From an uncultured bacterium (GTDB lineage: Bacteria > Verrucomicrobiota > Verrucomicrobiia > Verrucomicrobiales > DEV007), in contig CAXBMO010000035.1 in assembly GCA_963977015.1 (NCBI GenBank), forward strand, positions 1 through 50,478: a stretch of DNA of 50,478 bases, in the 5' to 3' direction. The stretch's first letter is position 1. Every line of letters begins with the position of its first letter. The notes beneath the pieces are model-generated. The model searched no databases. It saw nothing but the letters and a program-made list of their open reading frames with translations, and had not been told where the DNA came from. Positions 1 to 50,478 of this stretch are shown here, piece after piece. Made by a program: the position numbers and the translations under genes.

Positions 1-842
1 AATTCCATGCGGCCGGTGGGGCCGTAGAGGGCGCGCTGTTCGAGGCCGTTTTCGGTGGCGCACATGACCTCCGGATAAGCGCCCTTTTCAGCGGTCTGAA
101 CCATCGGGGTCTTGGTCATCAGCCACCACGTGATCTTGGTCAAAAGTCCACCGCTGGTGCGGATCAGCGAGGTGGCGGACGAACCGGGATGGCAGACGTA
201 GACCTCGACGTTTCTGTTCGCCGCCTCGACCCGGTCCTGCAGCTCATAGGCAAACATCATCTGCGCCAGCTTGCTCTGGCTGTAGGCGGGGTTGGCGCTG
301 TAGTTCTTGTCCCAGTTCAGGTCGTCGAACTGGATCGTCCTGAGCCCCATCTTGTAGCCGAGGCTGGCGACCACGACGATACGGCCCCGCGACGCCTCGA
401 TCCGGTCGAAGAGCATCCCGCAGAGAACGAAATGGCCGTAGTGGTTGGTGCCGAGTTGGCTTTCGAAACCGTTCACGGTGAGCTTCCGCTTCGGCACCTG
501 GGCGATGGCTGCGTTGCAGATCAGCGCGTCGATCCGCGGAACTTTTTCCAGCACCTCCGACGCCGCTTTCCGCACGGAATCCAGCACGGACAAATCCATG
601 AGCACGAAGGTCACGTCCGCGTCGTCGCCGAATTCCTTTTTCAGGGTCGTGATGGCCGCCGCGGATTTTTCGGCGTTGCGGTTCAGCATCACGACTTTCG
701 CCCCTTTGCTCAGGAGGATCCGCGTCGCCTCGAATCCTGCTCCGGCGTTGGCACCGGTAATGACGTAGGTCTTGCCGGCGAGGGAGCCAAGTCGCTCCGG
801 TGTCCAGCCCTTGAGTCCGAATGGTTGATGGCTTTTTGTCAT
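1..842 (-). CDS. SDR-family NAD(P)-dependent oxidoreductase (retinol-DH/WWOX-like), runs off the window start
   Basis: Absent from the ORF track. Reverse strand from ATG at 842 reads MTKSHQPFGLKGWTPERLGSLAGKTYVITGANAGAGFEATRILLSKGAKVVMLNRN (TGxxxGxG Rossmann motif), later IDALICNAAIAQ and GFESQLGTNHYGHF. Divergent from an AraC gene. Confidence 0.93.
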   Translation of the reverse strand, partial: MTKSHQPFGLKGWTPERLGSLAGKTYVITGANAGAGFEATRILLSKGAKVVMLNRNAEKSAAAITTLKKEFGDDADVTFVLMDLSVLDSVRKAASEVLEKVPRIDALICNAAIAQVPKRKLTVNGFESQLGTNHYGHFVLCGMLFDRIEASRGRIVVVASLGYKMGLRTIQFDDLNWDKNYSANPAYSQSKLAQMMFAYELQDRVEAANRNVEVYVCHPGSSATSLIRTSGGLLTKITWWLMTKTPMVQTAEKGAYPEVMCATENGLEQRALYGPTGRME

Positions 843-971
843 AGTTTGATTTCGGTTACGGGGCGATCCTAAATCTCTTACGTGGCAAAAAATAGGCGTA
901 AAACTCGCGGAAAGTTGCCTGATTGTATCATTCGATGGAGAAATGGCATTTTGTCGTGTTATCGTTTCCAC

Positions 972-1865
972 GTGAGCAAAGTGCAAATCAAGCAACTCAT
1001 CGAAAGCCGCGTCAGCCGAAATGGCCTCATGGAAACCGGTATCAACGGCGTGCAACTCTTCCGCGTCACCGATCCGATCCGCTGCGCTCCGGCCATTTAC
1101 GAACCAACCGTGGTCGCCATCGTCAGCGGGACCAAGGAGGCGATCCTCGACGGTCAGCGCCATGTCTACGACCGCAGCCGCTACCTGTGCTGCACGATGT
1201 CGATGCCAGTCGAGGCGGGGACTCCCTCGGCTTCTCCGGACCATCCACTCCTCGGCGTTTACATCTCCCTCGATACCCGCGTCATGACCGAACTGGCCAT
1301 CGAAATGGAAAGCGCCACCGGAGCGATTCGTAATCCCGGGGGCGGTCCGCTTCCGCAGGGCCTCGCGCTTGCCCGCTGGGACGATGCCTTCACCGAAGCG
1401 CTGCTGCGACTGCTGCAACTGGGCGACAGTCCCGCCGATACCGCAGTCCTCGGCGAAGGTCGCTTGCGGGAACTCTACTACGCGGTTTTGAAGGGCGATG
1501 CCGGGGATTCCGCGCGACGCGCCTTTGGAGTCGGCAATGAAATCGCCCGGGCCATCGCGTCTCTGTCCTCCCGCCTCGACGAAGCGGTCACCATCGAGGA
1601 GTTAGCGGAAAAGGCGGGCATGAGCCGGGCCGTCTTCCACCGCAAATTCAAGCAAGCCACCACGATGTCACCGATCCAGTTCGTGAAGGCGATGCGCCTC
1701 AACCACGCCGCGATGAAGATCGCCGCCGGTATGAATGTCAACGAAGCGGCTTCGCAAGTCGGCTACGTGAGCTCCTCGCAGTTCAGCCGTGAGTTTAAGC
1801 GGATGTACGGGGATTCTCCGAGGCAGTGGAGCCATTCCGTGGAAGGCGTGGGTATTAGGGGATGA
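972..1865 (+). CDS. AraC-family transcriptional regulator (AraC_N/YqhC-like)
   Basis: N-terminal IYEPTVVAIVSGTKE...YLCCTMSMPVE domain. C-terminal double HTH (LAEKAGMSRAVFHRKFK...VGYVSSSQFSREFKRMYGDSP). GTG at 972 chosen as start instead of 882. Confidence 0.93.
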   Translation: MSKVQIKQLIESRVSRNGLMETGINGVQLFRVTDPIRCAPAIYEPTVVAIVSGTKEAILDGQRHVYDRSRYLCCTMSMPVEAGTPSASPDHPLLGVYISLDTRVMTELAIEMESATGAIRNPGGGPLPQGLALARWDDAFTEALLRLLQLGDSPADTAVLGEGRLRELYYAVLKGDAGDSARRAFGVGNEIARAIASLSSRLDEAVTIEELAEKAGMSRAVFHRKFKQATTMSPIQFVKAMRLNHAAMKIAAGMNVNEAASQVGYVSSSQFSREFKRMYGDSPRQWSHSVEGVGIRG

Positions 1866-2149
1866 TGAGGGGAGATTTTTGATCCGTCCGATTCCCGCAC
1901 CCTCTTTTGGCAATCAGGGCAAACCGTCCAGAAGAGCGAATTGCCGGTAGGCGATTTCACGACCCGGCATATCGTTGCGACCCCGGGCGGCTCCGGAAAA
2001 TGGCTCACCCACGGGATCCGGTTCGCCGATGACCCGCCTGATTCAGTAAAGCCCGGCGATCCCGGTGCAGATACCCGACCTGTTAACCTTGATCGAATCC
2101 TGCGCTTGAAAACGGTCGTGTTATTTTCGACAGAACATTACGATTCGAT

Positions 2150-3949
2150 ATGATGAACAAGAAGCTCGTGCATTTAATCACTCTTTTGCCTCTATGGATC
2201 TCCACGGTGAATGCGCAGCCCAACGTGATTGTCATCTTTATGGATGACCTGGGTTACAACGACATCGGTGTGCAGACCTACCCCAGCCAGACGGATTACT
2301 TCCCTAACTCGGGTCCCACGCCTTGGACGAATCATACGGATCCGAATATCCCGGCTCCCAATCAGGCCAGTCTGCTCACACCCGCGATAGATTCTCTGGC
2401 TGCGCAGGGCTTGCGAATGACACAGTTCTACTCATCGCCGAAGTGCTCGCCCTCGCGGGGCAGTTTGCTGACCGGGAGATATGACCGCCGAATCAGCATC
2501 AACAAGGTCTTTTTTCCCAAGGACAATGACGGACTGAACACCACCGAAGTCACCCTGCCCGAATTACTGCGGCAGAATGGTTACCTCACCGGGATGGTTG
2601 GTAAATGGCACCTCGGCTACAATCCGAACAAACCTAACCCCTGGCAAATGATGCCGCTGCGACACGGATTCAGTGAGTTCTTCGGGACACCGCATAGTAA
2701 CGATATGAGCGATTTTCATCTCATCCGCAATGAGACGATCGAGGTTGCCGATTTCAGGTCGGCGACCGAGCAGGCGCAAATCACCTGGCGCTATACGGAA
2801 GCCGCCCTCGACTTCATCCAGCGCAGCAGCATGGGCGACAAACCTTTTTTTCTCTATTTCGCGCACTCCATGACCCATATTCCCTGTTACCCGTCTGACC
2901 GGGAGTTCACCAACGCGGATGGCACAGTCTGGCCAAGATTTCTCGGCTCGAGTGGTGTGAGCCAATATTACGATGTGGTCAGGGAAGTCGATCATAGTGT
3001 TGGGCGCATCCTCGCCAGGCTGGACGATCTGGAGATCGCAAAGGACACGCTGGTTGTTTTCACTTCGGACAACGGGCCGTGGTTGCAACTCGGACGCATG
3101 AATCTTACGAGGCGTTCCGTCGGTTCAGCCTACCCGCTAAAGGATGGCAAAATGACGACCTGGGAAGGGGGATGCAGAGTTCCGTTTCTCGTCCGCTGGC
3201 CAGGGAAGATTCCCGCCAGTACCATTTCGGACGAGGTGGCCGGCCTGGTCGATTTTCTACCTACCTTTGTAGCCATGGCCGGCGGCACCGTGCCTGGCGA
3301 CCGCACGATCGATGGAGTCGACCTCTCCGGCCTCTGGACGGCTCAACCGGGATGGACATCGCCCCGCTCCGCTTACGCACTCTTCGATGGTAAGGGGGAG
3401 TTAGAGGCCGTGATCAAAGGCAGCTGGAAATTGAGAGATGGTAAGCTGTATAATCTGGCTTCCGACATTCAGGAGAACGAGGATCTCGCGGCAGCCGAGC
3501 CGACGGTGCTCGCCGACCTACAGGCGGAGAAAGCCGACATCGCCGCATCGATCAGCTCCGAGTCCAGCCCACGCGGGGTTTTTACTGACTACGAAGTCGC
3601 AATTTCCACCGATGAGGTGCAGGTCGGCGAGGGTGATACTGCGACATTCAAGGTTCAGCTATCCGCCGACCCCGGCAAGACTGTGGTGGTTTCGGTGGCG
3701 CACTTCAGTGGCGATGAAGATCTCTCAGTTTCCGCGGGTGCGAGCCTGACTTTCACTTCCGACAATTGGAGCACACCCCGGACCGTGACGTTGGCAGCGG
3801 CACAGGATGCGGATAAAGGTCATTCCGGTGCGAGATTCCGCCTGACTACAGATGACATTTTCCAGGTGCGCGAACTTTTTGCCTTTGAAGTGGATGATGA
3901 TGCTGCAACTGTCCACGAAACTTCGCTGGATTCACCGCCGACATTTTAA
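2150..3949 (+). CDS. Secreted Cys-type sulfatase (S1) with C-terminal Calx-beta/Ig-like domain
   Basis: Signal peptide, PNVIVIFMDDLG, CSPSRGSLLTGR, GKWHLG, FTSDNG, EGGCRVP. C-terminal VGEGDTATFKVQLS...LTFTSDNWSTPRTVTLAAAQDAD. Confidence 0.92.
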   Translation: MMNKKLVHLITLLPLWISTVNAQPNVIVIFMDDLGYNDIGVQTYPSQTDYFPNSGPTPWTNHTDPNIPAPNQASLLTPAIDSLAAQGLRMTQFYSSPKCSPSRGSLLTGRYDRRISINKVFFPKDNDGLNTTEVTLPELLRQNGYLTGMVGKWHLGYNPNKPNPWQMMPLRHGFSEFFGTPHSNDMSDFHLIRNETIEVADFRSATEQAQITWRYTEAALDFIQRSSMGDKPFFLYFAHSMTHIPCYPSDREFTNADGTVWPRFLGSSGVSQYYDVVREVDHSVGRILARLDDLEIAKDTLVVFTSDNGPWLQLGRMNLTRRSVGSAYPLKDGKMTTWEGGCRVPFLVRWPGKIPASTISDEVAGLVDFLPTFVAMAGGTVPGDRTIDGVDLSGLWTAQPGWTSPRSAYALFDGKGELEAVIKGSWKLRDGKLYNLASDIQENEDLAAAEPTVLADLQAEKADIAASISSESSPRGVFTDYEVAISTDEVQVGEGDTATFKVQLSADPGKTVVVSVAHFSGDEDLSVSAGASLTFTSDNWSTPRTVTLAAAQDADKGHSGARFRLTTDDIFQVRELFAFEVDDDAATVHETSLDSPPTF

Positions 3950-3977
3950 GCCTCAGAAAACACTTGAGGAAATGCCC

Positions 3978-5537
3978 ATGAGAATCGCCATCTACCTTCT
4001 ATTTCTCACCCTATCCGCTACAGTTGCTTTTGCAGACACGCAGCAGGAGAAGAAAAACATCATCTTCATCCTTGCCGATGACATGGCTTATCGTGACCTT
4101 AGCTGTCTCGGGCAGGAACACTTTGCAACACCCAATATCGACCGCCTCGCGAATGAAGGCCGTATCTTCACGAATGCCTATACCGGAGGTCCCTGGTGTG
4201 CTCCTTCCCGCACCTCTCTTCTATTAGGGAGGAACGGCATGAACTTTTTACCCACCAGGGACGAAGAGGGAAACGTAAGTTTTCGCCCCACAGTCGCAAA
4301 CATTCTCAAAAAGGGCGGCTACAGCTCTTGTGTTCTGGGCAAGTGGCACATGAGCGAAGGACAGGATAGCTGGGCCTTGAAGGTGAAAGATCACGAAGAT
4401 TTGTGTAGAAAAACGAATTGGTCGCAGATGCCCTGGAATAGAGGCTTTGATGTGAGTCGCATAGGATATAGAGCTGGGTTTGACAGCAGGCACGGTAACC
4501 CCTATTTCCCTCAGATCATTGAAACAGGAGACTATGAACACATCACCATCCCCGAGAACCAACACATCGATGGTAAACACATCTGGAAGCCCAATAACTA
4601 TAATGAGAAGGCTCAATTCATCGACAAGAACGGGCATGATGCTACAAAACTGATGTATAGCGAAACGTTTTACCGCAAAGAAGCGGTGAAATTCATGCAG
4701 GAGCGTAGTGAGTCGCCGTTCTTTTTGTTTTATGCGAGTCCACTGGTGCACAGCCCCATACAGACTCCCGATTATTCCAAATTTAAGGACAAAGAATCCT
4801 GGCCCTTGGTCCACAAAGTCTATGCTTCCATGGTTGAAGAGTTGGATCAAAGTGTAGGCGTTCTCCTTGATGAAGTTCATGCGCTGGGTCTTTCAAAAAG
4901 CACTCTGATCATCTTTGCTTCCGACAATGGGTATTCGGGGTACACCGTGATAAAATCCATGCTCCCGAAAGATCGTCGGTACGAGGAACGCCGCCACAAT
5001 GACGATCCAATATTTCAGAACAAAGGTGAGTGGTGTCAAAGTAAGTTCAGCACCATGAATGGAGGTGTTATCGTCCCCTTTATTGCCTGGTGTCCCGAAA
5101 CCGTGCCTGCGGGAACAAAAACAAATCGCGCGATCAACTTCTGCGACTTCATGGCTACTGCCGCTGAAATTGCAGGCGTTGAACTCGGTCCCGGAGAAAC
5201 TGATGGCGTCAGTTTCCTGCCATTGTTAGAGGGCCGTGATGCCTCACAAAAAGTGCGCCCGAGTATGATATGGCCCCGTAGCACTTCGAGTTTTTACAAT
5301 GGTTTAAGCGTTCGCGATTACAACAAAAACGCATCGCCCGACGAGCGTGTTATTCCCAATGCGGCCTTACTCGATGAACGCTGGTATGCAATTGATGTGA
5401 ACAAGTCGATTTATATATTTGATACTTTTAAAGACCCCGGCATGAGAAATGATATTTCTATGGAAAGAACAGATCTTTTGTCTAAAGCCAAAGAGGCCTT
5501 TGCTTCTTTGCCGGCCTCAGAGCGAGAATATCCGTGA
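3978..5537 (+). CDS. Secreted Cys-type sulfatase (divergent, AT-richer gene)
   Basis: GAGGA 7 nt upstream of ATG 3978. Signal peptide, NIIFILADDM, CAPSRTSLLLGR, GKWHM, FASDNG. Confidence 0.92.
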   Translation: MRIAIYLLFLTLSATVAFADTQQEKKNIIFILADDMAYRDLSCLGQEHFATPNIDRLANEGRIFTNAYTGGPWCAPSRTSLLLGRNGMNFLPTRDEEGNVSFRPTVANILKKGGYSSCVLGKWHMSEGQDSWALKVKDHEDLCRKTNWSQMPWNRGFDVSRIGYRAGFDSRHGNPYFPQIIETGDYEHITIPENQHIDGKHIWKPNNYNEKAQFIDKNGHDATKLMYSETFYRKEAVKFMQERSESPFFLFYASPLVHSPIQTPDYSKFKDKESWPLVHKVYASMVEELDQSVGVLLDEVHALGLSKSTLIIFASDNGYSGYTVIKSMLPKDRRYEERRHNDDPIFQNKGEWCQSKFSTMNGGVIVPFIAWCPETVPAGTKTNRAINFCDFMATAAEIAGVELGPGETDGVSFLPLLEGRDASQKVRPSMIWPRSTSSFYNGLSVRDYNKNASPDERVIPNAALLDERWYAIDVNKSIYIFDTFKDPGMRNDISMERTDLLSKAKEAFASLPASEREYP

Positions 5538-5693
5538 TGCGGATTGCTCATCGACAGATGTAGGAGGCTATTCGAATCTGCTCCTCTACTTTTTCATGAG
5601 GCAAACACTAACGATTCGCCTGATTCAATTGTTTCGCTCCACCAAGTCAGCCTGATCAGGCGCACCCACCGTCCATTAACCACTTTATCCACC

Positions 5694-7085
5694 ATGAAAC
5701 GCTTTCTTCTCGTTCACCTGTTTGCCCTACTGTCCGTTTTATCTCTCTCCGCGGATCAGCCCAACGTAATCGTCTTTCTCATCGATGATCTCGGCGGCAG
5801 AGATGTTGGATGTTACGGCTCCACCTTCCACGAAACCCCTCACATCGACAAACTGGCGAAAAACGGCGTGATCTTCACCCAGGCTTACTCCGCCCATGCC
5901 GTCTGCTCCCCGACCCGGGCGGCATTGATGACCGGCAAAGCGCCACAACGCGTCGGCATCACCAGCTGGATCAACCAGCCATCGAAAAAAACGTTGCCCA
6001 AGGAAGAAACCACCATCGCCGAGGCGTTCAAATCCGCTGGCTATCAGACCGGCTACACCGGCAAATGGCACCTCGGGGAAAAAGACGACCAGCTACCCAC
6101 ATCCCACGGCTTCACCTGGATGAAAGCCACCAACCGCGCCGGCCAGCCTGCGAGTTATTTCTATCCCTACACCAAGGAGAGCAAACGCGGCAACTACTGG
6201 GATGTGCCCGATCTGGCCGATGGCAAAGAAGGCGACTACCTTACCGACGCCCTGACCACTCAGGCACTGGGCTTCATCGATGCCAACAAGGAAAAACCCT
6301 TCTTCCTCCAGATCGCCCACTACGCGGTTCACGCTCCTATTCAATCACCGAAAGAACTGGTGGAAAAGTATCGCCAGAAACGCGAAAAACTCTACGGCGA
6401 CAGCGTTGTCCCCGGGATTCCGGAGCGCTACGAGACCGTCTCACGCGGTCGCCAAGACAACGCCGCCTACGCAGCGATGGTGGAAAGCCTCGATACCAAC
6501 GTCGGCCGCGTCATCGACTACCTCGAAGAATTGGGGCTCACCGAGAAAACCATCATTGTCTTCACCTCTGACAACGGCGGCTACTGTCACCTGATCAAAA
6601 AGCCCGGCGCCACCTGCAACCTCCCGCTCCGCTCAGGCAAGGGGTGGAACTATGAAGGCGGCATCCGCATCCCCACCATCATCACCTGGCCGGGAAAAAT
6701 CACCGCGCGCAGCTCGGACACACCGTGCATCACCATGGACCTCTTCCCCACCTTGTTAGAACTGACCGGCCAACCACTGATGCCGGAGCAACATCTAGAC
6801 GGACACTCTCTCGCCTCTGACCTCAATGAGAATCCTGACGACATCCTCAAGTCACGCGCCCTCTACTGGACCTACCCGCACGGCCACGGCTCCGGCCACA
6901 GACCGTCCCACGCCATCCGCAAGGACAACTGGAAACTCATCCACTTCGAGAAGGGAAAAACCTACGAACTCTACAACCTTGCCGACGATCTCGGTGAGAA
7001 AAATGACCTCGCAGAACAATACCCCGAAAAGGTGCATGCCCTGGATCAAGAACTCATGCAATGGGTCAGCGACACCAATAAGTAG
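5694..7085 (+). CDS. Secreted Cys-type sulfatase (N-acetylgalactosamine-6-sulfatase/arylsulfatase A-like)
   Basis: MKRFLLVHLFALLSVLSLSA signal, PNVIVFLIDDLG, CSPTRAALMTG, GKWHLG, HYAVHAP, FTSDNGG, YEGGIRIP, ELYNLADDLGEKNDL. Confidence 0.95.
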   Translation: MKRFLLVHLFALLSVLSLSADQPNVIVFLIDDLGGRDVGCYGSTFHETPHIDKLAKNGVIFTQAYSAHAVCSPTRAALMTGKAPQRVGITSWINQPSKKTLPKEETTIAEAFKSAGYQTGYTGKWHLGEKDDQLPTSHGFTWMKATNRAGQPASYFYPYTKESKRGNYWDVPDLADGKEGDYLTDALTTQALGFIDANKEKPFFLQIAHYAVHAPIQSPKELVEKYRQKREKLYGDSVVPGIPERYETVSRGRQDNAAYAAMVESLDTNVGRVIDYLEELGLTEKTIIVFTSDNGGYCHLIKKPGATCNLPLRSGKGWNYEGGIRIPTIITWPGKITARSSDTPCITMDLFPTLLELTGQPLMPEQHLDGHSLASDLNENPDDILKSRALYWTYPHGHGSGHRPSHAIRKDNWKLIHFEKGKTYELYNLADDLGEKNDLAEQYPEKVHALDQELMQWVSDTNK

Positions 7086-7139
7086 AGGTTGAAGCAATGC
7101 AGCTCTTGTAGATTTCTGTTGAACCGTATCATGTCGACC

Positions 7140-9917
7140 ATGCGTTACCTCATTATCTTCTCCCTGCTCGCCACCAGCGCTCTTGCCTCTCCGGAATTTC
7201 TTTCCTTTGAGGAAGAACAGCCCTCCGAAGTAACCGCCGAGAGCGGCAAGCTCAGCGTGACCACGGCGCACCTGCAAGATGGCAAGCAGTCCCTGTGCTG
7301 GGAATTCCAGGACGGGGATGCCTTGGTCTTCCACACCGGACCGCTTGGCGATGTCAACCGGCGTGTTGGCTACGGTGGATATTCGCGATCCGCTTTGATC
7401 CTGCCGCTCTACCTTACGGAGCTCAGCGATGGTCATTTACTCGTTGAGGTCCGCGCCGGCGATGAGACCGCCGCCACCATCACCGTGCCGTTCGCCCACG
7501 TTGGGTGGCAAAAGCTCGCCTACCATTACACCTGGAAATCCAGAATGAATTGGTCCAACATCAAACTGCGCGGAAAAATCGACAACCTCCGGATTTCTGC
7601 CCACGGCCTGGACAAAGCAACCAGCGCCTACTTCGATGCGATCCAACCTCACACAACCATCGATTTCCGCCGTGCCAACGACGCCATTACCGCCCCCTGG
7701 AAACCATTTCAGCCCGACTTCTCCCAACTGCCGGATCCCAGCGAGGAAGACCTCGCCAAACTGGACAAGCTGACCGCGCTGTGTGTGCCCCAGCCGAACC
7801 CGAAAACCTCCCGCGCCCACTGGGAAAAGCGCCTTGCCAGCCACGACGAACTCATTCATTCCTCCGGCTGGAAAAAAGGCCACCCGCTAACGGTGGATAT
7901 CAGGAAATGTTTCGGCCTGCTTAACACTATCGCCAACGACTGGAATATCTGCGCCGACCCCGAGCTGAAACCCCAACTCGCTGCACGCTTCCACACCGTC
8001 AACGACTGGCTCCAGGAACAAGGGCTCGTAGTCAACGGTGCCTTTGGACGTTACACGAACTACCATGGCCGGACTTACGTTGATGCCGTCACCAAAATGC
8101 GCGACCCGCTGGCGCAGCACGGCACTCTGGAGGCCTCTATCAATTACATCAAATGGTCGTACAGCTATAGCGGCAGTTTTCGGGCGAAAAACTTTACCCA
8201 ATCGATGGATTACTTCCACAACAATGCCTTCCGCATGCTGCGCATCGCTCTCAGCCACGCCGACCCCGTCGAGCGCTGGCACCACGTCAATATCTATCGC
8301 GACGTGCTCGGCAAGCAAATCCTCGCCTCGATCAAACCCGATGGCTCTATCTTCCACCACGGCTTTCATTACTTCGCCTACGGCTCGATGGGCATGAACG
8401 ACGTCTCTGATCTGCTCGCCATCTTCTCCGCTGCCGATCTGCCAGTGGCCGAAACCGCCATCGACAAGGTCCGGCTCGCGGTGATGCAAATGCGTTGGTA
8501 TTCCGGCAGCACCACCCTCTGGTCGTTGAGCGGACGTTCTGCTTCTGGCAAGCTGAGAGTCCCCACCGGTGCGTTTCTGAGCCTCGCCAAAGCCTACGCC
8601 CCCTACCGCGACGGCAAATGGGACCCCGAGATGGTCGCTGCCTATCTACGCTTCAACCCGAACGCCGCCGAACAACCAATGTTCGGAGGCTACCAACCGG
8701 AACCCTCGCCCACCGGCTTCAACGTCATGCCCTACGCCAACCTCGCCATGCACCGCCGTGATGACTGGCTGGCCGGCGTCAAAGGCTTCTCAAAGTACGC
8801 CGCCTCCGGAGAGAGCTACGCGGGTGACAATCGCTACGGCCTCTGGATGTCCATGGGGCAGCTCGAACTGCTTTCGCACCCCACGCCACTGGTCACCGTG
8901 CACGGCTCGGGCACCCGCCCGGATGAAGGCTACAACTGGTGCGCCATCGAAGGCACGACCACCATCCACACCCCACTGGAAAACATCGCCAATGGCAACG
9001 GCACCCGTCACCCGCGCCAACCCTGCACCTTTGTCGGTGGCCTCGGTAACGGGCGCAACGGCGTCTTCACCATGCCGCTCGATTTCGACACCAAAAATAT
9101 CATGCCCAAAGGTGCCTCGGCCCCCGCACCGTTGCAGGCACTCAAATCCTGGTTCTTTTTCGACGATCGCATCGTCTGCCTCGGCTCCAACATCTCCACC
9201 CAAAATGGCAGCTTCCCCGTCCGCACCAACCTGTTCCAGAAATTCCTCACCGATGCCTTCACGACCACCGTGGCCAACGGCGAAAAACTCACCCTTGCTG
9301 CCACTACGACCGTGCGCGATTTCTCCGACGGCGCAACGATGGTCGATCCCTACGGCAACGCCTACTTTGTGAATCGTGAAAACAGCGTGCACCTGGAAAT
9401 CAGCGAGCAGAAATCCCGCGACAGCAACGACAAAGAGGACACCGCCGGCAACTACGCCACCGCCTGGATCGAACACGGCATCGATCCGCAAAACTCCACT
9501 TACCAATACAGCATTCTCGTGCAGCCGGACGAGGAGGCGCTCGAATCCTTCGATCCCGACAGCGCATTCTCGGTGCTGCTGCAGGACGACAAGGCGCACG
9601 TCGTTCACGACAACGCCACCCACACCACCGCCTACGTCATCTTCGACAAGGACGCCAGCCTGCCGGAAAATACGCCCTTGCTCAAGGTCAACCAAGCCTG
9701 CCTGGTGATGATCGAAGAGCTTGGTGACCACCTCAAGGTTTCCGTGACCAACCCGGATCTCAAGGCCGGGAACGCCGAACCAATTCAACTCACCTTGGAC
9801 GGCTCATTTACCAGCGAAGGGCAGCTCGTATCGGACAAGGACGGCAACACCCAACTGACAATCCCCATCATTGCGGCAGAACCCCAAACGCTCCGTCTCG
9901 ACCGGAACGCCCCATGA
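7140..9917 (+). CDS. Polysaccharide lyase family 8, chondroitinase ABC-like
   Basis: Signal peptide. N-terminal LSFEE...LSVTTAHLQDGKQSLCWEF (Lyase_N-like). Catalytic-type KPDGSIFHHGFHYFAYG, LSGR and GESY motifs. HRRDDWLAGVKGFSKY, KSWFFFDDRIVCLGSNI, AWIEHG...YQYSILV and VSVTNPDL are typical of PL8 central/C-terminal domains. Confidence 0.9.
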   Translation: MRYLIIFSLLATSALASPEFLSFEEEQPSEVTAESGKLSVTTAHLQDGKQSLCWEFQDGDALVFHTGPLGDVNRRVGYGGYSRSALILPLYLTELSDGHLLVEVRAGDETAATITVPFAHVGWQKLAYHYTWKSRMNWSNIKLRGKIDNLRISAHGLDKATSAYFDAIQPHTTIDFRRANDAITAPWKPFQPDFSQLPDPSEEDLAKLDKLTALCVPQPNPKTSRAHWEKRLASHDELIHSSGWKKGHPLTVDIRKCFGLLNTIANDWNICADPELKPQLAARFHTVNDWLQEQGLVVNGAFGRYTNYHGRTYVDAVTKMRDPLAQHGTLEASINYIKWSYSYSGSFRAKNFTQSMDYFHNNAFRMLRIALSHADPVERWHHVNIYRDVLGKQILASIKPDGSIFHHGFHYFAYGSMGMNDVSDLLAIFSAADLPVAETAIDKVRLAVMQMRWYSGSTTLWSLSGRSASGKLRVPTGAFLSLAKAYAPYRDGKWDPEMVAAYLRFNPNAAEQPMFGGYQPEPSPTGFNVMPYANLAMHRRDDWLAGVKGFSKYAASGESYAGDNRYGLWMSMGQLELLSHPTPLVTVHGSGTRPDEGYNWCAIEGTTTIHTPLENIANGNGTRHPRQPCTFVGGLGNGRNGVFTMPLDFDTKNIMPKGASAPAPLQALKSWFFFDDRIVCLGSNISTQNGSFPVRTNLFQKFLTDAFTTTVANGEKLTLAATTTVRDFSDGATMVDPYGNAYFVNRENSVHLEISEQKSRDSNDKEDTAGNYATAWIEHGIDPQNSTYQYSILVQPDEEALESFDPDSAFSVLLQDDKAHVVHDNATHTTAYVIFDKDASLPENTPLLKVNQACLVMIEELGDHLKVSVTNPDLKAGNAEPIQLTLDGSFTSEGQLVSDKDGNTQLTIPIIAAEPQTLRLDRNAP

Positions 9918-9990
9918 GACTTTGTGATAAGAAATTCATCAGGATGATGCGGAAGCAACGCTTGTTTGTCGTTTCATTGCCAGGTTAGGT

Positions 9991-10196
9991 TCATGGTGCG
10001 CCCGAAGTATCGTGAACTCACGGGTGGCACCGCGGTTGGTCGGGATGGTGAGTGTCGTTTGTCCATCGTTATGGGACAGCTCAACGTCGGTCTCTCGCTC
10101 GAGGTTCCATGTGCCCTCGAGGGTGATGGTGGTGGCCGGATACAGGTTGGTTGCTTGTGTCGGTAAGGCTGAGCCTGAATATGTCGAGACCGGGTT
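9991..10196 (-). pseudogene. Frameshifted C-terminal remnant of a second PL8-type lyase
   Basis: Reverse strand reads ...YPATTITLEGTWNLERETDVELSHNDGQTTLTIPTNRGATREFTILR. This parallels the intact neighbour's tail NPDL...EPIQLTLDGSF...DKDGNTQLTIPIIAAEPQTLRL. aacccgg-tctc matches aacccggatctc (NPDL) with a 1-nt deletion. Confidence 0.6.
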
Positions 10197-10199
10197 TTT

Positions 10200-11687
10200 T
10201 CATTCTGCTTTGGAACCGACCTCAGCTCTCCAATCCACATGCAGCCGGGTTAGCCGCTCGACGATCTCCGGGCTTTGGTCGGCGAGATTGCGAGTTTCGC
10301 CAGGGTCATCTTCGAGGTTGTAGAGATGAATGCCGGACCGGATGTCGATTTGTTCGGTGTTGCTAATCCGCTGCGAGGCTTTTTCGTCTATCGTTTTCAT
10401 GAGTTTCCATTTACCGGATCGGACAGACCACTGAAAACCCAGATCCCAGTGCAAAACTCGTTCTGAGTCAAAACCGGAGTCTTTTTCGGAGAGCGATTTA
10501 ACCTGACTGATTCCATCGAACGCATTCTCTTCGTAGGGGACTCCGCACCACTGAAGCAATGTCGGGGCAATATCCAAGGCTGAAAATACGAGGGAGTCGT
10601 TGATATAGGCATTTGCCACACGGCCTGGATATTTCACGATCGTAAGAGTCCGGGTACCACCTTCGAGCAGATGATATTTGCCCCCGGCCAGTGGTCCGTT
10701 TTCAGCCCAGTCCGGTGTGCACCCGCCGTTATCGATGGTATAGATGATGATGGTGTTATCAGAAATACCCGATTTCTCGAGGTGATCGGATAATCTGCCG
10801 ATGGCGCTGTCCATGAGTTCCAGCTGGGCGAGATACCATCCCCGTCCTTCCGGCATCTCTCTACGATGAGGGCGTGCATACCATTCCATATAAGCGGCTC
10901 CGGCTTCCTTTTTACTCATCGTTGCCGGTAGTTTGAGGTCTTCAAATGTCGGCAGGTTTCGTTTCTTCAGTTCGGCTTCCGGTAGTTGCCACGCAAAGTT
11001 GTGCACCGCATTGTAGGCCAATAGAATGAAGAACGGATCTTCGGTTTCCTGATCGATGAATTCAATAGCCCTGTCTGTCCAGTCATCGGTGGTGAAACCT
11101 TCCCAATCGTCGACGGCCCGGTCATTGTCCCACATCGTCCCCAGGGCCATTTGTAAGATCGCAAAGGGATGGCCATAGTCTTCCCGTAGCGCATCCGAAT
11201 GATGGAGATAGTGAATTCGTCCTCCCACGGAACCGAAGAAACGGTCATACCCCAGCTGCAAAGGAAATCCAATCTGCCCGGGCGTCTTCGTCGCACTGCC
11301 GACAAAGTGATGTTTGCCAAAATGGGCCGTTCGATAACCGGCCTTCTGAAGTCGGGCAGGCAGAGTCTTTTCTGCTTCGGCACTGGTAAGCGCGCGTGCT
11401 CCCCCATAATGATACGCCCCGAATCGAGCCTGATAACGGCCCGTGGTTAAGCCCATTCGGGCCGGACTGCAAATCGCACTGGTTGCGTATGCCTGAGTCA
11501 GAACGGTGCCCTCTTTGGCAAGTTGATCGAGATGCGGAGTCTTGACATCGTCCCTGAGCCCCATGAATCCAAAATCGGCGAATCCTTGATCGTCGGCCAC
11601 GATTAGTAAGACGTTTGGACGATCAGCCGCCTGACCTGCTGAAATGGCGAGTGAAAAAACGGTGAAAGCAAGCAGCTGAAATTTCAT
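10200..11687 (-). CDS. Secreted Cys-type sulfatase
   Basis: Signal peptide, RPNVLLIVADDQG, CSPARMGLTTGR, GKHH, YNAVH, IDNGG, LEGGTR, LYNLEDDPGETRNLA. Confidence 0.94.
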   Translation of the reverse strand: MKFQLLAFTVFSLAISAGQAADRPNVLLIVADDQGFADFGFMGLRDDVKTPHLDQLAKEGTVLTQAYATSAICSPARMGLTTGRYQARFGAYHYGGARALTSAEAEKTLPARLQKAGYRTAHFGKHHFVGSATKTPGQIGFPLQLGYDRFFGSVGGRIHYLHHSDALREDYGHPFAILQMALGTMWDNDRAVDDWEGFTTDDWTDRAIEFIDQETEDPFFILLAYNAVHNFAWQLPEAELKKRNLPTFEDLKLPATMSKKEAGAAYMEWYARPHRREMPEGRGWYLAQLELMDSAIGRLSDHLEKSGISDNTIIIYTIDNGGCTPDWAENGPLAGGKYHLLEGGTRTLTIVKYPGRVANAYINDSLVFSALDIAPTLLQWCGVPYEENAFDGISQVKSLSEKDSGFDSERVLHWDLGFQWSVRSGKWKLMKTIDEKASQRISNTEQIDIRSGIHLYNLEDDPGETRNLADQSPEIVERLTRLHVDWRAEVGSKAE

Positions 11688-11736
11688 TGCGGAGATTTAA
11701 ACCCGTCTACAAGGCTATAGACAGCTAAATTTCCCT

Positions 11737-12160
11737 TCAGATGGGCTGTTTCAAAGGGAGACATATTTCGGATTTCTGACTGTCAACACCAATAACATCG
11801 CAAGACGACACATGCCGATGTCCGTTAAGACACAGCTTAAACGGGGTTGGGTCACTCAGGTCCGTGGAGTCTATCGACAGCTTCTGCAGCTGATTCGAGC
11901 CATGCGCCCGCAGTTTCTCCGGGGGCGTAAGGACCAGCACGGTAAACTGGAAGCTGGCGTTCCCGGGACTTCCACCATGTGAGAGCCACGTCTTGGTTTG
12001 CGGACGCAACCACGGGATAAAATTTTCTAGATCGGTCGCCACGTCGGTATTGCGCTTGAAGCTTATGTTGGAGTAATCGAACGCCCGCAAGTACAGCGCA
12101 GCAACCGGAGGTCTGGATTCCGGGCGGGCTGGGAATAGCCAGTGGAGACGTGAGGGACTG
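11737..12160 (-). pseudogene. Probable degraded gene fragment, possibly a lyase (heparinase II/III-like) C-terminal beta-domain
   Basis: One frame reads PSRLHWLF...LYLRAFDYSNISF...KTWLSHGGSPGNASFQFTVLVLTP, with no credible start and an in-frame stop just upstream. The family resemblance is weak. Confidence 0.25.
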
Positions 12161-12249
12161 ATTATTCACCGCTCAACATGTTGTAGCGGTATCTCGACGA
12201 AGAGAATGCTGGTAATTCAGGCGGTCCGGAAAAATAATCGAAGAAATTC

Positions 12250-12280
12250 TGTAACCAAGGTTCCCGGGTTGGTACTACAT
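12250..12280 (+). promoter_or_regulatory. Candidate ECF-type promoter upstream of the sigma factor gene
   Basis: TGTAAC-N16-GTACTAC just upstream of ATG 12292. An AAC-containing -35 is typical of ECF promoters. Inference only. Confidence 0.35.
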
Positions 12281-12291
12281 CACGACCAATC

Positions 12292-12810
12292 ATGAAAGAA
12301 CCCGACCGAGAATTCGTTTTTCAACTCACCGACTGGCAGAACCGGCTGTTCGGCTATCTGGTCACTTTGTTGGGCAATACCCATGACGCGCGCGACGTCC
12401 TTCAGGAAACCAACCTGGTTCTCTGGCAGAAAATCGAGGAATACGATTCGGACACGAACTTCGGTGCGTGGTCAAAGAAGTGCGCCTATTTCCAGGCCCT
12501 CGCCTTTCTCCGCGATCGAAAAAGAGACCGGCACATCTTTGACGACGATCTCCTGACCAGATTCGCAGAGGAGGAACCAGAACACTCCGACGAAGAAGAA
12601 CGTGACCTCGCCCTTCGCGACTGTCTGAGTCAACTGCCCGATCAACAGCGGGAGATCATCAGCGAACGCTATCGCAGGAATACTCCGGTCCGGCAGGTGG
12701 CCAAAATTTTCGGTAAAAAGGAAAACGCAATGAAGGTGTCACTGATGCGCATTCGCCAGTCACTTTTCCGTTGTATCGAATCCAAACTGGAGGCTTCAGC
12801 ATCATCATGA
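12292..12810 (+). CDS. ECF sigma-70 factor (Rhodopirellula/Verrucomicrobium type)
   Basis: 172 aa. Region 2 DARDVLQETNLVLWQK...NFGAW, region 4 LRDCLSQLPDQQREIISERY...LMRIRQSLFRCIE. ATGA overlap with the next gene. Confidence 0.95.
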   Translation: MKEPDREFVFQLTDWQNRLFGYLVTLLGNTHDARDVLQETNLVLWQKIEEYDSDTNFGAWSKKCAYFQALAFLRDRKRDRHIFDDDLLTRFAEEEPEHSDEEERDLALRDCLSQLPDQQREIISERYRRNTPVRQVAKIFGKKENAMKVSLMRIRQSLFRCIESKLEASASS

Positions 12811-14414
12811 ACGACCCCGGATTTGACGAGAAAAAATTGCTGGCTCTGATCTCGGACTTATTGGACGGGACGATCGACAATGAGTCGCGCGAATCGCTCA
12901 ATGCCTTGCTGAAGCAAAGCTCCCAGGCCCGTCGATTCTATCGCGGCCACATGGAGTTGCATGCGCGACTGCATCTCAGTTATGAAACTAGCGGGGTCAG
13001 CTCAATGCCTGAGATGTCGCGCATTCTGAAAGGCGGCGATATCGGCGGCGAGACTCAATCACCCCCCCCTCGTGCCGGTTGGTGGATGGGGATTGCCGCC
13101 GCTCTGATTGCTGGTTTGCTGGTCAATGCACTCGTCATCAGCAGGGTCGACACCTCGGATTATTCGGATGGGGAATTTGTCGAATCGAGTGGTGGTGTAG
13201 CGGTTTTAAGCCGGGCCATTGAGGAGAAATGGGCCGCGGATTCGCCGAACTATCGCGAGGGCAACACTCTCCCAGCCGGCAGGCTGCAGTTGGCCTCCGG
13301 CCTATTGCAGATTGAGTTCTTCGGTGGTGCCTCGGTAATTCTGGAAGGGCCTGCGGAGTTCGAGATTTTATCCGAGGAACGGGCCCGGTTTCATCGCGGC
13401 CGCCTGCGAGCCTTCGTGCCGGAACCGGCGCAGGGTTTCACGATCGAGGGACCGGGATTCGACGCGGTGGATCTCGGCACGGAATTTGCCATGAGCGTGG
13501 ATGCCGCGGGCCATGGAGAAGTTCATGTCGTCGATGGAGAAGTGGCGCTACACGAAAAGTCAGGTTCGCTGTTGAAGAGTCTCACCACGGGCATGGCGAG
13601 CCGATCCACCGAGGCTGCTCCGGGCGATTTGGAACCGATTGAAAGCCGCGGTGCAGACTTCGTCGGGCGGGAACAGATGGAAGCGATGTCTCTTCAGCAT
13701 GGGAATCAAAAGGCGGAGATTTGGAGACAGCAGCGGCATCGTTGGGCAGGCGATCCTGACACCCTGGTATTCTTCGATTTCGAGAATCAAAAAAACTGGG
13801 ACCGGCAACTCATGAGTTTGAAAGAGGGCGGACCACGGGGAGCGATCGTCGGGGCGCAATGGACTCAGGGACGCTGGCCGGGAAAAGGGGCACTGGAGTT
13901 TAAACGACCCAGCGACCGGGTGCGGATGGAGATTCCGGGGGAATTTGAATCGGTCAGTTTCTCGGCGTGGGTTCGGATCGAAGGTTTCGACCGTTGGTTG
14001 AGCTCGTTGATGCTGACGGATGGCTGGGACACGGGTGAACCGCACTGGCAGATCAGTGATGCAGGCGAGTTGATCCTCGGCATCAACGGCATGCGCAACG
14101 CCTACTCCCCACCGGTCATTGGTCCGCAGTCCCTCGGAAAATGGCTCCATGTCGCAAGCGTCTTTGACGAAAAAGCGCAACTGGTCTCGCACTATTTGAA
14201 TGGTGAAGTCGTGTCGACCATGAAGGTGAACCGGACGGTCGCAGTTCGATTTGGCGCAGCTGAGATCGGCAACTGGCGTTCAAAGGATCGGACCGAGGAC
14301 CTGAACAAGATTCGGGTTCTTAATGGACGGATTGACGAATTTCTCATCCTGGGGCGCGCGCTGTCCGACAGCGATATTCGCGACATCTACCACAACGGAG
14401 CGCCCGGCAATTGA
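12807..14414 (+). CDS. FecR-like anti-sigma factor with C-terminal LamG/concanavalin-A-like domain
   Basis: N-terminal anti-sigma helix (LISDLLDGTI...LNALLKQSSQARRFY), one TM (WWMGIAAALIAGLLV), FecR (VILEGPAEF...VDLGTEFAMSV...EVHVVDGEV), LamG (GRWPGKGALEF, SFSAWVR, WLHVASVFD, LNGRIDEF). Confidence 0.9.
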   Translation: MNDPGFDEKKLLALISDLLDGTIDNESRESLNALLKQSSQARRFYRGHMELHARLHLSYETSGVSSMPEMSRILKGGDIGGETQSPPPRAGWWMGIAAALIAGLLVNALVISRVDTSDYSDGEFVESSGGVAVLSRAIEEKWAADSPNYREGNTLPAGRLQLASGLLQIEFFGGASVILEGPAEFEILSEERARFHRGRLRAFVPEPAQGFTIEGPGFDAVDLGTEFAMSVDAAGHGEVHVVDGEVALHEKSGSLLKSLTTGMASRSTEAAPGDLEPIESRGADFVGREQMEAMSLQHGNQKAEIWRQQRHRWAGDPDTLVFFDFENQKNWDRQLMSLKEGGPRGAIVGAQWTQGRWPGKGALEFKRPSDRVRMEIPGEFESVSFSAWVRIEGFDRWLSSLMLTDGWDTGEPHWQISDAGELILGINGMRNAYSPPVIGPQSLGKWLHVASVFDEKAQLVSHYLNGEVVSTMKVNRTVAVRFGAAEIGNWRSKDRTEDLNKIRVLNGRIDEFLILGRALSDSDIRDIYHNGAPGN

Positions 14415-14495
14415 GCCTCTCTGCCGCCTCTAATACCAACAGATTTTCTCCCACTCTTTTCCCCTAAGACTGCTGTTTCCAGATCGCCCGTCATC

Positions 14496-16721
14496 ATGAG
14501 ACAATTCTTCCCCTCTACGCTGCCCGCCTTTCTCCTTCTTTTGATATTCGTTGCCAACGCCACCGCCGAAAGTCCCGTGGGTGGCGATCACGCCGAAAAT
14601 ATGAAGAAAGGCATGGCCCTCTTCACAGATTCGATCCGTCCTGCTTTACTTGAACATTGTGTGGACTGTCACGGCGGGGAAAAAACCCGGGGAGGACTCA
14701 ATCTTGCTTCCCGGGAGAGTTTGCTTGCAGGTGGCGATTCCGGAGCGGCGGTGGATCTCAGGAGACCGGCGGAAAGCTTCCTACTTATTCTGATGCGGCA
14801 CGAGGAGGAGCCGTTTATGCCGGCCAAGAAACCAAAGCTTGAGGCGAATCTCCTGGCTGAGTTCGAACAGTGGATTCGGTTGGGAGTGCCCTATGACAGC
14901 CCCCTGGTCGAAGGCACCGGCGGGAATCTGGAAATGACAGTCACCGATCGGGATCGGGAGTTCTGGTCATTCCGCCCCCTGACTGTATCATCGCCGCCGG
15001 CCATTGAGGATCCGTGGATTCGATCCGATATCGATCGCTTTGTTCTGGCTGCGCAACGCCGCGAAAATCTGACCCCGAATCCAGCTGCCGAAAAGCACCA
15101 GCTCGCCCGTCGCGCTTTTCTGGATCTCACCGGTCTGCCGCCGACTCCGGAAGAGATGGAAACCTTTCTATCCGATACCTCCCCGGATGCCTGGCCAAAT
15201 CTGATCGACCGCCTGCTCGCCTCGGAAGACTATGGTCCCCGCGCCGCGCGATTCTGGATGGATGTGGCGCGGTTTGCCGAAAGCTCCGGCTTTGAACACG
15301 ACTCTGACCGCAAGACGGCTTACCACTACCGCGATTTCCTGATCAACGCCTTCAATGCGGATCTTCCTTGGGATAAAATGGTGAGTTGGCAAGTGGCCGG
15401 AGATGAACTGGCACCTGAGAATCCTTTGGCCATGATGGCCACCGGTTTTCTGTCCGCCGGAGTCTTTCCCACGCAGCTGACCGAAGCCGAGTTCGAGTCG
15501 GCCCGTTACGATGAGATCGACGACATGGTCGGCACGACCGGAATGGCTTTTCTTGGGCTCTCGATTGCTTGCGCCCGTTGCCACGATCACAAGTATGATC
15601 CTTTTCCAGTGAAGGATTACTATGAGATGGCGGCGACCTTCGCCACCGCCATTCGGAGTGAGGAGGAAATCGCCGTTCCTTTCGGCAGGAACGAAAAGGC
15701 CAAGGTCATGGTTTGTTCGGAAGGGGTGCCTCCGCTTAAGCATCATGCCGACAAACGTGGTTATCCCCATTTCTACGAGGATGTCCATTACCTGTCGCGG
15801 GGAGATGCGAATCAGAAGGGCGAAGTGGCCAAGCAAAGCTTTCTCGAAGTTCTCATGCCGAACGCCGATGCGGCCGACCAATGGATCGTGGATCCGGAGC
15901 CCGGTTCAAAATCCAGTTTCCGGCGTGCCTCACTAGCCAACTGGATGACCGACACCGAAGGGGGGGCGGGTCACCTGCTTGCACGTGTCATTGTCAACCG
16001 GGTTTGGCAGCAGCACTTCGGTCGTGGAATCGTCGCCACCCCCAATGATTTTGGTTTCCAGGGCGAGCGCCCCACTCATCCCGAATTGCTCGACTGGCTG
16101 GCAAATGATCTGATCGCGCACGACTGGCGGCTCAAGCGTCTCCACCGGATGATCATGACCAGCGCCACCTACCGTCAATCCCCGGAAAGCGATTCCGCCC
16201 GCGTAGAACGCGATCCCGATAACCGGTTTCTGTGGCGTTTCGCTCCGCGCCGACTGGAAGCCGAAGCGATTCGCGATTCCATTCTCGCTGTGTCAGGTCA
16301 ACTCGACCGGACTCCCTATGGCGCCGGGTCTTTGTCCCCGGACATGAAGCGCCGCAGCATTTATTTCACAATCAAACGCAGCCGCCCACCGAATGCGATG
16401 ATCGTCTTCGACTGGCCGGAACACCTCGTGAGTATCGGTCGTCGATCGACCACAACCATTGCTCCGCAGGCCCTTCACTTCATGAATAGCGATGAAGTCC
16501 GTCGTTCTGCGACTGGCCTTGCCAAGCGTGCAGGCGATCTCAACGGAGTTTATCGAATCGCATTGAACCGGTCCGCCCGGGATGAAGAAATCGCGACAGC
16601 GGAATCCTTTATCAAGTCGCAGGCGGCCTGCTACGAAGGCCTCGCCGATGCCCGCGAGCGCGCCCTGATCGATTTCTGTCAGGCAATACTCGGATCCAAC
16701 GAATTCCTCTATCTGCAATGA
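14496..16721 (+). CDS. PSD1 (DUF1553) + DUF1549 + Planctomycete cytochrome c protein, compact form
   Basis: Sec signal, [84 protein letters not shown]. Confidence 0.93.
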   Translation: MRQFFPSTLPAFLLLLIFVANATAESPVGGDHAENMKKGMALFTDSIRPALLEHCVDCHGGEKTRGGLNLASRESLLAGGDSGAAVDLRRPAESFLLILMRHEEEPFMPAKKPKLEANLLAEFEQWIRLGVPYDSPLVEGTGGNLEMTVTDRDREFWSFRPLTVSSPPAIEDPWIRSDIDRFVLAAQRRENLTPNPAAEKHQLARRAFLDLTGLPPTPEEMETFLSDTSPDAWPNLIDRLLASEDYGPRAARFWMDVARFAESSGFEHDSDRKTAYHYRDFLINAFNADLPWDKMVSWQVAGDELAPENPLAMMATGFLSAGVFPTQLTEAEFESARYDEIDDMVGTTGMAFLGLSIACARCHDHKYDPFPVKDYYEMAATFATAIRSEEEIAVPFGRNEKAKVMVCSEGVPPLKHHADKRGYPHFYEDVHYLSRGDANQKGEVAKQSFLEVLMPNADAADQWIVDPEPGSKSSFRRASLANWMTDTEGGAGHLLARVIVNRVWQQHFGRGIVATPNDFGFQGERPTHPELLDWLANDLIAHDWRLKRLHRMIMTSATYRQSPESDSARVERDPDNRFLWRFAPRRLEAEAIRDSILAVSGQLDRTPYGAGSLSPDMKRRSIYFTIKRSRPPNAMIVFDWPEHLVSIGRRSTTTIAPQALHFMNSDEVRRSATGLAKRAGDLNGVYRIALNRSARDEEIATAESFIKSQAACYEGLADARERALIDFCQAILGSNEFLYLQ

Positions 16722-18172
16722 AAGACCAGGACCCAACACCCGCATCACTTTTCTCTCGACGAAACCTGCTCCGCCGCGCCGGGGCCGGCGCCGGAATGCT
16801 CGGACTCGCTTCCCTCTTGCAGGACCAGAAACTCCTTGGTGCCGTCGGCAAAAGCTTGAATCCGCTGGCCGCGAAAACGACCCGCCATTTCGCGCGTGCT
16901 AAACGCGTCATCTGGATTTTCATCAATGGAGGGCCTAGCCAGGTCGATACCTGGGACTACAAACCGGACCTGGCTAAGCATGACGGTAAGGAACTGGAAG
17001 GACTCGATAAGTTCACCGGTTTCTTCGCCAATTCAGTGGGCGGAATCATGAAATCTCCGTTCGAATTCCGGCCCCGTGGCAAGTGCGGGAAAATGGTTTC
17101 CGACCTGTTTCCGCACCTCGGCGAACACGTCGACAAAATGAGTTTCATCCACTCAGGCCACACGGAGTCCAACAACCACAGTCCGGCCCTGTTCATGATG
17201 AATTGCGGCATTCCGCGAATGGGTCTCCCCTGCGCAGGATCGTGGGTTTCCTATGGGCTGGGCAGCGAGAGTTCCGACCTGCCCGCTTTTGTTGTGATGT
17301 CGGATCCCCAAAACCGCGGTCTTCCGAAAGGTCAGGCCGGAAACTGGAGCGCAGGCTTCCTTCCCGGTGCCTATCAGGGAACCTGGCTGAAGCCTTCCGG
17401 CGATCCTATTGAGAATCTCTTCCGCTCCGAAAACGTGCCTCCGCCAGCACAACGAAACCAGCTCGATCTGCTGGCCAAACTCAATCGCGATCACAGTTCC
17501 AGCCTGCCACACGACAGCGACCTCGCCGCCCGGATCGAAAGCTACGAACTCGCCTACCGCATGCAGATGACCGCGCCCGATGCGCTGGATATTCAACAGG
17601 AACCGGAACACATCAAATCTCTTTACGGGCTCGATCAAAAGCACTGCGGGCACTTCGCCGAACAGTGCCTCACCGCGAGACGTCTGGTGGAACGCGGCGT
17701 TCGCTTCGTTCAGATCTACTCCGGTGGAATGGAAAACCAGCTCAGTTGGGATGGCCACAAAGACATCAAAGGAAACCACTCCCAATTCGCCGCCGAAACC
17801 GATCAACCGGTCGCCGGGCTATTGGCCGATCTCGACCAGCGCGGCCTGCTCGATGAAACCCTCGTGGTGTGGGGCGGTGAGTTCGGTCGCCTGCCCGTCG
17901 CTCAGAAGGGCGACAAACCCGGTCGCGATCACAATCCTCACTGCTTTACCATGTGGATGGCCGGTGGAGGCGTGAAGGGGGGCGTCAGCTACGGCGAATC
18001 CGACGAAATTGGACACAAGGCCGCAGTCGATCCGGTGCACGTGAACGATATCCACGCCACCATGCTGCACCTGCTCGGCCTGGATCACGAGAAGCTGACC
18101 TACAATTACGCAGGTCGCAGATTCAGGCTGACCGATGTCGGTGGTGAAGTGCTGCACAAGATCATCGCGTAA
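16718..18172 (+). CDS. DUF1501 family protein (Tat-exported, AlkP/sulfatase-like)
   Basis: SRRNLL Tat motif, AKRVIWIFINGGPSQVDTWDYKP, CLTARRLVERGVRFVQ, WDGH, GEFGR, GRDHNP, RLTDV. ATGA overlap with the PSD1 gene. Confidence 0.95.
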   Translation: MKDQDPTPASLFSRRNLLRRAGAGAGMLGLASLLQDQKLLGAVGKSLNPLAAKTTRHFARAKRVIWIFINGGPSQVDTWDYKPDLAKHDGKELEGLDKFTGFFANSVGGIMKSPFEFRPRGKCGKMVSDLFPHLGEHVDKMSFIHSGHTESNNHSPALFMMNCGIPRMGLPCAGSWVSYGLGSESSDLPAFVVMSDPQNRGLPKGQAGNWSAGFLPGAYQGTWLKPSGDPIENLFRSENVPPPAQRNQLDLLAKLNRDHSSSLPHDSDLAARIESYELAYRMQMTAPDALDIQQEPEHIKSLYGLDQKHCGHFAEQCLTARRLVERGVRFVQIYSGGMENQLSWDGHKDIKGNHSQFAAETDQPVAGLLADLDQRGLLDETLVVWGGEFGRLPVAQKGDKPGRDHNPHCFTMWMAGGGVKGGVSYGESDEIGHKAAVDPVHVNDIHATMLHLLGLDHEKLTYNYAGRRFRLTDVGGEVLHKIIA

Positions 18173-18193
18173 AACGTCACTTCCTGTTTCCGA

Positions 18194-21100
18194 ATGAAAG
18201 CGCCGCGCATCAGGATTCGAACCTGCCTCACTCTGTCAGCTTTTTTGGCTGTGGTCTCAACGTCATCCGGAGATGACGACGCCGAAGTCGATTTCAACCG
18301 CGACATTCGGCCGATCCTTTCCGACAAGTGCTTTCACTGTCATGGTCCGGACGCGGCCAACCAGAAATCCGACTTCCGAATCGATACCTTCGAGCACGCC
18401 ACTGCCGACCTCAACGGAGTGAAGGGAATCGTACCGGGGAACCTCAGGGACAGCGAAGTTCACTGGCGCATTCGGATGCCAAATGACGACATCGACGTCA
18501 TGCCGCCGCTCGATTCGAACCGCGTTCTCACCAGGAGAGAAAAGGAGCTTCTCGACAAGTGGATTGAGCAGGGTGCGAAGTATGACCGGCATTGGTCCTT
18601 CGAAAAGCCGGTAAAGGCGCCCTTTCCAGAGCTCTCCGAGCCGTCGAACCTCGAAAGAGTCGAAAACGCCATCGACCATTTTGTATTCGCCCGGCTCGAG
18701 TCAGAGAAACTTGAGCCTCGACCGATGGCCGATCTGGAAACCCGGCTGCGCCGTGCCGCGCTTACACTGACGGGGCTTCCGCCGGAACCGACGGAAGTCG
18801 ATGTCGTCCTGGCGAAGGCAAAGGAAAACCCCGGAAAGGCCTACGCCGAATTCGTCGACGGGCTGCTTGCCTCAACGGACTACGCCGAGCGCCAGGCGTT
18901 GCGTTGGCTGGATGCGGCACGTTTCGCCGATACCGACGGCTACCAGATTGACACGCCCCGGTCCAACTGGCCGTGGCGCGACTGGGTGATTCATGCCTTC
19001 GACGAGAACATGCCTTTCGACCAGTTCACGATTGAACAACTCGCCGGGGACATGCTTCCGAACGCAAGCCAGAAGCAGATTCTCGCTTCCGCATTCAATC
19101 GCAATCACCGCCAGAATGCCGAGGGCGGCGCGCTCGCCGATGAGTTCTTGGTCGAAAATGTCATCGACCGGGTTGAGACCACCTCGACCGTCTGGCTCGG
19201 TCTGACCATGGGCTGCGCGCGCTGCCACGACCACAAGTATGATCCGCTCAGTCAGCGCGAATTCTTTCAAATGTTCGCCTACTTCAACAACATTGGCGAA
19301 AGAGGTATCGGCAAGGGCATCAACGCCAACCCGACCATGGATTTCCGCTCCCCGCTGGTCGAGCCACCCGCGGAATTGCTGACTGCCCTCGACGAGGCGG
19401 AGGCCGCGTTGAGCGAGGCTCGAAACGGATTGGCGCAGCGCCGAGACGCATGGATCGCCGAAACGGAAATCCTGTTGAAGGAGGGTGAACAGGCAAATTG
19501 GCAAGCTTTTCCCGACTCGCGACGCGCGGAGGTTTCCGGCGGCGACGGAGAACTGACGCGTGACGGCGAAGGCACCTGGCTCTTTGGCGGGCAGAACGTT
19601 GACGAGGCGATCTATGAAATCACCTTCGCCGCTGACAAGGATACCGAAATCACGGGCATTCGCCTCGACGCCCTGCCGCACCCGACATTCGGAAAACCGC
19701 GTCAACTTGCTGGCAGCACGAATGGCAACTTTGTTCTCACGGATGTGACGCTGAGCGCCGTCGACCAGCGCTCGGGTCGTTCCCGCGACTTGCCAATCGC
19801 CCGCGCCTCAGCCACCTTCGAACAGAACGGCTACCCGGTTTCAAATGCCATCGACGACGAAGACAGCAGCGGCTGGGCGGTGTTTGGTCCGGATGTTCGA
19901 CCGGAAGAACTGAGCGCCTACTTTGTCCTCGCCACGCCGGCCCGGCTTGCTCCCGGGGAACAGTTCGAGGTCCGGCTCGCACACCAATCGCGTTTCGTCG
20001 ACCACAACATCGGGCGCTTCCGCCTGTGGTTCAGCAGTGAAGACCTGGGCGAAAAAGTCGATCGCGCCACCCTCGGATCCAAGGTAGTGGCCGCGTTGGA
20101 AACGCCGGCCGGGCGTCGCAGCGGAGCTGAACGCAAAACCCTGACCGATTACTATCGAACCATCGACAAGCCCCTCCGGCAGGCAGGGCGTACCGTGACG
20201 CGAATTGAGCGGGAACTGGCGTCCATGGGGGCGGAAAGCGTACCGGTGATGATCATGCAGGAGCGCGAAGGCGAACCGGTGCCAGCTTACTTGCTTGAGC
20301 GCGGCCAGTACGATGCGCCCGTTCGGTCGAAAGAGCTTTCCCGCGCCGTGCCAGTGGCCATTTTCGAAGGCAGTGATGCAGACCAGCCCCGTGACCGGCT
20401 CGAGTTTGCCCGTTGGATCGTCTCGAAGGACAACCCGCTCACCGCCCGCGTCATCGTCAATCGCGTCTGGCGGGACCATTTCGGAATCGGTCTCGTGGGA
20501 ACCAGCGAGGATTTCGGTGCGCAAGGCGAGTTGCCCAGCCATCCGCGACTGCTCGATTGGCTTGCCGTTGAGTTCATGGAGTCCGGCTGGGACCTCAAGG
20601 CGCTCCATCGTCTCATCGTCACCAGTGCAACGTTCCAACAGGGTTCCGCCACCGATCCAACTCTGTTGGCTCGAGATCCCGGAAACCGACTGCTTGCCCA
20701 TGGACCACGCTATCGACTGGACGGATTCGCCATTCGTGATACGGCCCTGCATGCCGCGGGGCTTCTCGATTCCCGCGTCGGTGGACGTCCCGTGAAACCC
20801 TACCAACCCGCCGGTCTTTGGAGTTCTCTGGCATCGAACGCCAAGACCGAATACAAGGTCAGTGATGGCAGCGATCTTTACCGCAAGAGTCTCTACACCT
20901 ATTGGAAACGTGCCGTGAACCCGCCCCGCCAGTTGATCTTTGATTCCGGCGGGCGCGAGGCCTGCGATGTTGGTGTACGCCGGACAAACACTCCGCTGCA
21001 GGCCCTCGTGCTGATGAACGATGTGACCTTCCTCGAAGCGGCCCGACACCTTGGGAGACGTGCAATTCGTTTCTCAGAAAGCGAATCCGAACGGTTGGAA

Positions 21101-21334
21101 GCGCTCTACCGATTCGCGACCTCGGCGCGACCCGACCCCGTTAAGCTCGATATCATGAAGGACAACCTGGTGCATTTTCGAGGGCACTTTGAGGCCTACC
21201 CTGACGTTGCCACAAAATTTCTCGCCGTCGGCGATTCGCCCCGTGATGAGTCGATCGGTGCTTCGGAGCATGCCGCTTGGATGGCCGTTGCGCATCTCAT
21301 CCTTAATCTCGACACCACAATAAGTGTGGAATAA
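18194..21334 (+). CDS. PSD1/DUF1549/Planctomycete cytochrome c protein with inserted discoidin/galactose-binding-like domain
   Basis: [45 protein letters not shown], insert ITGIRLDAL...GNFVLTDV...ASATFEQ...AIDD...[29 protein letters not shown]. Confidence 0.93.
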
Positions 21335-21380
21335 TTCTTTCTCTATCAGGACCGGTGAGAGCAAACTCAGAAAATCTTCC

Positions 21381-23024
21381 ATGAAATTATTAGCATCCTA
21401 TCTCTCACTACTCTTGTTTGCATCAGGTGCGCTCGCCGCCGAGAAGCCTAACATTCTCCTCATCTTCGCTGACGACATGGGGATTGATTCGGTGAGCGCC
21501 TTCAACGACAAACTCGGATTTGAGACACCGCACCTCGATCGACTGGCGGATCAAGGTATGTCTTTCATGGACGCACACACGACGTCGGCTGTGTGCTCGC
21601 CATCGCGATACGGCCTGCTGACCGGTCGCTACAATTGGCGTTCGAGATTGAAGCGTGGCATTGTCGGCAAATGGGAGCGTCCTCTTATTGAAGAGGGAAG
21701 ATTGACGCTTCCCTCTATGTTGAAACAGCATGGTTATGATGCGGGCATGATCGGCAAGTGGCATCTCGGCCATCACTGGCCCAAACGAGGAGGCGGAACG
21801 ACGGCGAACGAGGACGAGATTGATTTTGACGGCCGCATCACCGGGGGGCCAAACAGTATCGGCTTCGATTCCTGGTTCGGTGATGATATCCCGAACTGGC
21901 CTCCCTACGCATGGCGCGAAAACGAAACTTTGCTCGGTCCCATCACGACAACGGCCAAGGATTTGGGACTGAAAGGAGTCACTAACGGGCCTGCCGTCGC
22001 CGACTGGAATCTCGAAGCGGTGCTTCCCGAATATGTGAAACGTTGCTCCGAGTATCTGCTGGGTCGCAAGGGCAACGATGATCCGTTTTTCCTCTATTTC
22101 TCGATGCCTTCGCCACACACGCCCATCGTGCCAAACGCCGAATGGAAAGGGAAAAGCGGCATCAGTGACTACGCAGACTTTGTTCTCGAAACTGACTGGG
22201 CGATCGGAGAAGTACTAGAGGCGCTCGATGAGAGCGGCCATGCCGACAATACGCTCGTTCTGTTTACCACCGACAACGGCACCTCAACCGCGGCGGGGTT
22301 TAAACAGTTGGAAAGCAAGGGAGTCAATCTGAGAGCCAACTGGCGTGGTAACAAGGCGGATGCTTTCGAAGGCGGGCACAGGGTGCCGTTTATTGTGCGC
22401 TGGCCGGAGAAAGTCGAAGCCGGAACCCGCAGCGACGAATTGATCTCCGTCGCCGATATCCTTGCAACCTGTGCCGAGGTAATCGGGCATGAGTTGGCGG
22501 ACAATGCAGCCGAAGACAGTGTCAGTTTCCTCCCCGTTCTCCATGGCGAAACCCTCGAAACTCCTTTGCACGATGCGGTCGTCTGTCATTCCATCTCAGG
22601 ACATTTTGCGCTCCGGTCGGGCAAGTGGAAAATCTTGTATTGCCAGGGTTCAGGCGGCTGGAGCGCTCCAAAAGAAAATATCGCAGCGAAACAAAACCTG
22701 CCCCAAATCCAACTCTATGATCTCGAGGCCGACCCGAAAGAAACCACGAACATCTACGAAAAACATCCCGAAGTGGTTTCCGGTCTGACCGCAATTCTGC
22801 GGCGCTACGTGGAGAACGGTCGCAGCACCCCGGGCGTGCGGCCGCAGAATCACGGTGGCGAGATCCACTGGGACCATCTTCCATGGGAAAAGAACACTCC
22901 GGCCTCCGCTCAGCGGAATGCGATGCAGAAAGCTCCTGCCGGTTCGCAAGCGTCCTCCAGCCGGACCGTGGATGTCGGTGCGACAATATTGTTCGCGCTT
23001 CGCAGGGGAGGGGAGAGGCGGTGA
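21381..23024 (+). CDS. Secreted Cys-type arylsulfatase
   Basis: Signal peptide from ATG 21381, KPNILLIFADDMG, CSPSRYGLLTGRYNWR, GKWHLG, PHTPIVP, TTDNG, EGGHRVPF, QLYDLEADPKE. Confidence 0.95.
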   Translation: MKLLASYLSLLLFASGALAAEKPNILLIFADDMGIDSVSAFNDKLGFETPHLDRLADQGMSFMDAHTTSAVCSPSRYGLLTGRYNWRSRLKRGIVGKWERPLIEEGRLTLPSMLKQHGYDAGMIGKWHLGHHWPKRGGGTTANEDEIDFDGRITGGPNSIGFDSWFGDDIPNWPPYAWRENETLLGPITTTAKDLGLKGVTNGPAVADWNLEAVLPEYVKRCSEYLLGRKGNDDPFFLYFSMPSPHTPIVPNAEWKGKSGISDYADFVLETDWAIGEVLEALDESGHADNTLVLFTTDNGTSTAAGFKQLESKGVNLRANWRGNKADAFEGGHRVPFIVRWPEKVEAGTRSDELISVADILATCAEVIGHELADNAAEDSVSFLPVLHGETLETPLHDAVVCHSISGHFALRSGKWKILYCQGSGGWSAPKENIAAKQNLPQIQLYDLEADPKETTNIYEKHPEVVSGLTAILRRYVENGRSTPGVRPQNHGGEIHWDHLPWEKNTPASAQRNAMQKAPAGSQASSSRTVDVGATILFALRRGGERR

Positions 23025-23057
23025 ACTGGAGCTTCAAGGCAGCAAATCAACGACGAC

Positions 23058-25997
23058 ATGATTAGTAAATTTCTCATCAACCACCGGCTCTTGGGCGGCT
23101 CCGTCAGGATGACCGCGGCGGCGCTTCTTTGGCTGGCCGCTAAAGCCTCTATCGCCGCTGAAGTCGATTTTGCCCGTGACATCCGTCCGATCCTCAACGC
23201 CAAGTGCACCGAGTGCCACGGCGGGGTCAAGGCCGCAGGCGACGTGTCTTTCATCTATCAGGAGCAAGTAATCAACTTCGAAGGCGACTCCGGTTATCCG
23301 GTGGTCAAGCCCGGCGACACCAAGGAGTCGGAACTTTTCTACCGCATCACCACCGATGATCCCGACGAGGCGATGCCACCCCCAAAGGATCACCCGCCCT
23401 TGTCGAAGCAGGAGATCGCGCTGATCAAGCAGTGGATCGAGGAGGGTGCCGAGTGGAGCGACCACTGGGCTTTCGTGACGCCGCGCCGTCCTCAGGTGCC
23501 GACGACGAAATTCGAAGCGAGTGCCAACAACGACATCGACCGATTTCTTTTCCACCGTCTTGAACAGAAAGGCTGGCAACCGGGCCCCGCGGATACCCCC
23601 GGTCGCCTGCTGCGGCGCCTGCACTTGGCACTGACGGGACTGCCGCCGTCGCTGGAAGAAATCGACGCATTTCAAAAAAGCCACGCCACCGGAGCCGACG
23701 CCGCTCTCGAAGCGGTGGTCGATGACCTGCTGACCCGGCCCGCTTTCGGCGAACGCTGGGCGGCGATGTGGCTCGACCTGGTGCGCTACGCTGATTCCGG
23801 AGGACTGGGCCAGGATCAAAGACGCACGATATGGGCATACCGCGACTGGGTGGTTCGCGCCTTCAACAACGACCTGCCCTTCGATCAGTTCACTATCCAA
23901 CAACTCGCCGGCGATCTGATGCCCGAAGCGGGAATCGACGAACTGGTCGCTACTGCCTGCCAGCGCAACACCCAAACCAACAATGAGGGCGGCACCGACG
24001 ATGAGACCTTCCGCATGGAGGCGGTCATCGATCGGGTCAATACCACGTGGCAAACCTGGGGATCGGTCACCTTCGGCTGCGTGCAGTGCCACGACCATCC
24101 CTACGATCCAATTCGCATGACCGAGTACTACCAGTTCATGGATTTCTTCAATAACTCGGCTGACTCTGATTTGCCCAATGAAGCGCCCGTGCTGCGGGTG
24201 CCGGACGATCCATCCCGCTACGCGGAGGCGGATCAACTAAGCCGCGAAATTTTAACGACCAAGCGCAAGATTTGGAACCTTGGCAGTGAACTCAAGGCCG
24301 ATACGAAATGGCGTCCCGTCGAGGAAATGACGGTCAGTTCCCAGAACGGCACGCGCTATGCCGTCGAAAAGTCGGTGACCGAAGTCGGTGCCGAGTTCCA
24401 CACCGTCGGCACGGTGCAGGCGAAAACCCATACCCGTATCGAGGTGCCGGCGACAGCCCTCGGCAGCAAGGTCGTCACTGCCCTGAGGCTCAGCGTTCTG
24501 CCCCTCGACCCGGAAGCTGCGCGCAGTGATCCCGAATGGGGATTCGTCATCGAAAAGACCGAACTGAACCTAGTGGACGACAATGGCAAAAAGACGCCGG
24601 TGGGGCTGCGCCACAGCGTGCCCGACGTGCCGTGGATGCCGACTGATCCCTGGGGCATGATCGGTGCCGACGGCAGGAGATGGGGGGCCGATTCGCGTAT
24701 CCATCATCAGCGTGATCTGGTGCTGGTGCCCGCCACGCCGGTCAGCGTTCCCGAGGGCGGCAAACTGGAGCTGTATTTCAATTGCAACAAGAGCGGCCAC
24801 GGTCACCCGATGGTGATGAAACGTGGTCGCCTCGCCACCAGCACCGACTCGCGCTGGACTCAACTGGTCGCGACGGACGGCGAAGTCCTCCAGCTCGTGA
24901 AGCAGACAGGTGCGACTGTAAAGAAGCTCAAGCAGATTCCCGGCACCACGGTGCCGATCCTGCAGAAACGGCAGCAGGCGATTGCCCGGCCGACCCACCT
25001 TTTTGCCCGCGGCAATATGCTCGAGAAGGAAGACCTGGTCTCCGCCGGATTGCCCGCCTCGCTCACTGCTGTCGCGCCGATGCCCGGGCGGGAACGCAAC
25101 GGAAACTCCCGACCCGACCGCCTCGCCATGGCGCGTTGGTGGGTTTCCGAAACCCATCCGCTGACGGCGCGGGTATTCGTCAATCGCCTGTGGGAGCAAC
25201 TGTTCGGCGTCGGTATTGTTCCGACCCTGGAGGACTTCGGCTCGTCCGGGGAAAAGCCGACCCATCCCGAACTGCTTGACCACTTGGCGTTACGTTTCCA
25301 GAAAGACTATGCCTGGAACACCAAAGCGATTGTCCGCGAGATGGTGCTCAGCCATGCCTTTTGCCAATCAAATCGCATTTCCCCGGAGCTGGCCGAAGCC
25401 GATCCCGATAATCGCTATCTGGCCCGCGGTCCGCGGCTGCGGCTCACTGCCGAGCAGGTCCGCGACCAGGCACTGGCACTGTCAGGTCTGCTGTCGCCGA
25501 AAATCGGTGGCCCGCCGGTGCATCCTCCGATACCCGAAGGCGTGTGGCGTCCTTTCGAGGCAGGCGACAAGTGGAACACGCCCGAAACCGGCGACCAAAA
25601 TCGCTACCGACGTTCGATTTATACCTATTTGAAGCGCTCCATCCCGTATCCTGTCTTCGCCACTTTTGACGCCCCCTCGCGGGAGTTCTGCACCCCGCGT
25701 CGCCTGAAGTCAAACACCCCGCTGCAGGCCCTGGTAACACTCAACGACGCGGCATTTGTTGAATGCGCCGAGGAGCTTGGCAAGCGCATTGGCGGCGACG
25801 AATTTTCCGGCACCACCGCCGAACGCCTCGCCCGTGCTCACCTGCTCGCCACCGGTCGGCTTCCCGGTGACAAGCGACTTGGCGAGTTGACCGCGCTTTA
25901 CGACAGCGCCCACCAATCAAAGCAGGGAGACACCGCTGCCGCCTGGACGGTGATCGCACAAGTGCTCCTCAATCTCGACGAAACCCTTACCTACTGA
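23058..25997 (+). CDS. PSD1/DUF1549/Planctomycete cytochrome c protein
   Basis: VDFARDIRPILNAKCTECHGGVK, WLDLVRYADS, CVQCHDHPYDP, ARVFVNRLWEQLFG, PTHPELLDHLA, SNTPLQAL, LLNLDE. Start could be 23109. Confidence 0.93.
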   Translation: MISKFLINHRLLGGSVRMTAAALLWLAAKASIAAEVDFARDIRPILNAKCTECHGGVKAAGDVSFIYQEQVINFEGDSGYPVVKPGDTKESELFYRITTDDPDEAMPPPKDHPPLSKQEIALIKQWIEEGAEWSDHWAFVTPRRPQVPTTKFEASANNDIDRFLFHRLEQKGWQPGPADTPGRLLRRLHLALTGLPPSLEEIDAFQKSHATGADAALEAVVDDLLTRPAFGERWAAMWLDLVRYADSGGLGQDQRRTIWAYRDWVVRAFNNDLPFDQFTIQQLAGDLMPEAGIDELVATACQRNTQTNNEGGTDDETFRMEAVIDRVNTTWQTWGSVTFGCVQCHDHPYDPIRMTEYYQFMDFFNNSADSDLPNEAPVLRVPDDPSRYAEADQLSREILTTKRKIWNLGSELKADTKWRPVEEMTVSSQNGTRYAVEKSVTEVGAEFHTVGTVQAKTHTRIEVPATALGSKVVTALRLSVLPLDPEAARSDPEWGFVIEKTELNLVDDNGKKTPVGLRHSVPDVPWMPTDPWGMIGADGRRWGADSRIHHQRDLVLVPATPVSVPEGGKLELYFNCNKSGHGHPMVMKRGRLATSTDSRWTQLVATDGEVLQLVKQTGATVKKLKQIPGTTVPILQKRQQAIARPTHLFARGNMLEKEDLVSAGLPASLTAVAPMPGRERNGNSRPDRLAMARWWVSETHPLTARVFVNRLWEQLFGVGIVPTLEDFGSSGEKPTHPELLDHLALRFQKDYAWNTKAIVREMVLSHAFCQSNRISPELAEADPDNRYLARGPRLRLTAEQVRDQALALSGLLSPKIGGPPVHPPIPEGVWRPFEAGDKWNTPETGDQNRYRRSIYTYLKRSIPYPVFATFDAPSREFCTPRRLKSNTPLQALVTLNDAAFVECAEELGKRIGGDEFSGTTAERLARAHLLATGRLPGDKRLGELTALYDSAHQSKQGDTAAAWTVIAQVLLNLDETLTY

Positions 25998-26002
25998 TCG
26001 CC

Positions 26003-27511
26003 ATGAATCTCGAAACGCTTCACAGTGAACTGCAACGGCAAAGTCTGCAGCGCGACACACGACGCCAGTTTCTGTCTCACTGCACCACCGGTCTTGGTGC
26101 TCTGTTTCTCGCCGGTCAGGCGGGCAAAGGCATCGCCGCCGATAAGGCCCACGGCATCCTGCACGGGCGTCCCCAGCACGATCCGGCGAATCCCTTGAAC
26201 GCACTTGAGCCGCATTTTCCCGGTCGCGCCAAACGCGTCATCTACCTGCACATGATCGGGGCACCGAGCCAATTGGAGCTGTTCGACTACAAGCCGGATC
26301 TGAAAAAACTCGACGGCCAGCCCTGCCCGCAATCGTTTCTCGAAGGCAAAAATTTCGCCTTCATTCAAGGCACCCCGAACATGCTGGGGCCGCAATTCCC
26401 CTTTCAGCAGCACGGCGAATCCGGCGCCTGGGTTTCCGATCGACTGCCGCATTTCGCCAAAGTCGCCGACAAGGTATCGTTCATCAAAACGCTGCAAACG
26501 GACCAGTTTAACCACGGGCCGGCGCAGTTGATGGTTCACTCCGGAAATGCCCGGATCGGCTATCCATCGATCGGGTCCTGGACGACCTGGGGAATGGGAA
26601 CCGAAAACGCCGACCTGCCGGGATTTGTCGTCCTGCTCTCCGGTGGTCGTCAGCCGCGTGTCGGCAAAGCGCTGTGGGGTTCCGGGTTTCTCCCTTCGGT
26701 TTATCAAGGGGTGCAGTGCCGGTCGAAAGGAGATCCGGTGCTCAATGTTTCCAACCCGAAATCGATTTCACGAGACCTTCGACGCACGACGCTTGATACG
26801 CTCAACACCCTCAACCGGGACAGCTACGACGAATTCGGGGATCCTGAAACCCTGACCCGGATTGCCCAGTACGAAATGGCCTTTCGCATGCAGTCCGCCG
26901 TGCCCGATGCAATGAGCATCGAGGATGAGCCGGAACACATCCACAAACTCTACGGCACCAGCCCGGGCAAAGAAAGTTTTGCCAACAATTGCCTCCTCGC
27001 GCGGCGCCTGGTCGAACGCGGGGTCCGCTATGTGCAATTGTTCGACTGGGGCTGGGATTCTCACGGATCATCCGCCAGCGAAGCCTTGAACGATGGCTTT
27101 AAGAAAAAATGCCAGCAGACTGACCAGCCGATGGCGGCTCTGCTTAACGATCTCGATGAACGAGGCATGCTGGAGGACACTCTGGTCGTGTGGAGCGGTG
27201 AATTCGGTCGCACTCCGATGCGGGAAAACCGTGGCGGCAAAGAAATGAAACTGGTTGGCCGCGACCACAATCCCGGCGCTTTCACGGCGTGGCTGGCCGG
27301 CGGCGGAATCAAGCCCGGCATCAGCTACGGCGAGACCGACGAAGTTGGCTACGGAGCCGCGATCAATCCGGTTCCGTTGCGCGATTTGCACGCCACCATA
27401 CTGCATCAATTGGGATTCAATCACAAACGTCTCAACTTCCCCTTTCAGGGACTCAACCAGCGTCTCACCGGCGTGAAATCCGCCAGCGTTATCAAAGACC
27501 TGATCGGCTGA
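26003..27511 (+). CDS. DUF1501 family protein (Tat-exported)
   Basis: TRRQFL, AKRVIYLHMIGAPSQLELFDYKP, CLLARRLVERGVR, WDSHG, GEFGRTP, GRDHNP. Confidence 0.95.
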   Translation: MNLETLHSELQRQSLQRDTRRQFLSHCTTGLGALFLAGQAGKGIAADKAHGILHGRPQHDPANPLNALEPHFPGRAKRVIYLHMIGAPSQLELFDYKPDLKKLDGQPCPQSFLEGKNFAFIQGTPNMLGPQFPFQQHGESGAWVSDRLPHFAKVADKVSFIKTLQTDQFNHGPAQLMVHSGNARIGYPSIGSWTTWGMGTENADLPGFVVLLSGGRQPRVGKALWGSGFLPSVYQGVQCRSKGDPVLNVSNPKSISRDLRRTTLDTLNTLNRDSYDEFGDPETLTRIAQYEMAFRMQSAVPDAMSIEDEPEHIHKLYGTSPGKESFANNCLLARRLVERGVRYVQLFDWGWDSHGSSASEALNDGFKKKCQQTDQPMAALLNDLDERGMLEDTLVVWSGEFGRTPMRENRGGKEMKLVGRDHNPGAFTAWLAGGGIKPGISYGETDEVGYGAAINPVPLRDLHATILHQLGFNHKRLNFPFQGLNQRLTGVKSASVIKDLIG

Positions 27512-27556
27512 TTGTTTTCCCGAATACCTCTGTTTTCCCACCATATTCGCAACGCC

Positions 27557-29047
27557 ATGAAATTCGATGAAACTCCCCGGCCTACCACCAATCCGATTCT
27601 GGACTGCCAACTGCTGCAAAACCGTCGTCACTTTTTCGGCAGCGCCGCCAAGGGAATCGGCGTCGCCGCGCTGTCCTCCCTCCTCGGCCGCGACGCGCTG
27701 GCCGCACCCGTTAAAACTTCCAGATCCGGGGGAACGCTCGACTCACTGCACTTTCCCGCGAAGGCGAAACGCATTATCTACCTTTTCCAAAGCGGGGCAC
27801 CTTCGCAGCAGGATCTCTTCGATCACAAGCCGCTGTTGCAAAAGCACTTCGGCGAGGACATGCGCGATCACTTTGAGATGACGCAACGGATTACCGGCAT
27901 GACCGCCGGGCAATCCAGCTTTCCCCTCGCAGGGACAAAATACGAATTTCGGAAACACGGTCAGAGTGGCATGGAGATCAGCGAGCTACTGCCACATATC
28001 TCCGGGATCGCCGACGATATCTGTATGATCCGCTCAATGCGCACCGAGGCGATTAACCACGATCCGGCGGTGACTTTTTTCCAAACCGGTCACCAACTCG
28101 CCGGACGCCCCAGCATGGGTGCCTGGCTGTCTTATGGGCTCGGGTCCGCCAATGAGGATCTACCCACCTTCATCAGCATGGTTTCGCGCGGAACCGGAAG
28201 ACCAAACTGCCAACCACTCTACGATCGCCTGTGGGGCAGCGGATTTCTGCCGACCCAGCATGCCGGCGTCAAGTTCATGGGAGTGGGCGATCCGGTGCTC
28301 TACTTGAACAATCCCGACGGTTTCGATGCCGGCGCGCGCCGACGGATGCTCGACGATTTGGCACGGATGAATCAGCGTAGCCTGGAAGAGTTCGGTGATC
28401 CTGAAATCGACACCCGAATCCAGCAATATGAAATGGCCTACCGGATGCAGACCTCGGTGCCCGAACTGACTGATTTTTCCGACGAACCGCAGCACATCCT
28501 CGACATGTACGGCCCGGACGTGCAGAACCGCGGTAGCTACGCCTACAACTGCCTTCTCGCCCGTCGCATGGCCGAACGCGATGTTCGATTTATCCAGCTC
28601 TACCACATGGGCTGGGACCAACACTTCACTCTGCCCAAGCAGCTTCCCGGCCAGTGCCGCGACACCGACCAGCCTTCAGCGGCACTGATCAAGGATCTGA
28701 AACAGCGGGGCCTGCTCGAAGACACCTTGGTGGTGTGGGGAGGCGAATTCGGACGAACCTCCTACTGCCAGGGCACCCTATCACGGGACAACTACGGCCG
28801 CGATCATCACCCGCGTTGCTTTTCCCTCTGGATGGCAGGGGGCGGAGTTCGCCCCGGACTGACCTACGGATCCACCGACGAGTTTTGCTACAACGTCACG
28901 GAAAACCCCGTCCATGTTCACGATCTGCACGCGACGATTTTGCACCAGCTCGGAATTGATCACGAGAAGCTGACCTATTTTTTCCAGGGACGTCACTTCC
29001 GACTCACCGACGTGCACGGACATGTCGTCCGGGATGTTTTGGCATGA
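27557..29047 (+). CDS. DUF1501 family protein (Tat-exported)
   Basis: NRRHFF, AKRIIYLFQSGAPSQQDLFDHKP, CLLARRMAER, WDQH, GEFGRT, GRDHHPRCF, RLTDVHG. ATG at 27557. Confidence 0.95.
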   Translation: MKFDETPRPTTNPILDCQLLQNRRHFFGSAAKGIGVAALSSLLGRDALAAPVKTSRSGGTLDSLHFPAKAKRIIYLFQSGAPSQQDLFDHKPLLQKHFGEDMRDHFEMTQRITGMTAGQSSFPLAGTKYEFRKHGQSGMEISELLPHISGIADDICMIRSMRTEAINHDPAVTFFQTGHQLAGRPSMGAWLSYGLGSANEDLPTFISMVSRGTGRPNCQPLYDRLWGSGFLPTQHAGVKFMGVGDPVLYLNNPDGFDAGARRRMLDDLARMNQRSLEEFGDPEIDTRIQQYEMAYRMQTSVPELTDFSDEPQHILDMYGPDVQNRGSYAYNCLLARRMAERDVRFIQLYHMGWDQHFTLPKQLPGQCRDTDQPSAALIKDLKQRGLLEDTLVVWGGEFGRTSYCQGTLSRDNYGRDHHPRCFSLWMAGGGVRPGLTYGSTDEFCYNVTENPVHVHDLHATILHQLGIDHEKLTYFFQGRHFRLTDVHGHVVRDVLA

Positions 29048-29109
29048 TCGCCTACGAGTAGGGCCTTGCTGTACAACGAAATATCGAGCGCATCCCTTCC
29101 TCCCTTGAT

Positions 29110-29315
29110 TCAGTAAGGAAAATCCGGCTCGGGAATCCGGGTTTCGCGGAAGATGTTTTCGAGACGCTCCACGATCTCCGGATGTTTGGCCGCGAGATCG
29201 TTCGTCTCGGAGCGATCCGCATCGATGGCGTAGAGTTCTCAGTGAGCCGGCTTTTTCGTCAGGACATCCCGCGGCGTACTGCCTTCCACTTGCCCTCACG
29301 AATGGCGAATCTCAT
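29110..29315 (-). pseudogene. Sulfatase pseudogene (C-terminal remnant)
   Basis: Reverse strand reads FAIREGKWKAVRR / frameshift / DVLTKKPAH*ELYAIDADRSETNDLAAKHPEIVERLENIFRETRIPEPDFPY*. This is a canonical sulfatase C-terminus, with TGA at 29239-29241 where W of 'WELY' is expected. Confidence 0.8.
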
Positions 29316-29537
29316 CCCTTCCGCCGCCAACCGGTCCACGTTCGGAATCGGCTGACGTCGAAGAACTGGAAAAGCAAAGGTTGAGTAGAATCAGTGGGAT
29401 TGAAGAAGGACACGAGTGGTCATGGGAATCCCCCATAGACGGTTTTCTTCTTCATCACCAGCAGCCGGTTGATGCACAGGATCGAAAGCAATTGCCTCAT
29501 CTTGTCGACTCCGGCAAGCAAGCTCGACCACGCCGCC

Positions 29538-30284
29538 CTACTCACCCTGCAATTTCTTCAGCGCCGCGATGATGTCTTCCGGTTCGGCCCGGCGACGGTA
29601 GTCGGCGTCGAGGAAGGCGTAGCGAATCACGCCGTCTGTTCCGATCACGTAAGTCGCCGGAAGCGGCAACCGGTCGGCGGCTTTCTCCCCGCTGCGTTCG
29701 ACCAGTTTGAACTTCTCCGCGTAGCGTGCGCGGGTGTCGTCATTGAGTTTGAAAACGAGCCCGTATTGCTCGGCCACCTGGTGATCGATATCGCTGAGAA
29801 CCTCGAAGGGCAGACCCTGTTCCTTGACCGTTTCGGCGGTGGTGTCGGGCAGCTCAGGCGTCAGCGCGACGAGGGTGGCGCCGAGTTCTTTGAAGTCGTC
29901 GTTGTGCTTCGTTAGTGAGGCGAGGGCGATGTTGCAATAAGGACACCAGCCACCGCGATACCAGGTGAGCACCACGGGCCCCTCTTTCAACAGATCGGAA
30001 AGCCGGACCTGGTTGCCGTCGGGATTGCCGAGAGTGAAGTCGGGAGCTTTGTCTCCGACCTTTCGCGCTTGATCGGTGAGTCCCGACGCCTCCAATTCGG
30101 CGAGCGCTTTCTCCTGACTCTGAATGATCTCCGGCGAAGCCTTTTCGAGAAAGGCATCGCGGCGTGCGTCGAGCTGGTCCTGCAGGTCTCCGGCGAGGGT
30201 GGGAAGGGAGGATGTGGTGAGGCCGATGGCGAGAAGGAGTGAGAGGGAGAAGGAGAGCGAAGGGAATGGGGTGGTTGGGTTCAT
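29538..30284 (-). CDS. Peroxiredoxin-like AhpC/TSA family protein with signal peptide
   Basis: VGDKAPDFTL, GPVVLTWYRGGWCPYCN, LVALTPE, LPLPATYVI, DYRRRAEPEDI. Hydrophobic N-terminus. Confidence 0.93.
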   Translation of the reverse strand: MNPTTPFPSLSFSLSLLLAIGLTTSSLPTLAGDLQDQLDARRDAFLEKASPEIIQSQEKALAELEASGLTDQARKVGDKAPDFTLGNPDGNQVRLSDLLKEGPVVLTWYRGGWCPYCNIALASLTKHNDDFKELGATLVALTPELPDTTAETVKEQGLPFEVLSDIDHQVAEQYGLVFKLNDDTRARYAEKFKLVERSGEKAADRLPLPATYVIGTDGVIRYAFLDADYRRRAEPEDIIAALKKLQGE

Positions 30285-30386
30285 GATGGCGGTTAGGAGC
30301 CGGGTGGCGAGTTCAGTGTGATGGCAGGGCGTTGGAAATGCCTACGGCATTCAGAAAGGCACGCGGATTATTTTGATATTTCATTT

Positions 30387-30445
30387 TATCAACGACCGGG
30401 TGCAGCCGCGCCGATCAGGCGTCGGACTGCCACCCATTGTTCGCT
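30387..30445 (-). repeat. attC site (59-base element)
   Basis: Minus strand: AGCGAAC-AATGG-GTGGCAGT-CCGACGCC-TGATC-GGCGCG-GCTGCAC-CCGGTC-GTTGATA = R''(7)/5/L''(8)/stem-loop/L'(7)/6/R'(7), 59 nt in total. Folds into a hairpin with unpaired bases on the R''-L'' arm. Confidence 0.85.
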
Positions 30446-31073
30446 TTTGTTTTTGCTTCCAGGTAGCTGCCCGGCAAAGGCGTGATTTGCTCATTATCAT
30501 GCCAGACAACCGGTTCCGCTTCGAAGTCAACACCCCAATCCACTGGAAGTAAGAAGAACTCACCAATTTCCTCACGATGACAATAGAGTTCCCAGAGACT
30601 CTTTCGTTCAAGATTCTTCGCAACGTTAACATCTAGATTAGAATCTTCTGCGCCTACAAACCAACCCGAATCGCTAGCCTCCTCGGGATCCATTCGATTC
30701 ATAAACCATTGCTCGCATTCATACAAATCCTTGATCACAATCGCACTTTGGCATGCATTGCACCATCCTGGTTCCTCACCGAAGCTATCGGCGACATAAC
30801 GCTGCCGAATCATGAGATTGAGCGCATCTGAACAATCGTCAGAAAATTCCATTGGCATCGACGGATATACTGGAGCTGTGACTTTCTTTCCCCTTTCGTC
30901 ATTCGAAACTTGGAGCCAAATCCACGACATCTGAATTGTATCGTCAACCTTGAACTCCGCGCCCGCGGCGACACTATCTTCGAGGTACGATTTCAACGCT
31001 TCGTAAGCAGGCTCAATTGCATGCGGCGCATAGATTCTCGGCTCTTCCATTCTCCAATATTGTCTAAAGCGAA
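30393..31073 (-). mobile_element. Solitary integron gene cassette (no integrase in window)
   Basis: A single gene with only ~23 nt of leader, bounded by G|TTCGCT (31074-31068) upstream and attC downstream. Upstream GTTCGCTTT is exactly complementary to AAAGCGAAC at R''. Visibly AT-richer than its flanks. Confidence 0.82.
30415..31050 (-). CDS. Imm33-like (DUF2185-related) immunity-type protein, cassette cargo
   Basis: GGAGA directly before the ATG. Motifs MNRMDPEEASDSGWFVGAED and SLWELY...FFLLPVDWGV resemble Imm33/DUF2185. The stop codon lies in the attC loop. Confidence 0.65.
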   Translation of the reverse strand: MEEPRIYAPHAIEPAYEALKSYLEDSVAAGAEFKVDDTIQMSWIWLQVSNDERGKKVTAPVYPSMPMEFSDDCSDALNLMIRQRYVADSFGEEPGWCNACQSAIVIKDLYECEQWFMNRMDPEEASDSGWFVGAEDSNLDVNVAKNLERKSLWELYCHREEIGEFFLLPVDWGVDFEAEPVVWHDNEQITPLPGSYLEAKTKANNGWQSDA

Positions 31074-31081
31074 CTTGGCGA

Positions 31082-33817
31082 TTACTTCGCTCGGAAAACT
31101 TCGCTCTGGATGGCGAGGCGAATGAGGTCGCCGAAGCGGTAGCCCTCAGGAGGCTCTGCTTTGACCAAAGCTTCGACGATCCGTTGATCCCCGACTGAAA
31201 GTTCGCGACCGGCCCCGTATTCGAGGAGCTTGGTGAGCAGGCAGTGGGTGAAGACCTCGGGTCGTTCTTTTAGGAAGCGTTTGATTGAAGGGGCGCCGTT
31301 GAGGGCGGTGCCATCAGGCATGGCGGCACTGGCATCGATGGGTGTCTTGTCAGCTACGTACTTGGTGCGCCACCCGCCGATGGCGTCGTAGTTTTCGAGG
31401 GCGAGACCGAGCGGGTCGATATCGCGGTGGCATTTGGCGCAGGTTTCCAGTTCGGTGTGGGCCTTGAGGGTTTCGCGCACGCTGGTGGCCTGGCTGGTGT
31501 CGATGTCGAGCGCTGGAACGTCCTTCGGCGGAGGCGGCGGGTGTTGGCCGAAGAGATTTTCCAACACCCAAACGCCACGCAGAATCGGTGAGGATTCCAC
31601 GCCGTCGCCCGTCACGGTGAGGACGCCGGGCAGGCCTAACACGCCACCACGATCGAGCACATGACGCGGTAAATCCGGCGAATCCGCAAAGCTGACGCGC
31701 TCCGGTTCGGGCCAAACCAGGCTCTGGCGTTGGCGCGCGTCGACCGCCCCGATACTCTTGTCTCGCTTCGGTTTCATACCCCAAATCACCTGCATCGCAC
31801 TATTGGCGTAGGTGAAATCGGAGTCGATGAAGGTGGAAATCGGAAGGTTATCGCGCAGCACTTCTTCGAAAAACATCTCGGTCGAACGCACGAAGCCATA
31901 GCGCACGGTGTCATTCCACGGGTAGCGATTGTCGCAGACGTTGATCGACTGGACGGTGCGATTTCCGAGCCATTGACCGGTGAAGTGTTTCACAAATTGC
32001 TGGGAACGTGGATCGGCGAGGAGACGCTTGGTCTGCGCGGCGAGAATTCCAGGTTCGGACAGTTTTCCCGCACTTGCGAGTTCGAACAACTCAGCATCGG
32101 GCATCGTGCTCCAGAGAAAATACGAAAGTCGCGAGGCAAGTGCGTGGTCGCTGAGATGCTCGGCATTCTCAGCCTCGCGGTAGAGGAATTGCGGCGAACA
32201 AAGCAGGCGGCGAATCGCGTAGTGCCAGGCAAATTCCGGTTTCCCAGCCCCTGACTCGTTTCCATGCTGCAAAACGGCGGCAATGAGCTTCTCCGATTCT
32301 GCATCAGTCAGGGGACGCCGAAAGGTGCGCTCGGCCAGCGGAAGCAGCTTCGTTTCCAACTCTTCCCGGTCGAGGCTGGGTGGCCAGGCACCAAAAAATT
32401 CGACCACGCGCGGCGGAACGGCGAAGGGGCCTTCGATTTTCAAACCTCGAAGCTCCACCGTCGGCTCGGGCCGCTTATTGATCTTGGTAAGATCCTTGTT
32501 GATCTGGTTCCTGTTTTGGTCGCTCACGCGGTAAGCGTCCGCCGGGAGCCGATTGGAGCAGTAGATGTGCAGCGTTTCGCCGGCCTCGACTGGAACGTCG
32601 CATTCGATCCAGGTCGGATCGCCCGCCGGAATCTCGACCTCCGCCACCAGGGTCGTCCGATCGATTCGGTAGCGTTTCGGCAATTGCTCCTCGGTCGGGT
32701 CAAAGGCGTGGAGGCCAAGCCGCAACGGGTTACCGTCGGCACCGGATTCGGCCTGTGCGTTGGCGTGCAGTTTGATGCGGTAGATCCCGGACGAGGGTGC
32801 AACGAAGCTGCTGTCCCAAAGCGCGCCGACCCAGCCGGAGTGGTTAAAGCCGGTGAACTTGAGAAATTCTCCCTTGGGGCCGAACCAACGCCGCGCCTGG
32901 TCGCCGCCGATGGTTTCTGTCGTCAAGTTAGAGCGGTAAGTCAGCGGATTTGGCAGCGGAACGAAGCGGTCGGCAATGTCGGTTGCCGTTTCGTGGTAAG
33001 CCTCCATCACCGCTGGCGAAAGGAACAGTCCCGCGGGCATCGTGTCGAATTCTTCGCTGGTCGCATCCTCAGGAAACGAGAGCGGTAAGTCGATCATGCG
33101 CATCCCGAAGAGGTCGCGGACCGTGTTGAGGTATTCGTTTCGGTTCAGCCGACGCACTGGCGTGCCACCCGGTTTGGCGGATTGATCAGCCTTGGCAAAG
33201 GCATTTTCGAGGTGGGTTAGAAACTTTTGCTTCGTAGCTTCGTCCGGGTGAGCCTTTGCCTTTTTTGGCGGCATATCACCTTCGGAGATATAGTCGCGAA
33301 CAAGTTCCCATTGCTCCCGGGTATCAGTGTCGATGAGATCCCAGGGTAAGGTATCGATTTGAAAGTCACCTTTTTGTTCATCCGCGTTGTGGCAGGTCGA
33401 ACAGTATTGCTCGGTGAATTGGGTGATTGCTCCGGGTGCGGTATCGGCAGCAAAACTATTGTTCGAAATCGAAAGGCAAATCATCGTGAAGACGAGCACC
33501 AACCGATTCGGGACTGTGCCGCAAAGTATCGATTTTAACCCGAAGGGTTTCGAGCGATTAGCCTTGGATTGAGCGAAGCGATATCCAGGGGATAAAACGG
33601 AGAAAATTTTGAACCCGAAGGGTTCGCAGCGCCGGAATTCAACAGGCTGTGACCCCTCCGGGGTCAACTTTGATTGATCACTACACCCGGGTATCGCTTC
33701 GCTCAACCCGGGGCTAATCGCTTTGAAACCCTTCGGGTTAGGTATAGGTAGTGCAATCGAAGCATTCCCTGGCTGCATTCCAGCCTTCCGTCCTTTTTTG
33801 CCCAAAACACTCCTCAT
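31082..33817 (-). CDS. DUF1592/DUF1588/DUF1587/DUF1595/DUF1585 Planctomycete cytochrome c protein (start uncertain)
   Basis: CSTCH, MPP, RRLNRNEYLNTVRDL, SPQFLYR, LASRLSYFLWSTMPDAEL, FTGQWL, SSPILRGVWV, CAKCHRDIDPLGLALENYDAIG, GR. The ATG overlaps the DUF1552 stop (ATGA), but the signal peptide only begins ~33500. Confidence 0.92.
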   Translation of the reverse strand: MRSVLGKKGRKAGMQPGNASIALPIPNPKGFKAISPGLSEAIPGCSDQSKLTPEGSQPVEFRRCEPFGFKIFSVLSPGYRFAQSKANRSKPFGLKSILCGTVPNRLVLVFTMICLSISNNSFAADTAPGAITQFTEQYCSTCHNADEQKGDFQIDTLPWDLIDTDTREQWELVRDYISEGDMPPKKAKAHPDEATKQKFLTHLENAFAKADQSAKPGGTPVRRLNRNEYLNTVRDLFGMRMIDLPLSFPEDATSEEFDTMPAGLFLSPAVMEAYHETATDIADRFVPLPNPLTYRSNLTTETIGGDQARRWFGPKGEFLKFTGFNHSGWVGALWDSSFVAPSSGIYRIKLHANAQAESGADGNPLRLGLHAFDPTEEQLPKRYRIDRTTLVAEVEIPAGDPTWIECDVPVEAGETLHIYCSNRLPADAYRVSDQNRNQINKDLTKINKRPEPTVELRGLKIEGPFAVPPRVVEFFGAWPPSLDREELETKLLPLAERTFRRPLTDAESEKLIAAVLQHGNESGAGKPEFAWHYAIRRLLCSPQFLYREAENAEHLSDHALASRLSYFLWSTMPDAELFELASAGKLSEPGILAAQTKRLLADPRSQQFVKHFTGQWLGNRTVQSINVCDNRYPWNDTVRYGFVRSTEMFFEEVLRDNLPISTFIDSDFTYANSAMQVIWGMKPKRDKSIGAVDARQRQSLVWPEPERVSFADSPDLPRHVLDRGGVLGLPGVLTVTGDGVESSPILRGVWVLENLFGQHPPPPPKDVPALDIDTSQATSVRETLKAHTELETCAKCHRDIDPLGLALENYDAIGGWRTKYVADKTPIDASAAMPDGTALNGAPSIKRFLKERPEVFTHCLLTKLLEYGAGRELSVGDQRIVEALVKAEPPEGYRFGDLIRLAIQSEVFRAK
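33536..33740. repeat. ~205-bp nested palindromic REP/REPIN- or MITE-like element
   Basis: Outer ~55-bp imperfect inverted repeats: taacccgaagggtttcgagcgattagccttggattgagcgaagcgata ... tatcgcttcgctcaacccggggctaatcgctttgaaacccttcgggtta. Inner IR: gaacccgaagggttcgcagc / gctgtgacccctccggggtc. Each arm contains small acccgaagggt hairpins. Confidence 0.85.
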
Positions 33818-35073
33818 AGCAACGCTCCGTTCAGATTCGACTGGCTTGTAGCAAAGGATTCCATCTCGAACCCCAGCTTTTGCAAAACCGTCACGTAGAG
33901 ATCGCAGGCCATCTCGTTTTTGTGCTCGTGGTCCGCCCCGCAGGAAAGATGCCGCTGGTGCCGATACCCGCCGCCCGCAACCATCAGCGGAAAGTCGACC
34001 CGACGATGTTTCGAGGCATCCGCCATCGCGCTGCCGATCAGCACCGTGGTGTTGTCGAGCGTGTTCGAGCCATCGATATCGCGCGTCTCGTTCAGCGCCT
34101 TCATGAAACGCGCCGCCTCGCTCATGTGGGCCGATTCGATCGCGACCAACTGGTCGACTTTCTCCGTTTTGTTCCCGTGATGCGACAAGTTGTGGTAACC
34201 AGCCGACATCAGCTCGTCGCCGAGCATCAGCGCGCCATCGGCCAGCGGAATCGTCAGTGAAAAGACGCGGCAGGCGTCATTTTTGATCGCCAACGCCATC
34301 AAATCCCACATCAAATCCTCGTTTTGAATCATCATCGAATGCGCGATCGTCTCCTCCTCCGGCAGGGAGAAATTTGCATCCGGCCTGGGGAACGGTTTAT
34401 CGAGCCAATCCTGTCGGCGAGCGAGCTTTCGCTCCACATCGCGCACGCTGGTGAAGTATTCGTCCAGCTTATCGCGGTCCCCGGCGCTAACGCGACCACT
34501 GAGCATCTTGGCATCGGCAGTCACGTCGTCGAGCAGGCTGCGGCCGGATTCGAGGAGATACTGTTGCCGCTCCATGTCCGCTGCTTTGCCGCCGAACACC
34601 TTGGCAAACATCACGCTCGGCCGCAAAATCGGTGGCAGCGGGATGCCGTTCTTGTTCAGCGAGACCGGCGCGTTGAACCGCTGCTCGCCCGCGCAGAGTT
34701 GGAGCGATTCATACCGCGTTTCCGCTCCCATTTTCGGCGCGACGAGTTGATCGAGCGAAATGCTCTTCGTCACCTGGCCGGTGAAGAGGGTGTAGACTAA
34801 CGCGTGACCGTTCCCAGTCGGCCCTTTGTGGTCGAGACCGGAAATGGTGGTGAGTTTGTCGCCGACACCCGCGTCGTCGAAGGGCTTGATGAGCCGCGCG
34901 CCGGGTTTGTCTGCGAAAAAGTCCGGCTTGTACCAACCGAGCTGAGTTCCGGCGACGACGAGGCGTTTGGGCGCCGTGGCCTCAGCCTTTCCTGAGGCGA
35001 GCGAGGGCAAAAGTGGAAGCGCCAGAGTGGCGGATGAGGATCGCAGAAAACTGCGGCGTGTTTGAGGCTTCAT
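33814..35073 (-). CDS. DUF1552 (HXXSHH) family protein, Tat-exported
   Basis: TRRSFL, ALPLLPSL, PKRL, SISLDQLVA, RSLLD, DRDKLDEYFTSVRDVERKL, YHNLSHHG, LDNT, CDLYVTVLQKLG. Confidence 0.93.
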   Translation of the reverse strand: MKPQTRRSFLRSSSATLALPLLPSLASGKAEATAPKRLVVAGTQLGWYKPDFFADKPGARLIKPFDDAGVGDKLTTISGLDHKGPTGNGHALVYTLFTGQVTKSISLDQLVAPKMGAETRYESLQLCAGEQRFNAPVSLNKNGIPLPPILRPSVMFAKVFGGKAADMERQQYLLESGRSLLDDVTADAKMLSGRVSAGDRDKLDEYFTSVRDVERKLARRQDWLDKPFPRPDANFSLPEEETIAHSMMIQNEDLMWDLMALAIKNDACRVFSLTIPLADGALMLGDELMSAGYHNLSHHGNKTEKVDQLVAIESAHMSEAARFMKALNETRDIDGSNTLDNTTVLIGSAMADASKHRRVDFPLMVAGGGYRHQRHLSCGADHEHKNEMACDLYVTVLQKLGFEMESFATSQSNLNGALL

Positions 35074-35397
35074 TAATTTTATCGGAATCAGGATTCGGCA
35101 ATCCAGCCGGTTTCTTAACAAGACACCCTAGCCTTTTGATAGGCTGGCGGGAAGATAATTGCACTTTCGGGATCACAGAATCAGGGGCGGGCTACGCCTC
35201 CACGCTCGCCATCAAAAAATCAAAAAAGCGTTGGGCGTAGGGATGCGCCTGATCGGTGAGGCCGGACCCCTGTAAGTCGGCGAGAGTGTTCCTTCACCCA
35301 TCGATTCGAATCTGACGGCCCACGATTGTGACCTATCTGCGGCCTTGCGCGGTCGTTCGCCTTCTCCTAACCTTCCGGAAACTCCCAAATTTCCCGC

Positions 35398-36849
35398 ATG
35401 AACCGATTCCTCATCGCCACGCTTGCCCTCGCAATAGGTCTTTTCCTCAATCCAGCTGCTTCCGCCGAAGAGAAAGCCCGCTTCAAAGCCGGCGCCGCCG
35501 TGGCCGACATTTCACCCGACGTCTTTCCGTTCCAGCTCCGCTCCGGTCCTTCTGAATATGTCCACGACCCCATTTCGGTGCGGGCTCTCGCCTTCGAGAA
35601 CGGAGCCGACCACCGGGCCCTTATCGCCATCATCGATGCGATCGGCATCGGTCGGGAAATGGCGGACGAAGCGAAAATGATCGTCGCCGAGAAGACCGGC
35701 TGGGATCCGGAATCCATCCTCATCGCCGCGACGCATGCGCACACCACGCCGAAGGGCGGCGACACCTCACCGGGCCGAGTCGCCTACGAGAAGAAACGCC
35801 GGGCGGGACTCGTCGAGGCCCTGCTCAAGGCGATCGAGGCGCTCGAACCCGCCAAGGTCGGATTCGCCTCCGACGAGGAGGCATCCGAAGTGCGCAACCG
35901 CCGGAATTTCTATGAGGAAGGCGCGTCGTCGACGCGAAACCCGTGGGGTGGCTTCGACAAGGTGCGGATGAATGGGGGCACCCGGGGCATCCTCAAGCCC
36001 GCCGGCCCGATCGATCCGGAGGTCTGCGTCGTCGATGTGCGCACCGAGCGCGGCCACCCGCTCGGCCTGCTCGCCAACTACGCGCTTCACTACGTCGGCG
36101 GCATTCCCTCGGTGACCGAGGAGGATGGAAAAGTTCGCGGCATGGCGTCGGCGGACTACTTCGGAGAATTCGCCCGGGTACTGCCCTATCGTCTCGCCAG
36201 CCGTCCGCCGGAGGGCTTCGTCGCGATGATGTCGAACGGCGCCAGTGGCGACATCAACAACATCCCCTTCGGCATCGAGCGCGCTCCCCGCGCCCCCTTC
36301 GAACAATGCCGGATCGTCGCCAACAAGACCGCCGACGCCGCGTGGCGGGCGATCAAGAAGATCGAAACCTACGACGCCTCCCCCGTGATCGCGACGCGCC
36401 AGCGCGAAGTGACGCTCACCTACCGCAAACCCACCGAAGCCGAGGTGGAGAACGCCCTGCGATTGCTCAAGCTCACCCGCGAGGAACGCGAGGCGATCCA
36501 CAAGAAGACCACCAACTACGCCAATCACACGGTTCGCTTCGCCAAACCCGAGAGTCCGAAAACGGAGGAGGTCATCGTCCAGGCCTTCCGCATCGGCGAC
36601 CAGGCGATCGTCTCGATGCCCTTCGAGGTGCTCGTGGAAATCGGTCTGGAGATCAAAGAAAAGGGCCCCGCGCCGCACACCTTCCTCATCGAACTGGCCA
36701 ACGGCAGCTACGGCTATCTCCCTCCTCCGAACCAGGTCGAGCTCGGCGGCTACGAAACCTGGCTGGGGACGTCACGGTTTGAGAAGGATTCGTCCGAGGT
36801 GCTGGTGGAGGAGTTGCTGGAGATGCTTGGGGAGCTTTGGGAGGAGTGA
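35398..36849 (+). CDS. Secreted neutral/alkaline-ceramidase-like metallohydrolase
   Basis: Signal peptide, FKAGAAVADISP, VHDPISVRAL, ATHAHT, GPIDPEV, NYALHY, SADYFG, NGASGDIN, ELANGSYGYLP, GGYET. Confidence 0.82.
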   Translation: MNRFLIATLALAIGLFLNPAASAEEKARFKAGAAVADISPDVFPFQLRSGPSEYVHDPISVRALAFENGADHRALIAIIDAIGIGREMADEAKMIVAEKTGWDPESILIAATHAHTTPKGGDTSPGRVAYEKKRRAGLVEALLKAIEALEPAKVGFASDEEASEVRNRRNFYEEGASSTRNPWGGFDKVRMNGGTRGILKPAGPIDPEVCVVDVRTERGHPLGLLANYALHYVGGIPSVTEEDGKVRGMASADYFGEFARVLPYRLASRPPEGFVAMMSNGASGDINNIPFGIERAPRAPFEQCRIVANKTADAAWRAIKKIETYDASPVIATRQREVTLTYRKPTEAEVENALRLLKLTREEREAIHKKTTNYANHTVRFAKPESPKTEEVIVQAFRIGDQAIVSMPFEVLVEIGLEIKEKGPAPHTFLIELANGSYGYLPPPNQVELGGYETWLGTSRFEKDSSEVLVEELLEMLGELWEE

Positions 36850-36907
36850 GAATTGGTTGGGGGAAGATGAGCTTGGGAGGCGTGAAGCGAAAAAATTACC
36901 CTCCCTT

Positions 36908-38299
36908 TCACCCGAGCACATCTCTCATCACCTCGCCATAAACATCCGTCAGCCGGAAGTCGCGACCTGCATAGTTGTAGGTCAGCCGGGTGTGGTCCAA
37001 TCCGATGAGATGCAGCATGGTCGCATGCAGATCGTGGATGTGGGTTTTGTTTTCGATCGCCTGGTAGCCGTGCTCATCGGTCGCGCCGTAGCGGATGCCG
37101 CCCTTGACGCCACCACCGGCCATCCAGGCGGTGAAGCCTTTGTTATTGTGGTCGCGGCCGTCTTCGCCTTGAGCATACGGGGTGCGGCCGAACTCGCCGG
37201 TCCAGACGATCAGCGTGTCCTTGAGCATGTCGCGCTGCTTCAGGTCGGTGAGCAGGGCGGCGATCGGTTGATCGGTGGCCGCCGTGTTGTCGCGCAGCGC
37301 CTGTTCGAGGTTGCGGTGCTGATCCCAACTGCCGTGGGTGATTTCGATAAAACGCACCCCGGCTTCGGCAAAGCGGCGGGCCATCAGGCACTGGCGTCCG
37401 AAGGTGGCGGTAGCGTCATTGTCGATCCCGTAGAGACTTTTGGTGGCCTGCGTTTCCGCATCGATGTCGAGCAAGTCAGGAATCTCCGACTGCATCCGGA
37501 AAGCCAGTTCGAACGACTCGATCAGGCCCTCGACCTCAGGATTGTGAATCTCCTGTTCGAGCTTCCCTTGGTTGAGAGATCTGGCGAAGTCGAGCTGGAG
37601 CCGTTGTCGCTCGCTGCTCAGTTTCGAATTGCCGAGGTTCGGCATGCTCACGGCGGCACTGTCTTCCATTCCCTTTCGCAGGCTGCTTCCGATTGGAGTT
37701 CCCTGATAGATCGCCGGGAGGAATGCCGATCCATAGTTGCTGGCCCCGGTGGGTGGGCTCAGGGTGATGAAGCCGGGCAGATTCTGATTCTCCGTTCCCA
37801 ACCCATACAGCGTCCACGCCCCCATCGATGGGCGAACAAACTGAAAGCTCCCCGTGTGCAACTGCGCGAAGGCCTGCGGGTGACTGGGCAAATCGGTGTG
37901 CATGCCGTTCACCAGGCACAGGTCGTCAGCGTGTTTGGCGAGATGGGGGTAAAGTTCGGAAATCGGCAGGCCGCTCTGACCGTGCTGTTTGAATTCGAAC
38001 GGTGATCCGAGCCACTTCGCATCCCCGTTCAAACCGGAGGCTTTGCCCGAATCTTGATTCAAGCGCGGCTTGTAGTCGAAGGTGTCGACATGCGAAGGAG
38101 CGCCCTCCATGCACAGGAAAATCACACGCCTGGCCCTGGCCGGAAAATGCGGCGTTTTGGGAGCCAGCGGGTTTGCGCCAGCCGCGCGGGCGCTGTGCGA
38201 CTGCATCGTGCTGAGTCCGGCAAAGGCACTGTAGGCAAATCCGGTCGACAAGCGTTTCAGGGCCTGGCGACGTGAGGGAGTAGAGAGATGGAAATTCAT
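36908..38299 (-). CDS. DUF1501 family protein (Tat-exported)
   Basis: SRRQAL, ARRVIFLCMEGAPSHVDTFDYKP, CLMARRFAEAGVRFIE, WDQH, GEFGRTP, GRDHN, RLTDVYG. Confidence 0.95.
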   Translation of the reverse strand: MNFHLSTPSRRQALKRLSTGFAYSAFAGLSTMQSHSARAAGANPLAPKTPHFPARARRVIFLCMEGAPSHVDTFDYKPRLNQDSGKASGLNGDAKWLGSPFEFKQHGQSGLPISELYPHLAKHADDLCLVNGMHTDLPSHPQAFAQLHTGSFQFVRPSMGAWTLYGLGTENQNLPGFITLSPPTGASNYGSAFLPAIYQGTPIGSSLRKGMEDSAAVSMPNLGNSKLSSERQRLQLDFARSLNQGKLEQEIHNPEVEGLIESFELAFRMQSEIPDLLDIDAETQATKSLYGIDNDATATFGRQCLMARRFAEAGVRFIEITHGSWDQHRNLEQALRDNTAATDQPIAALLTDLKQRDMLKDTLIVWTGEFGRTPYAQGEDGRDHNNKGFTAWMAGGGVKGGIRYGATDEHGYQAIENKTHIHDLHATMLHLIGLDHTRLTYNYAGRDFRLTDVYGEVMRDVLG

Positions 38300-38312
38300 G
38301 GGGAAGGCAGAG

Positions 38313-40814
38313 CTAATTTACATAGAGAAAATCCGCCGTTTCGAACAGCGCATGGCAAAAATCAGTCAGCGCCTCGTGATAGGCCGCTTCGCGGTCGATG
38401 CCGGTTTCCAGGCGGGCCATTTCGAGTGCCTTCTTGAAAAACTGGCTGGCCTTCGCCTTTTCATCTGCGGAGGGTGGGCGGCCATAGACGAGATAAAACG
38501 CGGCGATGCCTTTCTGTTCCGGCTTGATGTCTTCATTCTCCATCAGCCGGCGGGCCATGGCCTCGGCCCGGGTCCGAACAAAGTCGCTGTTCATCAGAAA
38601 GAGGGCCTGCGAGGGAACAGTGGTGGTTTCGCGCTTGCCCACTCCGCTGTTCGGGTCGGCAAAATCGAAGATCGCGAGCGAATCCGGAACCTGCTTGCGC
38701 ACGATCGGCAGATACACGGAACGATGCGGACTGGTGGCTTCGAAGCCGTCGATGTCCGCAACGCCGCCGCTGCGCAGGTTGAGGCTTTGCTCTGCGATCA
38801 CCGATCCGTAAGGCGGCTCGAGATCCAAGGTGCCACTGATCGCGAGAAGGGAGTCGCGCAGAGATTCGGCATCGAGCCGGCGCTTGTCGGCCCGCCAACG
38901 GAGCGCATTTTCGGGATCGGTGGTGAAGGCGGTGCTTTCAAAATCTGAGCTCAGTTGGTAGGTGCGAGACAGGACGATCTCGCGGATCAGATTCTTCACC
39001 GACCAATCCTCCGCAAATTGCAGAGCCAGATGATCGAGCAGCTCGGGGTGGCTCGGCTTGCTTCCGGTGGCGCCAAAATTATCGACGCTGGCGACGATGC
39101 CGTTGCCCATCAGATGCATCCAGACGCGATTGACCATGACGCGGGCAGTGAGCGGATTTTCAGGAGATGCAATCCACCGGGCAAGTTCCAGGCGACCGGA
39201 AGATTCGTCGGAAAGCGGTTCCATCGCGCCCTCGGCGGACAAGACCTGGAGAAACCCGCGCGGCACTTCGTTTTTGGCCAGCGCCAGTTCTCCGCGAACC
39301 AGGAGCTGTGCGTCGGAAATGGTCTCGCTCTCGGTGACGCCCATCGCGAGGGCAATGGGCTTGCCGTCCTCGTCGTAGGAACTGAGTTCCTTCTCCAGCA
39401 TGGTGATGACATGATTCAGTCTCAGGAGCTGCTGCCGGTTCACTTGCCCCGGATCCTGCGTCCGGGCTCTCACCAATTCCCTCATGCGGTCGCGGGCCCG
39501 GCTGAGCTGAGTTTTTTTGTCCGCCAATTCATCGGCGGACAAGGGCTTGAAGGCATACTCCGTATCCTGGACCGGCAGTTCGATCAGCTCGGACGAATTG
39601 CGATTCTGAACCGAGGAATACGTGCCGAACCAGGTGTTGCTGCTCAGAAAAATGCCCGCCATGGCGTAGTAGTCGGACTGCGGAATGGGATCGAATTTAT
39701 GATCGTGACAGCGGGCGCAGGAAATAGTCGTGCCGAGCATGGCTTCGCCAAGGGTTTCGATTTGTTCATCGACCAGATCGTAGCGAAACTGCTCCGGGCT
39801 TTTGGCGTTCAGGTTTTTCGGGCCGAGGGCAAGAAAACCGGTCGCCACCAGATTCTCCGTCCAGGCTTCGTCGCTTGCTGCAGGCATCAGATCGCCCGCG
39901 ATCTGCGCGCTCAGGAATTCGTCGTACGGACGATCCTTGTTGAAGCTGTCGATGACATAGTCGCGGTAGCGCCAGGCCTCCGGATAGAAAACCACATTCA
40001 CGTCCCGGCCGTTGGATTCCGCATAACGGGCGATATCGAGCCAATGCCGTCCCCATCGCTCCCCAAATTGAGGTGATGCAAGCAGTTCTTCGACAACGGC
40101 GGCCACCGCAGCAGGTCGGTCTTCGGCGCAAGCCGCAATGAAAGCCTCCACCTGCTCCGGTTCTGGCGGCAGACCGATGAGGTCGAACGAAAGGCGGCGC
40201 AGCAGGGTGGCAGGATCGGCATCGGCGACCGGTTCCAGCTTGGCTTCCTTGAGGCCGGCGTAGATGTAGCGATCAATGTCTGTCACCGGCCAGGCATCCG
40301 CGGGAAATTCGGGAACCTGGGTCTGCCGCGGTTTCCGGTAGGCCCAGAAATCCCGCCCCGCCTCGATGTCGATGACCGAGGTGACTTTCCCCGAAATCGC
40401 CGACTTCCGCGGGTCAGGCGCTCCCATCTCGATCCACCTGCGAAAATCATCGATCACCGCGTCGTCCAGTCGATACTTCGGCGGCATCTCAAGCGAATCG
40501 TCGGCGTAGCTGATCGCGCTGATCAGGAGGCTTTTTTCAAGATCTCCGGGAACGACCGCAGCACCTGTGTCGCCGCCACGAAGGCTCGCTTCGCGGCTAT
40601 CGAGCAGCAGTCCGCCTTTTACCTTTTCCGATTCCTGCGAATGGCATTCGTAGCAATGTTTGACCAAAGCAGGGCGAATTTTTGATTCGAAAAACTCCAG
40701 CCCTGCTTCATCGGTTTGGCCGAGGCTGACGGTCGCAGGCAGGAGCGTGAACAGCGCCAGCAGTGGCGCTTTGGATTTTCGTTCGGTAACTCGGGAGATG
40801 CAGATCATGGTCAT
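38313..40814 (-). CDS. PSD1/DUF1549/Planctomycete cytochrome c protein
   Basis: [83 protein letters not shown] 40814 (or 40808) preferred over 41033. Confidence 0.93.
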   Translation of the reverse strand: MTMICISRVTERKSKAPLLALFTLLPATVSLGQTDEAGLEFFESKIRPALVKHCYECHSQESEKVKGGLLLDSREASLRGGDTGAAVVPGDLEKSLLISAISYADDSLEMPPKYRLDDAVIDDFRRWIEMGAPDPRKSAISGKVTSVIDIEAGRDFWAYRKPRQTQVPEFPADAWPVTDIDRYIYAGLKEAKLEPVADADPATLLRRLSFDLIGLPPEPEQVEAFIAACAEDRPAAVAAVVEELLASPQFGERWGRHWLDIARYAESNGRDVNVVFYPEAWRYRDYVIDSFNKDRPYDEFLSAQIAGDLMPAASDEAWTENLVATGFLALGPKNLNAKSPEQFRYDLVDEQIETLGEAMLGTTISCARCHDHKFDPIPQSDYYAMAGIFLSSNTWFGTYSSVQNRNSSELIELPVQDTEYAFKPLSADELADKKTQLSRARDRMRELVRARTQDPGQVNRQQLLRLNHVITMLEKELSSYDEDGKPIALAMGVTESETISDAQLLVRGELALAKNEVPRGFLQVLSAEGAMEPLSDESSGRLELARWIASPENPLTARVMVNRVWMHLMGNGIVASVDNFGATGSKPSHPELLDHLALQFAEDWSVKNLIREIVLSRTYQLSSDFESTAFTTDPENALRWRADKRRLDAESLRDSLLAISGTLDLEPPYGSVIAEQSLNLRSGGVADIDGFEATSPHRSVYLPIVRKQVPDSLAIFDFADPNSGVGKRETTTVPSQALFLMNSDFVRTRAEAMARRLMENEDIKPEQKGIAAFYLVYGRPPSADEKAKASQFFKKALEMARLETGIDREAAYHEALTDFCHALFETADFLYVN

Positions 40815-41017
40815 TGCCGCGATGTAAGTAGTAACCCAGCAGCCCCGGAAAAGTTTCGTGAATAGCCGGAAAGCAAAGCTTCCGCTAATCAGGACAGCAC
40901 TACACGATCCAACAGGGTAGGTTCGCCGAATTAACCCTATTAGATCGCCAGAAAAAGGGGGCACCTCAGTGGGCAGCAGACAAGAATTGGCTGTTCCCCG
41001 CCTCCCAACCCACCCAC

Positions 41018-42034
41018 TCACCTCACCTCCCACTCAATCCGACGCACCTTGCCGCCGAGGCTCTGGGAGACCAGGGCGTTGCGCGCCGCTTCGTCCAAAG
41101 CCGGCTCCCCTCGCAGGTAGCGATCCAGAATCGCGGGGACGATTACCTGGAGGGCTTTGGTGACATCGGTGTCCGGCTTGATCATGCCACTGCGCGGGCC
41201 TCCGGTGGGATCGGAGAAACTGAAATGATGCGCGTCGTGGAACCAGAGCAGGTGCTTCTCGCCCTCGGGCATGAGCCGGAAGAAGTCCTTGTGACCGTCA
41301 CCGACCAGATCTCCGGTTCCGGAAATCCCCGCAAACGGACCGGTGACCTTCGAAAAACTGTCCGCATCGAAGAAGTTGCCGTTCGCACTTTGCGGGCTCA
41401 GGCCGATGCCCAGGCTGATGCGGGGTTCGGTGAGGTCGTCGTCGATGCCGACCGGCTTCGCTCCGCAGCAGACCATCGCGGTGTAGGCGCCATACGAGTG
41501 GCCGAGGATCGCGATCCGCGACAGGTCGATGCGGCCCTTGAGTCGGTCATCCTCCCGGTTCCACTGCTCGGCGAGGTCGATGGCAAAGCGCACGTCGAGC
41601 GGCCGGTTCTTCCTCGCGACCTCGTCTTCGCCGCACTCGATGAGAGCCTCCCGGAAGCCGATTCCCTGGCTGCGCATGCGCCGGCGGATGTCGTCGGTGT
41701 TGCTGGTGACGTGCTCCAGGCACAGGACCACGTAGCCACGCTCCGCGATCTCGGACGCGAGGGCATACATCCCGTGCCGACTGCCCGCTCCGCCGTGGGA
41801 GACGAGGACGAGGGGGCGGGCGTCCTCCTGCTCCGGCAGGTGGAAGGTGAGGGGAACATTGCGATCCCGCGCCGCGTCGTGGTTCTCAGGCAAGTCGATG
41901 ACCGACTCCGACGCCGCAGCGCCCGCAATTCCCGTGAAGAAAACGAGGACCGCCAGAAGGCTTGCCGGGGCGACCCGGTTCCACCGCGACTTCTCTGCAA
42001 GGACTGACCGACACACCAAAACAGTACAACTCAT
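41018..42034 (-). CDS. Secreted alpha/beta hydrolase (dienelactone hydrolase/PAF-AH-like), start uncertain
   Basis: [44 protein letters not shown] (GxSxG), [13 protein letters not shown] give a Ser-Asp-His triad. Confidence 0.85.
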
Positions 42035-42194
42035 GATCTCTCTAGACACAAGTTGAGGGCAACTGGTTACATATTTGTTGGGTTGACCGCTTCGCTGTTG
42101 CGGGCCAGTTCGGTTATCGCCGGGCTTCGCTCCGCCTGCAAGCACGGGGCCAGAGCGAAGAGGATAAGTACCTCGACCTCATTTTGAACGTGCC

Positions 42195-43499
42195 CTAGAG
42201 AAATTCGTTGATCAGGTTCTCGAGCATTTCCTGGCGTCCACTTGCGAGGAGAGGTTCTCCGTTAGTCGCGGCGAAGGCGGCCAGGTCCTCGAAACTGCAA
42301 TCGCCGGACTCGATCCTGGCGCCGATTCCGCTATCGAAACTGCGGTAACGTTCCTCGACGAAGCCATCCAGCCGACCGTCCTCGCGGATGGTGTGGGCAA
42401 TTTTCAGCCCGCGGGCGAAGGCGTCCATTCCGCCAATGTGCGCATGGATGAGATCGATCGGGTCGTGGGATTCCCGACGCCGCTTTGCGTCGAAATTCAA
42501 GCCGCCGGTTTTCAATCCGCCCATCTTCAACACCACCAGCATCACTTGGGTGGCGAGATGGATGTCGGTCGGAAACTGGTCGGTGTCCCAGCCGATCAGG
42601 GTGTCGCCGCGGTTGGCGTCGATGCTTCCGAGCATGCCGGCATTCGCCGCCACAGTAAGTTCGTGCTCCATGGTGTGGCCGGCCAGTGTGGCATGGTTGG
42701 TCTCGATGTTGAGCTGAAAGTGCTCGGTCAGACCGTACTCGCGCAGGAAGTTGAGGCACGCCGCCGCATCGCTGTCGTACTGGTGAGTGGAAGGTTCGCG
42801 CGGTTTGGGTTCGATGTAGAAAGGACCGTCGAAGCCGATCTTCTTGGCGTGATCCACTGCCATGTGCAGGAAGGCGGCGAGGTGATCGAGCTCGCGTTTC
42901 ATGTTGGTGTTGAGCAGCGTCGAATAGCCTTCGCGACCACCCCAGAAGGTGTAGCCGAGACCATCCAGTTCGTTGGTCGCTTCGAGGGCTTTTTTCACCT
43001 GGGCGGCAGCGTAGGCATAGACGCTCGCATCCGGGGAGGTTGCCGCGCCTTGCGCATAACGCGGGTGGGCGAATAGGCATGCCGTCCCCCAGAGCAGCCT
43101 CACTCCGGTCTCGGCCTGCTTCTCCTTGAGCTTGGATACGACCTGATCGAGCGCGTCGTTGGAAGCGGAAAGATCGTTGAGTTCGGGAGCGATGTCACGA
43201 TCATGCCAGCAGTAGAATTCGATGCCTGTTTTGTCGAGGAACTCGAAAAACACATCAACTCGCTTGAGGGCGTTCTCGACAGAATTCGACCCGTCATCCC
43301 ACGGCGTATGTGCGGTGCCGGCACCGAATGGATCGGAAAGATCGTTGCGCATCACGTGCCAGTAGGCGCCCGCGAAGCGAAGATGATCCTTCATCTTTTT
43401 GTCCCCGATTAATTCGTCGGGATTGTAGTGTTTGAAGGAGAGAGGGTTTTTCGAGGAAGGCCCCTCGTATTGAATTTTGTCGCAGTCGAAATATTGCAT
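42195..43499 (-). CDS. xylA: Xylose isomerase (class II)
   Basis: KIQYEG...[16 protein letters not shown]...[81 protein letters not shown]. Confidence 0.98.
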
Positions 43500-43574
43500 T
43501 GGAACAGGAGGTTGTCGTTCGGGTTTCTTTTGATGAACGCCGAGATCCTACCGGTCTTCCCCAAAAGAAAAACC

Positions 43575-43610
43575 GCATATTGCGTGGAACTTCTGTGGAT
43601 TTGCGCCAAT
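43575..43610. promoter_or_regulatory. Candidate XylR/AraC-type operator (TTGCG direct repeat, 21-bp period)
   Basis: TTGCG at 43580 and 43601 in the divergent xylA/xylR intergenic region. A 21-bp period is typical of AraC-family half-sites. Confidence 0.3.
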
Positions 43611-43618
43611 CTCCGTGC

Positions 43619-44764
43619 GTGAGCCATCAGGTCGCCATCGTCATGTCCGAAGTCTTCCTGCGACGTCTCACCCCGTCGTTGATCCCCTTCGTGCGCCGCG
43701 AACTCGACTACCGGATCGTCAGCATCCACCGCCCCCTTGCGGAATTGGACAAGCTGCTCAGCGACCTCGAACCCGACGGGCTCATCACCGAATGGCTCGA
43801 CGACAAGACCGAGGCGCTACTTGGTCTCGGCCTCGGGATTCCCACCGTCATCGTCGATACCGATTTCACCTATCCCGGCGTCGTCAGCATCGATGTCGAC
43901 GACCACGCGGTTGGCCGCGAGGCTGCTCAAGCGTTCCGCCAGTCGGGCCTGAACAGCTTTGCCTGCCTCGGAAACGGGCAGCCCTACTCGAATCAGCGGG
44001 TCGAGGGATTCCGCGAGGCGCTCGGAGATGAAGCTGAAGTTGCCCTTCACACCGTGTCCGGCTTTGAGGAAACCCGCTACAGCGAATCCTTCATCCGACC
44101 GGATCCCGCCTTGCGGAAATGGCTCGAGGAACTTCCCAAACCGGTGGGCATTTTCGCCGTCCACGATCCTCTCGGCCGATTTCTCTGCGGAGCCTGCCAA
44201 CAGATGAACCTGGGAATCCCCGAGGATGTCTCGGTGATCGGCGCCAACAACGACGAACTCGTCTGCGGCCTCACCCACCCCATGCTGTCGAGCGTTTCCA
44301 TCCCCTGGGACGCCATCGGCGAAACCGTCGGTGAAGCGATGCAGCGACTTCTCAACGGAGAGATCGAGGCGATGGCCTCTGCTCGACTCGTCCAACCCGG
44401 CGGGGTCGTCCTGCGTCATTCCGCCAATCACTTTGCCGTCGACGACCCGATGCTGCGCCGCGCCATGCACCACCTCTCCGACCACATTCAGGAGCCCATC
44501 AGCGTTGGCACCATGTGCCGCGAACTCCGAGTCGCCCGACGCACTCTGGAACGAAAATTCAGGGAACACTATCGATGCACTCCGTGGGAAATGTTGTGCC
44601 AGATGCGTGTCAACCAGGCCAAGAAACTCCTGACAAACTCCAACCACCCGATCTCGCTCATCGCCGACCTTTGCGGCTTTCATGATCCCGAACGCATGGC
44701 GGTCGTGTTCAAGCGCCTAACCGGTATGCCCCCTTCGCAGTATCGGAAATCTTCTGTTTTGTGA
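43619..44764 (+). CDS. xylR: XylR-type regulator (LacI-like sugar-binding domain + AraC HTH)
   Basis: DDHAVGREAA, WLEELPKPVGIFA, IPEDVSVIGANNDE, LSSVSIP, RRTLERKF, AKKLL...IADLCGF...FKRLTGMPPSQYR. Divergent from xylA. GTG 43619 inferred as start. Confidence 0.85.
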   Translation: MSHQVAIVMSEVFLRRLTPSLIPFVRRELDYRIVSIHRPLAELDKLLSDLEPDGLITEWLDDKTEALLGLGLGIPTVIVDTDFTYPGVVSIDVDDHAVGREAAQAFRQSGLNSFACLGNGQPYSNQRVEGFREALGDEAEVALHTVSGFEETRYSESFIRPDPALRKWLEELPKPVGIFAVHDPLGRFLCGACQQMNLGIPEDVSVIGANNDELVCGLTHPMLSSVSIPWDAIGETVGEAMQRLLNGEIEAMASARLVQPGGVVLRHSANHFAVDDPMLRRAMHHLSDHIQEPISVGTMCRELRVARRTLERKFREHYRCTPWEMLCQMRVNQAKKLLTNSNHPISLIADLCGFHDPERMAVVFKRLTGMPPSQYRKSSVL

Positions 44765-44871
44765 TTTCTGCGATTGTGTGGATCGCGTTGCGGTCAGGAA
44801 CGACAAAATCGATATTCTTTTCAAAAACGTTGTTACACTTTTCCCTTCCCACGGAGAGAAGAAACAAGCCC

Positions 44872-45402
44872 ATGTTGTCAGAAGACGATCAGGAAACATT
44901 TACCCGTTTGTGGACCGAAGCTCAGCCGACGGTTTCGCACTATCTGCTGTCGCTCGTTCGTGATTCGGCGACGGTAAAGGATTTGCTGCAATCAACGGCA
45001 CTGGTGCTGCTGCGCAAATTTGACGACTACGATCGCGAGCAACCTTTTCTTTCCTGGGCGATGGGGGTGGCGAAGTTCGAATTGCTCGGCCATCGCCGCG
45101 ATGAGGCGAGGAGCCGGGTGGTGTTTGATTCGGACCTGCTCGACCGCTACACCGCAAAGTGGGCGGAACTGGCCCCGCAGCATTCCGACGAGGCGGCCGC
45201 ATTGCAAAACTGTCTCGCCAAGTTGCCGAAACGCCTCCGCAAGGTGATCCGGCTGCGGTATTTTGAGGATCAGCGTTCCGGCGCTATTGCCGAGGCGCTC
45301 GGTCTGACCGCAGGCAATGTCAGGGTCACTTTGCAGCGCACCCGCGAACAACTTCGGCAGTGCGTCGAGCGGGAACTCAGGCTGGAGGGAGGTTCGGCAT
45401 GA
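44872..45402 (+). CDS. ECF sigma-70 factor (Rhodopirellula/Verrucomicrobium type)
   Basis: FTRLWTEAQPTV, DLLQSTALVLLRKFDDYD, FLSWAMGVAKFE, ALQNCLAKLP, LQRTREQLRQCVE. ATGA overlap with the next gene. Confidence 0.95.
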   Translation: MLSEDDQETFTRLWTEAQPTVSHYLLSLVRDSATVKDLLQSTALVLLRKFDDYDREQPFLSWAMGVAKFELLGHRRDEARSRVVFDSDLLDRYTAKWAELAPQHSDEAAALQNCLAKLPKRLRKVIRLRYFEDQRSGAIAEALGLTAGNVRVTLQRTREQLRQCVERELRLEGGSA

Positions 45403-46742
45403 CGGACGATTCGAAGACTCTCATTGCCGGATGGCTCGATGGTGATCTCGATGCGGTCGGACAGGATCGCCTCGAAAATTGGCTCCGCGAGAATCCGGAG
45501 AACCTCGATCAACTGGTCGAAGCATCGATCCGCGACCAGCAGCTTCGTGAAGCAGTCCAGGTATTTGAGAATCGCGCTTCGGCGGAAAAAGCTCCGGTTG
45601 TCCGGCAGTCCCGACGCCGTTTTCTGCCGACGCTGGCCGCGGCTGCCGCGATCGTTTTGGGGTTGGCTGCGGCGCTTTGGTTGTTCCGCGATGCGCCCAA
45701 TTCCCCCGCCATCGCAAAGGTCGTGGCCGCCGAAAACGTCCGGTTGGCGAATCGCAACGAAACGCTCAAGGTGGGCTCAGCTTTCGCGACGGGGCCGATC
45801 ATGCTCGAAGCAGGCCGGCTCGATCTTCAACTCGCTTCCGGCGTCCACCTCGAGATGACCGGTCCGCTGGAAGGGGAGTTGATCGACGCGATGCATCTCC
45901 GGCTCAAGTCAGGCCGGCTCAATGCGAACGTGGGGGAACGCGGGAAGGGGTTCACGGTCTACACGGATGCCGGTGACGTGATCGACCTCGGCACCGAGTT
46001 CGGTATCGAGGTGGATGAGGACGGAGAGAGCCGGGTCGCGGTCTTCACCGGGAAGGTCGAAGTTCGGCCTCATGAAAAAGACAAGACCCAAAAACCCCGC
46101 ACCATTCTGCTTACCGAAGGCCAGGCGGCCCGGTTCTCGGTGCTCGCGGGGTTGCGCCGCTGGGACCAGGTCGCTCTCGCGGCTCAGGCCGCAGGCATTT
46201 CGTCGAAACCTCCCGCCGGAGTCGTGAAACAAGTTCGGGACAACCTCGGGGACAATGAGCTGCATCCTTTTTACGGCGTTGTCGATGGCGGCATGAAAAG
46301 CGGCGCGCTCGCTTACACCGACAAGCCCAACCCCAGTTGGCGCGCCGCTGAGGGAGAGTCGTTTCCTGACTGGCTCGAAGGCGCTGACCAGATCCGCACC
46401 TACCATCAATTCCGCAGGCGCAACTACTACCGCTTGCATCTCGAAATCGCTGAGCCGGCGGTCGTGTTCGTGCTCCAGGACGCTCGTTTCGAAGCGCCTG
46501 ATTGGTTGCAAAACCAATTTACGGCGACCGGCACCCAACTCCGGGTCGGTCCTTGGAATATCGCCATGGCGGCTCAGCCCGGTGTCATCGTGGAACAAGA
46601 CGGACCCTATCTGACCGCCGACATCTGGAAGTGCGAAGTGCCTGCCGGTGAGGTGATCCTCGGCCCACCGCGCGATCGCGAAGACGAAGTTCCCGTGGCG
46701 ATGTACGGACTAGCGGTCAAGCCACTTCGCGATACGCCCTGA
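45399..46742 (+). CDS. FecR-like anti-sigma factor with an unassigned C-terminal domain
   Basis: GGAGG upstream. LIAGWLDGDL...LENWL, TM (LAAAAAIVLGLAAALWLF), FecR (GFTVYT...VIDLGTEFGIEV...VAVFTGKVEV), then a ~175-aa tail. Confidence 0.88.
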   Translation: MTDDSKTLIAGWLDGDLDAVGQDRLENWLRENPENLDQLVEASIRDQQLREAVQVFENRASAEKAPVVRQSRRRFLPTLAAAAAIVLGLAAALWLFRDAPNSPAIAKVVAAENVRLANRNETLKVGSAFATGPIMLEAGRLDLQLASGVHLEMTGPLEGELIDAMHLRLKSGRLNANVGERGKGFTVYTDAGDVIDLGTEFGIEVDEDGESRVAVFTGKVEVRPHEKDKTQKPRTILLTEGQAARFSVLAGLRRWDQVALAAQAAGISSKPPAGVVKQVRDNLGDNELHPFYGVVDGGMKSGALAYTDKPNPSWRAAEGESFPDWLEGADQIRTYHQFRRRNYYRLHLEIAEPAVVFVLQDARFEAPDWLQNQFTATGTQLRVGPWNIAMAAQPGVIVEQDGPYLTADIWKCEVPAGEVILGPPRDREDEVPVAMYGLAVKPLRDTP

Positions 46743-46766
46743 ATTTCACCATACCTTGTTAAGTCG

Positions 46767-48767
46767 ATGACCAAACCCTGCTTTCTCATTTTGTTGTTCG
46801 CGACCGCGATTCCTGGCGGCACAATCCGGGCGGAATTGGACGTGCCGATGTTTCTCGAAACCTACTGCGCGGCTTGTCACAATCCGGAGAAGAAGAAAGG
46901 CAAAATCGATTTGATGCCATTGATCGCGAATCCGAATGGCAGCGATGCTGGATTTCTCGAAGGTATTCACGATGCCGTCGATTTCGAGGACATGCCGCCG
47001 GAGGATGAAAAGCAGCCGAGTGAAACGGAACGAGCCGAGTTTCTCGCTGCGGTGAAAGCGTTCGTGATCGCAGGCGGTCGTGAAATCACTGAGAAAGCGA
47101 TGCAGCCCGGTCACGGCAACTACGTCGATCACAAAACCCTTTTTACCGAACCGAAGGTCCGTAAAGCAGCAACCCCGGTTCGACTCTGGCGGATGAGCCC
47201 GCACATTTTCATGCAGCACGCCAACGGCCTTGCCCGTGCGCCCCTGCTCCGAGTGCAGAACAACCAGGGGAGCGACGGATTGCACCCGGCGTTCGCCTAC
47301 ATGACACCTCCGCACACGTTTCGCGACCATGCAGACGCGCACCTTTTCGAAGAAGCGACCACGGAACTTCTCTTCGATGTCTGCTGGCAAATCGCGGGAC
47401 TTCAGGTAACGGGCAAGCGTCAGCCATCGGTGATCAAAGAATTTGCGGAGTTGGAAAAGCCTACCGCGGATGACTGGGGTCAGATCATCCGGACCCAGTT
47501 CCATCTCGCGATGCACAGCGAGCCGTCGGAGGAGGAGACCGTCGCACTGATCACGCTGGCCGAAAAGACCCTCGCCGACACAGGCCCGAAGGAAGCGCTG
47601 CAAACTTTGCTCACCGCGATTCTGCTCAAGCCCGAGGCCGTCTATCGATTCGAACTCGGCACGGGCGATCCCGATGAATTCGGTCGCGTTTTCCTCGCCC
47701 CGCATGAGCTGAAATACGCCCTCGCCTATGCGTTGACCGACCATGCTCCGGATGCCGCGTTGGAAAAAGCGGCGGACCGTGGAAAGCTCACGACCCGGGC
47801 GGATGTCCGCCGCGAAGTGGAGCGACTGCTTGCCGATAACAAGGCGACCGAACCGAGGTTGCTGCGCTTTTTCCAGGAGTATTTCGAATACCCGGGAGCG
47901 GCGGAAGTGTTCAAGGATAACCGCCGGGCCAACGCCGTTTTTGCCAACGAACGAATCCGGGACGCTGATCTGTTGGTCCTCCATATTCTCAACGAGGATC
48001 GCGAGGTGCTGAAACGCTTACTTACCGAGGACAGCCTCTTCATCGAAAGTATCCCTCGTGAACCGGTTGAAAGGAGGTATCGCGTCTTTCATCTGCCGGA
48101 CTATGGATTTCCCAGACAATGGAAGTTCGAAGAAAATCAGCCGATTAAACCTCCCATCGGAAAGCGCTCGGGAATCCTGACCCACCCGGCCTGGCTGCTG
48201 TCGTTTTCCGACAACGAAAAGAACCAGGCAATCCAGCGTGGGCGCTGGGTCCAGATGAAGCTGCTCGGCGGGATCGTGCCCGATACCCCGATCGGAGTCG
48301 ACGCAAAGTTGCCAACTGATCCGCACCTGACCCTCCGCGAAAAGATGCACCAGGTAACCCGCGCGGAATACTGCTGGACCTGTCATCAGAAAATGGATCC
48401 GCTCGGTCTTCCCTTCGAGCAGTTCGACGACTTCGGGCGCTTTCGCGAAGAGGAATTGGAACGACCGGTCGACACCACCGGCGACGTGGCAATGGGGGTC
48501 GAAAGCATCGACGGACCGGTGGAGGATCCGTTTAAAATGCTGGAGCGTTTTGCCAATTCCGAACACGTCGAGCAGGTCTTCGTGCGTCATGTTTTCCGCT
48601 ATTTTCTTGGCCGCAACGAAACCGTCGACGACGCGCCAACGCTGATCGACGCGCACAAGGCCTATCGCGAAAGTGACGGAAGCATGAAGGCGCTCGTTCT
48701 TTCTTTCCTGACATCCGACTCCTTTCTCTACCGGCAACTTCCGGATGCCGAACTCGCTTCCAACTAA
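46767..48767 (+). CDS. DUF1588-family Planctomycete cytochrome c protein
   Basis: Signal peptide, FLETYCAACH, MPP, VYRFELG, ELKYALAYALTD, LRFFQEYFEY, RSGILTHPAWL, AIQRGRWV, CWTCHQKMDPLGLPFEQFDDFGRFR, FVRHVFRYFLGRNET, SDSFLYR. Confidence 0.92.
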   Translation: MTKPCFLILLFATAIPGGTIRAELDVPMFLETYCAACHNPEKKKGKIDLMPLIANPNGSDAGFLEGIHDAVDFEDMPPEDEKQPSETERAEFLAAVKAFVIAGGREITEKAMQPGHGNYVDHKTLFTEPKVRKAATPVRLWRMSPHIFMQHANGLARAPLLRVQNNQGSDGLHPAFAYMTPPHTFRDHADAHLFEEATTELLFDVCWQIAGLQVTGKRQPSVIKEFAELEKPTADDWGQIIRTQFHLAMHSEPSEEETVALITLAEKTLADTGPKEALQTLLTAILLKPEAVYRFELGTGDPDEFGRVFLAPHELKYALAYALTDHAPDAALEKAADRGKLTTRADVRREVERLLADNKATEPRLLRFFQEYFEYPGAAEVFKDNRRANAVFANERIRDADLLVLHILNEDREVLKRLLTEDSLFIESIPREPVERRYRVFHLPDYGFPRQWKFEENQPIKPPIGKRSGILTHPAWLLSFSDNEKNQAIQRGRWVQMKLLGGIVPDTPIGVDAKLPTDPHLTLREKMHQVTRAEYCWTCHQKMDPLGLPFEQFDDFGRFREEELERPVDTTGDVAMGVESIDGPVEDPFKMLERFANSEHVEQVFVRHVFRYFLGRNETVDDAPTLIDAHKAYRESDGSMKALVLSFLTSDSFLYRQLPDAELASN

Positions 48768-48778
48768 CTGTCACGACC

Positions 48779-50158
48779 ATGAAACGTAGTCCTTTCACCC
48801 GCCGCAAATTTCTCAACCGACTCTCGCTCGGGGCCAGCGCGCCGATTCTCACGCCACTGCTCGACCGCGTCGTGCTCGGCGCCGAGGGCAAAACCGCGCC
48901 GACCCGATTTCTCTTTGTCGTCGAGGGCAACAGCGTGCCACCGCTTCAGGTTTGTCCCGAGGGCATTCCCTTCGTAGAGCGCGAAAAACGGAACGGATTT
49001 GTCGAGCATTCACTCGATGGCACCACACTACCCACCGCGCTCAAGCCGGTCGAGGAGTTTCGCGACCAACTCACGATCGTGCAGGGACTTTCCGGGCGGA
49101 TGTGCTCCGGAGGGCACTCCAGCGACCACGGTGCGCTTGGGGCCTACCACGCCAACCAGGGCCGCAACATTCAGGCTCCGACGGTCGATGCGGTGCTCGG
49201 ACAGGCTCATTCTGGCATTTTTGAAAACGTCGTCCTCGGCATCTCCAGCGATGGGAACAAAGTCGTCGATTTTAACTGTTCCGCTTCCGCGCGCGGTCGC
49301 AGCATCGCCACCATCTGTCATCCCGACGTCGCCTACACCAGACTGTTCGGGAGTGTCGCAGAAGGCGAAGCCCGTGCCTCCTTCAAGGCGCGACGCAACC
49401 TGCTCGACTACATGAGCAACGACATCAAACGCGCCCGAAAAGAACTCGGTTCGGTTGAGAAGGAAAAAATGGATCTTTATCTAACCTCCTTCGAAACTCT
49501 CGATCGCACGTCGAAACGACTCATCGAAGAGCGCGACGCCCTGAAGAAAGTCGTCCCAGATCTGACCGATAAATATTCGTCAAAGGTCGAGACCGATCGG
49601 CTCGACGCCCATTTCGAACTCGCCACCGCCTCCCTCATCGGTGGGCTCACCAATGTGGCGACGATTTCTTCCGGTGTCGGGTTTCCCAATTTTGCCGTTA
49701 CCTTCAGCGGCCTCGGGATTACGGAGAACAAGCACCGCATCGGTCACGCGCTCTACCTCGAAGACGACCGTCAGGGCTGGGAGTGGTCCGAGCAGATCCG
49801 CGCCTACCATTTCGAGCTTATCGCCCGGACGATGAAAAGGCTGCGGTCCATGCCAGAAGGCAACGGAACGATGCTCGACAATACGGTGGTCGTCTACCTG
49901 TCCGACGGCGCCGAAACCCACCATAGCCGCTGTTTCGAATGGCCCTACGTCGTTCTCGGCACCGGCAATGGCCGCATCAAGCCGGGCGGGCGCTATCTCC
50001 AGTATGGCGACTACGGAGCCGACGGGCATCGCACCATCAACGCGATGCACAACACCCTGCTCCACGCCGGCGGCATCGCACGCGACGACTTCGGCCACCT
50101 CGATCCGAATCTCGACGAGTCGATGCATCGCGGACCGTTGAGTGAGATGATCTCTTGA
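48779..50158 (+). CDS. DUF1552 family protein, Tat-exported
   Basis: TRRKFL, PTRFLFVVEGN, LTIVQGLSG, GGHS, EKEKMDLYL, PEGNGTMLDNTVVVYLSDGAETHHS. Confidence 0.9.
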   Translation: MKRSPFTRRKFLNRLSLGASAPILTPLLDRVVLGAEGKTAPTRFLFVVEGNSVPPLQVCPEGIPFVEREKRNGFVEHSLDGTTLPTALKPVEEFRDQLTIVQGLSGRMCSGGHSSDHGALGAYHANQGRNIQAPTVDAVLGQAHSGIFENVVLGISSDGNKVVDFNCSASARGRSIATICHPDVAYTRLFGSVAEGEARASFKARRNLLDYMSNDIKRARKELGSVEKEKMDLYLTSFETLDRTSKRLIEERDALKKVVPDLTDKYSSKVETDRLDAHFELATASLIGGLTNVATISSGVGFPNFAVTFSGLGITENKHRIGHALYLEDDRQGWEWSEQIRAYHFELIARTMKRLRSMPEGNGTMLDNTVVVYLSDGAETHHSRCFEWPYVVLGTGNGRIKPGGRYLQYGDYGADGHRTINAMHNTLLHAGGIARDDFGHLDPNLDESMHRGPLSEMIS

Positions 50159-50403
50159 TGGGGAGCTGCACCCTCAGCGTATCCGGCTTCTGAGATCGAG
50201 GAAAGGTGCGGCAATTCGGGGGCGTTTGAAAATGATGGGACCTCGATGAACGCTCTTGCCTTTCACCTTGCGATGCGCATAGTACGGGTCCGTCGATCTG
50301 TGGGTCTCCCTTGCTCAAGCTCCCAACACTCGGGGTTCAAAAACGATAGACAAGCAAATTTCGATACCGCAAAGATCGGCGTAAGTGATTGAGCACCAAG
50401 AAA

Positions 50404-50477
50404 CGGGGTGTAGCGCAGTTTGGTAGCGCGCGTCGTTCGGGACGACGAGGTCGCAGGTTCGAATCCTGTCACCCCGA
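50404..50477 (+). tRNA. tRNA-Pro (CGG)
   Basis: Acceptor CGGGGTG/CACCCCG, D-arm GCGC-AGTTTGGTA-GCGC, anticodon arm CGTCG-TTCGGGA-CGACG, T-arm GCAGG-TTCGAAT-CCTGT, discriminator A. The window ends one base later. Confidence 0.98.
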
Positions 50478-50478
50478 C

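Follow-up and report, generated by a model that had tools for sequence, protein, structure and literature searches.

Six haem-motif/Tat-exported protein pairs on a verrucomicrobial contig: very probable two-subunit complexes of a known module type

What do proteins carrying c-type haem motifs, each matched by a twin-arginine partner, do among sulfatases and sugar-catabolic genes, at a position comparable to that of SusC/SusD in a glycan locus? The question is raised by the window analysed here, the whole 50,478-nucleotide contig of a marine bacterium, for which we translated the 30 main ORFs. Six of these (A to F) encode proteins with two CxxCH motifs each, whereas the motif is absent from the other 24; among 4859 other called genes, 105 carry at least one CxxCH and 15 at least two. 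According to Pfam, four of the six are PSCyt1+PSCyt2(DUF1549)+PSD1(DUF1553) proteins and two are of the PSCyt3(DUF1588)/PSD4(DUF1592)/PSD2(DUF1585)/PSD5(DUF1595) type. Their partners, four DUF1501 (E 1e-147 to 1e-158) and two DUF1552 proteins, all display, close to the N-terminus, the motif S/T/N-R-R-x-[FAL]-[LF], and most pair genes are joined by start/stop overlaps or gaps of 0-33 bp. Interleaved with the pairs are five sulfatase genes and those for a PL8-type lyase (7089-9917) and a xylose isomerase, and no TonB-receptor, SusD or transporter family was matched at E <= 0.001 among the 30 ORFs. The first-pass annotation had described the motif pairs, the one-to-one matching, the coupling and the neighbourhood in these terms, and all of this was borne out, including the matching of the non-adjacent pair 18194-21334/27512-29047. 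The relevant features are:

12292-12810, plus strand: ECF sigma factor (Sigma70_r2/r4; TIGR02989 'Rhodopirellula/Verrucomicrobium family', 148.5 bits, cut-off 124.55), first of nine genes in a tightly packed same-strand run (12292-29047)
12771-14414, plus: single-pass FecR-like anti-sigma with a C-terminal LamG (concanavalin-like) domain (Laminin_G_3, E 3e-13; weak FecR match, E 0.0016; hydrophobic segment near residues 103-123)
14496-16721, plus: haem-motif protein A, PSCyt1/PSCyt2/PSD1, 741 aa, CVDCH/CARCH, Sec-type signal (Pfam, translation)
16718-18172, plus: DUF1501 partner of A, SRRNLL (Pfam, E 6e-152; AlkP-superfamily fold)
18194-21334, plus: haem-motif protein B, 1046 aa, CFHCH/CARCH; its partner is the non-adjacent DUF1501 27512-29047 (Pfam, paralogue and orthologue neighbours)
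21324-23024, plus: S1-type sulfatase embedded in the operon (Sulfatase, E 3e-51); the end of B and the start of this ORF share 11 bases
23058-25997, plus: haem-motif protein C, 979 aa, CTECH/CVQCH (Pfam, translation)
26003-27511, plus: DUF1501 partner of C, TRRQFL (Pfam, translation, pair comparison)
27512-29047, plus: DUF1501 partner of B, NRRHFF (Pfam, translation, identities)
29538-30284, minus: exported AhpC/TSA-redoxin, TlpA/ResA-like (AhpC-TSA, E 9e-33; ResA model below its cut-off), last gene of a minus-strand run headed by a DUF1552 gene and, from this position, probably part of module E
31082-33817, minus: haem-motif protein E, PSCyt1 + PSD3/PSD5/PSD4/PSCyt3/PSD2, CSTCH/CAKCH (Pfam); start uncertain, the longest ORF overlapping the DUF1552 stop by 4 bases
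33814-35121, minus: DUF1552 partner of E, upstream of it, TRRSFL (Pfam, E 6e-54; homology to DUF1501)
36908-38299, minus: DUF1501 partner of D, SRRQAL (Pfam, translation)
38313-40814, minus: haem-motif protein D, CYECH/CARCH; probable start at codon 74 (Met) of the 38313-41033 ORF
41018-42145, minus: alpha/beta-hydrolase, the same-strand gene immediately upstream of D
42195-43499, minus: xylose isomerase, same strand as D (TIGR02630, 678.7 bits, cut-off 533)
43499-44764, plus: sugar-binding (periplasmic-binding-protein-like) AraC regulator (Peripla_BP_3 + HTH_18), its stop overlapping the start of the next gene
44761-45402, plus: second ECF sigma factor (family profile matches)
45360-46742, plus: second FecR anti-sigma (family profile matches)
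46767-48767, plus: haem-motif protein F, PSD5/PSD4/PSCyt3/PSD2, 666 aa, CAACH/CWTCH (Pfam, translation)
48779-50158, plus: DUF1552 partner of F, TRRKFL (Pfam, translation)

Pairing is exclusive throughout the genome, where our own HMMs, run on six-frame ORFs, recovered 74 DUF1501, 70 PSCyt2/PSD1, 40 DUF1552 and 39 PSCyt3-type genes. A PSCyt2/PSD1 gene lies within 300 bp of 46 of the 74 DUF1501 genes (57 within 3.5 kb) and a PSCyt3-type gene within 300 bp of 26 of the 40 DUF1552 genes (33 within 3.5 kb), and cross-type adjacency was found for none of the 74 or the 40. The twin-arginine motif is present in 73/74 DUF1501 and 38/40 DUF1552 proteins. With six modules in 38 kb, the window is the densest cluster of the genome, the runner-up holding five. 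Gene order varies: in the PSCyt3/DUF1552 pairs, the haem-motif gene comes first in 18 and second in 8 cases, and within the window two DUF1501 pairs are nested (B, sulfatase, C, partner of C, partner of B). The assignment of 27512-29047 to B follows the neighbours of its relatives, since the closest paralogue and best orthologues of B adjoin the nearest relatives of this DUF1501 gene, which is 76% identical to the one beside B's closest paralogue and 86% (G017) and 80% (G008) identical to those beside B-like genes. The two subunits have co-diversified, with pairwise identities correlating at r = 0.915 over 22 pairs (maximum of 2000 shuffles, 0.46). Such co-diversification is expected of any two genes duplicated together. 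For 17/74 DUF1501 and 7/40 DUF1552 genes, no haem-motif gene is found within 3.5 kb and the neighbours are heterogeneous, so that the Tat subunit may also work alone or in trans.

The Tat subunit has the fold of the alkaline phosphatase (AlkP) superfamily. The model of DUF1501 16718-18172 (pLDDT 82.1) superimposes on ENPP6 (Z 19.9, rmsd 2.9, 243 aligned), Xac NPP (Z 19.8, rmsd 3.1, 242 aligned), PafA (Z 19.2, rmsd 3.9, 279 aligned) and choline sulfatase (Z 18.7, rmsd 3.7, 249 aligned), and Foldseek relates it to sulfatases at E 3e-7, whereas the Pfam Sulfatase and Phosphodiest models do not match DUF1501. Seven residues are invariant among 24 diverse paralogues (D80, H154, D345, H347, E388, R391 and H405). 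In a profile alignment with the sulfatases of the window (probability 74.6%), H154-S-P-A falls opposite C-S-P-A-R and E388 opposite a metal-binding Asp; invariant H89 of DUF1552 aligns with H154. Judging from this alignment and the residue order rather than from coordinates, a His probably occupies the nucleophile position, and because it replaces the formylglycine of sulfatases and the Ser/Thr of AP/NPP enzymes, the Tat partner would not be an ordinary sulfatase.

The two versions of the module are parallel, as had been proposed: DUF1501 and DUF1552 are homologous (hhalign 99.1%, E 6e-19, 360 columns), and so are the C-termini of the haem-motif proteins (PSD1 against the DUF1585 region, 97.8%). 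Protein A looks soluble, is helical in its AF2 model (pLDDT 79.9) and carries a Sec signal; residues 38-134 of the model are similar to c-type cytochromes (FoxE, Z 7.8, rmsd 2.9, 91 aligned), whereas structure searches with the core yielded no PDB match. PSD1 is further related to the C-terminal half of DUF1800 (90.5%, E 1.4e-6, 204 columns), a family present in 21 of the 81 genomes sampled from the phylum and without a match in this one (95% completeness); in nine of ten DUF1800 loci, DUF1501 is encoded directly downstream and CxxCH is absent.

Very probably, the two members of each pair, one with haem motifs and the other an AlkP-fold Tat protein, are subunits of one complex, as the first-pass annotation had suggested on the basis of the window. 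Modelling, which covered the single cognate pair A + 16718-18172 and no non-cognate pair, gave 0.87 in all three runs, compared with 0.00 for the best of three controls, with at least 96% contact agreement and a partner pLDDT of at least 88. Of 157 solved complexes, 116 scored this high, as did 2 of 215 mismatched pairs; these counts apply only roughly here because we used our own alignments. A sequence search found no solved structure related to the pair, so that the score is unlikely to reflect a structure already learnt by the model. The predicted interface is formed by residues 563-741 of A and 202-283 of DUF1501.

We consider it somewhat more probable than the reverse that the pairs are periplasmic heterodimers acting as substrate-specific units. 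The Tat partner, DUF1501 or DUF1552, would be the catalytic subunit, an AlkP-superfamily metalloenzyme in which the Asp/His order of the AP/NPP two-metal site is kept. The all-helical PSCyt/PSD protein would be exported by Sec and, once in the periplasm, acquire one or two c-type haems (the genome encodes cytochrome-c assembly genes, with two matches, and TatC), and its C-terminal PSD domain would clamp a helical hairpin of the enzyme. Because the docking domain is common to the PSCyt3 type and, more distantly, to haem-less DUF1800, haems and sugar-binding inserts would be add-ons, the former for electron transfer or redox sensing, the latter for substrate recruitment. Such self-contained units, duplicated about 110 times in the genome, many perhaps under the control of an ECF sigma/FecR-type anti-sigma pair of their own, would not be SusC/D-like import machines.

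The haem may not be central, given that the internal CxxCH is the only one in 25 of the 70 PSCyt2/PSD1 proteins, which lack the N-terminal cytochrome domain, and that DUF1800 partners have no such motif. The Tat subunit could accordingly be a plain hydrolase or esterase, with PSCyt/PSD as scaffold or chaperone and CxxCH structural, metal-binding or vestigial, without electron transfer. The presence of haem-less DUF1800 in the same partner position, its possession of the docking domain and the location of the CxxCH region outside the predicted interface fit this explanation; all characterised AlkP-superfamily enzymes are, to our knowledge, non-redox. We nevertheless regard it as rather unlikely: the internal CxxCH is invariant in 24/24 aligned paralogues and followed by a conserved D-H or D-P, both motifs are invariant in 22/22 aligned PSCyt3-type paralogues, PSCyt1 has a cytochrome-c-like fold with invariant CxxCH and Met-Pro, and an exported thiol-redoxin gene lies in the run of module E.

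Genome-wide, the modules show a link to ECF sigma/anti-sigma pairs: 23/74 DUF1501 genes (random mean 10.2) and 15/40 DUF1552 genes (random mean 5.3) have an ECF gene no more than 10 kb away, values reached in none of 300 simulations in either case. Downstream of 13 of the 49 ECF genes, on the same strand, come an anti-sigma and a module gene in that order, and seven more have only a module gene there. The signal transducer of FecIRA-type systems is encoded by the gene after the anti-sigma, and by this parallel the pairs could be sensors, the AlkP-like subunit binding a ligand and the complex signalling to the adjacent FecR-type anti-sigma to free the sigma factor. That role appears improbable for the modules: the arrangement involves only about 20 of the 49 ECF genes and a minority of the roughly 114 modules, most of which have no sigma nearby; the metal-site residues are invariant across the 24 diverse paralogues, as for a catalyst; and the anti-sigma factors have periplasmic FecR/LamG domains of their own. 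Still less probable is that the products, co-regulated and duplicated together, act separately. Joint duplication alone would account for the co-diversification, and roughly one in five Tat genes is solitary, but the score and contact agreement of the complex model, the status of the docking domain as the one region conserved in all three partner families, the strict type-specific adjacency and the start/stop overlaps argue for contact.

The proposed enrichment near glycan-degrading genes was not upheld in this genome, where the modules are no closer to sulfatases than expected by chance: a sulfatase lies within 5 kb of 19/74 DUF1501 genes (15.1 expected; 45 of 300 simulations reached 19) and 7/40 DUF1552 genes (7.9 expected). 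Sulfatases make up 8 of 220 co-directional module neighbours (125 of 5252 genes overall), and of 44 such neighbours sampled at random, only 3-4 are from families related to carbohydrates or sulfatases. The order haem-motif protein, sulfatase, DUF1501 recurs in G008; of two close homologues of the embedded sulfatase elsewhere, one is flanked by modules and the other, 71% identical, in G013, is not. There is thus little evidence for a sulfated-sugar role of the pairs in general. The six window copies are linked to sugar catabolism by their local context, namely the LamG anti-sigma, the embedded sulfatase, a putative operon of xylose isomerase, the alpha/beta-hydrolase (a putative esterase) and D (separated by 49 bp and at most about 200 bp) and the sugar-binding AraC regulator. 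Some Bacteroidota loci have the order sigma, anti-sigma, SusC, SusD. A SusC/SusD stand-in that captures sulfated glycans at the envelope and hands them on for import, for which the similar order of ECF sigma, FecR-type anti-sigma and pair, the genome's 4 TonB-dependent receptor and 0 SusD matches against 74 + 40 modules, the lack of a transporter among the 30 ORFs, the LamG domain on the anti-sigma and carbohydrate-binding modules in some PSCyt proteins (reported by He et al., PMC5615132) could be cited, is highly improbable, given that neither subunit belongs to a beta-barrel or membrane-transport family, that one has an enzyme fold with conserved metal-site residues and the other is soluble-looking, helical and Sec-exported, that the neighbours are mostly non-glycan and genome-wide sulfatase association is absent, and that He et al. 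predicted the proteins to be periplasmic or cytoplasmic.

Comparison with known systems places the pairs accordingly. As in SusC/SusD and FecI/FecR/FecA loci, an ECF sigma and a FecR-type anti-sigma lie directly upstream of a two-gene unit in a glycan-degrading neighbourhood, so that the "SusC/D position" of the first-pass annotation stands only as a gene-order analogy with local sugar context; the paired proteins have neither barrel nor transporter features, and the window encodes neither a TonB-dependent barrel nor a SusD-like protein. In SoxCD, SorAB, flavocytochrome c sulfide dehydrogenase and NapAB, a Tat-exported catalytic subunit with Mo, FAD or Fe-S cofactors is joined to a Sec-exported, often dihaem, c-type cytochrome subunit. 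The division of labour and export routes would be the same here, a working analogy rather than membership, whereas the fold is of hydrolase type with no known redox cofactor; we know of no AlkP-fold enzyme that uses a redox partner. With S1 formylglycine sulfatases and NPP/PafA enzymes, DUF1501 has in common the core fold (Z 18.7-19.9), the metal-site Asp/His and a D-x-x-G...TLVV...[DE]-x-G segment, and differs in the invariant His where S1 sulfatases carry C/S-x-P-x-R, in Tat export and in a helical hairpin insert, the predicted docking site.

A related arrangement is found in operons of DUF1800 and DUF1501 in Proteobacteria and other groups (Goncalves et al., 2016, PMC5122149), in which a Tat-signal DUF1501 follows a helical partner. 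The C-terminal half of this DUF1800 partner is homologous to PSD1, and the partner, unlike PSCyt/PSD, lacks CxxCH. The modules themselves are of a known type: both pairings and their sulfatase neighbours have been published, with no function assigned (Kamneva et al., 2012, PMC3542564; He et al., 2017, PMC5615132, Text S1). Two of the six pairs are members of 'group III' of He et al., PSCyt3/PSD4 (+PSD2/3/5) + DUF1552, with the same families and adjacency and with nearby sulfatase genes noted in Text S1; relative to that account, sulfatase proximity here is not above chance and gene order is less fixed. The other four belong to the PSCyt1/PSCyt2/PSD1 + DUF1501 module of Planctomycetes, Verrucomicrobia and Lentisphaerae, for which Kamneva et al. 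proposed a link to intracellular membranes (PMC3542564; PSCyt/PSD domains from Studholme et al., 2004, as cited there). The Pfam families, the twin-arginine motif of DUF1501, the adjacency and the LamG-type neighbourhood domains are the same and nothing essential differs; to this module the present analysis adds a predicted interface, a probable His at the nucleophile position, the DUF1800 link, the nested order of the B and C pairs and the ECF statistics.

Translation of the 30 main ORFs of the window, a complete contig (C35) of 50,478 bp, exactly reproduced the motif sequences quoted in the first-pass annotation: six proteins, A to F, carry two CxxCH motifs each, and the remaining 24 ORFs contain none. 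Four DUF1501 and two DUF1552 proteins, all with a twin-arginine motif, complete six pairs (modules), as had been proposed. The module genes and the sulfatase embedded among them are as follows:

14496-16721, + strand, haem-motif protein A
16718-18172, + strand, DUF1501 partner of A
18194-21334, + strand, haem-motif protein B
21324-23024, + strand, embedded sulfatase
23058-25997, + strand, haem-motif protein C
26003-27511, + strand, DUF1501 partner of C
27512-29047, + strand, DUF1501 partner of B
31082-33817, - strand, haem-motif protein E
33814-35121, - strand, DUF1552 partner of E
36908-38299, - strand, DUF1501 partner of D
38313-41033, - strand, haem-motif protein D
46767-48767, + strand, haem-motif protein F
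48779-50158, + strand, DUF1552 partner of F

In Pfam, A, B, C and D display the PSCyt1 + PSCyt2 (DUF1549) + PSD1 (DUF1553) architecture, with PF07583 (DUF1549), PF07587 (DUF1553) and PF07635 all above cut-offs, which identifies them as PSCyt2/PSD1 proteins. E and F have the PSCyt3 (DUF1588)/PSD4 (DUF1592)/PSD2 (DUF1585)/PSD5 (DUF1595) architecture, to which E adds PSD3 and PSCyt1; in both pairs, PF07627 and PF07631 (plus PF07624, PF07626 and PF07637) are found beside a PF07586 gene. In F, PSD5 falls under the Pfam cut-off (30.8 versus 34.2 bits) and no PSCyt1 match was returned, though CAACH is present. The four PF07394 (DUF1501) genes match with E-values of 1e-147 to 1e-158, and each product carries the RR motif; three adjoin their haem gene, and the fourth (27512-29047) is paired with B through paralogues and orthologues. 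Chance occurrence of the haem motifs is excluded, given that CxxCH is found in just 105 of the 4859 other called genes (two or more in 15) and that the motifs are invariant in 24 and 22 aligned paralogues. No NCBIfam model matched any of the 12 module proteins, and the extended inserts carried by B, C, E and F contain no Pfam domain at E <= 1. These six modules form the densest module cluster of the whole genome (6.89 Mb, 51 contigs, 95% complete). The neighbours are also as claimed, namely, five sulfatases, a PL8-type lyase and a xylose isomerase, along with two AraC-type regulators, and TonB receptor, SusD and transporter families indeed have no match in any of the 30 ORFs. Promoter and terminator scans yielded site numbers no higher than in shuffled sequence.

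The six pairs belong to already known kinds of module (Kamneva et al., 2012; group III of He et al., 2017). In the published accounts, the DUF1501 + PSCyt1/PSCyt2/PSD1 module is described with its twin-arginine motif and LamG-type additions, its function being called unknown (Kamneva et al., 2012; PMC3542564), and PSCyt2 genes are reported to lie usually beside DUF1501 and PSCyt3 genes beside DUF1552 (He et al., 2017; PMC5615132 and Text S1). Thus, the literature already contains the pairing, both parallel versions and the hint at glycans. Our full-text searches found few papers, dated 2009 to 2024, and among them neither a functional study of the pairs nor an assigned function.

Starting from the proteins of the window, we built HMMs and ran them iteratively against every six-frame ORF of the genome. 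They identified 74 DUF1501, 70 PSCyt2/PSD1, 40 DUF1552 and 39 PSCyt3-type proteins, 135 sulfatases, 49 ECF sigmas and 22 anti-sigmas; an independent Pfam count likewise gave 74 full DUF1501 matches. A PSCyt2/PSD1 gene lies within 300 bp of DUF1501 in 46/74 cases and within 3.5 kb in 57/74, and a PSCyt3-type gene lies within the same distances of DUF1552 in 26/40 and 33/40 cases, respectively. Cross-type adjacency does not occur anywhere in the genome (0/74 DUF1501, 0/40 DUF1552). Among adjacent pairs, the haem gene is upstream in 40/46 (DUF1501) and 18/26 (DUF1552); 17 DUF1501 and 7 DUF1552 genes lack a haem partner within 3.5 kb and have heterogeneous neighbours. For 22 unambiguous pairs, pairwise identity in one subunit is strongly correlated with that in the other (r = 0.915; 2000 shuffles: mean 0.00, maximum 0.46), indicating that modules duplicate and diverge as units. 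The closest paralogue of B (56% identity) adjoins the closest relative (76%) of the DUF1501 protein at 27512-29047, and in two other genera, DUF1501 genes with products 86% and 80% identical to the latter come after B-like genes (67% and 55%), which implies a nested order in the window: B, sulfatase, C, DUF1501 of C, DUF1501 of B.

Several variants of the module layout were observed. A 237-aa ORF without a Pfam family separates a B-like gene from its DUF1501 gene in a genome of another genus (G017; L074:3552-4265), and several split modules of the genome under study (G000) likewise have a small ORF (144-263 aa) at this point. The 'four-gene' variant of Kamneva et al. is found at G000:C1:16315-21390 (L113) and C6:307477-313203 (L127), with a PPC-domain protein of ~820-850 aa encoded between DUF1501 and the PSCyt protein; one of the two sites adds a PSCyt1-WD40 protein. 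On contig C30, which lacks a haem-protein gene, a 907-aa ORF (L052:5001-7724) has DUF1501 confined to its last 400 residues, the first 500 being without a Pfam match. A lone DUF1552 gene lies directly 3' of a TatC fusion (TatC + helix-hairpin-helix; G000:C2:465665-469112, L060/L131).

For one cognate pair, residues 178-741 of A, its core, were modelled together with residues 55-484 of its DUF1501 partner in three runs, alongside three controls. The predicted complex scored 0.87 in every run, compared to 0.00 for the best control; the score mark is reached by 116/157 solved complexes and 2/215 mismatched pairs, counts that are only roughly valid for A-DUF1501 because the alignments were our own. 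The three runs share at least 96% of their contacts, with a partner pLDDT of at least 88, and place A residues 563-741 against a helical hairpin of DUF1501 (residues 202-283), itself an insert in the alkaline phosphatase (AlkP) core. Residues 563-741 of A correspond to the region common to the PSCyt3 type and DUF1800. Sequence searches found no related complex in the PDB. The model thus supports binding of A to its DUF1501 partner and, together with the co-diversification, favours the two-subunit complex put forward in the first-pass annotation, an idea that is largely in print. We make no claim for specificity of the interface, as its residues are barely less conserved than the rest (0.43 versus 0.54 and 0.42 versus 0.47).

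A DUF1501 model built from 24 paralogues (pLDDT 82.1) is predicted to adopt the alkaline-phosphatase-superfamily fold, including the core alpha/beta fold, and Foldseek matched it to sulfatases with an E-value of 3e-7.

Structural matches of the DUF1501 model
ENPP6: Z 19.9, rmsd 2.9, 243 aligned
Xac NPP: Z 19.8, rmsd 3.1, 242 aligned
PafA: Z 19.2, rmsd 3.9, 279 aligned
Choline sulfatase: Z 18.7, rmsd 3.7, 249 aligned

Across the 24 paralogues, D80, H154, D345, H347, E388, R391 and H405 are invariant and D404 is nearly so. The order of these residues appears to be that of the AP/NPP two-metal site, and from their invariance, D80, D345/H347 and D404/H405 would be the metal ligands. Profile alignment with the window's sulfatases (probability 74.6%, E 2.7e-5) places H154-S-P-A on C-S-P-A-R and E388 on the metal-binding Asp of sulfatases, so that DUF1501 has a His, invariant in 24/24 sequences, at the formylglycine position. 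An S1 formylglycine sulfatase, which carries a C/S-x-P-x-R motif, can accordingly be dismissed as an identity for DUF1501, where this motif is absent and H154 stands instead. Pfam gave no sulfatase (PF00884, E <= 0.001) or phosphodiesterase match, the PDB sequence search returned a single match at E 0.52, and the DUF1501 profile yielded weak sulfatase matches alone (best E 0.0055). DUF1552 is homologous to DUF1501 (99.1%, E 6e-19, 360 columns), with its invariant H89 on H154.

In the haem-motif subunit, the N-terminal PSCyt1 domain of A is modelled as cytochrome-c-like (FoxE: Z 7.8, rmsd 2.9, 91 aligned; model pLDDT 79.9). The helical core, in which the region around the internal CxxCH resembles no known fold, had no PDB match, and Foldseek, searched with the whole 741-residue model, returned nothing at E <= 0.001; in a wide structural search, matches were confined to the PSCyt1 domain and to a helical end of 60 residues (Z <= 5.6). 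At this scale of search, a known fold may have been missed. The PDB sequence search found no match to A, and all ESM Atlas hits belonged to the family itself. A Met-Pro is invariant in the PSCyt3 set (22 aligned paralogues) and cytochrome-c assembly genes are present in the genome; the PSCyt/PSD proteins may carry covalent haem. The internal motif of PSCyt2/PSD1 proteins is always followed by D-H (C-A-x-C-H-D-H-K-x-D-P), and that of the PSCyt3 type is similar (C-A-x-C-H-x-x-x-D-P).

The internal CxxCH is the single one in 25/70 PSCyt2/PSD1 proteins of the genome, indicating that such proteins can do without an N-terminal cytochrome domain. In its C-terminal part, PSD1 shows homology to the PSCyt3-type C-terminus (97.8%, E 1e-12, 106 columns); with the DUF1501-DUF1552 homology, this bears out the two parallel versions, which are largely in print as well. 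A further match (90.5%, E 1.4e-6, 204 columns) joins PSD1 to the C-terminal half of DUF1800, against which the PSCyt3 type reached a probability of just 27%. DUF1800 occurs in 21/81 sampled genomes of the phylum, and in 9/10 loci a DUF1501 gene lies directly 3' of it, as in published DUF1800-DUF1501 operons (Goncalves et al., 2016; PMC5122149); CxxCH is absent from these loci. Given such haem-less relatives and the single-CxxCH proteins, redox chemistry may be an accessory feature. DUF1800 has no match in the 95% complete genome under study and was rejected as the partner of the 'orphan' DUF1501 genes, the neighbours of which are diverse. An apparent DUF1800-DUF1501 fusion (L081) was unconfirmed by Pfam.

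The first-pass annotation read the modules as part of a sulfated-glycan locus, and the local context agrees: the anti-sigma upstream of A has a LamG domain, the embedded sulfatase is translationally coupled to B, D is downstream of xylA and an alpha/beta-hydrolase gene on the same strand, and the stop of a gene for an AraC regulator that bears a sugar-binding domain overlaps the second ECF gene. A sulfatase is also enclosed in three further split modules among the 19 listed for this genome, and in the related genome G008 the order is B-like, sulfatase, DUF1501. Genome-wide, however, sulfatase proximity is at chance level. Sulfatases lie within 5 kb of 19/74 DUF1501 genes (random mean 15.1; 45/300 simulations reached 19), within 10 kb of 25 (23.1 expected) and near 7/40 DUF1552 genes (7.9 expected). 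They account for 8/220 co-directional module neighbours versus 125/5252 genes overall, counts that, like the others on operon architecture, are approximate, the greedy gene caller having missed 9/74 DUF1501 genes. In relatives, 3/24 homologues of the embedded sulfatase, and one of the two closest (71% and 68%), are accompanied by a module gene at a distance of 1.5 kb or less. Among the 44 neighbours in a random draw of 20/77 module-containing gene runs, three or four are carbohydrate- or sulfatase-related (pectate lyase, GlcN6P-isomerase/PIG-L, FGE-sulfatase domain and possibly a GDSL esterase), eleven are without a family, and the remainder are mostly housekeeping or unrelated. The sulfated-glycan reading is thus a local analogy that the genome-wide counts do not bear out, and the predicted enrichment of modules near glycan-degrading genes did not materialize for sulfatases in this genome. 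Because the sulfatase neighbourhood is often quoted as a functional clue, this negative result is of consequence.

On the minus strand at 36908-44764, xylA, the alpha/beta-hydrolase gene, D and its DUF1501 form one run, with the gene for the sugar-binding AraC regulator divergent, a layout that suggests xylose-linked control of two modules. Module E is followed on the same strand (29538-31050, -) by genes for an exported AhpC/TSA-type redoxin (TlpA/ResA-like, under the ResA cut-off) and an Imm33-like protein, and between two modules lies a gene (35398-36849, +) for a secreted 483-aa protein, the sole family match of which is a sub-threshold neutral ceramidase (E 8e-5). Elsewhere in the genome, a gene with an FGE-sulfatase (formylglycine-generating-enzyme-like) domain is in a run with a DUF1552 module (G000:C6:255019-256017; L125:1-999). 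A relative encodes the embedded sulfatase's closest homologue (71%; G013:C133:60687-62195, L088), which has an in-frame TGA and is found among other sulfatases, outside a module.

In this genome, ECF sigma control is a stronger association than the sulfatase neighbourhood. Within a distance of 10 kb, 23/74 DUF1501 genes (random mean 10.2) and 15/40 DUF1552 genes (random mean 5.3) have an ECF gene, values reached in 0/300 simulations in either case. ECF genes make up 14/220 module neighbours versus 38/5252 overall, and 13/49 precede an anti-sigma gene that is itself followed by a module gene. Both sigmas of the window, at 12292-12810 and 44761-45402, belong to TIGR02989. Control of one PSD1/PSCyt2 gene by one ECF sigma is a suggestion of Studholme relayed by Wecker et al. 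(2009; PMC2754498).

We propose that the pair would form a heterodimer in the periplasm: the Tat subunit would act as a metal-dependent enzyme of unusual chemistry, with His at the nucleophile position, and the Sec subunit would dock via its PSD domain, supplying the haem(s) as well as, in some copies, inserts for binding. Modules would then be substrate-specific units, often under private ECF control. Of this picture, the data show the family membership, pairing, co-diversification, fold and homologies; the interface is a prediction, and haem, metal, catalysis, substrate and regulon are inferred. A broader reading, which we hold to be rather unlikely, is that the pairs constitute a very large class of periplasmic haem-coupled AlkP-fold enzymes with His replacing the nucleophile, serving PVC bacteria as plug-in catabolic units in place of SusC/D-centred loci, with DUF1800-DUF1501 as the older core. 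Under this haem-coupled reading, PVC bacteria would deploy the pairs by the hundred, many with a private ECF sigma/anti-sigma switch, the DUF1800-DUF1501 pair would be haem-less, and the chemistry could, for example, consist in splitting sulfate or phosphate esters of sugar-derived substrates without formylglycine, possibly by oxidation. About 220 genes of this genome belong to pairs, with similar abundance in most relatives sampled, among the matches listed, and the question of pair function is old and large. The structural hypothesis, comprising a docking domain, a docking hairpin, a His at the nucleophile position and haem-less DUF1800 relatives, makes it testable by ordinary biochemistry in planctomycetes or verrucomicrobia that are genetically tractable.

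Compared to known systems, SusC/SusD consists of a TonB-dependent barrel (PF00593) and a SusD/RagB lipoprotein (PF07980), both absent from the window's 30 ORFs. With four TonB receptor and no SusD matches in the 95% complete genome, the organism is clearly not using SusC/D; the 'SusC/D position' ascribed to the modules is a local analogy, and the module proteins have no transporter-like features. In oxidoreductases that combine a Tat-exported catalytic subunit with a Sec-exported cytochrome, the redox cofactor is in the Tat subunit, whereas the DUF1501 fold has no known redox cofactor. As for FecI/FecR/FecA, the TonB-dependent transducer is missing from the window, but the sigma factor and the FecR-type anti-sigma are shared with it.

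Follow-up and report, generated by a model that had tools for sequence, protein, structure and literature searches.

A 681-nt segment (30393-31073, minus strand) of the window, by which we mean the whole stretch of DNA analysed, namely the entire contig C35 of 50,478 nt, is in all likelihood (probability about 0.9) one integron gene cassette. It would have been inserted by an integron integrase (IntI) at a non-att genomic 5'-G/TT-3' (the slash marks the crossover), 8 nt past the stop codon of a DUF1592-family gene, in an attC x attG event that gave rise to a SALIN. The attC x attG reaction has been demonstrated in E. coli with the consensus 5'-GWT-3', and it has been proposed as the origin of the 3400 SALINs counted in RefSeq genomes (Loot et al., bioRxiv 10.1101/2022.09.11.507474). 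Earlier work has already described solitary cassettes at GWT sites in genomes (SALIN, attG), and knowledge of the mechanism is unchanged by this locus. Its value is that of a well-documented natural cassette insertion outside an integron, with an attC validated on foreign arrays, exact ends and a cassette-free sister-strain allele, found in an uncultured marine host lineage of the Limisphaerales type, far from the enterobacterial systems of the attG demonstration.

Architecture of the locus and its junctions

The features of the locus are listed below by position.

29538..30284, minus strand: AhpC/TSA-family gene (Pfam), the downstream neighbour, outside the cassette
30319..30392, minus strand: target DNA past the insertion, composed of the TT of the right GTT and a 72-nt spacer, preceding the AhpC/TSA-like gene
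30387..30445, minus strand: attC site of 59 nt, with R'' AGCGAAC at 30445-30439 and R' GTTGATA at 30393-30387
30435-30418, 30417-30413 and 30412-30398: 5' arm, loop and 3' arm of the attC stem, with bulged bases at 30430, 30426 and 30422
30393..31073, minus strand: cassette unit of 681 nt, beginning with the TT past the left crossover and ending in the G of the right GTT
30415..31050, minus strand: cassette open reading frame P0001 of 211 aa, with an N-terminal alpha/beta domain and an Imm33-like domain (residues 83-185)
31052..31055, minus strand: GGAG, a candidate ribosome-binding site inside the cassette, 1 nt ahead of the ATG
31066..31074, minus strand: GTTCGCTTT (9 nt), which exactly reverse-complements AAAGCGAAC at 30447-30439, the stretch that closes with the AAC of R''
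31072..31074, minus strand: left junction GTT, with G31074 in the target, the cassette opening with TT31073-31072 and the crossover at G/TT
31082..33817, minus strand: DUF1592-family gene with PSD/PSCyt domains (from the list of open reading frames; Pfam PF07631, PF07627, PF07626, PF07624 and PF07586)
33814-35121: DUF1552 gene, overlapping the DUF1592-family gene by 4 nt

The DUF1592-family gene stops with TAA at 31084-31082 on the minus strand; 7 bases on lies G31074, followed by TT at 31073-31072. We found that the cassette starts here, 8 nt past the stop codon, with TT and the complement of its own R''. This 9-nt complement begins at the G/TT, 16 nt ahead of the cassette ATG, and the GTTCGCTTT 9-mer occurs twice in the whole window, both times at the cassette ends, where 0.64 occurrences are expected. 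The left end therefore consists of TT plus the R'' complement and the right end of the G of R', and a circle joining them would restore a 9-bp paired R box. On the evidence of the sequence, GTTCGCTTT at 31066..31074 supplies the second half of R' in the circular cassette, and the two cassette ends together make up one R' site. In the attC R' (30393-30387), the last four bases derive from the target. Deletion of 30393-31073 puts G31074 directly before the TT at 30392-30391. The G+C content of the cassette is 45-49% compared to 59-64% in the flanks, a difference of 10-15 points. The original prediction, made from the letters of the DNA, had described an exact complement of R'' at a G/TT just upstream of the gene and had held that removal of 30393-31073 restores G/TT; the complement is exact over 9 nt and the arithmetic is correct.

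Searches of the whole contig gave no TIGR02249 match (the intI family), no second attC site with the covariance model R2 described below and no attI-like repeat, in agreement with the earlier statement that the window holds neither intI nor attI. With a single attC, no other att site or intI on the 50,478-nt contig and a GTT that fits 5'-GWT-3', the locus is classed as a SALIN at an attG site. It resembles the SALINs of Loot et al. (bioRxiv 10.1101/2022.09.11.507474) in that one CDS and one attC stand together, away from any other att site or intI, and in that the insertion point, here GTT, conforms to 5'-GWT-3'. More than one SALIN was present in 622 of the 2469 SALIN-bearing genomes of that report, and likewise in the genome of the window. 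The IntI1 hot-spot motif CRGM is absent at +6 to +9, where AAAA stands instead; the definition of this motif covers IntI1 hot spots in E. coli only. Also unlike the hosts of Loot et al., the present one is a marine bacterium, uncultured, whose PSD/PSCyt genes are of the planctomycete type.

According to the established integron mechanism, the cassette would have existed as an excised circle, and the folded bottom strand of its attC would have been bound by IntI. One strand would have been exchanged with the double-stranded genomic GTT, between G and TT, with this site and not attI as the partner, and replication would have resolved the junction.

The attC site and its family

The attC hairpin was predicted to fold with -17 kcal/mol as single-stranded DNA (z -3.5), and 0 of 200 shuffled sequences folded as well. 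The fold has paired L''/L' boxes, an unpaired central spacer and a terminal loop, and its three single-base bulges all lie on the R''/L'' arm (alignment positions 16, 20 and 24). On the gene strand, the outer triplets are AAC at 30441-30439 and GTT at 30393-30391. In comparison with the classical attC sites of mobile and chromosomal integrons, aadA7, oxa2 and VCR2 (PMC5027507), the AAC/GTT triplets, the unpaired central spacer and the variable terminal loop are shared, and the length of 59 nt is common to the window site and classical sites. The three extrahelical bases agree with the description of Nivina et al. (PMC5027507), and the furthest of them would be T on the bottom strand, as in classical attC sites (PMC5027507). 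In contrast, the extrahelical L-box base at position 16 would be C on the bottom strand, while it is usually G in classical sites (Nivina et al. 2016, PMC5027507). A second difference concerns R'', which is AGCGAAC in the window, with a lineage consensus of CGAAC, whereas classical sites have RYYYAAC, so that two positions are off.

BLAST of the attC against its own genome returned a core match of 23 nt on contig C41 and one of 15 nt on contig C6. The two sister sites (C41:14094-14152 and C6:271830-271888) align with the window attC without a gap. In the three-site alignment, conservation covers the outer triplets, loop and inner stem, whereas the L-box helix varies at 6 of its 6 pairs and always in a compensatory way (6 of the 18 pairs overall, from three sites). 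The results showed that 98.1% of the 54 cells of this alignment were paired, compared to at most 44% in every slid register. The R'' end signature (7-9 nt) was found at 6 of the 8 attC sites checked in the genome, the window's own included.

We built a covariance model, R1, from the C41 and C6 sites alone with the window attC excluded, and it matched the window attC with 59.4 bits (E 3e-12). Over the 6.9-Mb genome R1 gave no match at E <= 10 besides the window attC. When the model was run over 150 other genomes of the order, arrays were detected in two, G041 and G083, both of one genus of the same family. The matches there numbered 27, 23 of them distinct, and they are arranged in rows, 0.6-4 kb apart and on one strand, as cassette arrays. 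Among the 23 distinct sites, 91.7% of 397 cells were paired compared to 66.1% in shuffles, in an alignment that was fitted to the model and leans towards the structure. In the same model-fitted set, both-sided changes were found in 14 of the 18 pairs, and the covariation score was reached by 0 of 500 shuffles. CGAAC stands in the place of R'' in 18 of these 23 sites.

A further model, R2, was made from the array sites of G041 and G083 only and was searched with filters off. The window attC scored 67.5 bits (E 5e-18), and the runner-up in the 50-kb window scored 12.4 bits. These results indicate, as far as sequence and predicted fold can tell, that the 59-nt hairpin is a true attC and belongs to a lineage-specific family that forms arrays in related genomes. 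The original prediction of a 59-bp attC with canonical spacing and extrahelical bases thus had its coordinates exactly, and both the fold and the foreign-array model bear it out. For the covariance-model check that it proposed, the lineage models R1 and R2 were used here in place of a general attC model. Its remark that the R'' AGCGAAC is not RYYYAAC was correct, the fit being at 2 of the 4 degenerate positions, but CGAAC is the prevalent form in the related arrays.

General resources gave no further relatives of the site. An Rfam scan of 29800-31600 detected no attC family and only three chance matches to eukaryotic lncRNA families, and BLAST of the attC against plasmids returned 28 records, all of them short chance matches with E >= 0.2. 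A structural pattern scan near the IntI gene and loose regular expressions run over the genome were far too permissive; in the regular-expression scan, only three true attC sites stood out. As a separate observation, the 5' ends of group II introns abut the GTT of the sister attC sites.

Alleles in strains and alternative histories

In a public sequencing run from a different study (X5), we found one Logan contig of 1817 nt, at depth 5, that represents the cassette-free allele of a ~98%-identical strain. It matches the window at 31524-31072 (453 nt, 5 differences) and at 30318-29026 (1293 nt, 28 differences, 1 gap), and it departs from the window exactly past the TT of the left GTT. In place of window positions 30319-31071 it has 70 letters, and precise absence of the cassette predicts 72. 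From this one assembled contig, we infer the right-hand breakpoint in X5 by taking the 70 letters as a diverged form of the 72-nt spacer. The same attC (30391-30443, 0 differences) also stands on a second X5 contig, in other surroundings. On the side of the cassette-bearing allele, short contigs bridge the left junction in runs X1 and X2 and the right junction in run X3; these three runs come from one study, which is possibly the source of the assembly. A metagenome scaffold identical to the window with its cassette was also found, but it is possibly from the same sample and was hence not counted as independent.

Among 40 related genomes, an orthologous DUF1592 gene was found only on one contig of the same-genus genome G002 (G002:C54). 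The C-terminus and the stop position of DUF1592 are conserved in this orthologue, and the DNA downstream of it is unrelated, so that no empty site can be read there. The original prediction had proposed an insertion at a secondary GTT site about 8 bp past the DUF1592 stop and had suggested a comparison with relatives for the empty site. The left junction proved exact and the cassette-free X5 contig breaks at the predicted GTT, while G002:C54 offered no empty site. Unlike the cases of Loot et al. (bioRxiv 10.1101/2022.09.11.507474), the window locus has a documented natural cassette-free allele.

Two alleles alone give no direction of change, and the same polymorphism would arise if the cassette were ancestral and the X5 strain had lost it by IntI-mediated excision. 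We consider this unlikely, although it is the strongest of the alternatives. Once a cassette has been inserted, its left site is reduced to a GTT without attC structure, from which precise excision is harder, and the same-genus G002 orthologue has no cassette behind it, though its downstream DNA also differs. The low G+C content marks the cassette as foreign to the locus either way.

The cassette could also be all that is left of a decayed array, a CALIN reduced to one cassette, which formerly occupied this locus together with its integron; it would then not be a fresh secondary-site insertion. The genome contains many short integrase-less arrays, and CALINs are commonly taken as integron remnants (Loot et al., bioRxiv 10.1101/2022.09.11.507474), which lends this history some plausibility in general. 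At this locus it is very improbable, since the left junction lies 8 nt past an intact and conserved stop codon and no attI-like repeat or attC remnant is present anywhere on the contig. In addition, the flanks are ~70 nt apart in the ~98%-identical strain, which fits the precise presence or absence of 681 nt.

An ordinary terminator or REP-like palindrome, standing behind a gene that was acquired horizontally by another route and matched over 9 nt by chance, would accord with the position of the hairpin at the 3' end of the gene and with the lack of a link to known attC sites from Foldseek, Rfam and plasmid BLAST. This reading is hardly credible: the stem is not followed by a T-run, the minus strand has no called terminator-like site, a model of foreign cassette arrays gives the hairpin 67.5 bits, its bulges and unpaired spacers lie at attC positions, the genome has 5 further attC sites with the same end signature, and group II introns begin at the GTT of its sister sites.

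Cassette gene, integrase and dispersed repeats

Insertion of a single cassette at a genomic GTT, the reading that we prefer, would have brought one gene to the locus. P0001 is the only open reading frame of the cassette and reads towards the attC. Its stop codon, TGA at 30417-30415, sits in the hairpin loop, as expected from the earlier claim that an Imm33-like gene ends inside the attC. The attC thus encodes the last ~10 residues and the stop codon of P0001, and most relatives are without this extension. Against the Pfam family Imm33-like (PF24719), residues 83-185 scored 33.4 bits with a cut-off of 27, and NCBIfam held no family for the protein. Among 5.8 billion clustered proteins, P0001 has about 15-16 relatives, all metagenomic and mostly on short contigs; the same precomputed Imm33-like domain is found on all of them, and the one that is named comes from a Limisphaerales MAG. 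No relative was detected in a search of genome contigs. P0001 was modelled with high confidence (pLDDT 91.4), and a Foldseek comparison of the model with the PDB gave nothing at E <= 0.001. A SUFU-like assignment of residues 1-75 was considered and rejected as too weak (best VIA-align Z 3.9, rmsd 3.8, 71 aligned residues, with a bacterial SUFU homologue). Going by the family name alone, P0001 most likely neutralises a polymorphic toxin of competitors.

We also examined the surroundings of P0001 homologues at 13 non-self metagenome loci. The R2 model found nothing above 18.3 bits there. Folding of 12 of the 13 loci (L029 was left out) revealed only one clear and one possible attC hairpin, which counts against the cassette reading. 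In L036, a clear attC-type hairpin of 88 nt begins at the stop codon of the homologue, and in L025 there is a possible attC hairpin of 53 nt. Random centres in the same loci reach like energy densities (5th percentile -0.477), and energy alone is therefore non-discriminating. The hairpin in L036, and perhaps that in L025, suggest that the P0001 family has travelled as a cassette more than once.

The 4-nt overlap of the DUF1592 and DUF1552 genes led us to read the pair as an operon upstream of the cassette. In the study of Loot et al. (bioRxiv 10.1101/2022.09.11.507474), insertions at attG sites were expressed only near a resident promoter, and the position of the cassette behind a resident transcription unit corresponds to this condition. 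By a consensus scan, no promoter-like site was called on the minus strand of 29400-31400, and the same type of scan called no terminator-like site on this strand between the DUF1592 gene and the cassette open reading frame. Because P0001 is co-oriented with the DUF1552/DUF1592 operon and lies 31 nt behind it, has its own GGAG and is not separated from the operon by a terminator-like site, read-through is probable. The anatomy of the locus thus suggests that the cassette gene is probably transcribed by read-through from this operon. The locus speaks for the attC x attG route being at work in nature and being able to place a promoterless gene behind a resident operon.

The original prediction had advised a search of the genome for intI and for other attC sites. 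Besides the sister attC sites on C41 and C6, this search gave one intact IntI gene on contig C1 (C1:216518-217420), which is the sole integron integrase of the assembly. It matches TIGR02249 with 290-291 bits (cut-off 265) and aligns with residues 19-317 of VchIntIA (2a3v) at E 6e-55, including the IntI-specific stretch and the catalytic motifs, and it has an N-terminal extension of ~130 aa. Orthologues with 72-75% identity are present in two better same-genus genomes. The flanks of the gene, ~16 kb upstream and ~18 kb downstream, contained no R2 match above 12.3 bits and no attI-like repeat, and a repeat search around the gene found no array; with neither attC nor attI-like repeat around it, the locus is therefore In0-like.

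The inserting integrase was probably this only IntI of the genome, acting in trans from contig C1. Two points weigh on this assignment. Identity between the C1 enzyme and its IntI counterparts in G041, G083 and G001:C21 is only 32-35%. Of these, G041 and G083 carry arrays of the attC family of the window, and the C1 enzyme may therefore not be the acting one. Moreover, the assembly has 51 contigs, 95% completeness and 2% contamination, so that contig C1 could belong to another population.

In the same genome (G000), we observed 13-14 dispersed, integrase-less, non-coding repeats of ~260 nt. They fall into two families, one of 7 copies and one of 6-7 copies, and each family ends in G/TT. The copies diverge past the G/TT, and an open reading frame begins 11-25 nt on. 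In 8 of 13 copies, the complement of the first post-crossover bases (at least 7), followed by C, recurs 450-1400 nt downstream, compared to 12 matches in 156 for shifted control words, and 5 of the 8 recurrences open an attC-like hairpin. The arrays headed by the repeats contain from 1 to at least 4 cassettes. TTGACA-like boxes are present in the repeats, together with a GGATATC-containing repeat or a 12-bp palindrome beside the crossover. They adjoin none of the IntI genes examined in G000, G001, G002, G041 and G083, and they have no match in Rfam. From these sequence features, we read the repeats as putative attI-like sites that have been multiplied or orphaned. A literature search, with supplements outside its scope, returned no description of integrase-less attI-like repeats heading short arrays, which is weak evidence of absence.

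The other cassettes of the genome are thus mostly not at random sites, and the window cassette is an exception, lying off any repeat platform, which fits a secondary-site event. We tentatively suggest, at somewhat less than even odds, that the window cassette is an off-platform spill-over of a distributed integron, in which one In0-type IntI, that on C1, serves 13-14 dispersed integrase-less platforms. If this were true, attI-like sites could multiply and work far from the integrase, and the genome would sample cassettes at many promoters at once. The integrase-less attI-like repeats heading arrays, together with the group II introns at attC sites, form a more interesting lead than the window cassette itself.

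One repeat copy has an orthologue in a second genome: the copy on G002:C302 corresponds to that on G000:C19 and is followed by the same first cassette. A divergent IntI gene, seemingly N-terminally truncated or disrupted, is found 1.3 kb from the G002:C302 copy, suggesting that at least this repeat copy descends from a complete integron platform.

Repeats ending in G|TT

In the genome holding the window (G000; C-numbers are its contigs), we found two families of non-coding repeat, type 1 and type 2, of ~260 nt, each ending in G|TT.

Type 1 and type 2 repeats on G000 contigs (3' ends unless stated)
C19:70427, + strand, type 1
C36:46008, - strand, type 1
C41:1061, - strand, type 1
C18:49734, - strand, type 1
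C6:272630, - strand, type 1
C41:181, - strand, type 1
C41:14617, - strand, type 1
C6:19412, + strand, type 2
C6:340640, + strand, type 2
C31:29461, - strand, type 2
C30:31956, - strand, type 2
C36:21721, - strand, type 2
C19:19547, - strand, type 2
C28:80616-80852, + strand, type 2, partial copy

Past G|TT the copies diverge in sequence and cassettes start. The results showed that at 8 of the 13 repeat junctions in G000 the complement of the post-junction bases (at least 7 nt, plus C) recurs downstream, and at 5 of those 8 it opens an attC-like hairpin; shifted words, used as the control, gave 12 matches in 156. Each array headed by a repeat holds from one to at least four cassettes. Neither family matched Rfam, and no intI adjoins any G000 copy. 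We read these repeats as dispersed attI-like platforms.

Integrases in G000 and same-genus genomes

The sole integron integrase in the G000 assembly is encoded at C1:216131-217426 (locus L007, 16132-17427) and carries an N-terminal extension of ~130 aa. No attC or attI-like repeat was found near it, and the locus is In0-like. Its orthologues in the same-genus genomes G001 (C27) and G002 (C119) are 72-75% identical, and open frames for IntI, 431-474 aa long, turn up repeatedly in the family.

At locus L074 (G002:C302), 172-430 (-) is an orthologue of the type 1 repeat on G000:C19 and shares its first cassette. At a distance of 1.3 kb is an integron-integrase gene in divergent orientation, 1683-2486 (+), which scores 279.5 bits on the integron integrase profile TIGR02249 and looks N-terminally truncated. 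The integrase has been lost from G000 at the matching locus. On the 5' side of the G002 gene (L074 1546-1696) lies a ~150-nt repeat with about 25 further places in G000, over many contigs (for example C2:159424-159581 and C1:503773-503923). Its copies are mutually 74-81% identical, and they may represent a miniature transposable element.

At L075 (G001:C5), 2654-3860 (-) comprises a type 2 repeat, palindrome and G|TT included, followed after 130 nt by a tyrosine recombinase. This 299-aa protein is Xer-like, lacks the IntI-specific stretch and scores 144 bits on TIGR02249, under the cut-off.

attC sites elsewhere and adjoining sequences

A covariance model built from other cassette arrays (R2) detected more G000 attC sites of the same family as the window's, at 37.8-63 bits; three of the five are 125-128 nt long and bear a large terminal structure.

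Further attC sites in G000
C11:159563-159687, + strand
C36:11939-11997, - strand
C36:42716-42840, - strand
C31:28164-28291, - strand
C6:342018-342075, + strand

No platform repeat stands at the left junction of the site on C11, which may therefore be a second off-platform cassette. In X5, a public run from another study, the 742-nt contig of record 27 carries an attC identical to window 30391-30443, starting at the C in R'' and ending with the TT in R', and the flanking DNA differs on both sides; the X5 strain therefore has the same recombination site in another context.

Immediately after the attC GTT, several loci carry a conserved ~50-nt sequence opening with GTGCG.

Loci with the GTGCG-initial sequence
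G000 C6:343032-343405 (L063 6157-6406)
G000 C36:11897-11946
G000 C28:64115-64166
L074 1-53

At C6 the next feature is a match to the Rfam group II intron D1-D4 model (55.1 bits against a gathering score of 49). These elements appear to be group II introns that have integrated at attC sites, an association that is already known.

Homologues of the cassette protein (P0001) in other metagenomes have attC-type hairpins of other sequence families downstream: the hairpin at L036 187-282 (+) is clear, 88 nt long and begins at the homologue's stop codon, and L025 1334-1386 (+) is a possible 53-nt one.
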